Assembly: GCA_008632985.1 (NCBI GenBank)
Contig: QPGO01000011.1
Span: 124,001-188,000 of the forward strand
Origin: Psammoneis japonica
Taxonomy: Eukaryota
Reading direction: 5' to 3'
DNA: 64,000 nt
Shown here in pieces: positions 1-64,000 of the stretch. The position numbers were made by a program, and so were the translations under genes. The notes under the pieces are model-generated. The model ran no database searches. It saw only the letters and a program-made list of their open reading frames with translations, and was not told the DNA's origin. Numbering within the stretch: the first letter of the stretch is position 1; every line of letters starts with the position of its first letter.

Positions 1-664
1 ATTGATTGAGCTCATGGACGCAAATAGAATCGGAACGGACGCATCAATGGCTGGTCATGTCAACAACATCGTTGATAGGCAATATGTCGTGATCTGTGAC
101 GAAAGTGGAGTTCCCCTTCGACCCCCCAGTCCACCTCGACCCGGTAGGCCACGTCCGCCACGACAAGTAGGACGATACCTGGTTCCTACTTCGCTCGGAA
201 TAGGCTTAGTGGACCTGTTCGGGAGAAGCAGTGAAAGTGAAATTGCTATGACAGTCGACATGGTGAATGGAGGTTCTCCCGTTCTGCTTACTCGGCCCAG
301 GATTCGGGCTCTGATGGAGGAAGAGGTTCGCACAATTGCCACTGGAAAACTCGACAAGAACGAATGTCTGGATAAGAATCTTGCTTGGTTTGAAGCACGC
401 TACCATGAATTCGAATCATTGCTTACACGTCGTCGACTCGAGCTCTTCTCAAAGTCTCTTGAGCCGGTAAAGTCAAGCCTCAGCTACTGGAGGCAGATGA
501 ATGTGTTTGAGCCAGTTCCGCAAACGCAACAAAAGAGAAGCGGTTCCAAGCATAGGGCCACGCACAAAGCGCCAAGGCGCAGAACGGCAAAGCACGGCCC
601 ACCAAGGCGTATCAGGGACACTACTAGATCAGCGAAAGCCACAACCCGACGTGGTTCCAGATGA
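1..664 (+). CDS. TOP3B: DNA topoisomerase III beta-like (type IA), 3' part; 5' end lies outside the window
   Basis: LIELMDANRIGTDASMAGHVNNIVDRQYV...LVPTSLGIGLV...RPRIRALMEEEV resembles the GIGTDAS-x3-HINNI and LxPTxLG motifs of TOP3B; basic C-terminal tail. Confidence 0.8.
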   Translation, partial: LIELMDANRIGTDASMAGHVNNIVDRQYVVICDESGVPLRPPSPPRPGRPRPPRQVGRYLVPTSLGIGLVDLFGRSSESEIAMTVDMVNGGSPVLLTRPRIRALMEEEVRTIATGKLDKNECLDKNLAWFEARYHEFESLLTRRRLELFSKSLEPVKSSLSYWRQMNVFEPVPQTQQKRSGSKHRATHKAPRRRTAKHGPPRRIRDTTRSAKATTRRGSR

Positions 665-1364
665 GAATAGCTTCAGAGTGCTTGAAGGGAAGATACTGTA
701 AGTTTGAAATTTTCTTTGCTGCAGCTCGGTTGAAGTGAGAATCAGTGTTGATGGTCGGGAAAAAAGCATTACCGATTGCCGTTGCGAATCTCAATTGTCG
801 CTTGAATTGCTTGGCATAATTCAACCCGGTCTCGCACTTCTCCACTTATCTTTCTACCTTCGCTGCACTCATATTGCTTCGATGCACGGTCATTGCTCAT
901 AAGTCCGCATTAAGAAGTATCTCTACTCTAGAGACAGGAGACAGATAGTTCAAGGTCGTGAGTTACTACTCGAGCAATCATAGCTCTAGTAGAGTAGAGG
1001 TTATTGTTTTGAGTAGCCCGGATCGTTACAAACGTTACACTGCCCATTTCTTATCATGTAAAAATACAGTAACACGAGTTTTTGTCAGGGGTTTGTCGAT
1101 ATCTGTGACACTTCAACCACGAGCTCTTTCACGTACCGTAGAAGAGTACTGGAATCTACACGTTCATCGCACTGCCGCCATGCCGATTTCGAATTTGTAT
1201 GAGTCAGCAGTTTCCTTACAGGTACAATCAGTACAATGGAGCTCCATCTGAGTAAGACGTGCTGAGGAAGGCGCCGACTGATCGCGAGGCGCCCTTGTTC
1301 AGATTCATTATGCTGGAAAGAGCTCATCATAGTTACGACGGTAGCAGTATCTGCAAGCTGCATT

Positions 1365-2228
1365 ATGTCAGTCGTTTGGAGTTGCTTCATTTTCGTCCTG
1401 GTGGCCTCGTCGCGGGCTACGCAAGGCTTCGTGGCTCCACCTCAAAACTCAAGAGGCTTTCACACCAGCACTCCTATGAATATGGTAGCAACGGAAGTCA
1501 GCGCGGAAGTTAATCCTCGGATGGAAGGTCTCGCCCTTATGTTGGATGATGGGACACGGAAGTCACATAGCGTTGCGGAAAATACTGCGTTTGTCTCCGG
1601 ATTCTTTCGTGGGCTGTCAACCAAGGAAGCTTATCGAAACCTTCTTCAATCACTCTACTTTGTGTACTCAGCAATGGAAGAATCTTTTGACCTAACATCT
1701 GACAAACGCGTGGAGATCCTTGATGATCCAGCATTGCGCCGCTTGTCAGCGTTGAAAGAGGACATGGAATACTTCTATGGCAATGGCTGGAAAGAGAAAG
1801 TTAAAGCGTCACCAGCTACCAAGGCATACGTTGCCCGTATTCGAAAGGTGGCAGAATCAAAGCCGTATCTGCTGATTGGACATCAGTATTCGCGCTATCT
1901 GGGTGACTTGTTTGGCGGACAGATGATGGGGGGCATGGCTCAACGAAGCTTGAACTTGGATGGGAATAAAGGTGTTGCATTCTATCAGTTCAATGATATT
2001 TCAAACACGAAAGATTACATTACAAACTGGTACTCGAGATTGAATGCGCTAGATTTGACGGAAGATCAGAGGCAAGAAATTGTTGATGAGGCGAACTTTG
2101 TCTTTGCGCTAAACATCGCAATTTTTGATGAGCTGGAGGGCTCACCATTGAAGGCTATTTTGACTCTTGCATGGAATTCGTTCAAGCACAAAGTTAGTGC
2201 AGCATCAAGTGCAGGATCGAAGCAATAA
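1365..2228 (+). CDS. Plastid-targeted heme oxygenase (HO1/PbsA-like), intact
   Basis: Signal peptide plus TQG-FVAP transit motif; GTRKSHSVAENTAFV, LIGHQYSRYLGDLFGGQ, IVDEANFVFALN motifs; normal Tyr/TpA content. Confidence 0.93.
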   Translation: MSVVWSCFIFVLVASSRATQGFVAPPQNSRGFHTSTPMNMVATEVSAEVNPRMEGLALMLDDGTRKSHSVAENTAFVSGFFRGLSTKEAYRNLLQSLYFVYSAMEESFDLTSDKRVEILDDPALRRLSALKEDMEYFYGNGWKEKVKASPATKAYVARIRKVAESKPYLLIGHQYSRYLGDLFGGQMMGGMAQRSLNLDGNKGVAFYQFNDISNTKDYITNWYSRLNALDLTEDQRQEIVDEANFVFALNIAIFDELEGSPLKAILTLAWNSFKHKVSAASSAGSKQ

Positions 2229-3334
2229 ATTGTCGAACCAGACCGTACCATGGGTTGCCGGAAATGGTGTGTCTATCATTGGTGCAGAGAAAAAGCAGTA
2301 GGCTGCAGTCAGTACTATACGCATCGATGTAAATAGTTCAACTCATGTCTCTATGCGTCTAATGACAAGAATCTAAAGGGAAAAGAGAGAATGTTTGAAG
2401 CCGTCGCCTGGAGATCGTGCGTGTTTATTTACTGAGTGTTTTCCGAATCTCGACGAAGGACTTTTTTGAAGGAGGGCAATTGAGAATGTCCGAGGATCTG
2501 ATTGCGATGACTGCATGACACAGCATGATGACCCACCGACTGACTCACACACTTTTCCCCGCCTCATGGATCTGTCCTAGCTAGAATGTTCTCTACTTTC
2601 GCGGATGTCGCCCGATGCAGCAGCAACTATGAATTACGATTGTCTGTGTTCCCGAAACCCTTTTGTCCGTCATCGATTGCCTTCGCCAAAATCAAAAGTG
2701 CATCAGAAAGCTTCTGAGTTCTGTCGGAGAGGTCCACACATCGATTGTTGCTCTCTTCTTTTTGGCTGGAGTCATTCTCCGTGCGTTGTTGTGTTGTGTT
2801 TTTGGCGGTGTGTTTGTCTTGAGAAAAATTGTGACCTGGGGCTTCTGCCAACAGTTCTTCCAGATGGGCTGCCAGGGACTGCTCATTGACGGCACCGCAG
2901 CTTGATTTTCTGCTCAAAATCATGATGTCGCCATCCACCTTCCAAAGCATTTCTCCCATCTTTGGCATTTTGCATTTGAGTGATGGGGCTTTCTGAATGT
3001 GAAAGGGGACCAACTTGCGCCTTGAGGCATTTGTGAGTGATCAGGTCAAGAGGCACAAGACCATGCTTCCCTTTTGTTTGCAATGTCGACTCGTCTCCCA
3101 CAGCTGGCGCCGTGTGCAAGATGTGCTCTAAGTCTTGAGAACATGTGCGCGAAACTTGGTCATTTCGACATGCTCCCATTGCGGTGTCACCCAGATTCAA
3201 AAGAAGCAGATGAAGGGGTGTCCGGCTGTCAACATTTCCTGTGCAGAAAACAGCTGCGGAAAGTCTTGCATCATGGAAACAATGAGGTCCACCCATTCAA
3301 CAAAGATGGGCCCTCCAAGGTTGCCGACAAGCAC
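1790..3334 (+). repeat. Left copy of duplicated host segment (partner 32336-34498), with the DUF2237 gene deleted at ~2568
   Basis: 1790-2567 aligns to 32336-33069; 2570-3334 aligns to 33735-34498. Confidence 0.92.
2627..3334 (-). pseudogene. TpA-hypermutated copy of the 3' end of the ankyrin-repeat gene
   Basis: DSRTPLHLLLLNLGDTAMGA...DDGQKGFGNTDNRNS matches 33788-34498 with Tyr->His/Cys changes and frameshifts. Confidence 0.93.
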
Positions 3335-4094
3335 TCTCGGAAGCAGCTGAAGAGTGCAAGCCAACAAGAATTGTCAGCTTTGCAATTGAGAGCAAGTGAG
3401 CATTGAGCACAATTTGTGGGGGCATCGTGTCTCCACTGTTGCTCTAGAGCAAACAGCAAATGGTGTTGATTTGGCTGACACAGCCAAAGTGTGCGCGCAC
3501 CTTGACAATCTGTTGCGCTGCATTCTGAGATTGTGAAATGAAAAGAAGTGCTTTCATTTGCATTGCTCTGTCACAACAGAAATGTGCAAGCTTTCCCTGG
3601 CCTTTTGGAGCAATCAGGCAAGTGAAAGAGGGGCTGTTGAATGACGCGGATGACACCATTTTGATGCATTGTCATCTGGCCAGTGGCGTTGTTGTCATTC
3701 GTTACAAAGTGCCGTGCTTTCTGGTTTCATGCTGCATTTGTGCAGGAATGCATGTGCATCAGAGCACGCATCACAGTGGTTGACCCCGCCTTTTTGATGG
3801 CAATTTTTGCTCCTTTTGCAGACAAAACATTTGTGGTTTCAAACCTCATCAATTGTGCAGCTGGCAATGAGTGGTTGCCTGTGAAAGACAAATGATTTCC
3901 ACCAGGAAGTCCTGCTCTCAACTGTGAAAAATCACCTGTGCCATCAAACATCCTCCCCTGCATCCTGTCAATGCATGAGACCTCTTTCACTGCAGAAACT
4001 GACAATCAACAACATTTCAACATTTCAGTTTTTGCATCACATGCTGAAATTGACTTAAAATGCATTCTGTGCATTGACTCTTGTTCCGCGTTCC

Positions 4095-5400
4095 TCAATG
4101 AACTGTGAACATTGCTTTTGCTTGTGCACATGGTGCATCAATGAACGCTGCATTGATGCTCTGTTGTCTGGTGTTTTTTAAGTTGCAGCAGGCCTGCACT
4201 GCAATTGGCTCATGTTCTTTGTTGTTGTTGTCTTCTTCACTGTCTTTGTCTTCTTCCTCGTTGCCTCTGTTGCTTGGTTTGTCCATTTTCTCTTCATTGT
4301 CCTCATCGTCACTAGAAAGCTCTGTTGTTGCTTGCTTTTTCATCTGTCTCCTCCAGCTTTTCAGTGGTTTGGCCCTTTTTTTCCTTTTCCTTCACTCTCC
4401 TTTTTCTTTCTGTTGGTGTGCCATGTGTTGATCTGCACACCCGGCTCACTTGCCCTGTCATCCTTCACCTCCCCAAGCAGGGCAGCAAATTGCTTCATTC
4501 CACCATCCTTCCAAGAGTCACGCTGATGTCACGGGTCTGTGTGCAAGGGCACCGGTTTTGTTTCCTTCTCCTCCTCTTTGCTCTCTCCTTCCTTTCCCTC
4601 TGGCTTGGATTTGTGCTCCCAAACCCCAGCAATTTTCCAACACCAACAGTGCCAGTGCCTCATTGCTTGCCATGGCCAGCTCCGTGACCTTTGTGTTGCC
4701 CGACTCTGCCATCCTTCTCCACATGGAATGCACGACTGTTTTGAAAACAAATTTTGCAGCATGAAGGTCCTGTGCTCCATTGTCAATCAGAGATTTGAGA
4801 TTTTTGCACTTTGTAAAATTGAAACAAGGCTTGCCGGAGACAGGGTTGTTGAGGTCCTCACCGGCAATGATCTGATGCACGAACTCAACCATCACCTGCA
4901 TGTTGCGGTGCAGGTCACGGCAGTGCTCCTCCTCTTTTTTTGTCTCTCCTGGAAGAGCATCCTGCTCCAAATTGAGGTGGCAAAGAATGCACTCCCTTTG
5001 TTCTGGCGGGACTTCTTCATCAACCAACCGCGAGTCATTGTGCAGGACCAAACATTGGGACATCTGAGAGTTTTCACAACAACATTGTTTGTGTGGATGA
5101 CTTCAGCAACACAGGGAATGCAACAAAGCTTCAGCTTGTGGCAAAGAAAGGGAAGTGCAAGGATTTCTGGGGGGGGCGACCAATTCGTTCTCTCCACAAA
5201 CTCCCATTTGGATGCACGCATTGCAATCATGCTCCTGAGCTTGGGCCCAAACAGCTCCATTCTGAAGCCATTGGTGAAATGTTCTGTGTTGTCAAAATTG
5301 ACATCATCAGGAAAGACAAAGGAGGGGTCAGGGTTGGCCTCCTCCACTGACTCCAATGGCCATTTGTCTGTTGGCGGAACATGCAGAAAGTGCACGAATC
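4095..5400 (-). pseudogene. Decayed gene of unknown family, paralogous to 19669-20987
   Basis: VTELAMASNEALALLVLENCW...PLHTDP*HQRDSWKDGGMKQFAALLGEVKDDRAS plus acidic/lysine-rich tail; partial copy at ~22330-22950. Confidence 0.6.
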
Positions 5401-7196
5401 ACAACAGTGCACGCTGTGGTCAAATTGACTTTGGGGAGACAGTGTGCTGTTGTGAAAAGTGCAGGAAATGGCACATGCAGGAAAAACACTGAGAACACAG
5501 CAGAGAAACCAGCACAGAGTTCCAGAAACAAGTGTGGTGTGACAATGTGCACACACGTGGAGGTGACTGGGCCGACAGACAGCTGCATGTGCTGCGACAC
5601 ATGATGGGGTGAAAACAAAAAAGCACAAACAAATTAGAAAGCCCATTGTCAAAGGCATGGAGCATGGGTTGTCACGACCCAAAACCCAAAGCATTGGTCA
5701 CAAAACATTTGCAAATGTGAGTTGCTTGAGCATGAGTCATCAACACAAATGGGCAAAAAAATCCTCATGAAAAGGTCAAACACCATGCATTGTGAAAACA
5801 ACGTTCAAGTGTTGGCATCACAATCAAAAGAGCAATGCAAACAAAATGCAATGAGATGACAAAAACCAATGAAAGTGATTGCCACCACATTGCAGGCTCT
5901 GATGTGCTTGGCCCTTGGGCAGTTTCTGCATGAAAAGCATGCCAGGCAATCTCTGGACCACCACCTCAAAGGGCAAATGGCTCCAAACAAAGCTTTGACA
6001 AAGAAACTTTGCAGTTGTTGTTGGTTTTGCAGTGACAGTGCTCGGATTCAAAATTTTCCTTTTTTGGGTTCAAACTTTCAATTTCAACCAACTTTGGGTT
6101 TTAAATTTGAATTTTGAACCCAATTGGGTCCAAAATTGCAGCTTTTCACCCACCCCCAAAAAAGGGAGGCGCGCACCTCTCATGAGGTGGCAGGTGACCT
6201 GCGCACATTTCCTGTCAGCTTCAACTGCACTTGAGCAGGTGTGCCAGAGTTCTTGGCCCACTCAATTTCTGCGTGGCCTGGAACAAACCAAATCCATGCA
6301 GATTTGGCACATTTTGCCCTGCAGAACAGTTTTTGGGAGTGTTTTTCTGGGTCGCAACACAAAATGACACGCAAAATGACACAGACATTGGCATTTTGCC
6401 AATTTCAAAAATGCGGTTGTTTCTGAGGTGCTTTGCAGTGTGCTCTCAATGGAGTGTTGCACATTGTGACACAAGGCACACAATGAACTTGCAAGTGCAC
6501 AGGCTCACATGGGTGGCTGATGGCAAAAAATCACAGCGAAGGTTTGCATTGACAACATCACTTCTGTTGCATTGCAACTGACCTCATGCACTGCCATTCA
6601 TGCTGTGTGTGTTTTTGCTGAGGCTTTGTGTGTTCACAGCTGTTTGACTTGCGTGTTCTGCAGGCTTTGCATTGTTGTGAGGCATCCCAAAGGCACTTTT
6701 TCTCAACCAGCACATCATGGTGGCTCCAATGGCACAGATCACTTCTTTTGGCTGTGCAGCAGTTTGCAACCCCAAAAAATGTGACTTGTTTGCCCCATTT
6801 GTTGGTGAGCCAATGCAACAAATTAAGAGCATGAAGGACAAGACAGATGCGCAGTTGTGTCAAGTCTCAGAAGCAGCTCAAGAGTCAAGCCAACAAGAGC
6901 TGCCAGCTTTGTAATTTAGCAAGTGAGCACTGAGTGTGGTTCATGGGGGCATCATGTCTCCATCATTGTCCTGGAGCAAGCAGCAAATGGCATTGATTTG
7001 ACTGACACAGCCAGTGTGCACACGCACCTCAACAATCTGTTGTGCTGCATTCTGAGATTGTGGAATGAAAAGAAGCACTTGCATTTGCATCGCTCTGTCA
7101 CAACAGAAATGCACAAGCAATCAGGCAAGTGAAAGAGGAGCCATTGAAAGATGCAAATGATGCCATTCTGGTGCATTGTCATCTGGCAGTGTCGTC

Positions 7197-7550
7197 GACG
7201 GGTTCCAGCCCCAGGTGGGACTCCATGTGACATTGGGCCTGCAGAGTTCTGCGTGCAAGCTCCACAGCAAATTTGTGCTGCAATGAAAATGCAAATGATC
7301 GAAAACAGAAAAAGAGGCAATTTTACGAACGTGTCTCCTCCTTCACACTTGGAGCACATCATCAACAGTTTGCCCGGGTGTGCTCTGCAGACATTCAAAA
7401 CACACCCAGCACATTTTCATTCTCATGAATGTTGAAAACAGAAAGCCTTTGGCTTCACAAAACAGGGAGCATGAAACAATTTCGTAGAACGCAACACGCA
7501 GAAAAGTGCGTGCACAACATGCGACGCGATCCAAAAACTGTTGATGTCAG
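7197..7550 (+). mobile_element. MITE-A, 3'-truncated copy
   Basis: Starts GACGGGTTCCAGCCCCAGGTGGGA; internal sequence matches 23156-23551. Confidence 0.7.
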
Positions 7551-7840
7551 TGCATGCTTGGCTCTTCCAAATGGCTTCAAACAAAGCTTTGACAAAGAAA
7601 CTCAGCAATTGTTGTTGGCATCACAGCGCCGGTGTTCAAGTTTGAATTATTTCCTTTTTGGGGTTCAAACTTTCAATTTTGACCCACTTGGGTTTTAAAT
7701 TTGGATTTTTAGCCCAAATGGGTCCAAAATTGCAGTTTTTGACACACCCCAAAAAAGGGAGGCACACGCTTCTCACAAGGTGAGTTTTTTCTAGCCCTTT
7801 CAGAGCAACCAGGTGAGCAAAAGAGGACAACGCCATTTTT

Positions 7841-8367
7841 GACGTGTTCCAGCCGTGCGTGAACCAAATCGTGCACAAAAACGACATTTGCGATCGAACT
7901 TTCACCACCAAAAGTGTAGATTTGCACAAATGCAAATGTTTTGCAACACTGACAAGACTCGTGTGAGTGTTGCAATGTCATTGTTGTTGTGCCATCCATG
8001 TTTTTCATTGCGTCAAAAGATTTGCAACACAACGGATGATTTTCGGCAAAAACATTGCCGTCATTTGGACGTCACCTGAGTGTGTCTTTCCACGATGATG
8101 CTTGGCAGGTTTTCTGCCTGCAAAGAAATCTCAGTGCAAATCTGCTGACTTGCAATCAGCATTGAGTCACTGAGGAAGTTTGTGACACATGTCCCATGAG
8201 GATTTGAGTGCCACTCAAAAAACTGTTTAAGTGCTCACACTCTAGAAGCCTGTGAAAGTCAATCCATCCAAGCATTTTTGTTAAAATGCTCTGTGCACTA
8301 AAACACACACAAATTGTGTTCAAAATCCGATTGTCATTTTGTGCATCACCTGGGACTGGAACACGTC
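7841..8367 (+). mobile_element. MITE-B (527 bp)
   Basis: Perfect 12-bp TIR GACGTGTTCCAG/CTGGAACACGTC, inserted in the T-run of GCCATTTTGGCAC, which is uninterrupted in other units. Confidence 0.85.
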
Positions 8368-9830
8368 TTTTTGGCACATTGTCATCTGGTGGTGTCATCG
8401 TCATTCCTGACAATGAAATGCCATTCTTTCTGGTTTCATGCTGCATCCTTGCGGGAATGTGCATGCTTGGCTCTTGGACAGTTTCTGCTCAAAAAGCACA
8501 CCAGGCGATCTCTGGACCACCCTCTTGAAGGTCAAACAGCTCCAAACAAAGCTTTGAAAAAGAAACTCGGCAACTGTTGTCAGCTTTGCAGTGTTGGTGT
8601 TTGGGTTCAAAATTTTTCCTTTTTTGGGTTCAAACTTTCAACCTTGACTGACTTGGGTTTTAAATTTGGATTTTGAGCCCAACTGGGTCAAAATTGCAGT
8701 TTTCAACCCGCCCCCAAAAAGGGAGGCATGCGCTTCTCATGAGGCGGCAGGCGACCTGTGCACATTTCCCACCAGCTTGAATTGCACTCAAGTGGATGTG
8801 CCACAGTTCTCAGCCTGCACCTTTCCTGCATGGCCTGGCACAACCCAAATCTGTGCAGATTCATTGCACTTTGCCCTGCAGAACAGTTTTTGGGAGTGTT
8901 TTCTGGGTCGCGACACCATTCATGTGGTGTGTTTTGTTGAGGCTTTGCATGTTCACAACCAGTTTTTGGCCCGTTCATTTTCTGCGTGGCCTGGCACAAC
9001 CCAAATCCATGCAGATTTGGCACATTTTGCCCTGCAGAACAGTTTTTGGGGGAGTGTTTTCTGGGTCGCGACACAAAATGACATGCAAAATGACATGGAC
9101 AATGGCGTTTTGCTGACTTTAAAAATGCAGTTGTTTCTGAGGTGCTTTGCAGTGTGCTCTCTGTGGAGTGTGCACATTGTGGCACAAGGCATGCAATGAG
9201 CTCAAGAGCGCTGCAAAGGCTCACAAGGGTGGCTGATTGTGAAAAATCATGTCAAAGGTTCGCGTTCACAATGTTGCTTCTGTTGCATTGCGACTGACCT
9301 CATGCACTGCCATTCATGTTTTGTTTTGCTGAGGCTTTGTGTGTTCACAACCATTTGACTTGCACGTGCTTTCTCTTTCTGCGTTGCGCTTTTGTTCTGC
9401 AGGCTTTGCATTGTTGTGAGGTGTCCCAGAGAGACACTTTTTCTCAACCAGCACATCATGGCAGCTCCAATGGATCAGACCACTTCTTTTGGCTGTGCAG
9501 CCGCTTGTGCCCCAACAAAAATGTGACTTGTTTGGCCCATTTGTTTGTGAGCCAATGCAACAAATTTAGAGCATGAAGGACAAGACAGATGCACAGTTTG
9601 TCAAGTCTCAGAAGCAGCTCAAGAGTGCAAGCCAACAAGAGCTGCCAGCTTTGTAATTTGGCAAGTGAGCATTGAGTGTGGTTCATGGGGGCATCATGTC
9701 TCCATTGTTGTCCTGGAGCAAGCAGCAAATTGATTTGATTTGACTGATGCAGCCAGTGTGCACACATGCCTTGACAATCTGTTGCACTGCATTCTGAGAT
9801 TGTAGAATGAAAAGGAGCACTTGCACTTGC

Positions 9831-10219
9831 GACACGTTCCAGCTCAGGTGGGACCTCGTGCCACTGAACTGTGACATCAACAGTTTTTTGGATTGCATCG
9901 TGTGTCGTGCACATGCATTTCCACGTGTGATGTTCTACAAATTGTTCATCTCCTGTTTGCAAGCCAAGGCTTTCCATTTTCAACATTTGTGAGAATGAAA
10001 ATGCACTGGGTGTGTTCTTTGATGTCTGAAGAACACACCCGGGCAAACTGTCAATGATGTGCTCCAAGTGTGAAGGAGGAGACACGTTCACAAAATTGCC
10101 TCTTGTTCTGTTGGCGATCATTTGTGTTTTCATTGCAGCACAAATTTGCTGCGGAGCTCGCACGCAGAATTCTGCGGGCCCAATGTCACACGGAGTCCCA
10201 CCTGGGAATGGAGCCCATC
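9831..10219 (-). mobile_element. MITE-A, inverted copy
   Basis: Reverse complement of 23156-23551; flanks TTGC/TTGT. Confidence 0.8.
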
Positions 10220-13200
10220 TTGTGCATCACTCTGCAACAACAGAAATGCAGGAACTTTCTCTGGCCCTTTTGGGGTGATTGGGCAAGTGAACGAGGAGCC
10301 ATTGAAAGATGCGGATGATGCCATTTTGGTGCATTGTCATCTGGCAGTGTTGTTGTCATTCATGACGAAGAGCCGCGCTTTCTTGCTTTGTGCTGCATCT
10401 GTGTGGGAATGTGCATGCTTGGCTCTTGGGCTGTTTCTGTGCAAAAAGTGCACCAGGCAATCTCTGATCCACCCTCTCAAAGGCCAAATGGCTCCAAACA
10501 AAGCTTTGACAAAGAAGCTCAGCAATTGTTGTTGGTTTTGCAGTGCCGGTGTTTGGGTTCATTTTTTTTCCCTTTTTTGGATTCAAACTTTCAACCTTGA
10601 CCAGCTCAGGTTTTCAACTTGGATTTTGAACCCGATTGGGTCCAAAATTGCAATTTTCGGCCCACCCCATAAAAAGGGAGGCATGCGCTTCTCACAAGGT
10701 GAGCTTTTCCTGGCCTTTTTAGAGCAGTCAAGTGAGCAAAAGAGGAGCTTTCAAAAGATGCAGAAAATGCAATTTTGGCACATTGTCGTCTGGTGATGTC
10801 ATCATCATTCGTGACGATGAAGTGTTGTTCTTTCTGGTTTTGTGCTGCGTCCTTGCAGGAATGTGCGTGCTTGGATCTTGTGTGGTTTCTGCACAAAAAG
10901 CACACCAGGCAATCTCTGGACCACCCTCTTGAAGGTCAAACAGCTCCAAACAAAGCTTTGACAAAGAAGCTTGGCAATTGTTGTCAACTTTGCAGCGTTG
11001 GTGTTTGGGCTCAAAATTTTCCTTTTTTGGGTTCAAACTTTCAACTTTGACCAATGTGGGTTTTAAATTTGGATTTTGGCCCCAATTGGGTTCAAAGCTG
11101 CAATTTTTGACCCACCCCAAGAAAGGGAGGCACACGCATCTCACGAGGTGGCAGGGAATCTGCGCACATTTCCCATCAGCTTGAGCTGCACTTGAGTGGG
11201 CGCGCCACAGTTCTTGGCTCACTTGTTTTCTGTGTGGCCTGGTGCAACCCAAATCTGTGCAGCTCAGCACATTTTGCCCTGCAAAACAGTTTTTAGAGTG
11301 CTTTCTGGGTTGCAATGCAAAACAACATGCAAAACATGGACAATGGTGTTTTGCCAACTTTTAAAATGCTGTTGTTTCTGAGGCACTTTGTGGTGTGCTC
11401 TCAATGGAACATCACACACCATGGCACATGGCATGTGACAAGCTCAGGAGCACACAGGCCCACATGGGTGGCTGATGATGAAAAAGCATGTTGAAGGCTC
11501 ACATTGACAATTGACAACATTGTTGTTTTTGTTGCATTGCAACCGACCTCATGCACCGCCATTCATGCCACGTGTCACTTCTGTTGTGTTGCAACCAACC
11601 TTGTGCATTGCCATTCATGCTGTGTGTTTTGCAGAGGCTTTGCATGTTTGGAGCCATTTGACTTGCATGTGCTTTCCCTTTCTGCATTGCCCCTTTGTTC
11701 TGCAGGCTCTGCATTGTCGCAAGGCATTCCAGAGACACTTTCTCTCATCAAGAATGTAGTTTCTGCAGTGCAATGGCCACGACAATTCAAAACAAGGCGA
11801 GCACAGATGCAGCATCAGGAACAGTTCACAACAAATGCAGCAACTTGGCGTCATGATGTCTTGAGCTGAACAAGCTCTCAAGCACTCAAACACATCATCG
11901 CACAGTTTTGACAACAGCTCTCCCCGCCTCCACGTGGTGATGCAGAGTTTGACTCAGCAGACCAGTGCATCATGGCAGCTCCCAATGACCCAGATTGCTT
12001 CTTTTGGCTGTGCAGCAGCTCACAACCCAGAAATGGGTGACTCATTTGCCGCATTTGTCAGCAAGCCAAGCAACAAATTTAGAGAGCGAAGGATGAGGCA
12101 GATGTGCAGTTGTTTCAAGTCTCACAAGCAGATCAAGAGTGCAAGCCAACAAGAGTCATCAGCAGCTTTGCAATTTGGCAAGTGAGCATTGAATGCAGTT
12201 GGTGGAGGTGTCACGTCTCCATTGTTGTTCTGGAGCAAACAGCAAATGGCATTGATTTGGCTGACACAGCAACCATGCGTGCGCGCCTTGACAATCTGTT
12301 GCAATGCATTTTGAGTTTGTGGAATGAAAAGAGGCACTTGCACTTGCACTGCTCTGTCACAACAACCAAAATGAGTGGGCTTTCCCCAGCCCTCATGGGG
12401 CAATCAGGCAAGTGAAAGAGGAGCTGTGAAAGATGCGGACGATGCCATTTTGATGCAGCATCATCTGGTGGCATCATTGTTGTCATTTGTGATGAAGCAC
12501 GATGCTTTCTGGTTTTATGCTGATTCTGTGTGGGAATCTGCATGCTTGGTTCCTGGGCAGTTTCTGCACAAAAAGTGTGCCAGGTGATCTCTGGACTGCC
12601 CTCTTGAAGGTTGAGTGGCACCTGACAAAACTTTCACAAGAAACTTGGCAGTTGTTGTTGACTTCGCAGCGTCAGTGCTCGGTTTCAATTTTTCCTTTTT
12701 TTGGGTTCAAACTTTCAATTTTGACCAACTTGGGTTTTAAACTTGAATTTTAAACCCAACTGGTTCCAAAATTGCAATTTTCGACCCACCCCAAAAAAGG
12801 GAGGCACGCGCTTCTCACGAGGCAGCAGGCAACCCACGTGCATTTCCTGTCAGCTTGAGCTGTGCTCAAGTGGGCGCACCACAGTTGTTGGCCCGCTCAT
12901 TTTCTGTGTGGTCTGGTGCAACCCAAATCTGTGTGGAATGAGTGCATTTTGCCCTGCAGAACAGTTTTTGAGAGTGTTTTCTGGGTCGCGATGCAAAATG
13001 ACACGCAAAATGACACGGACAATGGCGTTTTGCTGATTTCAAAAATGTGGTTGTTTCTGAGGCACTGTGCAGTGTGCTCTCAACATGTGACGAGCTCAAG
13101 AGCACACAGGTTCACATGGACAGCTGATGGTGAAAAATCATGTTGAAGGCTTGCATTGACAGCATTGCTTCTGTTGCATTGCAACCAACCTCATGTGCCG

Positions 13201-13599
13201 CCATTCATGTGGTGTGTTTTGTTGAGTCTTTGCATGTTCACAGCCATTTGACTTGCATGTGCTTTTCCTTTCTGCATTGCTCTTTTGTTCTGCGGGCTCT
13301 GTGTTATCGCAAGGCATCCCAGAGACACTTTTTCTCATCAAGAATGTCTTTTCTGCAGTGCGACCATCAGAGTGCACGATGTGGCAATGTCTGCACACAT
13401 GACAAAAACACATTGCTGTGTTGTAAAATCTGCTTGTCCACACATGACAGTCTTTGTCATTCAGTCAATCATTGATCTCCTGCTGCTCTTCATGTTTGAG
13501 CACAGATGTTTTTTAATTTTTGTGCTCTGCCTTTTTCACAACAACTGACGATCTTTAACGGCAAGCCAAACATTGCAATTGCATGCAATGAAATTTTCA

Positions 13600-14400
13600 T
13601 CATGCAAAGTGTGCACTGATTGTTTGATCAATGACTGTGCTCCAATTTGCCCAGTCGTCCGCATCGTCCTCTTCATTCCATGTGTCTTGTCCGCTCTCTT
13701 GCAAGAATTTCAAACATGCCGCTGCCGCGTTGGATGTTTCCTCGTCACCATTCCAAAAAAGCCACACTGCATTTCTTGCATTTGGGTGAACATCATCAAG
13801 AGGAAGAGGTCCCTCAAAACACTGAATCGCATCACTGCTCCCCTCTTGACGTCGTGTTGTCGGCTTCTTTTTGTCTTTCTTCATTTTGCCCGTCCCATTT
13901 TTCTCTTCCTTCCTCGTCTTGGTGCCGCCTGTTTTCACTGTCTCCGGCGTCTTTCCATCTGAATCCTTCTTTTTCATCGATCCCGTCGCCGTCACCTTCA
14001 TCTCTTGTTGTTGTTGTTGTCCCTTCTGTTGTGTCACTTTGTTTTGGATCCATGTTTCTGACTTCTCTCCACGCTGTCTCCATTTCCGGATGTTTCTTTG
14101 TGATTGTTCGCATGCGTCACTTGAAGGCACCCACGTGTTTTTCACGCACCTTAACGCGCATGTAGAAATCCATGTTGTTTTCCAGCACACACACCCTTTC
14201 TCCTGATGCTGTTCTGCACAACATTTTCTTCCATCAGCTCTGCACTCCGCATTGCCCTTTCCCGGCACAATCTCATGCAGGATTTCCCTGGGAGAAGTCA
14301 CACACGCGTCTGGTGGGTTTTTGTGTTTAAAACTCCAAATCGCACCAGGCGCACATGCAACTTCTCCCACACACCACTCTGGCACATTTCCACAGAAACC
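13600..14400 (-). pseudogene. Possible decayed gene remnant, unknown product
   Basis: Protein-like charged segments (...KFLQESGQDTWNEEDDADDWANWSTVIDQTISAHFA*) spread over shifting frames. Confidence 0.3.
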
Positions 14401-17400
14401 AGATTTTTTGGTGTTGGAACAGCAACCATGGTGCCGCGTGACCTGTCGGTTGCCTCTCTGTTGCAAGACAACAATGGTTCCTGCCTCGAGGAGGCCGCAT
14501 TTGAATCTCTCTTTGCCAACGGTTTTGGAGTGATCGACAGCAACGAGCGGAGCCATGTCAAAGCGACAATCAAGACGGTGAAATCCAAGGTTCAGTTTCA
14601 CCGCGATTCCACTTGTGATCCCTCTCCGAATTGGATCGCGCTTGCCTGTGTGTGGCAAAAGTCGAAGGGCAGACCTCATTTTTTTGCAGAACCGATGGCT
14701 GTGAACCATGTTGTTGCAAAGGAACTTGGGTGCAAGAGCTTGCTGCACTTTCTTTTCGCAAAAGGATGGAGCTGTTCCAGTCAAGGCGCCAAACATCCTC
14801 ATGCTCCCAAAGCAGAGGACATGAAAGTCGTCGGCGACAAGGCAAAATCAACAGACACTGCAACCAACATGATGGCAAAGATTTCCATGTTGCACAAGCT
14901 TCTCCATGATCCCGGATTGTGTGACCCAAAGGGAGAGCCACTTGTCATGCACATTGCGCTGAGAAGTTTTGAAGGGAAGGTTTTGCGTCATGCGCAACAC
15001 CTTCACATTGGTTTTTTGATTCTTCGTGACAAGATTCCACAGTGCGCACCTGAAAGGAATGGTGATTACGATCATTGGCTGTGCTCCCTGTTCGGCGAAT
15101 GTGACAAGACATTGACTTGCATCAACTTTTTGGAGAATTTCCTGGCTCTTGGTCACTGTGAGACAGCCAAAGACGAATGCCCTGTGTCCTTCCCTGAATT
15201 CATAAAGTTGTTGTTCCGCCAACACAAACATTCTTGGGGACAGCCCATGCAACCAGCGATGCTCGATGTCGAGCAAGAACAAATGCACGCAACACATGTT
15301 GATGAGACTCTTTTAAGATGTGTGAAATTGATCGTGTGGTTTCTGCCGCTGACGATTCCGGCAAAAGCAAGGCTGCAAGGGATCGTTTTGAGGCCATGTG
15401 GAAAGCCAGGCTTTGTGACTTTGCCACTCAGCACAAGAAGAAAGAAATCGGCAATGCACTTCCATCCGTTGCGAAAAATGCTCGGAAACAAAAAAATCCA
15501 AATGGTGTGAATCCATCACATTGTTTGATTGATTGTTTGTGCTCCTCTTCTTGTCTCTAATTCTTCCATTCTTCTTGCCACCTCTTTGGCCGCCTCCCTT
15601 TGCTCCTCAAGCCCCAGTCTCAAAAACCCCAAAGATGGTGAACCTTCTGATGTTTCTCAGAACAAATCGCTGATTCTCCAAGATGTGCCGACTCTCAAGG
15701 AACAATTTGAATGTTCCCGAACAAAGTGGCCGACCCTCGGCACGACTTGTCAGTCGCCTCCTCCTCCGCCAGACAATTTCACAAAAGAAGAGCTTGTGAA
15801 AGTGTTTCCTGAACCATCTCCGTTTGCGATTCTGGGTGAGGTGAAGTCACAACATTCTCACCTTGTCATCTTTGAGGAAACCCCCATTTCCGGTTCCTTT
15901 GAGGGGAACTGTGTCAAGCACCAGTCATTCCACAGCATCTCCGATTTCTGCTTGGTGAATCACCTCCGCAAGTTTGTGCATGGATTTGAAAACGGCACAG
16001 CTCCCAATGATCCGACGCAAGAATCGATGGTTGCGATTGCTTGCCCAACCCAGCCAACCTCTCATTTTTCCGATGCGGTCACTTGTTTGCGACACACAGA
16101 CAAGATGCATCAGAAATGCTTTTTTGGATTGCGATTCAGTGTGTCGTTGACACTCCGTGCAGTGTTGGAACATGGCAAGCCGAACAAAAAAAGGGATGGA
16201 CCAGAATGCAAGTTGTGCTGTTGGATCTGTTTTGGTTGTTGTGGCCAGAATCATGAAGTCGCAGACGGTGAGTCAGCTGAAGTGGGACCTGCTCACAAGC
16301 CTGGTGCTGTCTTTGGCAGGGACAAGTGGGAGAAGCTTCCAAAGGATGTGCAGGCAATGACAGCCTCAATCTTGGATGCCATGCAACTCTGCGAGGATGA
16401 AATTAATCTTGCTGCATTGAAAGAAATGCGTTCCTTCCATGACCCGTGCCGTGACAGTCTTTTTGCGGCTGAGCTCCGCAAGATGGTTGGAGCCAAGCAC
16501 ATTGGAAGGGAAAGCATGGAAATTCAAGTTAAGTGCATCTCATCGTCCAGCAAAAAATCCGTTAATTCGGACACCAAGCTGCACATTGACAAAAAGGGAT
16601 TGTGACATGGATGGGTGCACCAAGACTGGTGCTCTTTGCTCATCACTGTGAGATGCTGTTGGTCGCTCTTGGTCGTTGAAGGTTGTCACTGCATCCAAAG
16701 GCAATGCTGGAAACTGTGTCAGTTCGGCACATGGGTGTGCCGAGTTCCGATCACGTGTGCATGGTCATTTTGCAAAACTTGATCTGTCACATGCTGCAGA
16801 AATGATGAGATGCCATGGCCCTCATCGTCCTCCGTCGGGCAAGCCAACCCACAGAAACATCAAAGATTTTTTCCTTGACCCTCACTCTGTGTGGGTGGAA
16901 GAGGAAATTGGCAAGCCAAATCTTCTGTCCGACACAGTCAAGTGTCCCGTTGTTGTCATGCCAAGGAAACGTCTTCCGTTTGCCATCGTGAAGGACTTTG
17001 ATTCATCGCGCGGTTGTTCGGCAATCATCGACAACCTTGATGAGGTTGGTGCGTGCGATTGCTTTCGTTGCGCCATTGTGGCTGGGTGTCAAACCGGATT
17101 CTCCCGTTTTTGCCACTTGTTGTGCAACACAGATGCTGTGAAGCATCCTTTCGTGGCTGGTGATCATGTCCTTCATCACTTCAGAGAAGCTGCGAGGCCA
17201 TTCGGCAGCATTGCGGGGGACTGCAATGACCGACGCATGCAGAGCCCGGGACTCGATTTCGAGGAGGTTCATGTGGCAGAGTGTGGGACAAAACTTGACG
17301 GTTTGATGGATTTGCTTGTTGGCAGACTGGTTGTTCTCATCGACTGGATCAACGACAATGTTGGCAAGCAAACGTTTGGCCACAAGGCGGTCGAGGATGT

Positions 17401-17895
17401 GTTTCAAACCGTGGTCCAAACATGGGATCATGCAGGTGCTGATTGTGGAGAGTTCAGATGCATGAACTCTGCACAGACATTGATGCTGTGTGGCACAGGG
17501 ATCCATCCTCACCCTGACCTTCGCAATCTTGTCTGTCCAGTGGCCAAGTTGGGAGCGGCGAAGCAAATGGAGGAAATGAAGGTCCCGGTGGAGGAGCGCG
17601 ATTTACTCTTGGAACGGATGGAGGGCGATTTTGATTTGGAAGACTGTGGAAAGAATGGCCAGAGTCTTTGCCATGTGACCTGAGTGCAGCTCGTGAAAAG
17701 ATGGGAATCTGCGATGTCTTTTGTTGCGGACAGCATCTGTTGCTCTTGTTCTCTGATGGGCAATCAATGATCAAGCGGTTTGGAAGGCATGAATGGGAGC
17801 CAGTCCCATTCATGACGATTGATGAAGTTCGAGCCAAACTGGAGCAGCAAAGAGAGGTCACTTTTTCATGGCAATCACATTTGCTTTTTGTCTGA
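14206..17895 (+). pseudogene. Large decayed gene (possible intron ~15505-15611, frameshifts ~16597 and ~17662); tentative HxD and HhH-like motifs
   Basis: Consecutive ORFs 14206-15510, 15529-16605, 16676-17683, 17668-17895 with globular-protein composition, almost no Tyr and excess Cys/His. Confidence 0.55.
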
Positions 17896-18036
17896 TTGTG
17901 CCAACATCATCACATTGATTTCTCGTTCTAACAGGAAGAAGGCCGCCGGTGATTTGTTGTCATTTGCAATGAACAAAAGTGATGATTGCAAGGAGGAGTC
18001 AATTGACGAGAAAACAAGCAAACTTCCTGCACTTGC

Positions 18037-18948
18037 ATGGGTGAAGAGGACAAAAGCGAAGAGCCCATTGACAATGAGCACAACCAAGTTGCACATTGCT
18101 CTGAGGGTGAAGAGGACCACAGCAACTTGGGAGATTGTTTCGCAAGTGACAAAACTGATGGGGAAACACACAATGTGCTGTGGTTGGGGATGACCCGTCC
18201 GCTCAATGCAAGGCAACTATCTTCTCAAGAATCATTCTCTGAGAAGGGGGTGGCCTTGGTGTCGTCTGACCAACACAGGCGAGACAAGGCCCATGCAATG
18301 GCATTTGAGGAATCTAACAAAACAATCACAAACGTCGTTCCAACAGTTTCTCTCCAAGACGGACATCCTGATCTGCACTTAAATTGCAATGTGAAAGCAA
18401 GAGATTTCGTCAAGAGAGTCAAGCAGCAGTTTGAGAAACTTGTTGATTTTGACAATCATGGGTTCAACCAAATCATGTTGGACTGCTGCTGGATGCCAGA
18501 TGGAGAGTGGCACGACAGTTGTTTTGGGGCGACTCAATTTTTCCAAAATCCAATTGATCTTCGGGCCTTGCTCTCCAAAAATGAAGAAGGGGGGGACACA
18601 GTGATTCCCTTTGCTCTTGCAACCTTCTTCCAGGTTGTCAAACAATGGAAGAAATTGTCGGCTGTGTTCGACATGTGCACAATGGACAAGGATGCTGCAA
18701 AGAGCCGTGCGAGTGTGTTCTTTGCAAGCAACCTTGTGGCCCAAGAACAACGAGAATGGTGGCTGGGAAAGCCTTCCAATCAGGAAGAAGCTCATCTTGG
18801 AGTTTCCAAAGAAGACATCAGAACAAAAGCAATGGAAGGTGCTCACGCCGCACTGCTTCACGTGTGCCGCAATGACTTTGCTGATTCTGAAAGGATCAAA
18901 TTCATCATGTTTGCAAGAAAGAGTCAGGCAATCACTGTGAGTGAATGA
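18037..18948 (+). pseudogene. Hypermutated gene, possible Rossmann/methyltransferase-like fold
   Basis: 303-aa ORF with no Tyr; NVLWLGM, VPTVSL and FNQIMLDCCWMP (back-mutates to LDYYWMP) segments. Confidence 0.45.
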
Positions 18949-19668
18949 CAGATCCAGACACGCACCCCATTTTAGAAACAATTCTGACCAACACTTCCTT
19001 CTGTCCTGTGCAGCCCAAACAATGGGGCCTTTTCTTGCGCTTCTGCTGCTCCTGGACATTGTTCATAAACCAAAACATTGTCCCCAATTGCTTTGATGGG
19101 GACAACCCGCAACTCAGGTGAGTGCTGAGTCTTCTCAGGCATTGAAAGCCAGTTGTTTCGTTTGTGATCAAGCTGCCAGCGACTGACCAAGTCTGTGTGC
19201 TGATGCCGTTGCCTCACATTTCTCTGGTCAATGTTGACAGGGCCTTCATCAAGACTCGTGCTTGTCATCCTTGTCTTGTGGATGAGAAGGGAAAAGAAGA
19301 ACAACATGCAAAAAATGGCATGAAAATGGCAAACATCACATTGTCTTCCAGATTTGGATGATTCTTGTGGGTGTGACGTGTCTGCATTTTGATTTTTCAT
19401 CTGGCATTTACAGGAACATTGTTCTTTTTTATTTGCTGTCAAAACAAAGGATGTTGTCTCCGTTGGAATGCAATGACAGCCATGTCAAAAAGCGAGTTGG
19501 ACCATTCATTGTCACGTGCAAATGTGTTCTCAAATTTCATGTCACTGACAACAACCCATGCAATGTCATGGAGAAAAACAGAGTGGCTGGCTGTCTCAAC
19601 ACGACCCAGACGACGGTTGCACTGTCGAACAGCAACACTGCTCTCATTGTTGCCGTGTGAAGATCAAG

Positions 19669-20987
19669 ATGTCGTCTCCAGCACCACCGGCAAAGAAGAG
19701 AAAGAAAAATGAGACTGTTGAGCCAATGAGCCCAAGACTTCAGGCAGTGTTGAAGAGAACAGGTGTGCAGGCAGGCATGGTGCATTGAAATCAGAAGCAG
19801 AGAAGGTGGCTAGAAATGATCTCTTTCCACAGGTGAAGTTTCTCAGTCCATCAGAATTGGCAAGCAACGGGAGCGTCTCAATGTTTGTCAAGAAACAGAT
19901 TGCTGGTGGCAACATGGACACTTCAAATTGGTCAGGAACTTGGGAGGAATGGGCAAAAAAGGTGGTAAAAAGGCAAACCAACAATCGCAGAAACATGGTG
20001 TGTTCGGCCATTGGGGCGGAGGCAATGGCCCGCAAGCCAAGTGACCAATGTGTGTGACTCGAGAGTTGCACGTGTCTCACAAGAAGATGACGGTGGTGCT
20101 TCATCTGTGTGGGCATTGTCACTGAGGAAGAGGGAAAGGAAAAAGAAAAGAAACTCAAGGCGGCAGTCAGGAGGAAAAAGCAAAACAGGAAAAAGTCAAG
20201 CCGTGACAAGAATGAAGAGAACAATGTCCCTTTTGTGCCGACATGGGATCCGTTCAGCCTGGACACTGTCGCCGGCGGCAAACGAAGGAACAAGCAGGCA
20301 TGCAAGTGGTTCTGTGATCACATCCTGCCTCAAACCAAGCAAAAGCAGGCATGGAGTCGCGCCGTCAAAACTGGGAATGCACAGGTCTCACAGTTGTTTG
20401 CGGCAGGTGACGAAGCTTTGGCGCCATCAGCTGTGGAGAATCATTGGCAGGTGTGGGCATGCAGGAACAAGGAGGAGGCGGTGGAAGAATTGGGTGAGGA
20501 AATGGAGCCCGAAGAAACAAGGCCTGCCCCTCGGCACACGAAGCCAAAGAAACAACGAGTGTCTTGGGGAGATGACGGAATCATTCGGTTCAACGATTTA
20601 CACAAAGAGGTGACGAAAGACAGAGACTCCAAGGAGGGCAAGGAGTTTGAAAAGTGGCACGCGGAGATCAAGAAAAGCAAGTGCGAGAAGTCTGGAGAAG
20701 CAAAAAAGAAGAAGAAGACAGCACCGACCGGTGATGCGGAGAAGGCGAAGGCAATGAACAGCCCAGTGGTGGAGAGCAACAGGGACGACAACAGCAATGA
20801 CGATGAGCAGGAGGAAGGTGCAAAAGGAAAAACGAATGATGGAGGAGCCGAATCCGATGAAGACGAGTCCAATGAAGACGAGTCCGATGATGATTGTCAG
20901 CTTAGTTTGGGAGAGTTGCAGCAAGAAAATGTGTGCACAGTTGACACAGCACTCGGTCATTGCACTGCAGACGTGACAAGGAATTGA
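19669..20987 (+). pseudogene. Decayed gene of unknown, probably element-associated family; NLS-like start, acidic tail
   Basis: MSSPAPPAKKRKK...LFPQVKF...VSQLFAAGDEALAPSAVENHWQVW...PRHTKPKKQRVSWGDDGIIRFNDLHKEVTKDRDS; interrupted frames. Confidence 0.6.
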
Positions 20988-23155
20988 CCCAACCGATGAA
21001 ATGTTTTTTTCGTTTAAAACAATGTTTGTGAAAATTAACAAACCAAGGTTTGTGTGGCAATGCAATCATGCATTGGCATGCGGCAACAAGGTGGAGGCAG
21101 AAATGGTGATGTGGACACAGTGAAAAACAGCATGCACAATTCTCAACAAGTCGTTGCAACATGGGTGCACCAAACTTGCAACCAGAGGTTGGCCTGTCAT
21201 CATGTGACAACAATGTTTTGCAATGTTTTGACAAATTGTCATCATGCAAATCCACACATTTTTAACATTTCGTGCACTCTGATGCGATTGGCCACAAAAA
21301 TTAAAAAAAGTCACAGACACAGCATCAGGAAGAGTTCATGAAGAACATGGGAACTTGGTGCTGCAATGTCTTGAGCTGTGCAAGCTCTCAAGAGCTCAAA
21401 TGCATCATTGCGCAGTTTCAACAACAGCTCTCCCTGCCTCCACGTGGTGATGCAGAGTTTGATTTGGCAGACCAGCACATCATGGGGCTCCAATGGCGCG
21501 TGTTGCTTCTTTTGGCTGCACAGCAGTTTGTGGCCCAAAAATGTGTGACTCATTTGCCCTGTTTGTCAGCAAGCCGATGCAACAAATTTGGAGGGTGAAG
21601 GACAGTTGTGTCAAGTCTCAAAAGCAGCTCAAGAGTGCAAGCCAACAAGAGCTGTCAGCTTTGTGATTCAGCAAGTGAGCATTGATTGCAAATTGTGGTG
21701 GCATCACATTTCCATTGTTGCTCTGGAGCAAACAGCAAATGGCACTGATTTGGCTGATGCAGCCAATGTGCGTGCATGCCTTGACAATCTGTTGTGCTGC
21801 ATTCTGAGATTGTGGAATGAAAAGAAGTTCTTGCTCTTGCATTGTTCCATCATGACAGAAATGTTTGAGCTTTCTCAGGCACTTTTGGGGCAATTGGGGA
21901 GTGAAAGAGGGCAAGTGAAAGAGGAGCCATCGAGAGATGCAGACGATGCCATTTTGATGCATTGTCATCTGGCGGCGTCGATGTCATTTGTGCAAAGTGC
22001 CGTGCTTTCTGGCTTTGCACTGCATCTGTGTGAGAATGTGCGTGCTTGGCTCTCGGATGGTCTGCATGCAACAAGTGCACCAGGTGATCTCCAAACGGCC
22101 CTCTTGAAGGTCAAACAGCTCCAAACAAAGCTTTGACAAAAAAAACTTGGCGGTTGTTGTCAAGTTTGCAGTGTCAGTGTGTGGGTTCAATTTTTTTCCT
22201 TTTTTGGGTTCAAACTTTCAATTGCAACCAACTTGGGTTTAAAGCTTGGATTTTGAACCCAATTGGGTCCAAAATTGCAGTTTATGACAAGCCCCAAAAA
22301 AGGGAGGCATGCACTTCTCACAGGGCTGCAAATCACTTCATTCCACCATCCTTCCAAGAGCCACACTGATGCAATGAGATTTGAGATTTTTGCACTTCAA
22401 AAAATGGAAACAAGGCTTGCTGGAGACAGGGTTGTTGAGGTCCTCGCCGGCAATGATCTGATGCATGAACTCAACCATTGCCTGCATGTTGAGGTGCAGG
22501 TCACAGCAGTGCTCCTCCTCTTTTTTGGTCTCTCCTGAAAGGGCAGTGAAATGAAGAGCATCCTGCCCCAAATTGTGGTGGCAAAGACTCACTCACCTTT
22601 GCTCTGGCAGGACTTCTTCATGGACCAACTGCAAGTCATTGCGCAGGACCAAACATTGGGACATCTGAGAGTTTTCCCAACAATTGTTTGTGTGGATGAC
22701 TTCAGCAACACAGGGGATGCAATGAAGCTTCAGCTTGTGGCAAAGAAAGGGAAGTGTGAGGAACTCTGGGGTGGGCAACCAATTCGTTCTCTCCACAAAC
22801 TGCTTTTTGGACACATGCATTGCAACCATGCTCCTGAGCTTGGGCCCAAACAGCTCCATTCTGAAACCATTGGTGAGATGATGCTCTGTGTCATCAAAAT
22901 TGACATCATCAGGAATGACAAAAGAGGGGTTGGGTTCAATCTCCTCTGCTGACAGGGCAAAGTCATTGACCGCCATGGCCGGCTGTCTGTTGGCGGAACA
23001 TGCAGAAAGTGCGCAAATCACAACAGCACACACTCTGGTCAAATTGATTTTGGGGAGACAGTGTGCTGTTGTGAAACATGCAGGAAATGGCATGCACAGA
23101 AGAAACATTGAGAACACAGCAGAGAAACCAGTGCAGAGCTCTGGAAACAAGTGTG

Positions 23156-23551
23156 GACGGGTTCCAGTCCCAGGTGGGACTCTGCGTGACATTGGGCTTG
23201 CAGAATTCTGCGCACGAGCTCCGCAGTAAATTTGTGCTGCAATGAAAATGTGAGTGATCGCCAACAGAAAAAGAGGCAATTTTACGAACGCTTCTCCTCC
23301 TTCATGCTTGCAGCACATCAACAACAGTTTGCCGGGTGTGTTCTGCAGACATTGAAGAACACACCCAGTGTGTTTTCATTCTCACAACTGTTGAAAATGG
23401 AAAGCCTTTGGCTTCGCAAAACAGGGAGCATGAAACAATTTCGTAGAATGCAACACGTGGAAATGCACGTCCGCGACATGTGATGAGATCCAAAAAACTG
23501 TTGATGTCACAGTGCAGCAGCACAAGTTCCCACCCAGAGCTGGAACGCATC
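23156..23551 (+). mobile_element. MITE-A, full-length (396 bp)
   Basis: TIR GACGGGTTCCAG.../...CTGGAACGCATC; 4-bp TSD TGTG; empty site AAGTGTGGTGTGAC at ~5530. Confidence 0.85.
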
Positions 23552-25133
23552 TGTGGTGCGACAAGGAAATGCACACACACACATGGAGGTGACTGGGCAG
23601 ACACGGACAGCAGCATGCGCTGTGACACACAAGGGGGTGAAAACAACAAAGCACAAACCAATTTGAAAGCCAAATTGTCAAAGGCATGGAGCATTGGTTG
23701 TCATGACCCAAAGCTTTGATCACAAAACATTTGCAGATGTGAGTTGCTTGAGCATGAATCATCAACACAAATGGGCAAAAAAATCCTCATGAAAAGGTCA
23801 AATCCTTGCACTGTGAAAACAATGTTCAAGTGTTGGCATCACAGTCAAAAGAATGACACAAACAAAATGCAATGGCACGACAAAAACCAATGAAAGTGAT
23901 TGCCAGCACATTGCGGGCTCTGATGTGCTTGGCTCTTGGGAAAGTTTCTGCACAAAAAGCATGCCAGACAATCTCTGGACCGCCACCTCAAAGGTCAAAT
24001 GGCTCCGACAAAGCTTTGACAAAGCAACTTGGCAGTTGTTGTTGATTTTGCAGCGACAGTGCTCGGATTCAAATTTTTCCTTTTTTGGGTTCAAACTTTC
24101 AATTTTGAACAACTTTGGGTTTTAAATTTGAGTTCTGAACCCAAATGGGTTCAAAATTGCAGTTTTTGACCCACCCCAAAAAAGGGAGGCATGCACTTCT
24201 CAGGAGGTGGCAGGTGACCTGTGCACATTTCCTGTCAGCTTCAACTACACTTGAGCAGGTGTGCCACAGTTTTTGGCCCGTTCATTTTCTGCGTGACCTG
24301 GCACAACCCAATCCATGCAGATTTGGCACATTTTGCCCTGCAGAACAGTTTTTGGGAGTGTTTTCTGGGTCGCAACACAAAATGACATGCAAAATGACAT
24401 GGACAATGGCGTTTTGCTGACTTTAAAAATGCAGTTGTTTCTGAGGTGCTTTGCAGTGTGCTCTCTGTGGAGTGTCGCACATTGTGGCACAAGGCATGCG
24501 ATGAGCTCAAGAGTGCTGCACAGGCTCACAAGGGTGGCTGATTGTGAAAAATCATGTCAAAGGATCGCGTCACAATGTTGCTTCTGTTGCGTTGCGACTG
24601 ACCTCATGCACTGCCATTCATGTTTTGTTTTGCTGAGGCTTTGTGTGTTCACAACCATTTGACTTGCACACGCTTTCTCTTTCTGCGTTGCGCTTTTGTT
24701 CTGCAGGCTTTGCATTGTTGTGAGGTGTCCCAGAGAGACACTTTTTCTCAACCAGCACATCATGGCAGCTCCAATGGTGCAGACCACTTCTTTTGGCTGT
24801 GCAGCCGCTTGTGACCAAAAAAAATGTGGCTTGTTTGGCCCATTTGTTTGTGAGCCAATGCAACAAATTTAGAGCATGAAGGACAAGACAGATGCACAGT
24901 TGTGTAAGTCTCAGAAGCAGCTCAAGAGTGCAAGCCAACAAGAGCTGCTGGCTTTGTAATTTGGCAAGTGAGCATTGAGTGTGGTTCATGGGGGCATCAT
25001 GTCTCCATTGTTTTCCAGGAGCAAGCAGCAGGTTGATTTGATTTGACTGATGCAGCCAGTGTGCACACATGCCTTGACAATCTGTTGCACTGCATTCTGA
25101 GATTGTAGAATGAAAAGGAGCACTTGGACTTGC

Positions 25134-25531
25134 GACATGTTCCAGCTCCAGGTGGGACCTCGTGCCACTGAACTGTGACATCAACAGTTTTTTGGATTGC
25201 GTCGTGTGTCGCACACGTGCATTTCCATGTGTGATGTTCTGCGAAATTGTTCCATGCTCCCTGTTTTGCAAAGCCAAAGGCTTTCCATTTTCAACATTTG
25301 TGAGAATGAAAATGCACTGGGTGTGTTCTTTGATGTCTGAAGAACACACCCGGGCAAACTGTCAATGATGTGCTCCAAGTGTGAAGGAGGAGACACGTTC
25401 ATAAAATTGCCTCTTGCTCTGTTGGCGATCATTTGTGTTTTCATTGCAGCACAAAATTTGCTGCGGAGCTCGCACGCAGAATTCTGCGGGCCCAATGTCA
25501 CATGGAGTCCCACCTGGGAATGGAGCCCGTC
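25134..25531 (-). mobile_element. MITE-A, inverted copy (same insertion site as 9831, so copied by segmental duplication)
   Basis: Same flanks and sequence as 9831-10219. Confidence 0.8.
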
Positions 25532-26965
25532 TTGTGCATCACTCTGCAACAACAGAAATCAGGAGCTTTCTCTGGCCCTTTTGGGGCAATTGGGCAAGTG
25601 AACGAGGAGCCATCGAATGATGCGGATGATGCCATTTTCATGCACTGTCATCTGGCAGTGTTGTTGTCATTCATGACGAAGAGCCGCGCTTTCTTGCTTT
25701 GTGCTGCATCTGTGTGGGAATGTGCATGCTTGGCTCTTGGGCTGTTTCTGTGCAAAAAGTGCACCAGGCAATCTCTGACCCACTCTCTCAAAGGCCAAAT
25801 GGCTCAAACAAAGCTTTGACAAAGAAGCTCAGCAATTGTTGTTGGTTTTGCAGCGCCGGTGTTTTGGTTCAATTTTTGTTGCGTGCTGCACTCTGAGATT
25901 GTGGAATGAAAAGAAGCACTTGCGTTTGCATTGCTCTGTCACAACAGAAATGCACAATCTTTCCCTGGCTCTTTTGTTGGGGCAATCACGCAAGTGAAAG
26001 AGGAGCCATCAAAAGATGTGGATGAAGCCATTTTGATGCATTGTCATCTGGTGGTGTCATCGTCATTCATGACGAAGAGCTGCGCTTTCTTGCTTTGTGC
26101 TGCGTTGGTGTGTGGGAGTGTGCATGCTTGGCTCTTCCAAATGGCTTCAAACAAAGCTTTGACAAAGAAACTCAGCAATTGTTGTTGGCATCACAGCACC
26201 GGTGTTCAAGTTTAAATTTTTTCCTTTTTGGGGTTCAAACTTTCAATTTTGACCCACTTGGGTTTTAAGTTTAGATTTTGAGCCCAAATGGGTCCAAAAT
26301 TGCAGTTTTGACCCACCCCTCAAAAAGGGAGGCACACGCTTCTCACAAGGTGAGTTTTTTCTGGCCCTTTCAGAGCAATCGGGCGAGCAAAAGAGGAGCT
26401 GTCAAAAGATGTGGACAATGCCATTTTGGCACATTGTCGCCTGGTGGTGTCATCATCATCCCTGACAATGAAATGCTGTTCTTTCTGGTTTCATGCTGCA
26501 TCCTTGCAGGAATGTGCGTGCTTGGCTCTTGGACAGTTTCTGTTCAAAAAGCACACCAGGCGATCTCTGGACCACCCTCTTGAAGGTCAAACAGCTCCAA
26601 ACAAAGCTTTGACAAAGAAACTCGGCAACTGTTGTCAACTTTGCAGTGTTGGTGTTTGGGTTCAAAATTTTTCCTTTTTTGGGTTCAAACTTTCAACTTT
26701 GACTGACTTGGGTTTTAAATTTGGATTTTGAGCCCAACTGGGTCCAAAATTGCAGTTTTCAACCTGCCCCAAAAAAGGGAGGCATGTGCTTCTCATGAGG
26801 CGGCAGGGCGACCTGTGCACATTTCCCACCAGCTTGAATTGCACTCAAGTGGATGCGCCACAGTTCTCAGCCCGTTTGTTTCCTGCATCGCCTGGCACAA
26901 CCCAAATCTGTGAAGATTCAGTGCATTTTGCCCTGCAGAACAGTTTTTGGGAGTGTTTTCTGGGT

Positions 26966-27362
26966 GACGCGTTCCAGATGCAGGTGGGAATCCGTGTGAC
27001 ATGGGCCCGCAGAATTCTGCGTGCGAGCTCCGCAGCAAAATCATTGGGCAGTTAATGTGTCAATGACCGCCAACAGAAAATGAGGCAATTTTGCGAATGC
27101 ACAAACTCGCCCATGATTGAAGTGCATCATTTTTCACTTGATGCAGTGCATTCTTCAGACATTGAAGAACAAACCAGGTGCATTGATGTTCCCACAATTT
27201 TGTCAAATGAAACATCTGGGAATTTGCAAAACGGCGAGTCTGGAACAATTTTTTGGAAGATCACACGCAGAAATGCACGTGTGAAACATGCGACGGATGA
27301 CAAAAAATGATTGTGTCACACGTCAGCACTGCGAGCTCCACCACCCAGGGCTGGAATGCGTC
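26966..27362 (+). mobile_element. Divergent MITE-A relative
   Basis: GACGCGTTCCAG...CTGGAATGCGTC termini; internal similarity to MITE-A. Confidence 0.7.
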
Positions 27363-30315
27363 AGGCTGTGACACAAAACAACACACACAAAATGACTCGG
27401 ACAATGGTGTTTTGCCAATTTCAAAAGTGCGGTTGTTTCTGAGGCACTTTGCAGTGTGCTCCACATTTTGCCCTGTGGAACAGATTTTGGGAGTGTTTTC
27501 TGGGTTGCAATGCAAAACAACACGGAAAATGACACAGACAATGGCACTTTGCTGACTTCAAAAATGCGGTTGTTTCTGAGGCACTTTGTGGTGTGCTCTC
27601 AATGGAACATCACACACCATGGCACAAGGTGTGTGACAAGGTCAAGCTTGAGAGTGCGCTGGTTCACATGGGCAGCTGATGGTGAAAAATCATGTTGTTG
27701 AAGGTTTGCATTGACAATGTTGCTTCTGTTGCATCATGACCAACCTCATGCGCTGCCATTCATGTGGTGTGTTTTGTTGAGGCTTTGCATGTTCACAACC
27801 ATTTGACTTGCATGTGCTTTTCCTTTCTGCGTTGCTCTTTTGTTCTGCGGGCTCTGCATTGTCATGAGGCATCCCAGAGACACTTTTTCTCATCAAGAAT
27901 GTCATTTCTGCAATGCGGTGGCCGCAAAAATTCAAAAAGTCACAGACACAGCATCGGAAAAAGTCCATGATGAACATGGCAACTTGGCACTGTGATGTCT
28001 TGAGCTGAGCAAGCTCTCAAGAGCTCAAACTCATCATTGCGCAGATTCAACAACAGCTCTCCCACTCCATGTGGGGATGCAGAGTTTGACTTGGCAGACC
28101 AGTGCATCATGGTGGCTCCAATGGTGCAGATTGCTTCTTTTGGCTGCGCAGCAGTTTGTGACCCAAAAATGTGTGACTCATTTGCCCCATTTGTCAGCAA
28201 GCCAATGTGACAAATGTGGAGGGTGAAGGACAGTTGTGTCAAGTCTCAGAAGCAACTCAAGAGTGCAAGCCAACAAGTGCTGTCAGCTTTGTGATTCAGC
28301 AAGTGAGCATTGAGCGCAATTTGGGGGGCATCACATCTCCATTGTTGCTCTCGAGCAAACAGCAAATGTGTTGATTTGGCTGATGCAGCCAATGTGGTGC
28401 CATGCCTTGACAATCTGTTGTGCTGCATTTTCAGATTGCGGGATGAAAAGAAGTGCTTGCGCTTGCATCGCTCTGCATGACAGAAATGTTTGAGCTTTCT
28501 CAGGCCCTTTTGGGGCAATCAGGGGAGTGAAAGAGGGCAAGTTAAAGAGGAGCTGTCAAAAGATGCAGACAATGCCATTTTGATGCATTGTCATCTGGCG
28601 GTGTCAACGTCATTCATGACAAAGTGCCATGCTTTCTGGCTTTACACTGCATCTGTGTGGGAATGTGAGTGGTTGGCTCTCGGATGGTCTGCACGCAACA
28701 AGTGCACCAGGTGATCTCTGAACTGCCCTCTTGAAGGTCAAACAGCTCCAAACAAAGCTTTGACAAAAAAACTTGGCAGTTGTTGTCAATTTTGCAGTGT
28801 CAGTGTTCGGGTTCAAATTTTTTCCTTTTTTGGGTTCAACCTTTCAATTTTGACCAACTTGGGTTTTAAACTTGAATTTTGAACCCAACTGGGTCCAAAA
28901 TTGCAATTTTTGACCCGCCCCAAAAAAGGGAGGCATGCACTTCTCACAAGGCAGCAGGCAATCTGCGCACATTTCCCATCAGCTTGAGCTGTGCTTGAGT
29001 TGGCGCGCCGCAGTTCTTGGCCCGCTTGTTTTTGGCATGGCCTGGTGCAACCCAAATCTGCACAGGCTTGGCACATTTTGCCCTGTGGAACAGTTTTGGA
29101 GTGTTTTCTGGGCTGCAATGGAAAATGATGTGGACAACGGCATTTTGCAAACTTCAAAAATGTGGTTGTTTCTGAGGGTTTTAAGTTTGGATTTTGAACC
29201 CAACTGCATCCAAAATTGCAGTTTTTGACCCGCCCCAAAAAAGGGAGGCGCGCGTGCTTCTCACGAGGTGGCAGGTGACCTGTGCAAATTTCGCTTTTGT
29301 TGTGTCATGACTGGCCTTGTGCATCGCCATTTATGCTGTGTGCTTTGTTGAGGCTTTGCATGTTTGGAGCCATTTGACTTGCATGTGCTTTCCCTTTTTG
29401 CATTGTTCTTTTGTTCTGCAGGCTCTGCGTTGTCACGAGGCATCCCAGAGACAATTTCTCTTGTCAAGAATGTCATTTCTGCAGTGTGATGGCCATGACA
29501 TTTCAAGAACAAGGCCAAGTCACAGACACAGCATCAGGAAGAGTTCACAACAAATGTGGCAACTTGGCACCACGATGTCTTGAGCTGAACAAGCTCTCAA
29601 GAGCTCTCCCTGCCTCCATGTGGTGATGCAGAGTTTGGCTTGGTGGAGACCAGCACATCATGGTGGCTCCAATGGCACAGATTGCTTCTCTCAGCTGTGC
29701 AGCAGTTCTTGCCAATGCAACAAATTTAGAGGGTGAAGGACAACAAGACAAATGTGCAGTTGTGTCAAGTCTCAGAAGCAGCTCAAGAGAGCAATGGCTC
29801 TTGGCAGTTTCTGCACAAAAAGTGCACCAGGTGATCTCTGAACCACCCCCTCAAAGGCCAAATGGCTCCAATCAAAGCTTTGACAAAGAAACTCAGCAAC
29901 TGTTGTTGGTTTTGCAGCGCCAGTGTTTGGGTTTGAATTTTTTCCTTTTTTGGGCTCAAACTTTCAGTTTTGACCAACTTGGGTTTTAAGTTTAGATTTT
30001 GAACCCGACTGGGTCCAAAATTGCAATTTTTGACCCGCCCTGAAAAAGGGAGCCACGTGCTTCTCACAAGGTGAGCTTTCCCTGGCCCTTTTGGAGCAAT
30101 TGTGTGAGCAAAAGAGGAGCTGTCAAAAGATGCGGGCAATGCCATTTTGGCGCATTGTTGTCTGGTGGTGTCATCATCATTCATGACAATGAAGTGTTGT
30201 TCTTTCTGGTTTTGTGCTGCTTCCTTGCAGGAATGTGTGTGCTTGGCTCTTGGACAGTTTCTGCACAAAAAGCACACCAGGCGATCTCTGGACCACCCTC
30301 TTGAAGGTCAAACAG

Positions 30316-30871
30316 GACGTGTTCCAGCCGCACGTGAACCAAATCATGCACAAAAATGACATTTGCGTGATTTTTGTGTGGCCCCCAACTTGTGATCAAA
30401 CTTTCACCACCAAAAGCATGTGTTCATGCAAATGCAGATGTTTTGCAATACTGACAAGACTCGTGTGAGTGTTGCAACATCATTGTTGTTGTGCTGTCCA
30501 TGTTTTTCATTGCACTGAAAGATTTGCAACACAACGGATGATTTTCGGTGAAAATGTTGCCGTCATTTGGATGTCACCCAAACGCATCTTTCAACGATGC
30601 TGCTTGGCAGGTTTTCTGCCTGCAAAGAAATCTCGCTGTAAATCCACTGACGTGCAATCAGCATTGAGTCTGCTGGGGAAGTTTGTGACACATGTCCCAT
30701 GAGGACTTGAATGCCCAACAAAAAACTGTTTAAATGTCCACACTCCACATGCCTGCAAAAGCCAATCCCCTTGGGCATTTCACATGAAAATGCTCCGCAC
30801 TGCTGCAGGATGCACAATTTACACTCAAAATCGATTGTCATTTTGTGCATCACCTGGGGCTGGAACACGTC
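30316..30871 (+). mobile_element. MITE-B (556 bp)
   Basis: TIR GACGTGTTCCAG/CTGGAACACGTC; 4-bp TSD ACAG interrupting AAGGTCAAACAGCTCCAA. Confidence 0.88.
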
Positions 30872-32335
30872 ACAGCTCCAAGCAAAGCTTCAAGAAACTT
30901 GGCAATTGTTGTCAACTTTGCAGTGTTGGTGTTTGGGTTCAAAATTTTTCTTTTTTGGGTTCAAACTTTCAACTTTGACCAACTTGGGTTTTAAATTTGG
31001 ATTTTAGCCCCAGTTGGGTCCAAAATTGCAATTTTTGACCCGCCAAAAGGGAGGCAAGCGCTTCTCACGAAGCGACAGGAGATCTGTGCACATTTCCCAT
31101 CAGCTTGAGCTGCGCTGTGGTGGGCACACCACAGTTCTTGGCCCGTTCATTTTCTGCCTTGCCTGGTGCAACCCAAATCTGCACAGGCTCAGCACATTTT
31201 GCCCTGTGGAACAGATTTTGGGAGTGTTTTCTGGGTTGCGACACAAAACAACACGCAAAATGACATGGACAACAGCATTTTGCCAACTTCAAAAATGTGG
31301 TTGTTTCTGAGGCACTTTTTGGTGTGCTCTCAATGGAGCATCACACACCATGGCACAAGGTGTGACACAAGATCAAGCTTGAGAGCCCACAGGTTCACAT
31401 GTGGGCAGCTGATGGCGAAAAATCACATTGAAGGTTTGCACTGACAATGTCGCTTCTGTTGTGTCACGACCAACCTCGTGCATTGCAGTTCATGCTGTGT
31501 GCTTTGTCAAGGCTTTGCATGTTTGGAGCCATTTGACTTGCATGTGCTTTCCCTTTCTGCTCTGTTCTTTTTTGTTCTGCAGGCTTTGCGTTGTTGCGAG
31601 GCATCCCAGAGACACTTTCTCTCATCAAGAATGTCATTTCTGCAAGCGCAATGGCCACGACAACTCAAGAACAAGGCCGAGTCACAGACACAGCATTGGG
31701 AAGAGTTCACAACAAATGCAGCAACTTGGCGCCATGATGTCTTGAGCTGAACAAGCTCTCAAGAGCTCAGACACATCATCGCACAGTTTTGACAACAGCT
31801 CTCCCTGCCTCCATGTGGTGATGCACAGTTTGACTCAGCAGACCAGCAAATCATGGCTGCTCCAATGGCGCAGATTGCTTTTTTTGGCTGTGCAGCAGCT
31901 CACAACCCAGAAATGTGTGACTCATTTGCCACATTTGTTGGCAAGCCAATGCAACAAATTTGGAGAGTGAAGGATGAGACAGATGCACAGCAGTTGTGTC
32001 AAGTCTCACAAGCAGCTTTGCAACTCAGCAAGTGAGTGTTGAGAGCAACTTGTGGGGGCATCACATCTCCATTGTTGCTCTGGAGCAAACAGCAAATGGT
32101 GTTGATTTGGCTGCTGCAGCCAGTGTGTGTGCGTGCCTTGACAATCTGTTGTGCTGCACTCTGAGATTGTGGAATGAGAAAAGAAGTGCATGCGCTTGCA
32201 TTGCTCCATCATGACAGAATGTGTCATCTTTCCCTGACCCTTTTGGAGTGTTTGGGTGAGTGAAAGAGGAGCTGTCAAAAGATGCGGGTGATGCCATTTT
32301 GAGGCACTGTTGTCTGGAGGTGTCGACGTCATCAG

Positions 32336-32755
32336 AAAAGAGAGAGCAAAAGCATTGCCAGCCATTGAGGCACGCGTTGCCCACATTCGAAAGGTGGCAG
32401 AATCAAAGCTGCATCTGCTGATTGGACGCCAGCATTCGTGCTGTTTGCACGACTTTTTTGGCGGACAGATGATGGGGGGCATGGCTCAATGAAGCTTGAG
32501 CTTGGATGGGAACAAAGGTGTTGCATTCTGTCAGTTCAATGACATTTCAAACACGAAAGATTGCACTGCAAACTGGTGCTTGAGATTGAATGCGCTGGAT
32601 TTGACAGAAGATCAGAGGCAAGAAATTGTTGATGAGGTGAACTTTGTCTTTGTGCTGAACATCGCAATTTTTGATGAGCTGGAGGGCTCGCCATTGAAGG
32701 CTGTTTTGACCCTTGCATGGAATTCGTTCAAGCACAAAGTCAGTCAGTGCAGCAT
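32336..32755 (+). pseudogene. TpA-hypermutated copy of the heme oxygenase 3' half
   Basis: ARVAHIRKVAESKLHLLIGRQHSCCLHDFFGGQMMGGMAQ* versus AYVARIRKVAESKPYLLIGHQYSRYLGDLFGGQMMGGMAQR; CGA->TGA stop at 32490. Confidence 0.95.
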
Positions 32756-33160
32756 CGAACCAGACCATTGGTGCAGAGAAAAAGCAGCAGGCTGCAGTCA
32801 GTGCTGTGCGCACAGATGTAAATAGTTCAACTCATGTCTCTATGCGTCTGTCATAATGCCAAGAATCTAAAGGGGAAAGAGAGAATGTCTGAAGCCGTTC
32901 TTGGAGATCATGTTTAACTGTGTCTTTGTGAATTCCGAATCGAAAGACTTTTTTAAAAAGGGCAAGGGCAATTGAGAATGTCCTAGGATTCTGAATGCGA
33001 TGACAGAATGACACAGAATGATGACCCGCCGACTGACTCACATCCTTTCCCGCCCTTTCCCCGCCTCATCAACGAAGACCGAGAAATGCTCTGGAAGTGT
33101 GAAGGATTACTGGAGTATATCGCAAAGAAAACACATAAGAAAGTTGATTTGGGAAGAAAC

Positions 33161-33679
33161 ATGAAATCTGCGTTGATATCTCTCTGTCTAGTGATGTTGC
33201 GGTGCGGCACTGGGCGAGCCAAAAAGCACCAGAACGTTTACGGTGGTGATTTATTACCGTGTTCTTCGGAAGGGATGGCTCTTACGGGATTTACGCGTTC
33301 GGGGTATTGCGTTGATGAAAATGATGATATGGGATCTCATCACATCTGTATTGACTTATCTAGTACGGATGGAGGTAATTTTTGTGATGTGACCGGGCAA
33401 GACGATTGGTGTTCATCGGAAATGCCTTGCGATGGCGACTCTGATTCCTATTGCCCAGTGCAGAACTGGTGTGTCTGTCAATGGGCATTCGCGAGTTATC
33501 TCGCCAAAGCTGGTGGGTGCGATCAGATTCAAAACATTGCGTGCGAGTCCATTAATATTCAAGCGATTTGGGCTTACCAGCATGGCAATAGAAAGCATAG
33601 GAAGGCTTTGGCATGTCTCGTGGAGAGATGTGGACTCGACATGACTAACCGCAACTTGCATTCCGAAGAAGTTTTGTAA
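33161..33679 (+). CDS. DUF2237-family protein with signal peptide
   Basis: MKSALISLCLVML signal; NVYGGDLLPCS...TGFTRSGYC...DMGSHHIC...WCVCQWAF pattern. Confidence 0.78.
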   Translation: MKSALISLCLVMLRCGTGRAKKHQNVYGGDLLPCSSEGMALTGFTRSGYCVDENDDMGSHHICIDLSSTDGGNFCDVTGQDDWCSSEMPCDGDSDSYCPVQNWCVCQWAFASYLAKAGGCDQIQNIACESINIQAIWAYQHGNRKHRKALACLVERCGLDMTNRNLHSEEVL

Positions 33680-33787
33680 GTTAACTTGTAGAAGTTTGGC
33701 TGTGGGCGTTCTTCTCTGTCGCTATTTTTGTTGTATCTGTCCTAGAATGTTCTCTACTTTCGCGGATGTCGCCCGATATAGTAGCAA

Positions 33788-36682
33788 CTATGAATTACGA
33801 TTGTCTATGTTCCCGAATCCCTTTTGTCCGTCATCGATTGCCTTCGCCAAAATCAAAAGTGCATCAGAAAGCTTCTGAATCCTGTCGGAGAGGTCTATAC
33901 ATCGATTGTTACTCTCTTCTTTTCGGCTGGAATCATTCTCCGTGCATTGTTGTGTTGTGTTTTTGGCGGTGCGTTTGTCTCCAGAAAAATTATGACCTAG
34001 GGCTTCCGCCAACAGTTCTTCCAGATAGGCTACTAGGGACTGCTCATTAACGGCACCGCAGCTTGATTTTCTGCTCAAAATCATGACATCGCCAGCCACC
34101 TTCCAAAACATTTCTCCCCTCTTCAGCATTTTGACAGACATTTGAATGATGGGGCTTTCTGAATACGAAAGGGGACCAACTTGCGCCTTGAGGCGTTCAT
34201 GAGTGATCAGGTCAAGAGGCGTAAGACCATACTTCTCTTTTGTTTGTAAAATCGACTCGTCTCCCATAGCTAGCGCCGTGTACAAGATACGCTCTAAGTC
34301 TTGAGAATATGTGTATGAAACTTGGTCATTTCGACGCGCTCCCATTGCGGTGTCGCCCAGATTCAAAAGAAGCAGATGAAGGGGTGTCCGGCTGTCAACA
34401 TCTCCTACAGAAAGTAGCTGCGGAAAGTCTTGTATCATGGAAACAATAAGGTCCGCCCATTCAGTAGAGATGGATCCTCCAAGGTCGCCGACAAGCACGG
34501 CGACGCGATGAAGAGTAGACCAGCCCCGTCCGTCTTGTTCGAGTATAGCGTCGGGGTGGTGTTGGTAAAGCAGCTGCAGTGATCGTAACAATGGATCCCG
34601 TTTGTCTTTTCGAAAGGATGACAAAGTTTGCGGGTCTTCCATGACAATGGCCAAAGCAGTCGACCCACGACTATTTGGTACCGCTGAGGCTTCTGGGTAG
34701 GAATTCAGTAGCAATCGAACTGTTTCAACCTGGTACTCACACTCCATCATGTTTGTGCAATCCCTCACCTCTTGAACTGCTTTATGAAGGGGTAAATCGC
34801 CGGCGTTGTTCTTGGCTTGCAAGGCTTCTTGGTGCGATTCAATCAGCATTTCAACTGTCGCGCCCCAGAAGTGATCTGTACCTGCAGATTTGCTAATCCT
34901 GTGAATGGCAAGTTCGCCTTCTTTGTCAACAACTGATGCTGCTCCTGGGTAGATGTTTAGAAGTTGCGATACAATCTTGTGGTTATTCTCGCCAGTATGC
35001 GGAAATGGATATAGCCCATTCGTTGTACAGGCATCATGCAACGGCAAAGAACCCGAGTCTGACTCAATTTGAGCTACAAAAGGGTCCGACTGAAGAATCT
35101 TTTCGACCGCATATGCATCATGCGCAAGACAAGCCAAAGACAGCGGCGTTTTTCCGTCCTTGCCGAGCCCACGCACGGCACCTTGGTTGGCTTCAAACAA
35201 AGTATCAAAGACAACCCTTCGACTCGCAAGGCTAAAGGTAGTCTCGTTGATGGCGCTTTTCCAAACAATATGGAGGGGTAAATCTCCGTCGTTGCTGATT
35301 TTGGAAGAGCATGTTGGATCCAGTTTAAGAGATTCATTGAGCAACTTTTTCATATCGACAGCTGTTAAGAACAACGGCCCGTTCTCTACCAACGCATGGA
35401 TTGAAGACAATGTAGTTTCGTCCACTGGGCAAATCGCTTTTGGGTTGAGTTTAACCAACAAGGATTGAACCCGAAAAGGAGCACTAACAGTAATCGCATT
35501 ATGCAGGGGTAGCTGGTTGGTCTCGGGGTCCTTGATGTTGGCCGCATCAGGAAATGCTTTGAGAAGCTTGATGATGATTTCTTCCACATGAGCCGCAGAA
35601 CTAATTGTAGCGTCATTGGAGAAGTCAAAAGATGCCATGACAAGATGCAGAGGTAGGAATCCGTCAGACGTAGGTTGCTTTGCGCCTTGAGGATTCGACT
35701 CTAGCAGTAGATCCACAATTTCACCATTTAGATCTCCGCCTTGACACGCGTAATGGATAGGCAAGTATCCAAACCCATCTCGAACGTGGGCGCTCTTGGG
35801 GTATGCTTGCAAGAGTGAGGATACAATTTCTTTTGACGTGCAGCATGTGGACAGCGCTGTATGAATGGGCAACTGTCCTACACGATTGATGAGCTTGGCA
35901 GCTTCTGGTAGACCGTCCAAAAAGGCGGTGTAAATTGTGTTGTTGACAATCGAGGGAGATACTGCGTAGTGAAGCAGAGTGTTCCCTTCTGTCTCGTCCC
36001 GATATTCTAATGCGCCACTTTTATCCAAATCCACGGCATATCGTACCGCATCGGGTGAAGTTCGACCGTACTTGGCCATAATGACAAGAGGCGTCTCGTC
36101 GTCTTCGTCCGGAACGGACAAGGTTTCGGGTCCCTGTTGGATCAAATATTGAATCACAGGCATGGCGTGTGGAACATCCCCGCCCCACACTGCCAAGTGA
36201 ATGGGTAGAGACCCGTCTTGGTCTGGATTGCGTACTGCGTTTGGATTGGCCTGGACGAGTGCTTCAATAATGTCGAGTGATGACAGAGGCGTCGTGGTGG
36301 CAGCGTGCAGTGCAAGCCGATCTTGGGAGTCCTTCTCTTGAACTGCGTGTGGGTTTGCTTTGAGAAGCGCATCAATTATAGACAATGGGGGTGGATTTGT
36401 TGAATAAAGAGCCACGTGTAAAGGCAGCCTCATTTGCATATCCTGCAATGCCGAAGCGTGCGGATTCGTATGTAACAAGGCCAAAACCAGTTCGATTTGA
36501 CCCTTGGACATTTCTTCTTGGTTCAGCTCTGTCTGAATTCCTTCATGCTTTGGTAAATCAACGGAAAAGGCTTCATGCAATGGCAAATGTCGCGTTATGA
36601 TTTTGCCCGCATCGTTTCGCTTTTCAATCAAGACAAAGCTTCGTCGGGTGCTTGTTGTAGCTGCTTTTGTGCTTCTAACCAT
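33788..36682 (-). CDS. Ankyrin-repeat protein (~960 aa; probably extends 5' to ~36870 across a frameshift)
   Basis: Many G-x-LPLH-x-A...LL-x-x-x-P repeats. Confidence 0.88.
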   Translation of the reverse strand: MVRSTKAATTSTRRSFVLIEKRNDAGKIITRHLPLHEAFSVDLPKHEGIQTELNQEEMSKGQIELVLALLHTNPHASALQDMQMRLPLHVALYSTNPPPLSIIDALLKANPHAVQEKDSQDRLALHAATTTPLSSLDIIEALVQANPNAVRNPDQDGSLPIHLAVWGGDVPHAMPVIQYLIQQGPETLSVPDEDDETPLVIMAKYGRTSPDAVRYAVDLDKSGALEYRDETEGNTLLHYAVSPSIVNNTIYTAFLDGLPEAAKLINRVGQLPIHTALSTCCTSKEIVSSLLQAYPKSAHVRDGFGYLPIHYACQGGDLNGEIVDLLLESNPQGAKQPTSDGFLPLHLVMASFDFSNDATISSAAHVEEIIIKLLKAFPDAANIKDPETNQLPLHNAITVSAPFRVQSLLVKLNPKAICPVDETTLSSIHALVENGPLFLTAVDMKKLLNESLKLDPTCSSKISNDGDLPLHIVWKSAINETTFSLASRRVVFDTLFEANQGAVRGLGKDGKTPLSLACLAHDAYAVEKILQSDPFVAQIESDSGSLPLHDACTTNGLYPFPHTGENNHKIVSQLLNIYPGAASVVDKEGELAIHRISKSAGTDHFWGATVEMLIESHQEALQAKNNAGDLPLHKAVQEVRDCTNMMECEYQVETVRLLLNSYPEASAVPNSRGSTALAIVMEDPQTLSSFRKDKRDPLLRSLQLLYQHHPDAILEQDGRGWSTLHRVAVLVGDLGGSISTEWADLIVSMIQDFPQLLSVGDVDSRTPLHLLLLNLGDTAMGARRNDQVSYTYSQDLERILYTALAMGDESILQTKEKYGLTPLDLITHERLKAQVGPLSYSESPIIQMSVKMLKRGEMFWKVAGDVMILSRKSSCGAVNEQSLVAYLEELLAEALGHNFSGDKRTAKNTTQQCTENDSSRKEESNNRCIDLSDRIQKLSDALLILAKAIDDGQKGFGNIDNRNS

Positions 36683-37418
36683 TGTTTTTTCTCAATCAAG
36701 TGATAAAGAGTTGAATAAGGTTCGACCGATCTGACAGCTATGTTTCCATCCTTCAACGGGTCGTCTGGTTGTGAAGCTACCAGTGCCAGGAAGGTCATTA
36801 TCACGATCGTCCAAAAAGACAGTAACTCGCGACTGCCATTTTGTCTTTGTTGAAACCGCAAACAACCGCTCATTTTTTTGCTTTTCAAAAGGCTCCAGAG
36901 CTGAATAGTGCCGATAAATTCGAAGTTGGTCAATCAAATTCAGCCATAGATTCAATATGGATTGCTATTTTCAGCAGCGACAGTGGAGAAGGGAACGGGA
37001 AGCAGCGAAAATAGAAAAAATAGGAAGAATTTGAGAAATGTGAGGAGCGTTGGGTTGTGTCGCGCGGTCATTCAACGGCTGCACTATCAAAACATTAGAG
37101 GTAATAGTCCTTATTTCATCATCAAATCTTTTAAAAAGTGCAAGACATTAATTTTACTCCAGTCATTAATGAATCATTAAAATCCATAACGGACGCAGTG
37201 CGGACAACAGCAGACGCGCACACGTCACATCATCAGGTGGTGGATTCCAAAAGACCCGGAGATTATTTTCCGCGGCGAGCGGCGAGCGCGACGAGCGACG
37301 AGCGACGACGAGCGACGAAGCAAAACAAGACCATGACGAACGAGAACGACGGGAAAAGCAAAGCACAGCAAGCAGATTAAGCATACTGTAAGATCAAAAC
37401 ACAAGACGACAACTTAAC

Positions 37419-38680
37419 ATGACAATGACAATACAGCGGCTGGTGAGGTTGATGCTGGTGGTAATATGGTGCATGGTTCCACAGAGTGAATCATCAAGAA
37501 CATCGAATTCTCCAATAAGAACTCTGTCGACAGAATTTCCTGCTTTGGAGACTACGTTAGAAATGGCTCGTCTATCCAAATTAGTGTACAAATTAAAACA
37601 TGTCGATTCATGTGAGAACGCCACCCATACTTTCGAAAACGGCACTGTTGTTCCAATCATTCCTTCCGATCTGACGTGTCATTTGTACAGCAACAACATT
37701 GTCGGAGGAACTCAAGTGCTGGTCGCTAGTTCGACTCTGGAAAAGTACACGGCAATTGTGTTTGCCGGCACGGACAATATTAGAACGACCCTGACGGACG
37801 GAGATATACTGCTCAAGCCGTTTGGACCACTCGATTCAAACGGCGACGCTCAATGGCTGCCTCCCGAATACAAAACAACTGCCAAGGTTCATGCCGGTTT
37901 TGACAATGCGGTTTTTGAATACGGGCTCTTTGATGAGTTGCTGCAACTTGTTCAAGAGCTTCGAGACAAGCATCCAGACTATACTCTCTATACTACAGGA
38001 CACAGTCTCGGCGCGGCTAATTCCATCTTGACGGCTGTGGGAATCACACTGAATCGTCCCGAGTGGAAAGTGACTTGCATCAACTTTGGCTGTCCCCGCA
38101 CGGGGAACCGTGCTTGGCGAGAATTTGTGGATTCGCAAAACAATCTGGGCATTTGGAGAGTGGTTTTAGGATGGGATCTCATTCCGCGACTGCCGAAAAT
38201 TACCTTTGTCCATGTCGGACATACGATTCAACTCAATTCGCATCACTATGAACCTGCACCCGATACAGTCATTGCCTATTATTTGCATTATGGAAATGAG
38301 ACACTCGGCTATGCTGGTGTTCCAGTGGGGTGGTCTTGTAAGTATATCATGTGCGAAAGAGAGTAGCGTTGCCAAACATGCATGCGTGTGTCATTGTGTT
38401 CTCAGTATACATAGCTCACGTGCGCTCGCGTTTTCTCTTTTTTACAGCCATGCCCTTTATCTGGGTGCCGGGAGCGTTTGTATCGCATTCCATGACACGT
38501 TATCAGCTCTATCTCCAAAACTATGACAGTACTCATCCTGATGCCTACATTGCTTCAGAGTTTTGCCCAATGGACAACCGAACCATGGACGATGACGACA
38601 TTCCCGATCCACCGGACGGTGACCTGGGAGACGAGGAAGAGAGTAGCTGGTTCTTGAGCCCACAGGAGCAGTTGGCGTAG
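37419..38680 (+). CDS. Secreted class-3 lipase; intron 38338-38447
   Basis: Signal peptide, IVFAGTD, VHAGF, TGHSLGA, NFGCPRTGN, DLIPRLP, FVHVG; GTAAGT...TTACAG intron restores the frame. Confidence 0.88.
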
Positions 38681-38849
38681 GTGTGCATCAAAGTGTGCAG
38701 CTACAGTATGGGATAGCTAATCTCCTGTCTTGCGGCACCGTGGCACATCGGAAATGCGGCTCCATGTGGTACTCGCATTGAACGTTTCTTTCAGTTTCTT
38801 CGCCGACGTTATGTTCCACTACAAAGACCAATGCGACTAGCGATTCGCT

Positions 38850-39258
38850 TCAAGCTGAGGACACAATGACGACACGTATTGACCGTGGACTGTACAGCAG
38901 TAATATCATAGTTTTAGACAATTTTGACTTATCTTTAGCGACATTTACATACACGGTCATTGTTTGATCGGACGATGATGCTCACTCGAACACATAAGCA
39001 GTCGTAGCTGACTGACTACTGGCAAGAAAAATAACGAACCTTGACAGGATCCTTTCTTCTGCACTGTCAAGAGATCCCCCCCCCCCCGAACACTACGCGA
39101 CGCCCAGGTACGCCAAGAGAACCCAATTATTAGCCTGCTCCTTGTTGTCCTTGACGGTGTCAAGAGAATGGCCCGAGCCATTCAAGCACAAAAGGAGCAC
39201 CCCGACGGATAGAGCGCACAACATTTTGCTAGTGTCAAAGCCAGTGTCTCCGAGAGAA
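38850..39258 (-). pseudogene. Partial duplicate of the 3' end and downstream region of gene 42439-43013
   Basis: SLGDTGFDTSKMLCALSVGVLLLCLNGSGHSLDTVKDNKEQA matches 42439-42603; downstream DNA matches ~42160-42438. Confidence 0.85.
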
Positions 39259-39409
39259 CCCTGATCCAAGGGCAAAACCATCCTCAATGTATCTGGCAGG
39301 AACATTTCAATTGCCTTCCCTCACCAAGCAAGCCAAGAGCACGTTTAGGCACGATTACATTGCATGAGACATCGGCATTCTCGAGCGCGTGACCGGACAA
39401 AACCTAAAA

Positions 39410-39660
39410 ATGTCCATTTGATTTTGAACGAGTTTTCCTACCAGGTTGTCGTAGAGAAATCGATAGGACAAATAGAAATGTCCATTACATCTTTTTAGAT
39501 TTTGAACGCGTTTTTCCTACCGACAAGACGTATGTCACAGGGCTTAAGTATAGGTGACCATGAAAAAATCGAAGCTGAATATCTATTGCCCTTCTCCCTA
39601 AAATTACATCTTTTTAGATTCTGAACGCATTTTCCCTACTGAGAATACGTATGTCACAGA
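39410..39660 (+). repeat. Three short degenerate direct repeats
   Basis: GATT(T/C)TGAACG-x-x-TTT(T/C)CCTAC core at ~39420, 39498, 39617. Confidence 0.6.
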
Positions 39661-40322
39661 AATTGCAAGTAATGACTACCAATTTGTCATATTACATAGG
39701 GAAAGACATTCTGCAACTAGCTAGAGATGATTTTCATTCTGTGTCTAGTCTACACAGTATGCACCACGCGGGTAACTGGGACGCACGGGGCACACGACGC
39801 ATTCATCACCCACCATGGCGAGCTCATGGGATGATTCGAGCGGTAGAGGCGGCCGGCCTACGTGGAACGATACTCTGCATTTTAAAATCATGGTGGCTGT
39901 TATTCGCTTTTTTGATTTCAGAAAGGTTTTGGATGGGAGGTGGACTGCAACGGGACTGAAACCATGTGAAACGTTTTTTTCGAAACCTTTTGAAAAACTT
40001 GTACGACGACGATCGCCAATGGACTCTCTTCTCACAACCACAACGACAACGGCAACAACAATCCAACTTCTTTATTTTGGTAAACTGGAGAAATCATCAT
40101 GGCTGGCAAGAAGTTTGGCTCGAAGTACTCTGAAACGAAGGGCGCGATTGCCACACGCAAGCACGCAAGCACTACAACAAGAAACGACTAGCAGAGGCAA
40201 AGTCGAAACAAGACAAGGCGAAACGTCGAAAAGCAGAACAAAGGAAGCGTGAAGAAGAAAGATCTCGAAAGGACGAGAACATCAAGCTCCAGCGGCAACA
40301 GGGCGAGGTTATCACTCGGTTC

Positions 40323-41405
40323 TTGGACCTTCAGAAGGACCGTGGAGTGGCTTTGGCAAACGATACGAGCTCGCAGAACATTTTGGCAAATGCTCTTTTT
40401 GTCGGCGGTTCCAATTTGCAGCCTATCAGACTTGCAGGTGTTCCAGCACGAGAGTTGTCTGATGGTGAGATAGTCGAAGAAGAAGAAGAAGAAGAAGAAG
40501 ACACGATCCAAGACGATGCGAGCGACGACGACACGATCGAGGAGCTGGAGCGTCCAATTCCTCGTAAAACAAAGTCGGTTACCACGACGGTGTTCACCGA
40601 GCAATTTAAGCCGCGATCTCTCCTCGATATTCTGACGGTCAGTGTTCACAGTCCAGAAACTCTGGTGGGAGTTGCGCTCTCGGACCACAGCACGAGTGAC
40701 ATCTATTCTTGTTTTGGGGACCAGTCCCAGCAGCATCTTAAGACTCGACTGTTTGAGCGTGCGGGAATGACGCTTGACGAAGCGATTTTTCACCTATTTC
40801 GCAAAGGCACTGTGCGAGAGAATCCCAACGCCGGTGGACAAAATAGCGCTTTAGCTGTCTTCTATAAGGATGAGCTGAGCGTGAGCCACTGGTTCCCGTT
40901 CGACATTCGTCACGGCTCCGTATCCGTTCGCACATACTATGCGCACTCTCCCTTACGATGCACACGATTCGATCGACGATGCCAGCTTGTGCTCAAGGGC
41001 ATCCACTGGTTGAGCAAGGCGCTGCACTTGGAATGCGACAAGGTGATTGAACACGTCGTGGCGGCAATTTCCACCATCGAGTTTCACAAACTCTACTTTT
41101 GTGCTTCGTCGCCCAGCATCAAGGACATCGTTGTGTATGATGCCATCGACCACATTAAGCCAACCAAGGAAGAATTTTCAATCTTGAGTGACATTCCGTA
41201 CGCAAGCTTCATGGGCGAATACGAATCCTGGATTGTTCGGTTTGGCGAGATCCCTCTTGTCCACGAAAAGCTTGACCTTATGCGATTCGCTGCCAAAAAG
41301 CGGGTCGAGCTGACAGCAGTGGAAAGCAATTTGAACCTGCATCCACACAGGATTGAGAAAGACGTGGAATATGAGTTGAGCAGAGTTTTCTCAAAGTCAA
41401 GCTGA
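40323..41405 (+). CDS. Hypothetical protein (acidic stretch then globular region); true start uncertain, possibly 40098 with disruptions
   Basis: 360-codon ORF with normal composition; no recognised family. Confidence 0.5.
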   Translation: MDLQKDRGVALANDTSSQNILANALFVGGSNLQPIRLAGVPARELSDGEIVEEEEEEEEDTIQDDASDDDTIEELERPIPRKTKSVTTTVFTEQFKPRSLLDILTVSVHSPETLVGVALSDHSTSDIYSCFGDQSQQHLKTRLFERAGMTLDEAIFHLFRKGTVRENPNAGGQNSALAVFYKDELSVSHWFPFDIRHGSVSVRTYYAHSPLRCTRFDRRCQLVLKGIHWLSKALHLECDKVIEHVVAAISTIEFHKLYFCASSPSIKDIVVYDAIDHIKPTKEEFSILSDIPYASFMGEYESWIVRFGEIPLVHEKLDLMRFAAKKRVELTAVESNLNLHPHRIEKDVEYELSRVFSKSS

Positions 41406-42438
41406 GTAGGGTTTAAGACGGAGTTTTGAGGTGGTAACAAACAGAATGTAAAATATAACAACGAACTGCAGCAACGTCACTAGTCGTCATCCCTATTGCT
41501 ATCACTGTCCTTATACTCATTTGCGTAGCTTTTCGATAGAGCTCTACCTATTGATAGATGTTCGACACGGTATTTTCATTGTCTACAAAACTATTTGAAT
41601 TTTATGTAGTAATTGTAAAGAGGAATGCGACACGAAGTACTGCTTTTGCCGCTGATCCCCAAGTATTGCAGGGTATAGCTTACAGGCTTGCGTCAGACAA
41701 TGGGACGCTCAGTGGCGTTTATCGTCCACATCCATCTCGCCTTTGTACTTCAAAACAAAGGTGCCTGAGAGTTTGCTTCTGTCCTTGAGAAACGGGGAGG
41801 AGAAGGACGCGTTCAAGCATCGGAATTCCACATTACGGATGGCCGTGTTTGTATCGGCTCGGCTCATAGTAGCTTATGGAATCGGTATCTCCTTTCCCCT
41901 GATGGTCGAGTTATTCGATGGTCGGCACCAATCTTGAATCGTTGGTAGAAGTACATTGCGACTGTTCGAGTGCCTTACGGAAGAAAAAGAAAAGAAGACT
42001 TTGAGTGTTCGATAGAGAGAGAGAGAGAGAAGAATTTGAGAGTTTCAGAGTGCTTCAAGTCAGCATGGAAAGGGCTCTGGACATGTACAGCGACGTTTTA
42101 TTGTAATGGCTCGACGGCGATTGCAGTCAGCTCAAGTCGTTGCACCAAGAAAATGCGTGTGCGACTAGCGATTCGATTCATTCAAGCTGAGGACACAATG
42201 ACGACACTTATTGACCGTGGACTGTGCAGCAGCAATACAATAGCTTTAGGCAATTTTTAGCGACATTAAATTTTCACGATCATTGTTTGATGGGACGATG
42301 ATGCTCACTCGAACACATAAGCAGTCGTTGTAGCTGACTGACTACTGGCAACAAATACTCAATATGAAGAACCCTGACAAGGTCCTGTCTTGTGCACTGA
42401 CAACTGACAATAGATTATCCTACCGAACGTCAACACTT

Positions 42439-43013
42439 CTACGCGAAGCCCAGGTACGCAAGGAGAACGGCAATTATAGCCTGCTCCTTGTTGTCCTTGA
42501 TGGTGTCAAGAGAATAGCCCGAGTCATTCATGCACAATAGGAGCGCCCCGACGGATAAAGCGCCCAACATTTTACCCGTGTCAAAGCCAGTGTCTCCGAG
42601 AGAAAACATGGCGCATGAAATGGCGGTGATGAGAGCTTGTTGTGCAAACAAATTGGTCGTAACAAAGTCAGCCAGCTGTGAGTATCGTAGAGAAAGAAAA
42701 TGCAATCAGGACGGCGAGTGAGCATCTACGCAGAAAGGAGAGAAGTGCTGCTAGAACAACAAGAGAACATATGGAAGGAAACAGGAGGGCTTACCTGAGT
42801 ATTACTTCCTCCCGTCTGGCTCGCAATGTACTTGGATGCCGAGCCAGCAACATATGCAGTTGCGGCCGCCTTGGACAACTTGACGGCCAGATCGCTGTCA
42901 AGCGGGCCAATCGCTGCGCCGCCACGGACATTGAGAGCTCGGGTAAAAGCCTGAGGCTGTACTGCGGCACTTGCCATGGCAAAGAGAGAAACGAGAAGAG
43001 CAACGCACTTCAT
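42439..43013 (-). CDS. Small signal-peptide-bearing membrane protein; intron 42676-42794
   Basis: MKCVALLVSLFAMASA...LNVRGG; GTAAGC...CACAG intron joins the two ORFs in frame; hydrophobic helices. Confidence 0.75.
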
Positions 43014-43685
43014 GGTGGACTTGGGTCGGCGAATGTAACTATCAATGTTGACAATAGCGATTAGCGAGACTATGATTGATGTTGATGGTGAATGGTTATG
43101 TTGAAAAAAGTGAGGAGAAATCATTCTGGCGCGTCTTCAGCGATGAGGTGGTCGTTGCCGGTGTCAGATCGGTGTCAAAGTTCGAAAATTGTAGCTTTCA
43201 ATGAGACGAAGTCATCATCATTCATTTTGGAAGACCTTCAACGGTTGCAGAAAGCTCGTAAAGATCTACAGTACCTCATACAGTATTACATTTCTGTTTA
43301 TTTTATTATGTTCAATGTTGGATACTCTTATTTGTTGAACATTTTGGGCAATATGAAGTTTGCCACGATACATCACGGGTATTTTATCAATGAAAGTACC
43401 TGTCACGCACACCCATTTCTTCCGATACCAAGCCAGAGAGTGTCTATTACGTAGAGCTAATGTCACGGTATATCAATCTATGATAGCAAGATGCTGCTAT
43501 CGTCTCTCTATGCCTCTCTAGGTACCTCGTACGGTAAGTATACCTCGTGTGGGACACCGCCGAGACGGCAGAGAGTAGAGAGCTAGCAAAGATGCTGTAG
43601 CTTTGACTGGTGACTAATCCTTCGAGTTTCAAGCATATATGGTAACTAGGACACCGTGGCGTTCAATATGACCGGGCTACTCACT

Positions 43686-45275
43686 CTAGTTGTTATTACG
43701 CTTGGATTCCTTGACCACGGTCAGGGTTTGAGACTGCCGTTCCTTTGTAAAGGTGTGTTCTCCGTTTTCGTGTTTTTTGGATACAATGGGAAAGCAATCG
43801 GGGCACAAGTCATAGTCAAAGCATTGACTGCATTTGTAAATACACTGTTCTGGAGCAATCTTTTGTGCGCATCCGTCACAATGAGCAATCTCTTGGTAGT
43901 CAAACAGTTCCTCCTCTTGGCTCATCAAATTTGCACCCGGAAACAAAAACACGCGTTCACACGGAGGCCCATGAGAAGTGGAGGGTGCTTCTTTCCACTT
44001 TACAAAATTGTAAATATCACCGTCATCTAGATTTTCCTCTGTGTCGTCGAGACAAGCCAAAAGTTGGCCTGGACAGTCATTACCGCGTTCATCCTCCGTA
44101 TCGTTTCCAGTTTGGTAATCCTCGTAGTTCTTGTCAAACATTTCCTTGACAAGAGCACGAGTAACATCGTCGCAAAAGCCAAGCAAATGCGCATCAAACA
44201 CATAGTCACCATTTCGAAAGTCTGCTTCATCCTCATTCTCATCCTCGTCATCTTCTGAAGAGTTTGAAGTAAAGGGCGGAGGACGCACAATGGTACGGTT
44301 CAACAGTATCCTTGGAATGTTTGGTGATAGATAGGATATCACCTTGGACATGGGCGCCACAGACAAGGACGTCCCAATCACAAGCAGCGCGTCCGCCTTG
44401 GAATAGTCCGCCTCGAGACGCTTCCCCACGGCATTGTCCAGCACTTGTCCAAAAAACGTAACGTTGGGTTTCAAGACGCCATTGCAGAGTCCATTCGACG
44501 AGTGATTTTCTTTTGGTACACCATTACAATTCCGTTTACGCATAGTACGAACCATCTTTTCATTTTTCGGAGCAGCCGACTGGTCTGCAAGGTGTGGCGT
44601 GGCATTCTTACACCTTGGCACTGTACCGTTGATAATGTCTTGTTTCATAGACGCGGTTATCGGAGTTTGTTGTTTACACGTGCAGCATGTTGCGGTTTGC
44701 AAAGAACCGTGTGCGTGCACAATCTTTTCCAGAGAAACCCCTGCAGCCTGTTCGAGCGAATCAATGTTTTGAGTGTACACACGAAGTAGTTTCTTGTGTT
44801 GTTCGAGCAGGGCCAAGAATTTGTGACTACAGCTCGGCTGAAGCGGCTGATCGTTCTCGAGCGGAAAGTAAAGGTTCTTGGCAAACTTGTAAAAGGGCCG
44901 TGGATCTTGACAGAATACCTCATAATCAAACAAATCTTCAGCACAGGATAAACCGAGCTCTCCCGCGTCGAGCCGTGAATACAATCCATCGTGAGCCGAA
45001 CGAAAGTCGGGTATACCGCACGAGACACTCATGCCAGCACCAACCAATACTAAAATGTTTTTTCTCTCCTTTAATATATTGACGACAGATGAAAATCCCT
45101 CTTGAAACGACACATTGTTGTCGTCTTTGTAAAGGTCAAAGGGTGGGAGTATGCTGTATCTGCGCTCGAGTCTGTTCCTTTTCTTCTTCGGTACAACAGT
45201 AGTCTTTTCTGCTGTTGATTTCTCATGAGTTTGTGCAGAAGTTTGCTTTGTCTTTGACTGTTGCCTAGTCTTCAT
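43686..45275 (-). CDS. NAD-dependent deacetylase, Sir2/sirtuin class I, with C-terminal ZZ zinc finger
   Basis: GAGMSVSCGIPDFRS, YTQNID, AHGS, LKPNVTFFG, IGTSLSVAP; C-terminal CDGC...YKCSQCFDYDLCPDCF. Confidence 0.92.
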   Translation of the reverse strand: MKTRQQSKTKQTSAQTHEKSTAEKTTVVPKKKRNRLERRYSILPPFDLYKDDNNVSFQEGFSSVVNILKERKNILVLVGAGMSVSCGIPDFRSAHDGLYSRLDAGELGLSCAEDLFDYEVFCQDPRPFYKFAKNLYFPLENDQPLQPSCSHKFLALLEQHKKLLRVYTQNIDSLEQAAGVSLEKIVHAHGSLQTATCCTCKQQTPITASMKQDIINGTVPRCKNATPHLADQSAAPKNEKMVRTMRKRNCNGVPKENHSSNGLCNGVLKPNVTFFGQVLDNAVGKRLEADYSKADALLVIGTSLSVAPMSKVISYLSPNIPRILLNRTIVRPPPFTSNSSEDDEDENEDEADFRNGDYVFDAHLLGFCDDVTRALVKEMFDKNYEDYQTGNDTEDERGNDCPGQLLACLDDTEENLDDGDIYNFVKWKEAPSTSHGPPCERVFLFPGANLMSQEEELFDYQEIAHCDGCAQKIAPEQCIYKCSQCFDYDLCPDCFPIVSKKHENGEHTFTKERQSQTLTVVKESKRNNN

Positions 45276-45630
45276 AGTGGTATTATTTGGTTTGGTTTGT
45301 CAAAGGAGGTATCCTACCCGGTCGTAGTCAGCTGCCAACGTTCAGCACGCTGCAAACACGACGTTGAACATGGTCATGCCATTGTGTCGTCGCTGATCGC
45401 AAAAAAAGCGAAGGAATTTGAAGAAAAGATTTGAGGGAATTTTCAGTGGAATTCCGGATTCCTTACTTTTATGCCTGTATGTCGTCCGTCTCCCACCGAT
45501 GCGAGAGCCATCAAAATCAAAATCAAAATCTCATCACAAACTCCCTCCAAAGAAGCTTGACCGCTCTTGAGAGTTGATTACTTATTGCTTACCTGGTATC
45601 TCATTCCAAACTCCAGCCCCTCTAGAAACC

Positions 45631-48600
45631 ATGGAACGGATGGAAGAAACTGCCTTTCCTCGTGGAAAGAGAAAAAGCTCTTTTACTTTGAAAGAAGGTG
45701 ACGGCAAGAAAAAGAAGAAACGCGTCAAGCACGAAAACAAGAAGGATGATTTCCTCTTTGGTCAGCACGAACACGAACATGATGAATCCACCGTATTTCG
45801 AAAGAAGTCAATGATGAAAGAAAAATCTTCATCGAAAGTGCATACAACATCCATGATGCCCATGGGTGGTGGTTGTGTGGTACCGTCGACGCAAAAGAAA
45901 CAGGCCGTGATTGAATCGATTGGGTTTTCCAAGCTTGCCAAGAACACAAAGTTGTTGGCCATGGTGAAACAGGTCTTTGATGATTATGCGATTTTGAGCT
46001 TGCCCAATATGCTCTCGGGTTATATTCTCAAAGACAAGCATCCACTGACGGACGTGTTGAAGGCCAATCAAATGCTGGCTGTGAAAATCGTCAAGACTGC
46101 GACGGAACACGTCAAGGATGCAAAGGGCACTTCGGTTCCGAGGCGACGAATCCAGGTATCCGCGTTGCCGAGTAGTATCAATGCAATTTCGATTCCCGAC
46201 AGTGGTGTCGTACGTGGACAAATCGTGAGTGTGGAAGATCATGGTTGCCTTGTAGATTTAGGTGGTCCCAATCGAGGCTTTTTAAAGTATGAAGATATCC
46301 ATCAAGGGTACAAGATTCTTGATAACAATGATGCGAAGGACGACACGCCAAGCACAGCAAAGGACACGCTTTGTGTAAATGCAGGTCGCGTCATGGATCT
46401 CATGGTGAAGCAAGATGTGGGTGTCACAAGCAAGATTATACCATTGACCTTGCCGACCCATGATACAATGGCCAGCTACACGTCTAGACTGGCGGGTCCC
46501 GTGACGCTGTCCACCTTGTACCCGGGCACTTGCGTTTATGCCAATATTGAAGCCATGGCACGAAACGGACTCTTGGTGAACTTTTGGAATGGATTGTTTC
46601 GTGGGGCGATTGAAATGTCGCATATTGGTGCTACATGGATTCCTTCTTCCAAGAATAAGGACGATGAGGATTGGAAAAGCGTCTTTGGAACACAAAAACA
46701 ACAGGGCAAGATCAAAAGGGTATGTTGTGGTATTATTGTTTCAGAGAGTCGTCTGCTGAGTTTGAAATGAAAATCCTTACACGCGTCTCTTTTGTTTCGT
46801 TATCAATACAGGTGCTTGCTAGAATTGTTTGCGTCGATTCCACCTTGAAGGTGATTCGTCTGGCAATGCTACCACATGTGATGAACCTGTCGACACCACC
46901 GCCCATGTCACCCGTTGGAACGGTGGTGGAAAAGGCGACTGTCGTTCGCCTTGACCATGGCGTTGGTGCACTCTTGGCCTTGCCGCCGCCTACGGATAAT
47001 GACAACAGTAACGGGTCAACTATTACGGGTCCTTTGGCACAAGTCGAATCCTACGTGGAGGCAAGCAAGATTCGTACCGTCTACGTACACATTTCCAAAG
47101 CTGTCGATGGGAAGGAACGAATCTCCGAGTCGGACTTTGCCAAGCAGTTTGCTCCGTCCTCTAAACATACATGCCGTATCTTGAACACAAATCATGTCTT
47201 GGAGGGAATTGCCACGGGTGCAACAGCTACCAGTATTGTCGAGGCACATGTCTTGACCCACGGTGATTTGGAACCGGGCAAGGTGTATCGCAACGTTCCG
47301 GTACATGCCCATTTGGAAAAGAGCAATTCGATACTGATTGATTTTGGTATGGGGGTGATTGGGCTTATTCCCTCTCAGCATTTGTTTGATACGTCAACCT
47401 CCTCCAGCGAATCGTATCGATCCAAACTCATTAAGACCAAATATTCGGTTGGCAGCAAAGTCACTGTCCGGGTTTTGACGGTCGACATTGAAACCAAAAG
47501 GTGCATTGTCACTGCGAAAAAGTCGCTTGTGACCAACAAGCAGGCACCCGTCACAACCTATGAATCCCTGGAAAAGGGACAGGTGGCCACGGGGTTTATT
47601 TCCAGCATTGAGGAAAAGGCCCTCTTTGTAACCTTTTACAACAATGTCTATGGACGCGTTACGCTCAAGCGATTGGTGGCGGAAATGGGGATTCAAGATT
47701 TGCGGGAGAACTTTCGCGCGGGCGACGTTGTAACTTGTCGAGTTGTGGAATGCAGTAGTGCCAATAAGGACATGCCGGAAGGCGACAAGTATTGGCGACT
47801 TGATTTAAGTTTGAAGCTAGATGGCCCCATTGAGGAGACGCTACAAGACGAAAAGGATGGTCCCGGTACGCGTTTGAAGCCCGGCACGATACTTCCAGCG
47901 AAATCACTCAAAATTGTCGACCTAGTCGATTGTCAATCTCGACTAGATGGAAACGGATATATACCTGGCTATGCTATTGTCAACATTAAAGCAAAGCATT
48001 TTGAGAACAACGACGAGACTCCAGGGGACTCCTTTGTGGAATGCAAACTACCGTTTGATCAATTGTTCGATAGCTACTCGGAAGAAGAAGTCTCCAGTGC
48101 GGATTCCCTCAACGCCTTGGCGCACAAGCTGTTGGTGGTGGGAAAGAAGATCAATCAACGTGGTCTGGTTGTGCTGCATTCTAGAAAGCCAAGGCCTGAC
48201 GGAAAAGTTCCTCTCCCAATTTTGTCTTTACGTCCCAAATGGATTGAATCAGCTGAAGGCAATGTCGAAAAATCTTCTATTCTACTCCCGAGTCGCGAGA
48301 CAAACCTCGTCCTGGGACAATACGTACGAGGTTTTGTTACTCGTGTCGATGAACGATATGGTGCATTCGTTCGATTTCTGGACAACCTGACTGGTTTGAT
48401 ACCCAAGGTGAAGAAAGGGCTTGAGATGGATCTTTACTCGACTGTCACATGCAAAATCATCGCTTTGGACACAACGCAACGGCCAGTCAAGATTCTGTTG
48501 AGAAAGTCCAGTTCCCCTCGCCAGAAAAAAGAGAAAGGGAGCATAATTCTTCCGCGAGTCAAAGCTGGTGATCTAGTTGGTGATGTCGTAGTCAAGAATG

Positions 48601-51600
48601 TCGGTTTTGCGAGATCTAATGTAGAATTGCTGGGCGAGAAGTTTTCCGGCTTGCCGTCTGGCTTTGTCAAGGCAAGAATTCATTTCACAATGGCCGAGTC
48701 TGCGTCGCTACCTTTGCCAGTTCCGAAAAAGACCAAAAGGAAAGGAAATGTCGAAGGCAAAAAATCGAGCCCATGGCGTGTCACAAAGCACCATCCCTTC
48801 TTCAAGTGGAAGGCTGGGATGCGGCTTTCGGATTTGAGGTGTGCGCAGGTCGAAACTCGAGGAGGTGTCTTGTACCTTGAACTGACAAATCGTCACTTGT
48901 CTAATAATACGGAACCGCAAGAGGCAAGAGTCGAACAGGATAATACTGCACTGATTGTTAAGAAAGCAGATGATCTACTCCCTGGTCAGCAGGTCTCCGG
49001 CATTGTCACTTACATTCCACGGAACAACCTCGGCTTGTTTGTGCAGGTCTGCCCCGGTATTACGGGGTATGTGCCGGCAATGGAATTGTCGACTCACGCG
49101 GGTGTTTTGAACAATCTCCGTTCCTACTTTCCCATCGGAGCAAGAATTGATTGCAGTGTCATTAAAAAGACATCCAAGGACAAGGTTGCCGCATCCGATC
49201 ATGGGATGGATGACGGTTCTAAGAAACAGGATCGCGATGTTGCTTTCCTCTCGGTGCTATATCGAGTGAAGTCTCGGCAAGACGGATCGTTTGACAAGAC
49301 ATTTAGGACGCCTAAACCGGCCGTGGGCGACCTTGTAATCGGTCGCGTCAATAAGTCAATCGCAATGGTGAACGGGCCCGCGCTCATGATGGATCTGAGA
49401 GGAGGGCACGTGGCACGGTGTTGTGTGACGGAGCTCAACGAGGTTGATGAATGGATGAACATGCCGCTAGGACGCATGGAACAGCATAAACCAAATGTTA
49501 AAAAGAACGCAAAGGCGCAACCACAGATCGGAAAGGAGAAGCAGAATGTTGTTTCGGATGAAGATGACGGACACGAGATTGATGATTCAATGGATTCCGA
49601 CGAAGATGAATCAGATAGGTGAGTCTCCCGGAGTCAATTTTTGTTCTTCTCTTTGCATTTGCGGAACGGTCCTTGTGGGAAGTCACACATGACTGTGAAG
49701 CTCTTCGCTCTCCCTTGACCTCTTTTGAGTTTCTTTGGGAGCGATCAAATGCGTAGATTAAACTTTTGAACTGTTGGTGTGGCGAGGCTCGCTTTCACTA
49801 AAACCGCGGGTCGCAATGAAATACGGATCACATTATAATGTGAGTTGTTAGAATTGTTTCTAACTTTGTTTTCTGCTTGCCGCTGTATGGTAGGGCCGAA
49901 GCCAACGTCGGTCAAGAAGGAGAATATCCCCGAGGAAAGTACGTTCAGTGTAGAGTGCTTACTAGTGTCCAGTCCTCTCATTATGTAGACGTGAGTCTTC
50001 GACCAAGTCGTATTGAGGGTGATCTCGACGATGACCAAATTCCAGAGGTCAGCGAAATGGCACAGGCATATGTGGTTGATACGAACAAGAAGGGGTGCTT
50101 CGTGCGTCTGTCGCGCCAGGTTGAAGGAAAAGTCATGCTTAAGGAAATTGCGGATGGTTTCATTCCAGACCCAGCTACTGTGTTTCCAATGGGTAGACTC
50201 GTTGCTGGTAAGATCAAAGCAGTACATGAGCGGAAGAAACAGGGTTCGAAGAAGAAGGATAAGCATACTGGCAATGTCAAAGCTTTAGTCGACATGGATA
50301 TGAGAGAATCCACCCTCCTAGAAAGCAACGACAGGCTTCAGCTTGCAGATATCAAGGTTGGAGGGAAGCACAAGGGCGTAGTCACTCGTATCGAAACATA
50401 CGGGGTGTTTGTGAGACTAGACAATAGCAATGTTTCCGGTTTGGTCCATAAGAGTGAGTGCAGTGATGACTATGTGAAGAACTTGACAGATCTCTATGAT
50501 CCGGGTGACCTAGTGAAAGTTCTTGTTATCAAGGCCGACCTGGAACTGAAGCGCATTGGCTTGAGTATGAAGGCAAGTCATTTTGAGGACGATGAAGACT
50601 CTGATGATTCTTCCATGGAAGATGTTGATGAAGATCTGGACTCGGTCCACAGTGATGAGGATATGGATGATGCGGTCGTGAGTGATAGCGATGAATGGGA
50701 TTCTGACGATGAGAACTACGCTTCGAAACTCGCATCAAAGCTAGCTCTGCAAGAGGATAGCGACTCCGATGCCGGAAACAGCGACTCGGAAGATGAAAGC
50801 TCCGCGGAAGACAGTGACGATGACGACATTGACGAAGGTGCAAACGGTAGCGAAATGATGGACACGGATGTTGGCTTTCACTGGGATGCTGGTGTGGCCT
50901 CTGAAATCAAAGACATGGACGCCGAGTCTGACCACGACGATTCATCTTCTGATGAAAGCAGCGACGACGAAGAAGAACAGGATGAGGCGAAGAAGCACAG
51001 GAAGTCCAAGAAAAGGGCGGCGGCTCGGCGTCGGGAGGAGCAAGAAATTTCTCGTCGCGAGACTGCCTTGGCCGACGGAACGGCAAATGATAACCCCGAA
51101 ACAGCCGGCGATTTCGAACGATTACTTGCGAGCGAGCCCAACCAGTCGGAGCATTGGATTCGTTACATGGCTTTTCATCTTTCCTTAGCCGATGTTCAAA
51201 AGGCCCGTGCTGTTGCGGAACGTGCATTTGATAGGATTGAATTCCGTCAGGAAAGCGAAAAGCTTAATGTTTGGACGGCCCTATTGACGCTGGAGCTAAA
51301 GTATGGTAGTTGGACTAGTTTGCAGGAGACGGTGGATCGTGCCTGTCAGCATAACAATCCGAAGCAAGTCTATCTCCGAGTATGTGAAATGCTAGAAAGG
51401 GACATTGACGGCGCGACCACCAGTACTTCTTCCCAAGATGCTGTGGCGAGAGCAGACGAGATGTTTGCCAAAATGTGCAAAAAGTTCAAGGGCAAGAAGA
51501 CAGTTTGGATATCGCACCTCAAGTACCTTTTGAAGAGCAATCGTCCCAACGAGGCTCACGCCTTGCTCAAGCGATCTCTCATGAGCTTGCCGGAATACAA

Positions 51601-51940
51601 ACACGTCGAGACCATGTCGAAGTTTGCTCAAATGGAGTTTGAATACGGCAGCGCAGAAAGAGGTCGGACGATTTTCAAAGGCTTGCTGGAGAAATATCCA
51701 AAGCGCCTTGATCTACTGTTTGTTTTAGTTGACAAGGAAGTAAAGAACGACGAGGTAGAGAGTGCTAGAGCACTGCTTGAAGAGGTTGCGAACTCTAGCG
51801 ACCGACAGTTCAGTGACAAACAGATGAAAAGCCTTTTCAAGAAATGGTATCGAATTGAAGAGGAGCACGGAAGTGATGCCAGTCGAGAACATGTCAAGAA
51901 TGAGGCAAGATCATTTGTTGACAGGACAAGCAAAGGGTAG
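45631..51940 (+). CDS. RRP5: rRNA biogenesis protein RRP5/PDCD11; introns ~46720-46811 and ~49619-49893
   Basis: N-terminal FPRG, multiple S1 domains (SVEDHGCLVDLG, IETYGVFVRL), C-terminal HAT repeats (DFERLLASEPNQSEHWIRYMAF, EKLNVW, KFAQMEF). Confidence 0.93.
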
Positions 51941-52649
51941 CTCAGTCTGACGTCAAGGACATCACTATAATTGAAAAGATGAGTCCAACCAGATTCTGAA
52001 GTAGACTGAACACATGTTTCTTGCTCTAGAACACTACTATTCTTGGAGGACTTTGTTATCCTTCGGCTTCTTGCGAGAACGTAAGGATCGCAACAGCTGG
52101 GCGGATTTTCATTGTTGCAAAGAAACCCAAGAATGCCTATGTGCGGTTTGTTTTACTTTCTAATCATATAGCATATCCCTGATATATACTGGATATCGGT
52201 GAAGGGACTAGAACGGTAATTTCCACTACATCTTACAGCTTGCGGCTTTGCAAAACTATTTCTCGGCTTGCATTATTTGAATAATTCCATTCTGATCTTC
52301 TACGAGTAGTGTCGACAACGGCCCCATGATTTCCAAGAGCATACGGGCAGCCTCCAATCGTACGTCCTCCATCAAGATGCTTACCCTCAACGAAGCGCAA
52401 AGCTCGAATTGACAGTGTCTGCCGGCGATGCGACTTTTACCGAGAAACGCAAGACGCAAGAGACCGTTGCCGTATCTTCGCACTTCTAACCACGACTTTT
52501 CGATGATGCACAATTGATCTCATTCCGACATGACTTTGCCTTTTCAGCAGCAGCAACCAAGCCAGGATGTGATAGGAAGGACCTCGTTTCCAAAGCGGTT
52601 AACTCACATTGCGATCCAAAGTACCACCGAAACGACGCCAATGTTTTCC

Positions 52650-52816
52650 TTGCCCCCGTCCAAGCCCCCCTGCTTCCATGCCCCAGCACTGTGTCCCATG
52701 CCCCAGTCCCGCCTCCCCATGTCCCAGTCCCCTTTCCCCACTCCCCAGTCCCCACTCCCCCTTCCCCGCTCCCCCTTCCCCACTCCCCATTCCCCACTCC
52801 CCATTCCCCACTCCCC
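52650..52816 (-). repeat. G-tract heptamer repeat (TGGGGA[G/A/C])n on minus strand; G-quadruplex potential
   Basis: Plus strand CCCCACT/CCCCATT/CCCCAGT units in tandem. Confidence 0.75.
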
Positions 52817-55800
52817 AAAGCGCGAAATCGCGCGAACATTTTTGTCGTGTGAAATCGCCAAAATGGGGAAAGGAGGTTCTACGTATTTCTACGTGGACCT
52901 CCCCATTCGGCCGCTCTCTCGCGGATTTTCAAAAAATTGGTAACAGCCATAACGGTTTTCATTTGGGGAAAAGAGGCCTACGATGTTTCTACATACATCG
53001 AAATTACGTACGCCTCGTACTCCCGAACTGGTAACGAACCCAAGCCCGAACACCGAACACATCGCGGGCTGAACTCACTTCATTCCATCCCTACCATCTA
53101 ACCTTACTGCCTGCGGAATGACAATGGTGGAGTACATTTTATCTATAGACAGATTAACAAGGCCAAACCGACAAAAGAAGGCCATTTCGATGATATACTT
53201 TATACAAGAGAGCACCGAGGTGAAGAAATCGTCACTTGAATCTCCTAAAGTATCACAATTCACAATCAAGCGACATGCCCAGTCGTCCGATGAAGCACAG
53301 AGGCAGAGAGGAAAGCACCTGCCGTACAGTACCTGCGAGCGAGTGAAGTCGCATGCCGACTGCTTCGGTTCTCTCGGTGGTGTCTTTTGCATTTAAATCA
53401 GTCGAATAGGTCAGTCTTTGTGAATGGAGAGTAGCATGAATCGGTCTAATCATACTTCATCCAAGTGTTCTCGACAATCAATTGTTTGGCATGAATACTC
53501 ATATTGTTGCTCCACTCATTTAGCACTTGATGGTGTTTGTTAGCCTTGCGTCTTTCGCATACGCAACGATTTTCAGGGAATCATATCCAATACTTCCCTT
53601 CTGTCGATGCGGCATCGCTTTATCAATCGCGCATTACAAATTGGGCCGACTTAGATACTCGAAGTCGTCAAGAGTTCTGCCGGCAATTCCCAAGTCTCTG
53701 ACTCTAAATATGTCTTTCGTAATTGACGAAGTGCTGCAGCAGAAGATATTACCAGAAGGTTTGATACCGACAATGGATTGAACGGTGCAGAAATGCTACA
53801 AACAGCGAAATGGATAGACACCTACAAGCCATACCTGCCGGAGAAAATGGACGCAAACTTCGAGAGAACACACGGAAGTTGCAATTCGAACTGGCAGAGG
53901 TCATATTGTAAGTATCCTATTGAATACTTTCTTTCTATCTTCTTATATGATCTGGAGCACTTGACAATGCGAAAGCAGCGCTGCAGAAGGAGGGTGGATT
54001 CGGAGCTGAAAGGCGCCACAACTCAATGAAAATGAAACGAAGCTACTTTCATTGTTGACAATTCATGGAGAGAAGACACGCCGAAGGGGGGAGGGGCGAC
54101 CTTTATGCTTTATGCCGATTGCCGAGGAGAAACATTCACCATGGCATATCATAATGGACGTCGCAGATCAGATGATGAGTCTCTCAGTGGTGACAATGAG
54201 AGTGACGCCATATCAACTATGGAGCCCTACCTGTCATCGACTCACCCTTTTTTGGTTCATCGTAGCTATGTCGGTCAATACACCATACCATAATATATGC
54301 ATAGAGTTCATTACAGTCGCTATGATGACACTACCAGTATCGCGTATTGAGCGCATCGTGGTATGCTTGTTTCTGATTTAAAAGTCTGCAAGTTACACCA
54401 AAAATCAAAAAAGGAAATACTACTGTACTGTACCTTAATACATGCAAAGCCTTGAACTGGAAGATTGTTGAGTAGGGGTCTTTTGCCCCGGGGTTTTGGT
54501 GGAGAGTTTTTTTTCCGTTCTGTGGGCCTGAGCCAGGGCAGCTGTGCCCGAGGAGGGGGATGCCGTACTACTAAGCTCGCCTTTTACACCACTTAGCAGG
54601 GTCTTATACCCTTTCTCACCTCAGATGCTATTCACTCCTTATTCTTAGTTTGGCCTCTTTTCTTTTTTTTTTTAATGCTCAATAATACCACACGGTATAG
54701 ACTTTGGTGGATAACAAAGTCACTAGCCGATCACCCCCTGTCCTGCGGGAAGGCATTTCCACAGTAACATTGACAGAGTCCCGGTTCTAGTGCTTGCTTC
54801 CTTTTTTTTCATGTCTCAGAACGCTCTCGTCACCAAGGATCGTTTTGTACTGGAGGAAGAACCCGGCTCATATCATACGCAATAACGACAATGAACTCAA
54901 CTACACCCAAGCAGGATCCAGCGTAACCCTACCAATCACCACAATTATCCATCATCAAGAAAGTTCCAATCATAGGTATTGAAGGAACGAACAGCATCAT
55001 GGACACTGATACACTCCTCCTCAACCTACGAATGAAAACAGTCAATCAGACGGACGGCATGTGGCGCTCCACAATCGGGGTATCAAACCGTCGACACGAA
55101 ACCCTCAATCTCATGTCTTGGAGAATCTGAGCGTCGAACATGGACTCTGAACAAACACCAGACAGAGTTCAAACACGACATTACAGTTCCTCCACGACAC
55201 GAGACTGAGAACACTACTTCTCCGAGTCGACGGCGATCATGGCGGTGGCAGGCATCACGAAGGCGTTGTCTGGCTTGGCTATAGAAAAGTCCATGGTTGA
55301 GAAAGCATACAATACAAACCGCGGCCTTCGTTCTTACCCCAAAAACAACCCTGACAATCCTCTGTTTCGATGGATTGTGAGCAGTGAGTGATGTTCCGAT
55401 CGCAGCCGCCACGCTCAGCTTCAAGCTATCACGCTCAGCTACATACCAGGGAATGCGTAGATTCTACACGAATTCCGAAGCACGACTCATTTCACGATTG
55501 TTAGGATCAGGTTTTGCGAGTGCAATGGACAGCTTGCCGAGTTCATTTTTGGTATGCCAGTACAAAGTTGTGTAGATCTATACATACAAGTTTCTACGTT
55601 AGTTTGTACTGAAATGGCAGTTGGACCCATCAGCTCATTCAAATTTGTACGGCGACCTACCCGTGCATGCCGCACTCACAATGGTGATGATACGACGGCG
55701 TTGTTTGTACTCTGACGCTATCTTGCCACATCATATCTCCCTTACCACGGAGTTTTAGAATATTACTGACAATTGGTTCAATAAAATGACCGGTCGTGAC

Positions 55801-55854
55801 AGAGTTGCAGGGGTTTTGTTTCGCCATGAAAAGACGCCGTTGGACCCATCAACA

Positions 55855-56195
55855 CGACGTATGTACAATGGTCGGTGTTGGAATTGTGACGATGTATTGG
55901 CCCTATTTGAAGTATCTTTAGTGGTATTATGACGTTAGCATGCGGTATGGAAGACTCAGCCGTTCCCAATGTGGTGGCATGACGGTGGAGTTGGCTGGAG
56001 CCCAAGGAGGACTTGTCAACATGACGCACCGGTGCGACGTGCAATGGTCGGTGTTGGAATTGTGACGATGTATTGGCCCTATTTGAAGTATCTTTAGAGG
56101 TATTTTATGACGTTAGCATGCGGTATGGAATGCTCAGCAGTTCCCAATGTGGTGGCATGACGGTGGAGTTAGCTGGAGCCCAAGGAGGACTTACC
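55855..56195 (+). repeat. ~180-bp tandem duplication with a partial third copy at ~56310-56350
   Basis: CAATGGTCGGTGTTGGAATTGTGACGATGTATTGG...GGAGCCCAAGGAGGACTT occurs twice. Confidence 0.85.
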
Positions 56196-57966
56196 TTGAA
56201 TGTGTTTCTGTGGATGCAAGAAAAGCAAATGACGCGTTGGCCCCATTGGAAGTTACTTGAGCAGTGTTGTGGCAAACACAACCGGCATGGATAACTGAGA
56301 AGAGCTTAAATTGGTGGCATGACAGTGAATTTAGCCTGATCCCAAGGAGGGCTGTCTCTGAAAATGTTGCTCTCTGTGGCAGGAACTGCGAGTGGTTGCT
56401 TTGTTGTCCTTTTCTCCATGCAGCAGCAGTTTAGATGGCTCTGCTTTGTGGGCACAAACAAGCAATGCTTCTGAAACGATCACTGGTTGTGGATGTTGAC
56501 CAGTCACATGACAAATCTATGACTGAAATAGAGGTGCTGGAGCGTTGTCAAGTCGGCGGCATTGTCATCTTGTTGGGCGAGCTGGAAGTCTTGTCATTTG
56601 CTCTTCTGCTGCAGAGAACATTGGTGGAATTGAACAATGACTTGATAGAGAAGATGTCAGCAATGTTGGTGGAGGAGTTGGCTGTGGTTGTGATCTGAGA
56701 ATGATTCAAAGTGGGCGATGCAGACGACCTGACAACACGCAAACAGCTGTGCAGTCCATTGAAGCCACTGACCAGCTTTGAAGGCGATTTATTTTGTCTG
56801 TTGACAGACCAATCATCTACATGCCATGTGACAACAACGTGTTGGCATTTTTGCTCAGCATTCACAGTGCATTGGCAACGCCATTGGCTCTGTCGATGCC
56901 TCTTCGTGCTTCGTGTTGTTCTCGTGTTGGAGCTCGCAGAGTTCGTGATTTTCGCACGCATGCATGAGAAACTGTCGAATGTAGAAACATGTTGAATTTC
57001 TGCTGGCATGCCTAAAATGAAACTGGGCAAGCTGTCCATGAAGGTGTTGGCTCAACGGATGCAAAGTTTTCAAATGGCCGCTTTTCAGCCATCCTCCTCT
57101 TTCGCATGTGTCGTCGTCAACAACCACGCTCGGTTCCTCACGTCGTTTCTTTCGGCGCTTCAGACACATGCACTTTACTTGCCACCGTCCGTCATTCTGT
57201 GTCGGAGGGAAGTTCCGCCACGTGTGATCTTTTTGTTTCGCGCATCTTCCAATCTTTTGCACACGCAGAGAACTGGCAACCCACAACCTTCACAACACTC
57301 TGCCACTTGCCAAAAAGCGTAAAGCAGCGAAAAGGCGAGACTTGAGACTGATGACAGCCTTGCCAGTGCCACTGACATGTCGTCTTCCAAGTTGGATTGC
57401 TTGTCCAAGTGCACATCCGCAGAGAGTGAAACGAGGAGAGACAAGAAGAAACAGAAAAAGAAGAAAAAGAAAAAGAAACAACCCAAAAAGACGAATCTAC
57501 TTTGCAAGTCATTCATGACGATGGATGCGACGAGCTTCCTCCTGTGCAAGACAATGACGATTTCGAAGAAGAACCGGTTGTTGTTTTGGACTCTGAAGAA
57601 ATGCCAAAGGACAACAAGCAGGAATGGGAGGCAGTGGACAGTCGCGGACAGTCGTGATTCTGACCAGCCAAGCAAGATTCTCTCAGTGGTGACATCATCT
57701 TGCCGTTTTTCAAAAAAAATTGAAACTCGAAACACGACTGATTTCTCCCGCTCATGCAGCCGTTGATGTCTCGCTTTTCAGATTGCCGTTGCAGCGATTC
57801 ATTCGCTCGTCAAGAGAGGGAGACAGTCTTTCGTCCTTTCATTCATTCATTCATTGTTCATTCGAGAGAGAGTGTGTTCAGCTGCGTCTGCCTCACAGTC
57901 TGTTGCTTTTGTTTGTCGTTTGGTCGTTCAAGACGTCGTTCCTTCGTTCATTCGAGAGCAACGACC

Positions 57967-59116
57967 ATGTCACTCTCAAAAGAAGAGATGCAATCGCCGT
58001 CGCCAATCTTTCCTCACACTCCACTTGGCTCGAGTCCTCACGGCGCCGGCAAACCTCCGAATTTCTCATCGCCGTCAGGCACTGGCCTGGAGCATCTCGC
58101 CAACCTTGACTCGGTTGAATCGAGTGTTGGCCGTGACCCTCCTCTTTCTTCCCCCGAAGCCATTGCTCATGCTCAGCCAAGCCCTTCTCGTAAGAGAAAG
58201 CACGTTGCTGAACCGCTGGTTGGTCTTTCCCAGGTGCTTTCGCCTCTTCGGAGCACTTCAGCGAGGAAGAAAAGAAAATCGGAGTCGATGTCACTAGACA
58301 AGAGCCACCTTGACCAAGTTTTCAACAAGCTCAGCAGTGAAATGAACAGCCTGGAAATCTACGAGACTGGGGTCATCGCCCCTCACAAGCAGAAAAGCGA
58401 TGAGACAGAGTCCGAGGATGCGCAGGCCCAGAAGGCCATGACTGTTGCGAGCCAAGAATGTGAACAGGCCAAGGACAAGAAACAGACTGCGACTCGTCAA
58501 GCCTTGATTTGTTTTGAAACCATGGCAGGCTATGATGCAGATGTTGCAAAGCTCGAATCCAAGATCAGCGACCTTGAAAAGAAGAAGCTTGACATGAAAA
58601 AGAAGAAGGAAAAGCACGATGATGTCGCCACCGATTTTCGACCGGTGGAACATGCATTTGAGGTGTGCCAAGACGCTGTCAAGAAAAAGGAACGCACTGG
58701 AAAAGCTGCGGACAAAGCAAAACGAGATTTTGAAAAAGTCAGCCTGCCAGCCATTCGAGCAAAGAGGGCATTTAGAAAGATGTCTGGAGAGGAAGCCTTC
58801 AACGCTTTGGAGCTGCCATTTAAGTACGAGCTTGGCAAGCATCTAGGGCACAAGGAGTTTCGAAGTACTCATCAAGGGGCTCAAGCGTTACGGGCTCATC
58901 GACGCCCAAGGCATGTCATTTCATAAAGGCGGCAAGCAAGCCATTGACGTTTGGCATGAGATCTGCGGCGTTGTCGGAATCGCCATTCCGAAGGACTACC
59001 CTAAGGAGGATGGCAGCTTGGTGGAATCTCAACTTCTCTACGCTAAGTTCCAAGAGGAAGCTCGTCAACAAGCAATCGAAGGTGATTCGGATGAAAGTTC
59101 TGGTGAAGAAAAATGA
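57967..59116 (+). CDS. Hypothetical Ser/Pro-rich, NLS-bearing coiled-coil protein, partly TpA-depleted; 3' end interrupted (intron or frameshift near 58860-58930)
   Basis: MSLSKEEMQSPSP...RKRK...AKLESKISDLEKKKLDMKKKKEK; continues in ORF 58913-59116. Confidence 0.45.
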
Positions 59117-59399
59117 AACACCTCATAGTCTAGTCTAAATCTTGCGGTAGATTTTTTAAAATTCACAGAGTGGTTCTTTTGTATAAAACTGTCGTGCTCC
59201 CGCCAGCCGCAGTACTTGTACAAGGGGCTCGTCCTATCTACTTTTCAATGTCCGTCGAACCCCATGTGGAGCACCATACGACTACTACTCCAAGGGGTTC
59301 ATAGCGTCGTAGACTATCATTTGCTAAAAAATGAGAAAATCTTAGGCTCTAGAGTGATAGATTACTAATGTTTACATATTTTATGATGAGTTGAAAAAG

Positions 59400-59680
59400 T
59401 ATCAGGACGTCCTGATCCATAAGCTTTGTCCGGCATTCGCCACGGACAACCATAGCTTTTCCGCTTGCGTTCAACTGCTGCAAGCCTTTTGGTTCACGCC
59501 ACAAGCGAGCGCGTTCCTCGTCACCTTTTCATTCGTAGCACTTTCTAATTTCACTCGGACTGCCTTGGAGTCGTTCTTGAGAAACAAGTTATAGGCCGAA
59601 GGCGGGGCCTTTTTGCGTGGTGTGCGATCCACAAGGCCCTTGTTGCAGGCAGAAGGAGGCTCGATCTCTTGCAACGTGCT
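59400..59680 (-). pseudogene. HMG-box-like fragment
   Basis: RKKAPPSAYNLFLK...VRVKL then in-frame stop at the expected Trp position; surrounding frames are broken. Confidence 0.45.
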
Positions 59681-60685
59681 CTTGCGTTTTCTGCAACGGT
59701 GGTTGGGTTACGCTCACGCGCCGCGATTGTGTCGTTTGATCGGTACACGACCAAGCGTGCTTGAAAGAAGTCCAAGTTGCGCACTGTAGTAACGTCCACA
59801 TCGGATGCCTTAGCCATGGCTTGTTTGTCCCATCTGCGAAAACATGGTCCGTATGGCGCTCTACTTTTCTCGTCCGCCAACCAAACAGCTTCGTGACACA
59901 TCTCGTGTAGCAAGGTAGAACGCAGTCGGGACTGGCGGACCACTCCAATGTTGTGGAGGTAGACAGTCGTCAGCCAAAAGCTGTGTTGTCAAAATAAGAT
60001 AATGTCCCTCTGGTAATTTCCTCTCGCGACGTCTGAAACGCAGAAGTAAAGAGTAACTTTTTACTGCTGGACGCACAAAATTCGGCCGTTGGTGGGCGTG
60101 GTGCTGGCTTGGCGATCGGAGCTAGGGTATCCCCTTCTTCTTCTTCACTACTGGTGGAGCATTTAGTGTATTTATCTTTGCGGGATATTTTCCCTGGTCA
60201 CCCCTTTAGCCGATTTAGCAGTCTCCTTCAAGCCCTCGCCAAGCTCTTGGCCGGAACCTGCGGAGGGCAGTTTTGACTTCACGTGGGTGCTCACTTGTGG
60301 TACCAGTAGCCCATCAAGTTTCAACGAGAATTGATTGGTGTAGACAGAGATCTTGCCATTGTGATATGTGGAAACTGTGTAGTCAAAGTGAAAGGAAAAT
60401 CACTGCTCTTGATAGCTTTGATACGTGCAAGTCTCGGCCAAACGAGGAGATAGCACCAAAACCATACTCCGCTCGCTTGCTGAAACGTTAATTGGAGACA
60501 ACTACCGTGTTTCCCATGCTTTCTACTTTGCCAAACAAACGAGAAAGTTTCTGTGGTTGAGATAATACTGCCTAGTAGAAAGAAGAAAAGTCGTAGAAAA
60601 GACGATAAGTAACGTTCGTTTCAAGTAAATTTGCGCAAAGAGAAAACGTTGATGCGTACCCTATTTCTTGTTATTGTAGAGCCTC

Positions 60686-62227
60686 TCATAGTAACACGCT
60701 ATCAGTTTGCTTCATTGAGACCGCCGTTTCCTTAACATACGCTCTCGCCCATTCATCGCACGACAAGATATCATCCAACTCGACATTGTTGACTTTCAAA
60801 TCATCCTTGTGCGCCTCCATTGCACCTTCAATAAGCTTTGGAATATCCAAGAAGCCAAGTCCGATATCGGCACGGAATTGCTCATTGGCTTCTTCATTAG
60901 CCGCATTCAGGACAGCCGTCATGGTTCCACCTGTTTGCCCGGCAGCGTAGGCCAAGTCAATGCACGGATACTTGGCGCGGTCGGGTTTGGCAAAGGTCAG
61001 TGTCGACAATTCTGCCAAGTCAAGTGGCTTATACGGCATCTTGAGGCGATGCGGCCACGATACACTGTACACCAAGGGAAGTCTCATGTCAGCCCAGCCT
61101 AACTGAGCAATGCAAGATGTGTCTTGTGTTTCAATCATTGAGTGAACAATTGACTGAGGGTGAATTACAATGTCAATGTCATCGTAACTAGCACCAAAGA
61201 GATAATGAGCCTCAATGACCTTGGCAGAGAGTAGAGTTGGAAAAGAGCGTGAGTCGAAGACTGGATACTGTATATTTACTCGGCTCTTTCAACCATAAGC
61301 ACTTACTTCCAATCCCTTGTTCATCATGGTGGCGCTATCAAGCGTAATCTTAGCGCCCATGTCCCAATTGGGATGAGTCGTTGCCTTGGCTTGGACCGCG
61401 CGGGGATCGTTTTGGCACATGTCAAACAACTCTTCCTTTGTAAAATCACGAAAGGCACCGCCCGAGGCTGTGAGAATGATCCGCCGAAGCCCCGCTGGCG
61501 GCACACCCTGAAGGCATTGAAAAATAGCGGAATGTTCCGAATCTGCCGGCAACATGTTGATACCGTGCTTCTGGACAAGAGGATTAATGACGGGTCCACC
61601 GGAAATAAGAGTTTCCTTGTTTGCCAAGGCTATATCCTTTCCCAGTTTGATGGCTTCAATGGTTGGCTGGAGACCCGCCGCGCCGACAATTCCAGTCACA
61701 ACTGTATCGGCAGAATCGACCGTTGCAGCTTCCAAAATACCCTCCTCACCGTGTACAATTTCAGGCATGTCACTGCATCCCTCTGCTTTCAAAATATCCT
61801 TGAGCTCCTTTGCAGCCTCGGCTGTGGCAAGTGATGCCACTTTTGGTTGGTATTTCATGACTTGCTCGGCAAAGAGTTTGACATTGGTACCCGCACTCAA
61901 CGCGTCAACCTCGAAATTATCCGGACACACATCGACAATATCAAGAGTTTGTGTTCCAATACTGCCGGTCGATCCCAAGAGTGATAGACGCTTTTTGAAA
62001 TTTGCAGATCCCTCCAACGCCTTTTGAACCGTCAATTCGAGTGATTCTTTGGAATCCACAGGTGCCGAACCCGCTATCCATCCTTCACCCGTTCCTGTGC
62101 TGCCAGAAACAGCGGCGGAATTCAATGCACTGGAACTTTTACTGTTTTGTACAGGTACAAAGGCAAAAGCCTCATTTGTATTGTAAAATGTCACGAATGA
62201 CAGCAAAGCCAGGGAAGCAACCTTCAT
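60686..62227 (-). CDS. DXR: Plastid 1-deoxy-D-xylulose-5-phosphate reductoisomerase; intron 61220-61306
   Basis: Bipartite presequence (AFAF-VP); [60 protein letters not shown]. Confidence 0.96.
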
Positions 62228-62591
62228 GACAAAGCAGGAAAGAGACGTTGATGTGGGAGAGAACAATCGAAGAGAGAAGGGTGATGTGTGTGCGTTGTCC
62301 TTTCAACAATGTTGGTCCTCTGCTTGGTTTGTCGCTCGGCATCATCGGGCGGAACTTCGAGCGAACTTCAACTTACGTACCACGAATGCTGCATTCTGAT
62401 TGGTGGAGGCAAAGTAAACCCGGAAGTTGAGGTTCTGTTTTTGTCTGGCCGTCATCGGTATCTAACACAAAAAAGCACACAAGCCCAAACTGCAACATGT
62501 CTACCCTTTACCGCATTACTTTTTTTTTTCAGATCAAAAAATCTGCGGTCGAAGCAACATCTTGCTTCACTCTTCACTTTTGCAAACGACC

Positions 62592-63311
62592 ATGAAGACG
62601 CCCGAGTCCGTTCTCAAGAAGCAAGCCACACAGGCCAAGATCGCCGAGGCCAAGGACGCTGCTGTTAAGGCTGCTGCCACCAAGGCTGAAGCTGACGCGA
62701 AGAAGTTTGTCGCCAACGCTGAAAAGTACGCTGCTGAGTATGCCGCTGAGGAGAAGCAGGCGGTGGACAATCGTCGCTCCGCCAAAGCTCAGGGTGGTTT
62801 TTATGTTCCTCCCGAACCCAAGGTTGCGCTTGTGATTCGCATTCGCGGTATCATTGGAGTGTCTCCCAAGGCTAAGCGTGTGATGCAGTTGTTCCGTCTT
62901 CGTCAAATCCACAACGCCACCTTTGTGAAGCTCAACGAAGCTACGATTCGTATGCTTCGTTTGATTGAACCCTACGTCACGTACGGATACCCCACAAGAG
63001 CAACGATCGAGAAACTTGTTTACAAGCGTGGGTTCGCCAAGCTCAACAAGCAACGCATCCCTATTGCGGAAAACTCGGTGATTGCCGAAGGTCTGGCCAA
63101 ATACGGTATTGAATGTGCTGCCGATCTCATCCACGAGCTCTACACGGTCGGTCCCAACTTTAAGCAAGCCAATAACTTTCTATGGCCCTTCAAGCTCTCG
63201 AGTCCTGTTGGGGGATTCTCTTCCAAGACGAAGCTTTTGCACTTTATGGAAGGCGGAGAAGCTGGTGCGCGGGGAGAAGAAATCAACAAGCTCGTCAAGC
63301 GCATGCTGTAG
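62592..63311 (+). CDS. RPL7: 60S ribosomal protein uL30 (L7)
   Basis: PESVLKK, FYVPPEPKVALVIRIRGI, FRLRQIHNATFVKLN, ANNFLWPFKLSSP. Confidence 0.96.
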   Translation: MKTPESVLKKQATQAKIAEAKDAAVKAAATKAEADAKKFVANAEKYAAEYAAEEKQAVDNRRSAKAQGGFYVPPEPKVALVIRIRGIIGVSPKAKRVMQLFRLRQIHNATFVKLNEATIRMLRLIEPYVTYGYPTRATIEKLVYKRGFAKLNKQRIPIAENSVIAEGLAKYGIECAADLIHELYTVGPNFKQANNFLWPFKLSSPVGGFSSKTKLLHFMEGGEAGARGEEINKLVKRML

Positions 63312-63639
63312 ATTTCAGCACCCAATCTCAAGGTGTTTACTAATAGTAAATATACTCGATTAACGGAAACAAAACGTTCCGATACCCCCGTTACGACACC
63401 GCGTGGTGGAGGGGGCGGTCACCCTTTCTACTCAGAGTAATCTTTTTAGGTTTGGTGCTTCCTCCTTTGTACGTCTTGTGTATGTGTCGTACTCGTAATT
63501 AGATTCAGGGTTAGTTCAGGCCTGACACACACCGCGGAAGACAAAGCTCTTTATTTCTCTTCTTACGTAGCACAACGTTTGATGTCCCCAGAATATCCGA
63601 CAATTAACCGGTCTTAAACTTCTTAGATGCCGTACACAG

Positions 63640-64000
63640 TGTGCAACCATCATGCAGGTGTCTTCTTTCGTTCTCGCCAGATGTCGCTGAAGATTCATGG
63701 ACAACAGCTTCGCAACAAATGTTGCTAGGAATAGATGCATCCGAACCCACACCTGATCAGGACCTGTCTGGACTCACACAGCTGAAGATTCATGGATGCC
63801 AGCTTCACAACAAAGATCACTGGGAATGGATGAGACAAGTGGCATCCGAACCCACACCTGATCCGGACCTGTCTGGACTCACACAGTTGCAGTGAATTGA
63901 AAAACGGGTGAAGATTCATGCCTGGCAGAACTCACCACAGTTGGTGGCACATTCTCAGATGGAAGCACTCGGAGAAGCTGACATGGCTTGCAGACAAGCT
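63640..64000 (+). repeat. Start of another TpA-poor repeat region with ~105-bp units
   Basis: GCATCCGAACCCACACCTGATC(A/C)GGACCTGTCTGGACTCACACAG at ~63737 and 63842; GAAGATTCATG three times; no TA seen after ~63735. Confidence 0.6.

Follow-up and report, generated by a model that had tools for sequence, protein, structure and literature searches.

What removes almost every TA dinucleotide from some 30 kb of diatom DNA and leaves the genes on either side intact? In the window (the whole 64,000-nucleotide stretch of Psammoneis japonica DNA analysed here), TA was near-absent from ~2640 to ~32815 and normal in the flanks, in agreement with the first-pass annotation. The observed/expected ratio (o/e) for TA was 0.05 in this domain vs 0.59 in the flanks, and 102 TA were counted in the 30,176 bases of 2640-32815 cf. 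~1,227 predicted from flank density (1,248 TA per 30,702 bases). All 1-kb windows from 3001 to 32001 had a TA o/e of 0.01-0.11, and those outside both TA-poor stretches (the domain and 56333-58772) had 0.40-0.79. A sliding 1-kb scan, the check that had been advised, was run within the 64-kb window and gave a domain maximum of 0.12 (n = 117) below a flank minimum of 0.36 (n = 113), with zero overlap. TG and CA were enriched (o/e 1.66 and 1.79 in the domain vs 1.16 and 1.17 in the flanks). CG was depleted to an o/e of 0.43 vs 0.97 in the flanks, a drop absent from the first-pass annotation.

2616..32808, no strand: TA-depleted, CG-depleted, TG/CA-enriched domain of ~30.2 kb, from composition scans with edges from alignments

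The spectrum and polarity of the change were read against two gene fragments in the domain whose partner copies in the window are intact.

1266..2228, + strand: intact heme oxygenase gene (Pfam PF01126, E 4e-60), unmutated reference copy
32337..33054, + strand: copy of the heme oxygenase 3' half and 3' flank (partner 1791-2563), mutated only as far as 32808
33788..36691, - strand: intact ankyrin-repeat gene (967-aa frame), unmutated reference copy
2567..3334, - strand: copy of the ankyrin gene 3' end (partner 33732-34498, 89.7% identical), mutated from ~2616

The intact partners had a normal TA density of ~38-39 per kb, with 21 sites in 1791-2330 (heme oxygenase) and 27 in 33790-34498 (ankyrin). 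By script count all 21 TA sites were changed in the heme oxygenase copy (11 to TG, 8 to CA, 1 to CG and 1 to AA; an earlier hand count had given 16/16), as were 25 of the 27 in the ankyrin copy at 2625-3334 (14 to TG, 10 to CA and 1 to CG; previously ~25/26). Pooled, 46 of 48 TA sites (96%) had changed, with TG or CA as the product at 43, cf. ~5% of non-TA positions (23/479 and 27/704 aligned positions in the two paralog comparisons), which is the clear TpA excess that a spectrum against unmutated relatives had been predicted to hold. CG sites were changed at 10 of 20 positions in the heme oxygenase copy and 12 of 34 in the ankyrin copy (2625-3334). Because 2 of the 48 TA sites became CG and the non-TpA changes in both copies were enriched in transitions (39 transitions to 11 transversions), the TpA process is not perfectly TpA-exclusive or others contribute.

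The remainder of the domain comprised two repeat blocks and a core.

3335..13400, no strand: left repeat block, dispersed/direct, whose copies in the window are 74-97% alike; o/e 0.05 for TA and 0.35 for CG
13500..21300, + strand: core, present once in the window and bearing successive long + strand frames; o/e 0.05 for TA and 0.61 for CG
14155..15507, + strand: decayed ORF in the core, 451 aa, of a family without annotation
21300..32336, no strand: right repeat block, with direct repeats in common with the left block; TA o/e 0.04, CG o/e 0.35

An example of a left/right repeat pair is 8960-10567 vs 24267-25877 (97.2% identical). The core had a summed contig depth of ~3,900-16,800 in run X1, vs ~55 for unique DNA. 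The domain thus consists of repeat blocks, a high-depth core and adjoining gene fragments, which bears out its earlier description as restricted to a repeat-rich block. TA-free blocks retain only TGA stops and have no Tyr codons, a point for annotation, since long false ORFs result (145 frames of ≥90 aa in the 30-kb domain). None of these 145 ORFs had a viral or transposon Pfam match, including to reverse transcriptase, and none of the ORFs of ≥90 aa in the left block (3335..13400) had any Pfam match. The core ORF had 30 relatives (best E 1.7e-105, 59% identity, or 57% by BLASTP); searches for a Pfam match, a solved relative or a clear fold match for its family, and for relatives in viral contigs, found none.

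Tyr codons provided further controls. Tyr shared by the intact heme oxygenase and four diatom homologs is replaced by Cys in the mutated copy, and the 17 Tyr of the core ORF's best relative (hand count) correspond to 7 Cys, 5 His, 3 Phe and 2 gap positions, with 0 kept. Four controls, namely two paralogs and the Tyr losses in two mutated genes, therefore support the direction first proposed, TA to TG/CA (A:T to G:C at TpA). Both strands were hit about equally, as had also been claimed, with 25 TG to 18 CA vs the paralogs and Cys 7 to His 5 in the core ORF; changes did not fall in strand runs (226 observed vs 209.7 ± 9.9 in shuffles).

Could the missing TA be an artefact, arising because sequencing calls a modified base at TA as G, or because the consensus went wrong in a repeat block? 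Run X1 is one sample, perhaps the assembly's own source, with short-read-like contigs and an unrecorded platform, and the sequence was found in runs of this sample only, which is the point in favour of an artefact. In this independent contig set, 4554-4811 was reproduced with 0 differences at a depth of 59.5 (flanks 53-61), and misreading on both strands would instead yield two half-depth paths per site. G>A or C>T occurred at only 162 places in 20 kb, vs ~700 expected had the reads held TA. One variant contig, covering 2896-3219, departed from the window at 9 positions, among them a TG in place of CA at a site that is TA in the intact paralog; it is the sole hint here of a raised de novo rate. 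Indels and transversions are present in the copies as well, besides 5-8% ordinary divergence. Since short-read-like contigs of this one sample reproduce exact stretches of the domain at single-copy depth, we consider an artefact very unlikely.

The edges of the domain were located by hand position count on the paralog alignments, cross-checked against listed TA positions. The left edge lies at 2616-2646, with three TA sites converted at 2616-2622, TA retained at 2628 and 2635, and conversion again from 2646 on; no mutation is seen in the initial 50 bases of the ankyrin copy. The right edge falls between the last converted site (32808) and the first retained TA (32819), a precision of 11 bases. 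Beyond it, the tail of the heme oxygenase copy (32816-33054) retained 5 of 5 TA and differed from its partner by 8.3% (91.7% identical; 8 transitions, 10 transversions). The first feature to the right of the edge is an ORF whose stretch is missing in the left copy of the duplication.

32987..33679, + strand: DUF2237-like ORF, flanked by the heme oxygenase copy and the ankyrin gene

Because the right edge lies within a continuous duplicated block and the partner copies are intact, the process acted on DNA in place, at limits set by position. This bears directly on a homology-dependent, RIP-like process that senses duplicated DNA and mutates it. In its favour, no DNA of the domain is unique, all of it recurring in the window or the genome, and both gene fragments are duplicates. 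However, the partners at 1791-2330 and 33790-34498 have normal TA, the duplicated tail escaped, as did the ankyrin copy over its first 50 bases, and the domain edges differ from the duplication breakpoints, which together make this explanation quite unlikely. The label 'repeat-induced' (cf. the 'reverse-RIP' of the first-pass annotation) is accordingly unsuitable, as intact partners and an unmutated part of the duplicated block point to position as the trigger.

RIP in ascomycete fungi changes C to T mainly at CpA, thereby creating TpA, and is homology-triggered with both copies mutated. The domain resembles RIP in its dense, dinucleotide-specific transitions that wreck repeats on both strands in sharp domains with some leakage into neighbours. 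Fungal RIP itself was rejected as a candidate on both direction, which is opposite (TA o/e 0.05, CA o/e 1.79), and trigger, since the partners keep 21 and 27 TA and the tail at 32816-33054 keeps 5/5. The contrasts drawn earlier were sound in that TpA is destroyed here and created by RIP, and in that 5-methylcytosine deamination cannot remove TpA; the latter accounts only for the CG to TG/CA part of the change (22 of 54 CG sites in the pooled copies, 41%; CG o/e 0.43).

A family of 10 repeat copies was informative as to timing. Both TG and CA were found among the copies at 53 sites, of which 23 still had CG in some copy, 1 had TA and 29 had TG/CA only, a pattern indicating that the copies were hit independently after diverging. 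Between the members of the youngest duplicated pair, which match at 97.2% over 1,600 bases, there were just 3 CA/TG and 2 TA/x differences, so this pair was copied once TA was already gone.

The strand that was changed depended on the flanking base. At TA sites with a 3' C on one strand only, the adenine next to that C was the one changed in 18 of 20 cases (p 0.0004), and an adenine with a 3' G was changed in only 3 of 16. Among presumed TA-derived sites of the repeat family, a 3' C gave 26 TG to 7 CA and a 5' G gave 13 to 26 (Fisher p 1.4e-4, a value that ignores kinship and overstates independence because the copies are related by descent), and sites still showing CG had no such bias (p 0.45). 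TTAA persisted, with 39 occurrences in the domain (~10 of them derived from one repeated motif) vs ~51 in the flanks, or 78% of the flank density, taking flank composition, as in the product-asymmetry argument, as a proxy for the ancestral repeat. The other 15 NTAN words were at ~5% of flank density, and ATAT, GTAC, GTAT and ATAG were at 0.

This preference has a bearing on ADAR-like A-to-I hyperediting of repeat transcripts followed by reverse transcription into DNA. ADARs act on double-stranded RNA and prefer a 3' G, and here the edges show that DNA was altered in place, C is the preferred 3' neighbour and the adenine with a 3' G loses 13 of 16 contests. Moreover, host gene fragments adjoining the repeats were also mutated, coding and template strands were equally hit, and the edge lies within a collinear genomic block that runs on into unmutated DNA; 0 of 145 ORFs encode a reverse transcriptase or other transposon domain. 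Editing via a retro-copied unit was rejected as a candidate on this edge and on the lack of a reverse transcriptase among these ORFs. A-to-G change with a 5' U/T neighbour does recall ADAR (10.64898/2026.01.13.699255), yet we regard this route as very unlikely.

The footprint is closer to that of TadA/ADAT2, which deaminates an adenine preceded by U/T, and the TAC preference here (18/20) can be set beside the bacterial TadA substrate loop, U-A-C-G. To our knowledge, natural action of TadA/ADAT on chromosomal double-stranded DNA at such scale is not established. For a TadA-8e variant, a 'YAC' context of the edited A is described (PMC13109818). A target adenine preceded by T and followed by C would thus match a TadA/ADAT-like enzyme, as a resemblance of footprint only.

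A-to-G and T-to-C at TA are an identical duplex change, and the chemistry is unreadable from sequence. A TET/JBP-like oxidase that makes 5-hydroxymethyl- or 5-formyl-uracil at TpA of silent DNA would also yield T-to-C, as both bases mispair with G, and the footprint can be restated as 5'-GTA-3' with the middle T hit; in dinoflagellates, 5-hydroxymethyluracil favours TpA. On the other hand, the window bears no sign of modified T, near-complete conversion would demand a very high mispairing rate, and the sole measured precedent was read as adenine deamination in the preprint that reports it (10.64898/2026.01.13.699255). Thymine as the target is, on balance, doubtful.

Alternatively, there might be no dedicated enzyme, and TpA damage might simply go unrepaired in compact silent chromatin, e.g. 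if hypoxanthine repair were excluded. A domain set by position, with CpG decay and a general transition excess, would be consistent with this. Spontaneous adenine deamination, which is slower than that of cytosine, is nevertheless a poor fit because such selectivity and speed would be difficult to obtain from it: TA changed at 96% of sites vs ~5% of others and only 41% of CpG, with a clear strand choice of TAC over TAG. In Bigelowiella natans, according to the preprint, the rate is ~1000-fold up and switched on in only some lines (10.64898/2026.01.13.699255), and we find unrepaired damage an unlikely explanation.

Overall, at a rough probability of 0.6, we favour the reading that two transition processes, each specific to its own sequence context, have rewritten a silent high-copy repeat block in place, and that the TpA one is aimed by position and likely TadA/ADAT-like. 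The block would sit at a tandem-duplication junction between the heme oxygenase and ankyrin genes of the diatom. The dominant process would convert the adenine of 5'-TA-3' to G on either strand, yielding TG or CA, with 5'-TAC-3' preferred and TTAA largely spared; it would be near saturation and would have remained active after repeat divergence. It would be aimed by position at the repeat block and ~0.5-0.7 kb of the DNA beside it, as far as the nearest genes, with neither homology nor an RNA-copy intermediate involved. The second process would be the ordinary CpG to TpG/CpA decay expected of methylated diatom repeats. The likeliest chemistry would be enzymatic deamination, with a TadA/ADAT-like enzyme, recruited to silent chromatin, turning adenine in DNA into hypoxanthine. 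The sequence itself shows the spectrum with its polarity, edges, strand symmetry and flanking-base preference, from which we infer the chromatin targeting, the enzyme and a defence role.

The first-pass annotation knew of no described mechanism, a statement overtaken by a 2026 preprint in which identical TpA to TpG/CpA hypermutation was measured in mutation-accumulation lines of B. natans (Mettrop et al., bioRxiv 10.64898/2026.01.13.699255). The preprint describes 124 TpA-depleted, CpA+TpG-enriched clusters; de novo mutations in two regions numbered 231, of which 230 were A>G or T>C, and the GC-biased ones were all at TpA. Its authors favour adenine deamination and propose an ADAT2 homolog (10.64898/2026.01.13.699255). 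Of the 30 windows from 3001 to 32001, 28 are of this B. natans type, depleted in TpA and enriched in CpA+TpG; the other two are 15001 (TA 0.06, CA+TG 1.44) and 20001 (TA 0.04, CA+TG 1.51). The two cases share TpA to TpG or CpA change on either strand, localised domains and, probably, silent or foreign-looking DNA as the target. B. natans is, however, a chlorarachniophyte with integrated viral DNA as the target, whereas here the host is a diatom (a stramenopile) and the target is high-copy repeats, in which no viral or transposon domain was recognised, and host gene fragments beside them; a rate was measured there and a long-term footprint alone is seen here. CpG decay shares the domain edges here, together with a TAC preference and TTAA escape, and the terms 'CpG', 'TTAA' and 'context' occur 0 times in the main text of the preprint (supplementary tables outside this count).

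Natural targeted A:T-to-G:C hypermutation of chromosomal DNA had been measured in this single preprint, in one alga (10.64898/2026.01.13.699255). New here are a second lineage, the strand footprint (adenine before C, 18/20), TTAA escape and co-located CpG decay. Since the same signature is found, saturated, in a diatom, the process is not peculiar to one species; diatoms are of major ecological importance, are amenable to genetics and belong to a lineage distinct from B. natans. Any mechanism has to account for DNA altered in place, edges sharp to ~11 bases by position, both strands equally affected, a strand choice of TAC over TAG/TAA, TTAA immunity and the presence of CpG decay at the same place. 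Should a natural adenine deaminase that acts on double-stranded DNA be responsible, it would interest base-editing work. More tentatively, and with odds somewhat against it, a DNA adenine deaminase system of old origin, guided by chromatin, might be common to diatoms and chlorarachniophytes; it would parallel fungal RIP on the A side and serve to disable silent repeats and invaders. If so, TpA erasure would disable such DNA permanently by removing all TAA/TAG stops and all Tyr codons and, with CpG decay, would push it to a TG/CA-rich end state; the footprint and its two-lineage distribution would then let comparative genomics find the enzyme.

A second TA-poor stretch, absent from the first-pass annotation, was also present in the window.

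56333..58772, no strand: second, small TA-poor stretch with 15 TA (o/e 0.09), TG o/e 1.42, CA o/e 1.34 and CG o/e 0.82

Relatives were sought for the ORF at 57967-58926, which overlaps it, and none were found. The stretch itself is single copy within the window.

The near-absence of TA between 2640 and 32815, reported in the first-pass annotation, proved real, as 102 TA were counted over this domain vs ~1,227 predicted from the density in the flanks, i.e. the normal-TA DNA outside two TA-poor stretches of the window (1,248 TA in 30,702 bases). Observed/expected (o/e) TA frequencies per 1-kb window were 0.01–0.11 throughout 3001–32001 and 0.40–0.79 outside both TA-poor stretches, and in sliding windows the domain maximum of 0.12 (117 windows) fell far under the flank minimum of 0.36 (113 windows), without overlap. 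Within the domain, TG and CA were raised (o/e 1.66 and 1.79, respectively) and GC content was unchanged. The TA loss in the signature originally described was thus upheld, but a fall in CG (o/e 0.43 in the domain cf. 0.97 in the flanks) had been missed. Stops in the domain were TGA only (0.024 per base); because TAA and TAG were gone, leaving TGA as the sole stop, it contained 145 frames of at least 90 aa, several exceeding 300 aa, which are mostly meaningless and a trap for gene callers.

Paralogous copies were ordered by self-comparison of the window and pairwise alignment, giving, from left to right:

1266–2228: intact heme oxygenase with its 3′ flank, leftmost of the ordered parts
2567–3334: copy of the 3′ end of the ankyrin gene, right of the intact heme oxygenase
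~10 kb: left repeat block, between the ankyrin copy and the core
7.8 kb: core, single copy in the window, between the repeat blocks
~11 kb: right repeat block, sharing direct repeats with the left block
32337–33054: copy of the heme oxygenase 3′ half with its flank
DUF2237-like ORF, between the heme oxygenase copy and the intact ankyrin gene
33788–36691, minus strand: intact ankyrin gene

In this arrangement the unit "heme oxygenase 3′ half – DUF2237 – ankyrin 3′ end" is duplicated in tandem; the junction holds ~29 kb of repeats, and the left unit later lost its DUF2237 part. The remaining flanking genes were ordinary algal genes (topoisomerase, lipase, SIR2-ZZ, RRP5, DXR and RPL7), and diatoms accounted for all of the best named heme oxygenase relatives (best match overall, 75% identical), which places the organism among the diatoms and not in Bigelowiella. 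No tRNA genes or Rfam families that could serve as boundary elements were found across the window. The SIR2 deacetylase, fused to a ZZ zinc finger, is encoded at 43686–45299 (minus strand), 11 kb from the domain, and a duplicate outside the domain was also observed, as 38832–39258 and 42160–42604 form direct repeats (81% identical) in normal-TA flank.

Comparison with the intact partners indicated the direction of change. All 21 TA sites of heme oxygenase were altered in its domain copy (11 to TG, 8 to CA, 1 to CG and 1 to AA), as were 25 of 27 TA sites in the ankyrin copy (14 TG, 10 CA, 1 CG), vs 10 of 20 (6 TG, 3 CA, 1 AG) and 12 of 34 (7 TG, 5 CA) CG sites, respectively; overall, 96% of TA sites were altered cf. 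41% of CG sites. Remaining substitutions affected 23 of 479 (heme oxygenase) and 27 of 704 (ankyrin) aligned positions and were transition-rich (17:6 and 22:5). Outside the domain (32816–33054), the heme oxygenase copy kept 5 of 5 TA, although 8 transitions and 10 transversions separated it from its partner (18 of 218 positions). Tyrosines common to the intact heme oxygenase and four diatom homologs were Cys in the domain copy, and the core ORF, a decayed frame at 14155–15507 (plus strand, 451 aa), kept none of the 17 Tyr of its best relative (7 Cys, 5 His, 3 Phe and 2 in a gap; hand count on the alignment). The outgroups confirm a polarity from TA to TG/CA, the direction proposed in the first-pass annotation, which is supported by both paralog counts as well as the outgroup Tyr to Cys/His replacements.

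The edges of the domain were located by position counts on the paralog alignments, checked against TA positions in the window. On the right, conversion ended at 32807–32808 and TA was first kept at 32819, with homology to the intact copy extending 240 bases further; on the left, three sites were converted at 2616–2622, 2628 and 2635 were kept, and conversion was unbroken from 2646, the ankyrin homology beginning 50 bases before this edge. TA density was normal in the intact partner copies and therefore the process was not triggered by duplication as such, nor was its substrate an RNA or a not-yet-inserted element. A homology-triggered process is likewise difficult to reconcile with these partners and with a right edge that lies inside a homologous stretch. 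Its target was chromosomal DNA, spanning the repeat block and ~0.5–0.7 kb per side, as far as the neighbouring genes. CpG decay had the same edges as TA loss, for which the simplest reading would be a silent, methylated chromatin domain.

We also considered whether the TA loss was a sequencing or assembly error. The stretch occurred in three runs, all from one sample, and was compared with contigs of one of these, X1, which were built independently of the assembly, although the X1 platform is not on record and X1 may be the assembly's own data. Depth was 53–61 over unique flanks, and X1 contigs matched the domain exactly at 4554–4811 (depth 59.5, 0 differences) and 12809–13033 (0 differences). 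Had a base been misread on both strands, each site would have separated into two paths of half depth, whereas these were exact domain pieces at single-copy depth. TA in the reads, previously named as the mark of an artefact, was scarce, with just 162 places showing G>A or C>T in X1 contigs over 20 kb (one sample). Summed X1 depth over repeats was 465–46,318, indicating families in tens to hundreds of copies.

Each TA site presents two candidate adenines, one on each strand. Where a single adenine was flanked 3′ by C, that adenine was altered at 18 of 20 sites (p 0.0004), cf. 3 of 16 where a single adenine was flanked 3′ by G (p 0.02), 9 of 20 with a 3′ T and 3 of 10 with a 3′ A. Presumed TA-derived sites in a repeat family showed TG:CA ratios of 26:7 with 3′ C vs 13:26 with 5′ G (p 1.4e-4, which is generous as copies are non-independent), and family sites still showing CG had no such bias (p 0.45). 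Surviving TA were not random: TTAA made up 39 of 102, at 78% of flank density, 18 surviving TA were located in TTTAAA, and ATAT, GTAC, GTAT and ATAG were absent from the domain. Tetranucleotide gains agreed with this footprint when flank composition was taken as a proxy for the ancestral repeat (NCAA/TTGN, +23.9 per kb, vs NTGA/TCAN, +9.1). TG and CA showed no strand runs in the domain, giving no indication of long processive tracts along one strand; given also the balance of Cys and His replacements in the core ORF, hits were independent and both strands were used equally.

In a 10-copy family with a 550-base unit, TG and CA both occurred among copies at 53 sites (23 retaining CG in some copy, 1 with TA and 29 with TG/CA only), indicating that copies were mutated independently after divergence. 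The most recent pair of duplicates, 97.2% identical along 1,600 bases, showed 14 CG/TG or CG/CA differences against only 3 CA/TG and 2 TA/x ones; thus, TA was already spent at copying while CpG decay went on. Five CA-to-TG differences relative to paralogs fit a path from CA through TA to TG in which new TA is quickly removed. The sole X1 contig over 2896–3219 (depth 49) had 9 differences from the window, 8 of them transitions, including one site that is TG in the contig, CA in the window and TA in the intact paralog; 5 further transitions were found at 3242–3300, cf. ~5 differences in the unique flank at 1–2600. These differences may reflect haplotypes or strains that diverge mainly within the domain, the contig being a putative allele, and the TG/CA/TA site hints at activity continuing between haplotypes or strains.

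In full-text searches of openly available main texts, TpA-specific hypermutation or TpA-depleted repeat domains were reported solely in a preprint on Bigelowiella natans (Mettrop et al., bioRxiv 2026). According to its main text, 231 of 302 nuclear mutations in mutation-accumulation lines fell in integrated giant-virus and virophage regions; 230 of these 231 were A>G or T>C, all GC-biased ones were at TpA, and rates were ~6e-7 per site per generation, an effect seen in some lines only. That text also describes 124 TpA-depleted, CpA- and TpG-enriched clusters and 324 coding sequences (mean TpA frequency 0.0018) in which reverse transcriptase and DDE domains are over-represented, and proposes an ADAT2-like DNA adenine deaminase; neither CpG, diatoms nor TTAA is mentioned in it, nor any further sequence context, although the supplementary tables may give the context of each mutation. 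When the thresholds given by Mettrop et al. were applied, 28 of 30 1-kb domain windows passed. The earlier statement that no mechanism had been described was therefore not borne out, since the same signature has been measured in B. natans. The signature here extends to diatoms the TpA hypermutation measured not long ago in a chlorarachniophyte; it is real and striking but not unprecedented. To this the window adds position-defined sharp edges, co-located CpG decay, a TAC-preferring footprint and TTAA immunity as new constraints.

Any mechanism would have to explain why the change depends strictly on the TA step, uses both strands equally, prefers TAC and outpaced CpG decay (96% vs 41% of sites), as well as the on/off behaviour that the preprint describes in B. 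natans. By our reasoning, an exclusively TA-dependent process would yield no double changes to CG, and 2 of 48 TA sites showed one. Together, these features argue for an enzyme rather than passive damage or failed repair in silent chromatin. We consider chromatin-targeted deamination of adenine in DNA by a TadA/ADAT-like enzyme the most likely mechanism, with a probability of about 0.6 for this reading as a whole and a lower one for a TadA/ADAT-like enzyme itself being the agent; thymine modification with mispairing would be a less likely route. The anticodon-loop substrate of bacterial-type TadA is U-A-C-G, which matches the preceding T and following C of the changed adenines, whereas ADARs prefer a 3′ G, unlike the 3′ C preferred here, and a TadA/ADAT-like deaminase is therefore favoured. 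RNA editing with retro-copying would thus have the wrong 3′ context for an ADAR, and the edges argue instead for action on the chromosome. A TadA-8e variant described with a 'YAC' context in the text of PMC13109818 also matches the TAC preference.

Pfam searches of the 145 domain ORFs matched only a heme oxygenase fragment and three chance-level hits, and no homologs of ORF 16652–17680 were found. The best relative of the core ORF was 57% identical by BLASTP (59% in a homolog search, E 1.7e-105). Its family was without Pfam domains in 18 relatives, save unrelated domains in one, and without a solved relative in a profile search. The core ORF model (mean pLDDT 62.8) had no Foldseek match in the PDB at E ≤ 0.001, and a wide VIA-align search reached Z 5.2 at best, limited to a helical hairpin. 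Relatives of P0122 alone were not found in metagenome and viral contigs, and 0 of 31 relatives elsewhere were Tyr-free (Tyr 1.2–5.2%). The family is unannotated and mostly helical, with 30 relatives (P0122–P0151) and an invariant G-W; a nearly invariant Tyr maps to position 247 of the core ORF, in a stretch where Tyr in the best relative corresponds to His in the window.

The second TA-poor stretch, at 56333–58772, contained 15 TA (TA o/e 0.09, TG 1.42, CA 1.34) with nearly normal CG (0.82), was single copy within the window, and overlapped ORF 57967–58926, for which no homologs were found. It may have arisen by the same process with CpG left undecayed, in which case TA loss and CpG decay would be separable. 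Directly to its left, a 178-base unit is repeated in tandem at 55866–56192 (1.8 copies, 95% matches), and a C-rich, microsatellite-like (CCCCACT)n array with periods of 7, 14 and 21 bases occupies 52695–52817.

Follow-up and report, generated by a model that had tools for sequence, protein, structure and literature searches.

The window, by which is meant the whole 64,000-nucleotide stretch of Psammoneis japonica DNA that was analysed, contains a block of about 30 kb from which the dinucleotide TpA has been almost entirely erased. The best explanation is a DNA-level process that converts A:T to G:C, almost only at TpA and on either strand, within a silent, repeat-filled domain made up of this block and a second, smaller one. 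Host gene fragments caught in the block carry the substitution spectrum, obey a trinucleotide context rule and end in sharp edges; both strands are used equally, and the functional parents of the fragments are spared. The process probably acted in place and was limited to the domain (probability roughly 0.75). We infer that it is enzymatic, and adenine deamination is tentatively preferred as its chemistry. The features involved are listed below, with positions counted from the first base of the window.

1365..2228, plus strand: intact heme oxygenase gene (Pfam PF01126, E=2.9e-60, profile positions 3-204 of 204)
2567..3334, minus strand: dead duplicate of the ankyrin 3' end, 89.7% identical to 33732-34498
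2614..32818, no strand: TpA-depleted block 1 (~30 kb), spanning the two dead gene fragments, the left and right repeat arrays and a multi-copy element
3335..13362, no strand: left repeat array, with units of ~1.7-2.6 kb that are 70-96% alike to right-array units (self-BLAST)
4614-5329, minus strand: degraded fragment in the left array, recognised by its likeness to the P0122/P0124 protein family
13363..21288, plus strand: element unrepeated within the window (no self-BLAST match) and multi-copy in the source sample
~14428-17680, plus strand: broken gene of an uncharacterised protein family in the element, located by P0122 and P0124 matches
21289..32336, no strand: right repeat array (self-BLAST)
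32337..32818, plus strand: hypermutated dead copy of the second (3') half of the heme oxygenase gene, aligned to 1795-2329, at the right edge of block 1
33008..33679, plus strand: DUF2237 gene (Pfam PF09996, E=2.1e-9), just outside block 1
33788..36682, minus strand: intact ankyrin-repeat gene, the parent of the dead copy (964-aa ORF, Pfam Ank_2, E=1.7e-34)
56332..58773, no strand: TpA-depleted block 2, smaller and less saturated, defined by dinucleotide o/e

Block 1 retains 102 TA dinucleotides, compared to ~1224 predicted by the outside density. Its observed/expected (o/e) ratios are 0.05 for TA, 1.79 for CA, 1.66 for TG and 0.43 for CG; outside the blocks, the values are 0.58 for TA, 1.17 each for CA and TG, and 0.99 for CG. 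The most enriched trinucleotide of block 1 is GCA/TGC, at 1.93 times its outside level. Strand use is even (TG 3355 versus CA 3117), in agreement with the initial annotation, which had described both strands as targets. Block 2 has o/e values of 0.10 for TA, 1.41 for TG, 1.36 for CA and 0.84 for CG, with 15 TA in 2301 bases. Both blocks are sharply bounded, TA-poor and rich in CA and TG inside. A homolog search with the 390-aa ORF of block 2 found none, and neither RNA families nor tandem repeats were found when block 1 was searched for them.

Host gene fragments of ~0.5-0.7 kb lie at each edge of block 1. Because the intact parent of each dead fragment also lies in the window, the direction of every change is known. 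The coordinates first given for the flagged stretch, which forms the right edge, are correct: positions 32337-33054 align with 1791-2563, comprising the heme oxygenase 3' half and downstream sequence, at 80.2% identity over 786 columns. The intact heme oxygenase gene has normal TA density, and its best named homologs are diatom proteins (55-71% identity). In the dead copy, 21 of the 23 listed parental TA sites were changed, giving 12 TG, 8 CA and 1 CG; one of the other two is now AA, and one was kept at the edge, which falls between 32812 and 32819 by alignment to the parent. The PF01126 domain is still detectable in this copy (E=8e-9).

At the left edge, 2567-3334 aligns with 33732-34498 over 773 columns (89.7% identity), the 3' end of the intact ankyrin gene, in which TA density is normal. 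Changes were found at 27 of the 30 parental TA sites (14 TG, 12 CA, 1 CG). Of the three that were kept, two lie at the edge; the sole internal survivor, at 3129, is CTAA, as first reported. This copy is hypermutated from ~2614, and across 2594-2646 kept and changed sites alternate twice, so that the edge is a mosaic. Both dead fragments are collinear with their parent genes and their edges are sharp to ~10-50 bases. The unmutated parents (1795-2329 and 33775-34498) retain TA, and changes occur only in the copies adjoining repeats. The left copy of the duplicated segment lacks the DUF2237 gene; at its 2563/2567 junction, nothing corresponds to 33055-33731.

The parents and dead copies differ by 125 substitutions: 78 of the A>G or T>C type, 36 of the C>T or G>A type, and 11 transversions. 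When the two copies are pooled, 48 of 53 parental TA sites became TG (26), CA (20) or CG (2), and the only other product among the 49 changed sites was AA. When changes were folded onto one strand, A>G was observed at 51 of 105 adenines preceded by T, versus 27 of 546 preceded by A, C or G. The rates after T were 24/30 for TAC, 15/31 for TAT, 7/27 for TAG and 5/17 for TAA. Loss of TA exceeds 90% in the dead fragments, compared to 2% A>G at V-A-R. Most of the remaining substitutions are CpG decay, with C>T at 21 of 108 CpG sites versus 15 of 426 sites elsewhere; CpG thus contributes 21 of the 36 transitions in this direction.

A weaker second target is visible among adenines that lack a 5' T, where A>G was found at 15/151 NAT, 6/87 NAC, 3/122 NAG and 3/186 NAA sites (6/308 for NAR pooled). 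The rate is 7-10% at V-A-Y versus ~2% at V-A-R; an adenine with a 3' pyrimidine and no 5' T is a roughly ten-fold weaker target than TpA. A preceding C brings no advantage over a preceding A (CAN 11/173 versus AAN 10/203). The initial annotation had attributed secondary changes to ApT, citing GAAT>GAGT, GGATCC>GGGCCC and CATC>CGCC. All three changes are present in the alignments and the weak target itself stands, but it includes any A followed by a pyrimidine and is not confined to ApT.

Survival of TA depends strongly on the flanking bases (chi-square p=3.4e-28 for unequal survival of context classes, both blocks), and loss is therefore unequal across NTAN contexts when resolved by tetranucleotide. 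Relative to the outside density, which is genic and a mere proxy for the original composition of the blocks, survival is 0.72 for TTAA, 0.22 for CTAA/TTAG, 0.10 for CTAG and 0.002 for RTAY. The view that YTAR is the most resistant context is borne out, with resistance graded along this series. Residual TA is largely YTAR, also as previously described: 66 of the 117 residual sites in both blocks belong to this class, whereas YTAR makes up 203 of 1267 TA sites outside. The counts left versus outside are 39/52 for TTAA, 21/94 for CTAA/TTAG, 6/57 for CTAG, 21/174 for GTAA/TTAC, 11/146 for ATAA/TTAT, 13/186 for CTAC/GTAG, 5/161 for ATAG/CTAT, 1/215 for ATAC/GTAT, 0/90 for ATAT and 0/92 for GTAC; RTAY in total has 1 left versus 397 outside. 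The 39 surviving TTAA are not independent, since 13 of them represent one homologous repeat-unit site; in the insert (13363..21288) alone, TTAA is still found at 12 sites.

The class order is the same in each of three sub-blocks, namely the two arrays and the insert between them. Survival of YTAR, RTAR, YTAY and RTAY is 0.37, 0.075, 0.049 and 0 in the left array, and 0.25, 0.061, 0.046 and 0.007 in the right array. In block 2, no RTAY is left and the other classes survive at 0.20-0.27. An additive model with four parameters (k of 0.18 for A, 1.13 for G, 1.99 for C and 2.58 for T) reproduces all ten classes. The deciding base adjoins the mutated one, opposite its TA partner; the product-choice data given below fit this position but not the next one out. 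On the adenine strand, change is fast at T-A-C and T-A-T and intermediate at T-A-G, with T-A-A nearly immune. The early loss of RTAY, the persistence of YTAR and especially TTAA, and the conversion of RTAR to RCAR and of YTAY to YTGY all follow from this single T-A-N neighbour dependence.

The choice of product obeys the same rule. Pooled over both copies, the CA:TG ratio is 9:3 at RTAR, 7:8 at RTAY, 2:10 at YTAY and 2:5 at YTAR (Fisher p=0.012 for RTAR versus YTAY). Direct sites conform to the rule in 19 of 24 informative cases (binomial p=0.0066), and a Bradley-Terry likelihood-ratio test of product choice gives p=0.0006. Rule products (RCAR+YTGY) occur at 68.4 per kb in block 1 versus 40.2 outside, and anti-rule products at 42.7 versus 35.3 (Fisher p=4e-10 for rule enrichment); the enrichment is repeated in the left array (1e-8), the right array (9e-8) and the insert (0.03). 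The preference for RTA to RCA and TAY to TGY proposed in the initial annotation is thereby upheld, the rule as a whole being very likely; A>G at T-A-Y is the same event as T>C at R-T-A read from the opposite strand. Its figures for the heme oxygenase copy require adjustment. YTAY sites do go mostly to TG, with 6 TG and 1 CA among seven rather than the five of six originally counted; sites with a 5' purine lean to CA less than claimed (6 CA, 4 TG and 1 CG of 11).

Survival and product choice differ in the ranks they assign to the deciding base. Survival gives T >= C > G >> A, and the products of the 46 direct sites give C > T ~ A > G. Of 26 informative direct sites, 19 changed in the direction predicted by rates fitted to survivors (p=0.029), but the likelihood of these rates (-33.0) is no better than that of a coin (-31.9). 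Columns of the paralogous arrays show a non-significant trend, with a mean TG fraction of 0.43 for R..R and 0.56 for Y..Y (p=0.18). No strand-coordinated runs of TG or CA beyond the effect of context were detected (observed 10 and 14 versus simulated 10.6 and 12.8). Survivors are enriched for T at -3/-2 and for A at +1/+2, giving TTTAAA-like junctions; at +2, 62% are A versus 26% outside.

The central element lies at a summed contig depth of 3800-22000, compared to 55-77 for single-copy pieces. It is unique in the window, yet as strongly depleted of TA as the arrays. Its broken gene is matched by P0122 at 57% identity (E=5e-105; one close homolog), and P0124 aligns over 14482-17680. All 16 tyrosines of P0122 are lost in the broken gene, being replaced by 7 Cys, 6 His and 3 Phe. 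Tyrosine codons after a 5' pyrimidine became 5 Cys and 3 His and those after a 5' purine 2 Cys and 3 His, which is a trend only. In-frame stops indicate that selection does not maintain the gene. The P0122/P0124 family has 74 representatives. No Pfam domain was found in 16 and then 39 scanned members, no relatives were found in viral or metagenome contigs, and P0124 had no match among PDB sequences. A fold search with the P0122 model (mean pLDDT 78.7) identified none, with a best Foldseek E of 0.46 and a best VIA Z of 4.2. The phage amino acid:DNA transferase (PF18724) was considered as a candidate and rejected, its atlas score of 0.76 being below the useful range and 0 of 39 members matching the Pfam family.

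A Pfam scan of the longest 80 of 188 block ORFs (stop-to-stop, >=80 aa) recovered only the heme oxygenase fragment, apart from two weak matches (E ~0.004-0.005) that were taken as chance, and an atlas search with a 343-aa ORF gave no usable match. No viral hallmark was found in the block, either among these 80 ORFs by Pfam or by comparison of the family with viral contigs. The targets comprise unclassified repeats and host gene fragments. Annotators of such genomes should be cautious, since the destruction of TpA can by itself yield long "ORFs" that lack TAA and TAG stops, and proteins that lack tyrosine. Other genomic copies of the repeats are also TA-poor. Among the 40 best-supported variant places in these copies, only 2 are TG>TA, and duplicates at 96% similarity carry the same TG or CA at corresponding sites; most of the TA loss in the repeats thus predates their latest spread and need not be local.

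Two mechanisms had been offered in the initial annotation, namely adenine deamination at T-A-Y and thymine modification at R-T-A, and either would be compatible with every sequence result presented above. TpA is its own reverse complement, so attack on the adenine and attack on the thymine are inseparable by sequence. Attack on the adenine is tentatively favored. A TadA/ADAT-like deaminase, with the CDA fold and the HxE and PCxxC motifs expected of such an enzyme, would be recruited to silent, CpG-methylated chromatin and would convert adenine to hypoxanthine, mainly at T-A-Y; replication would then fix the change as G:C. No deaminase domain was found by Pfam in 23 larger ORFs of the window. 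Among TadA-derived DNA editors, ABE3.1 is described as preferring YAC, and the TadA-8e A48E editor (ABE8e-YA) as preferring YA, with YAY over YAR (PMC12528748); the liking for T-A-Y ascribed to TadA-type enzymes in the initial annotation agrees with these accounts. The trinucleotide rule serves as a fingerprint, and any candidate deaminase or thymine-modifying enzyme must reproduce the T-A-N order.

Attack on the thymine appears unlikely, although it fits all sequence results equally well, the deciding base being then the 5' neighbour of the T. Here a TET/JBP-like or other thymine-modifying enzyme would act at R-T-A, and mispairing of 5hmU or 5fU with G would yield T>C. The CpG depletion (o/e 0.43) and the C>T changes at CpG suggest that the domain was probably marked by 5-methylcytosine, the natural territory of TET-type enzymes. 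Both 5-hydroxymethyluracil in dinoflagellates and base J in trypanosome telomeres occur preferentially at the T of TpA; a search for literature joining 5-hydroxymethyluracil, dinoflagellate and TpA found no paper. DNA polymerases are described as able to insert G and C opposite 5-formyluracil (PMC2673420). Two steps would nevertheless be required, including a fairly inefficient mispairing, for a TA loss of >90% against a background divergence of a few percent. The modified T of trypanosome telomeres stands in T-T-A, the most resistant context here, which counts against the thymine as the target.

It is improbable that the DNA was mutated elsewhere, as free or viral DNA or as an RNA intermediate with a captured host segment, and was then integrated by homologous recombination, the sharp edges being recombination or gap-repair joints. 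The layout is nonetheless that of a single crossover, in which a directly duplicated host segment of 1.5-2.2 kb flanks a 29-kb insert on both sides, either copy being mutated over only part of its length, and the mosaic at the left edge is what heteroduplex repair would leave. The multi-copy nature of the repeats, the TA-poor state of their other copies and the TG/CA states shared by close duplicates point the same way. However, the edges lie at unequal points of the duplicated segment (~2600 in the left copy; 32815, equivalent to ~2326, in the right copy), so that a plain single crossover misfits and a gap-repair step is needed. Had the changes been made in RNA, the two strands would need to have been hit to the same extent, in fragments of oppositely oriented genes. 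Furthermore, in Bigelowiella natans the same spectrum is reported to arise in place, in chromosomal DNA, during a laboratory experiment (10.64898/2026.01.13.699255). Mutation in place is thus preferred, and is supported by the collinearity of the fragments, the restriction of changes to the copy adjoining repeats, the sharp edges and the equal depletion of the window-unique stretch.

A dedicated enzyme might be dispensed with if error-prone copying or repair of silent chromatin, through a polymerase or a mismatch-repair bias, misread the flexible TpA step and DNA shape set the context, but this too is judged improbable. The TTTAAA-like survivor junctions suggest that a wider structural context may matter, although the +2 signal is inflated by the repeat-unit site present 13 times, and the weak V-A-Y target would fit a graded physical effect. 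No polymerase or repair bias is known to cause >90% loss at one dinucleotide with a few percent change elsewhere, and a near-exclusive A:T>G:C direction is typical of base-modifying enzymes.

It is very improbable that no mutation occurred and that the pattern reflects selection against TA in a foreign element, whose dinucleotide usage could be odd, or read or assembly artefacts at modified bases, where some long-read methods make systematic miscalls: host-derived fragments differ site by site from intact parents within the window, the broken gene with its in-frame stops is not under maintaining selection, and homologous paralog positions read TG in some copies and CA in others, which a deterministic miscall would not produce. 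Two contigs of run X1, which may derive from the source sample, have single-copy depth (74-77) and are identical to 32460-32636 and 32660-32840. They reproduce the flagged stretch exactly, and the parent heme oxygenase copy was assembled apart as a separate contig with 12 differences from the dead copy. Run X2 matches parent-gene sequence only and run X3 matches nothing in the window; these observations have no bearing on expression.

Among known enzymes, the likeness to TadA and ADAT2 lies in A>G conversion, a T before the target and a preferred pyrimidine after it. The natural TadA site is U-A-C-G in a tRNA anticodon loop. Natural substrates of eukaryotic ADAT2/3 include U-A-A and U-A-G but are not known to include U-A-U, unlike the order found here. 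The natural enzymes act on tRNA, whereas the TadA editors are engineered and act on single-stranded DNA opened by Cas9; their described preferences for YAC and for YAY over YAR (PMC12528748) match the 3' pyrimidine, but their Y-A breadth differs from the present rule, in which C before A has no advantage. Hyper-editing by ADAR is similar in its A>G changes, in the U before the edited A (10.64898/2026.01.13.699255) and in that both strands of a duplex can be edited. ADARs are animal RNA enzymes, however, and a DNA copy would require reverse transcription, a route that the collinearity and sharp bounds of the genomic fragments speak against. An A is accepted by ADAR before the edited position, and G is favored after it; in this block, TAG (7/27) is a poor context and A before the site (AAN 10/203) is about ten-fold worse than T.

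Fungal RIP is comparable as a source of defence-like transitions at one dinucleotide in repeated, silent DNA that can spill into neighbours. The process described here is its mirror image: RIP creates TpA by C>T at CpA, whereas here TpA is destroyed and CpA and TpG are made. RIP also mutates both copies of a duplication. In the window, by contrast, the functional duplicates of both gene fragments are untouched and a stretch that is unique is equally mutated.

Hypermutation confined to TpA has been in the literature since 2026, for one organism, through the description of integrated viral DNA in B. natans (Mettrop et al., bioRxiv 10.64898/2026.01.13.699255), where two silent viral inserts acquired 231 new mutations, 230 of them A>G or T>C, all at TpA. 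A literature search for such hypermutation in diatoms found no report. The two cases have in common that almost only A>G and T>C occur at TpA, giving TpG and CpA, in bounded silent regions, and the preprint also favors an adenine deaminase, as a guess. B. natans is a chlorarachniophyte, and the host here is an unrelated diatom-like alga. Its targets are viral inserts, while those in the window are unclassified repeats and host gene fragments, in which no viral hallmark was found. Depletion is near saturation here (o/e 0.05), compared to a Rho of 0.45 given for the giant-virus insert of B. natans, and the T-A-Y rule, the immunity of TTAA and the V-A-Y side target are not stated in the main text of the preprint. 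De novo events, at a rate about 1000 times the genome background, characterise the process in B. natans (10.64898/2026.01.13.699255); in the present case, contigs of one sample show standing sequence, and the >90% loss at TA against 2% A>G at V-A-R gives an indirect figure.

The same signature is present, near saturation, in a second lineage, which implies either a process of great age and wide distribution or repeated evolution. It is possible, though doubtful at this stage, that diatoms and chlorarachniophytes, distant branches of SAR, share a "reverse RIP" in which a natural DNA-adenine deaminase guided by silent chromatin reads T-A-Y and erases TpA. On that still speculative account, its targets would be repeats, foreign DNA that has integrated, and whatever host sequence falls within the domain. 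If true, "reverse RIP" would be the first natural eukaryotic genome defence to work by deaminating adenine in DNA, and would offer A-to-G editors with context specificity from nature.

The stretch flagged by the initial annotation is one of two dead gene fragments that share the window with their intact parents, and the direction of change is therefore known for each. The features concerned are the following.

1365–2228: intact heme oxygenase gene (Pfam PF01126, E = 2.9e-60, full profile)
2567–3334: dead copy of the ankyrin 3′ end, paired with 33732–34498
~2614–32818: block 1, TpA-depleted
3335–13362: left array of diverged repeat units (self-BLAST)
13363–21288: 8-kb element, with no repeat of it within the window
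21289–32336: right array of diverged repeat units (self-BLAST)
32337–32818: dead copy of the 3′ half of the heme oxygenase gene (the flagged stretch)
33788–36682, minus strand: intact ankyrin gene, 964 aa
~56332–58773: block 2, smaller and less saturated (TA observed/expected ratio, o/e, 0.10)

Self-BLAST of the window paired 1791–2563 with 32337–33054 (80.2% across 786 columns) and 2567–3334 with 33732–34498 (89.7% across 773 columns), which indicates a host segment in direct duplication flanking a 29-kb insert (3335–32336). The segment comprises the heme oxygenase 3′ half, a DUF2237 gene and the ankyrin 3′ end. The DUF2237 gene (~670 bases) is intact in the right copy, just beyond the block edge, and is gone from the left copy by a clean deletion (2563–2567 versus 33055–33731). 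Among named proteins, the best matches to the heme oxygenase all come from diatoms (Fistulifera, Thalassiosira, Mediolabrus, Amphora and Skeletonema) at 55–71% identity, none identical, which marks the host as diatom-like and as distinct from Bigelowiella natans. Elsewhere in the window, an RRP5-like gene with numerous S1 domains as well as HAT/TPR repeats extends across three long ORFs (45631–46770, 46722–49622 and 50057–51940), which are probably a single gene with introns or frame changes.

Block 1 has a TA o/e of 0.05 versus 0.58 outside (102 TA steps, against ~1224 predicted by the outside density), with CA at 1.79, TG at 1.66 and CG at 0.43. CpG depletion is uneven, at ~0.3–0.4 in the arrays and near normal within the insert parts 13500–17500 and 20000–21000, while TA is equally low throughout; CpG decay and TpA loss are thus separable. 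The arrays also show a GC dinucleotide excess that is visible over the whole of block 1 (o/e 1.29 versus 1.00 outside) and is absent from the insert (1.06); AT is low (0.81). Double hits at ApT (AT to GC, e.g. GGATCC to GGGCCC) could contribute to this excess.

Comparison of the parents with the dead fragments yielded 125 substitutions in 1200 aligned columns: 46 A>G, 32 T>C, 23 C>T, 13 G>A and 11 transversions. The 53 parental TA sites became TG (26), CA (20), CG (2) or AA (1), and four were kept, three of them at block edges and the fourth a CTAA at 3129. C>T was enriched at CpG (21/108 versus 15/426 elsewhere), as fits decay of 5-methylcytosine in what would be a silenced domain. Both strands are hit, as had been proposed, since TG (3355) and CA (3117) are equally represented in block 1 and strict strand asymmetry is absent; no clustering of TG and CA outcomes beyond that predicted by context was found. 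The suggestion that ApT is a weaker target held in that the effect is real, but it extends beyond ApT: where the preceding base was not T, A>G occurred at 15/151 NAT and 6/87 NAC sites versus 6/308 NAR sites (p = 0.0004 and 0.03).

Survival of TA sites was compared, with strands folded, between the 117 in both blocks (32.5 kb) and the 1267 outside (31.2 kb), the outside sequence being genic and a mere proxy for the original composition of the blocks.

Table. TA sites by context (sites in blocks; sites outside; survival).
TTAA: 39; 52; 0.72 (13 of the 39 are one homologous repeat-unit site)
CTAA or TTAG: 21; 94; 0.22
GTAA or TTAC: 21; 174; 0.12
CTAG: 6; 57; 0.10
ATAA or TTAT: 11; 146; 0.07
CTAC or GTAG: 13; 186; 0.07
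ATAG or CTAT: 5; 161; 0.03
ATAC or GTAT: 1; 215; 0.004
ATAT: 0; 90; 0
GTAC: 0; 92; 0

Loss is far from equal over NTAN contexts, with survival ranging from 0 (ATAT, GTAC) to 0.72 (TTAA). Grouped by class (blocks/outside), the counts were YTAR 66/203, RTAR 25/312, YTAY 25/355 and RTAY 1/397 (chi-square p = 3.4e-28). A model in which the loss rate of each of the two adenines of the TA step depends on its 3′ neighbour alone reproduced all ten classes, with rates of 0.18 (A), 1.13 (G), 1.99 (C) and 2.58 (T). The order of the classes was the same when the left array, insert and right array were each considered alone, and in the less saturated block 2 RTAY alone is already gone. Survivors in the two blocks also showed an excess of T at the −3 and −2 positions and of A at positions +1 and +2 (TTTAAA-like); A at +2 was present in 62% of survivors versus 26% outside, and part of the −3 and +2 signal comes from the one repeated TTAA site. 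DNA shape, or context past the nearest neighbour, may be relevant to survival.

The choice of product follows the same context. In the direct parent–copy comparison, RTAR sites gave 9 CA and 3 TG and YTAY sites 2 CA and 10 TG (Fisher p = 0.012), the rule was obeyed at 19 of the 24 informative sites (p = 0.0066), and a Bradley–Terry fit rejected equal strengths (p = 0.0006). Folded to the adenine strand, A>G was found at 24/30 TAC, 15/31 TAT, 7/27 TAG and 5/17 TAA. Across the whole block, the products expected from the rule (RCAR and YTGY) occur at 68.4 per kb versus 40.2 outside, and the opposite products (RTGR and YCAY) at 42.7 versus 35.3 (Fisher p = 4e-10; arrays 1e-8 and 9e-8; insert 0.03); enrichment in block 2 was not significant. 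The most enriched trinucleotide was GCA/TGC (1.93 times outside), and the CA share at the four RTAR contexts was estimated from density differences at 71–91%. Trends in the expected direction in paralogous array columns (p = 0.18) and at Tyr codons were not significant.

Survival data cannot place the deciding base (adjacent or two away), whereas product choice points to the adjacent one, in which case the motif is a trinucleotide with the mutated base in the middle (T-A*-Y or, on the other strand, R-T*-A). The orders obtained from survival (T ≥ C > G >> A) and from choice at the 46 direct sites (C > T ~ A > G) disagree in some details. With survivor-derived rates the direction was called correctly at 19 of the 26 informative direct sites (p = 0.029), but with a likelihood no better than that of a coin (−33.0 versus −31.9). 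The rule first read from the flagged stretch, RTA to RCA and TAY to TGY with YTAR most resistant, is real, being borne out by survival and by product choice, and a single trinucleotide preference states it.

The element at 13363–21288 is multi-copy in the sample of sequencing run X1, given its summed contig depth of 3800–22000 versus 55–77 for single-copy pieces. It carries a broken gene for a protein of >1100 aa of an uncharacterised family; one ORF resembles the homolog P0122 (57% identity, E = 5e-105), and the alignment of P0124, a 1135-aa relative, spans 14482–17680. The family has 74 representatives, and neither a Pfam domain nor a fold match was found for it. None of the 16 P0122 tyrosines in the aligned part is kept here: the counterparts are 7 Cys, 6 His and 3 Phe, the first two being exactly what TAY>TGY and TAY>CAY would produce. 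Both arrays hold further degraded fragments of this family (4614–5329 and 22398–22877, both minus strand). At least 13 repeat units of the arrays retain one TTAA that sits inside a conserved GGGTTTTAAATTTGG-like motif (e.g. at 6101, 8660, 11063, 24122, 26715 and 30991); this site is either context-protected or conserved for some other cause.

Each altered fragment runs collinear with its parent gene, changes are confined to the copy touching the repeats, and the edges are sharp (right, between 32812 and 32819; left, a mosaic at 2594–2646). This fits a chromatin-domain-confined process that would spread a few hundred bases into adjacent non-functional DNA. The layout also resembles that of free DNA integrated via recombination; however, the two edges fall at different points of the duplicated segment, so that such integration needs an additional gap-repair step. 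A large part of the repeats' TA loss predates their latest duplications. Pairs that are 96% alike have TG/CA states in common, and among the 40 best-supported variant places in other genomic copies two are TG>TA and 18 concern CpG. X1 contigs of single-copy depth matched 32460–32636 and 32660–32840 without a difference, and the parent copy is a separate X1 contig with 12 differences; X1 may be the source sample of the window, so a consensus artefact is only partly ruled out. The sole contig of run X2 on the flagged stretch (32368–32795) showed 35 differences and its loose end runs into the parent heme oxygenase gene, indicating that X2 contains the parental version and, so far as could be seen, lacks the block.

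Adenine deamination would be the simplest chemistry behind A>G, and we assign it a probability of roughly 45%. TadA-derived DNA editors are described as preferring YAC, and YAY over YAR (PMC12528748). Modification of thymine followed by mispairing with G, judged less likely, matches all of the sequence results as well as adenine deamination does. Dinoflagellate 5-hydroxymethyluracil and base J offer parallels for such a modification. Polymerases are reported to be able to insert G or C opposite 5-formyluracil (PMC2673420). ADAR-type editing, whose 3′ neighbour preference is unlike the T-A-Y order, is at odds with the preference observed here. RIP acts in the reverse direction to TpA loss.

The same spectrum as that seen here is described in one preprint (Mettrop et al., bioRxiv 10.64898/2026.01.13.699255). 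In mutation-accumulation lines of Bigelowiella natans, 231 of 302 nuclear mutations lay within two silent viral inserts, 230 of these 231 being A>G or T>C, all on TpA; 124 TpA-depleted clusters were reported and an ADAT2-like deaminase was proposed by the authors. In the main text of that preprint, the words context, trinucleotide, tetranucleotide, flanking and neighbo(u)r are absent. A literature search found no diatom report of TpA hypermutation. The B. natans system, described in 2026, is a phenomenon of the same kind; the window holds an instance from a different lineage and contributes a mechanistic fingerprint missing from the published B. natans main text.
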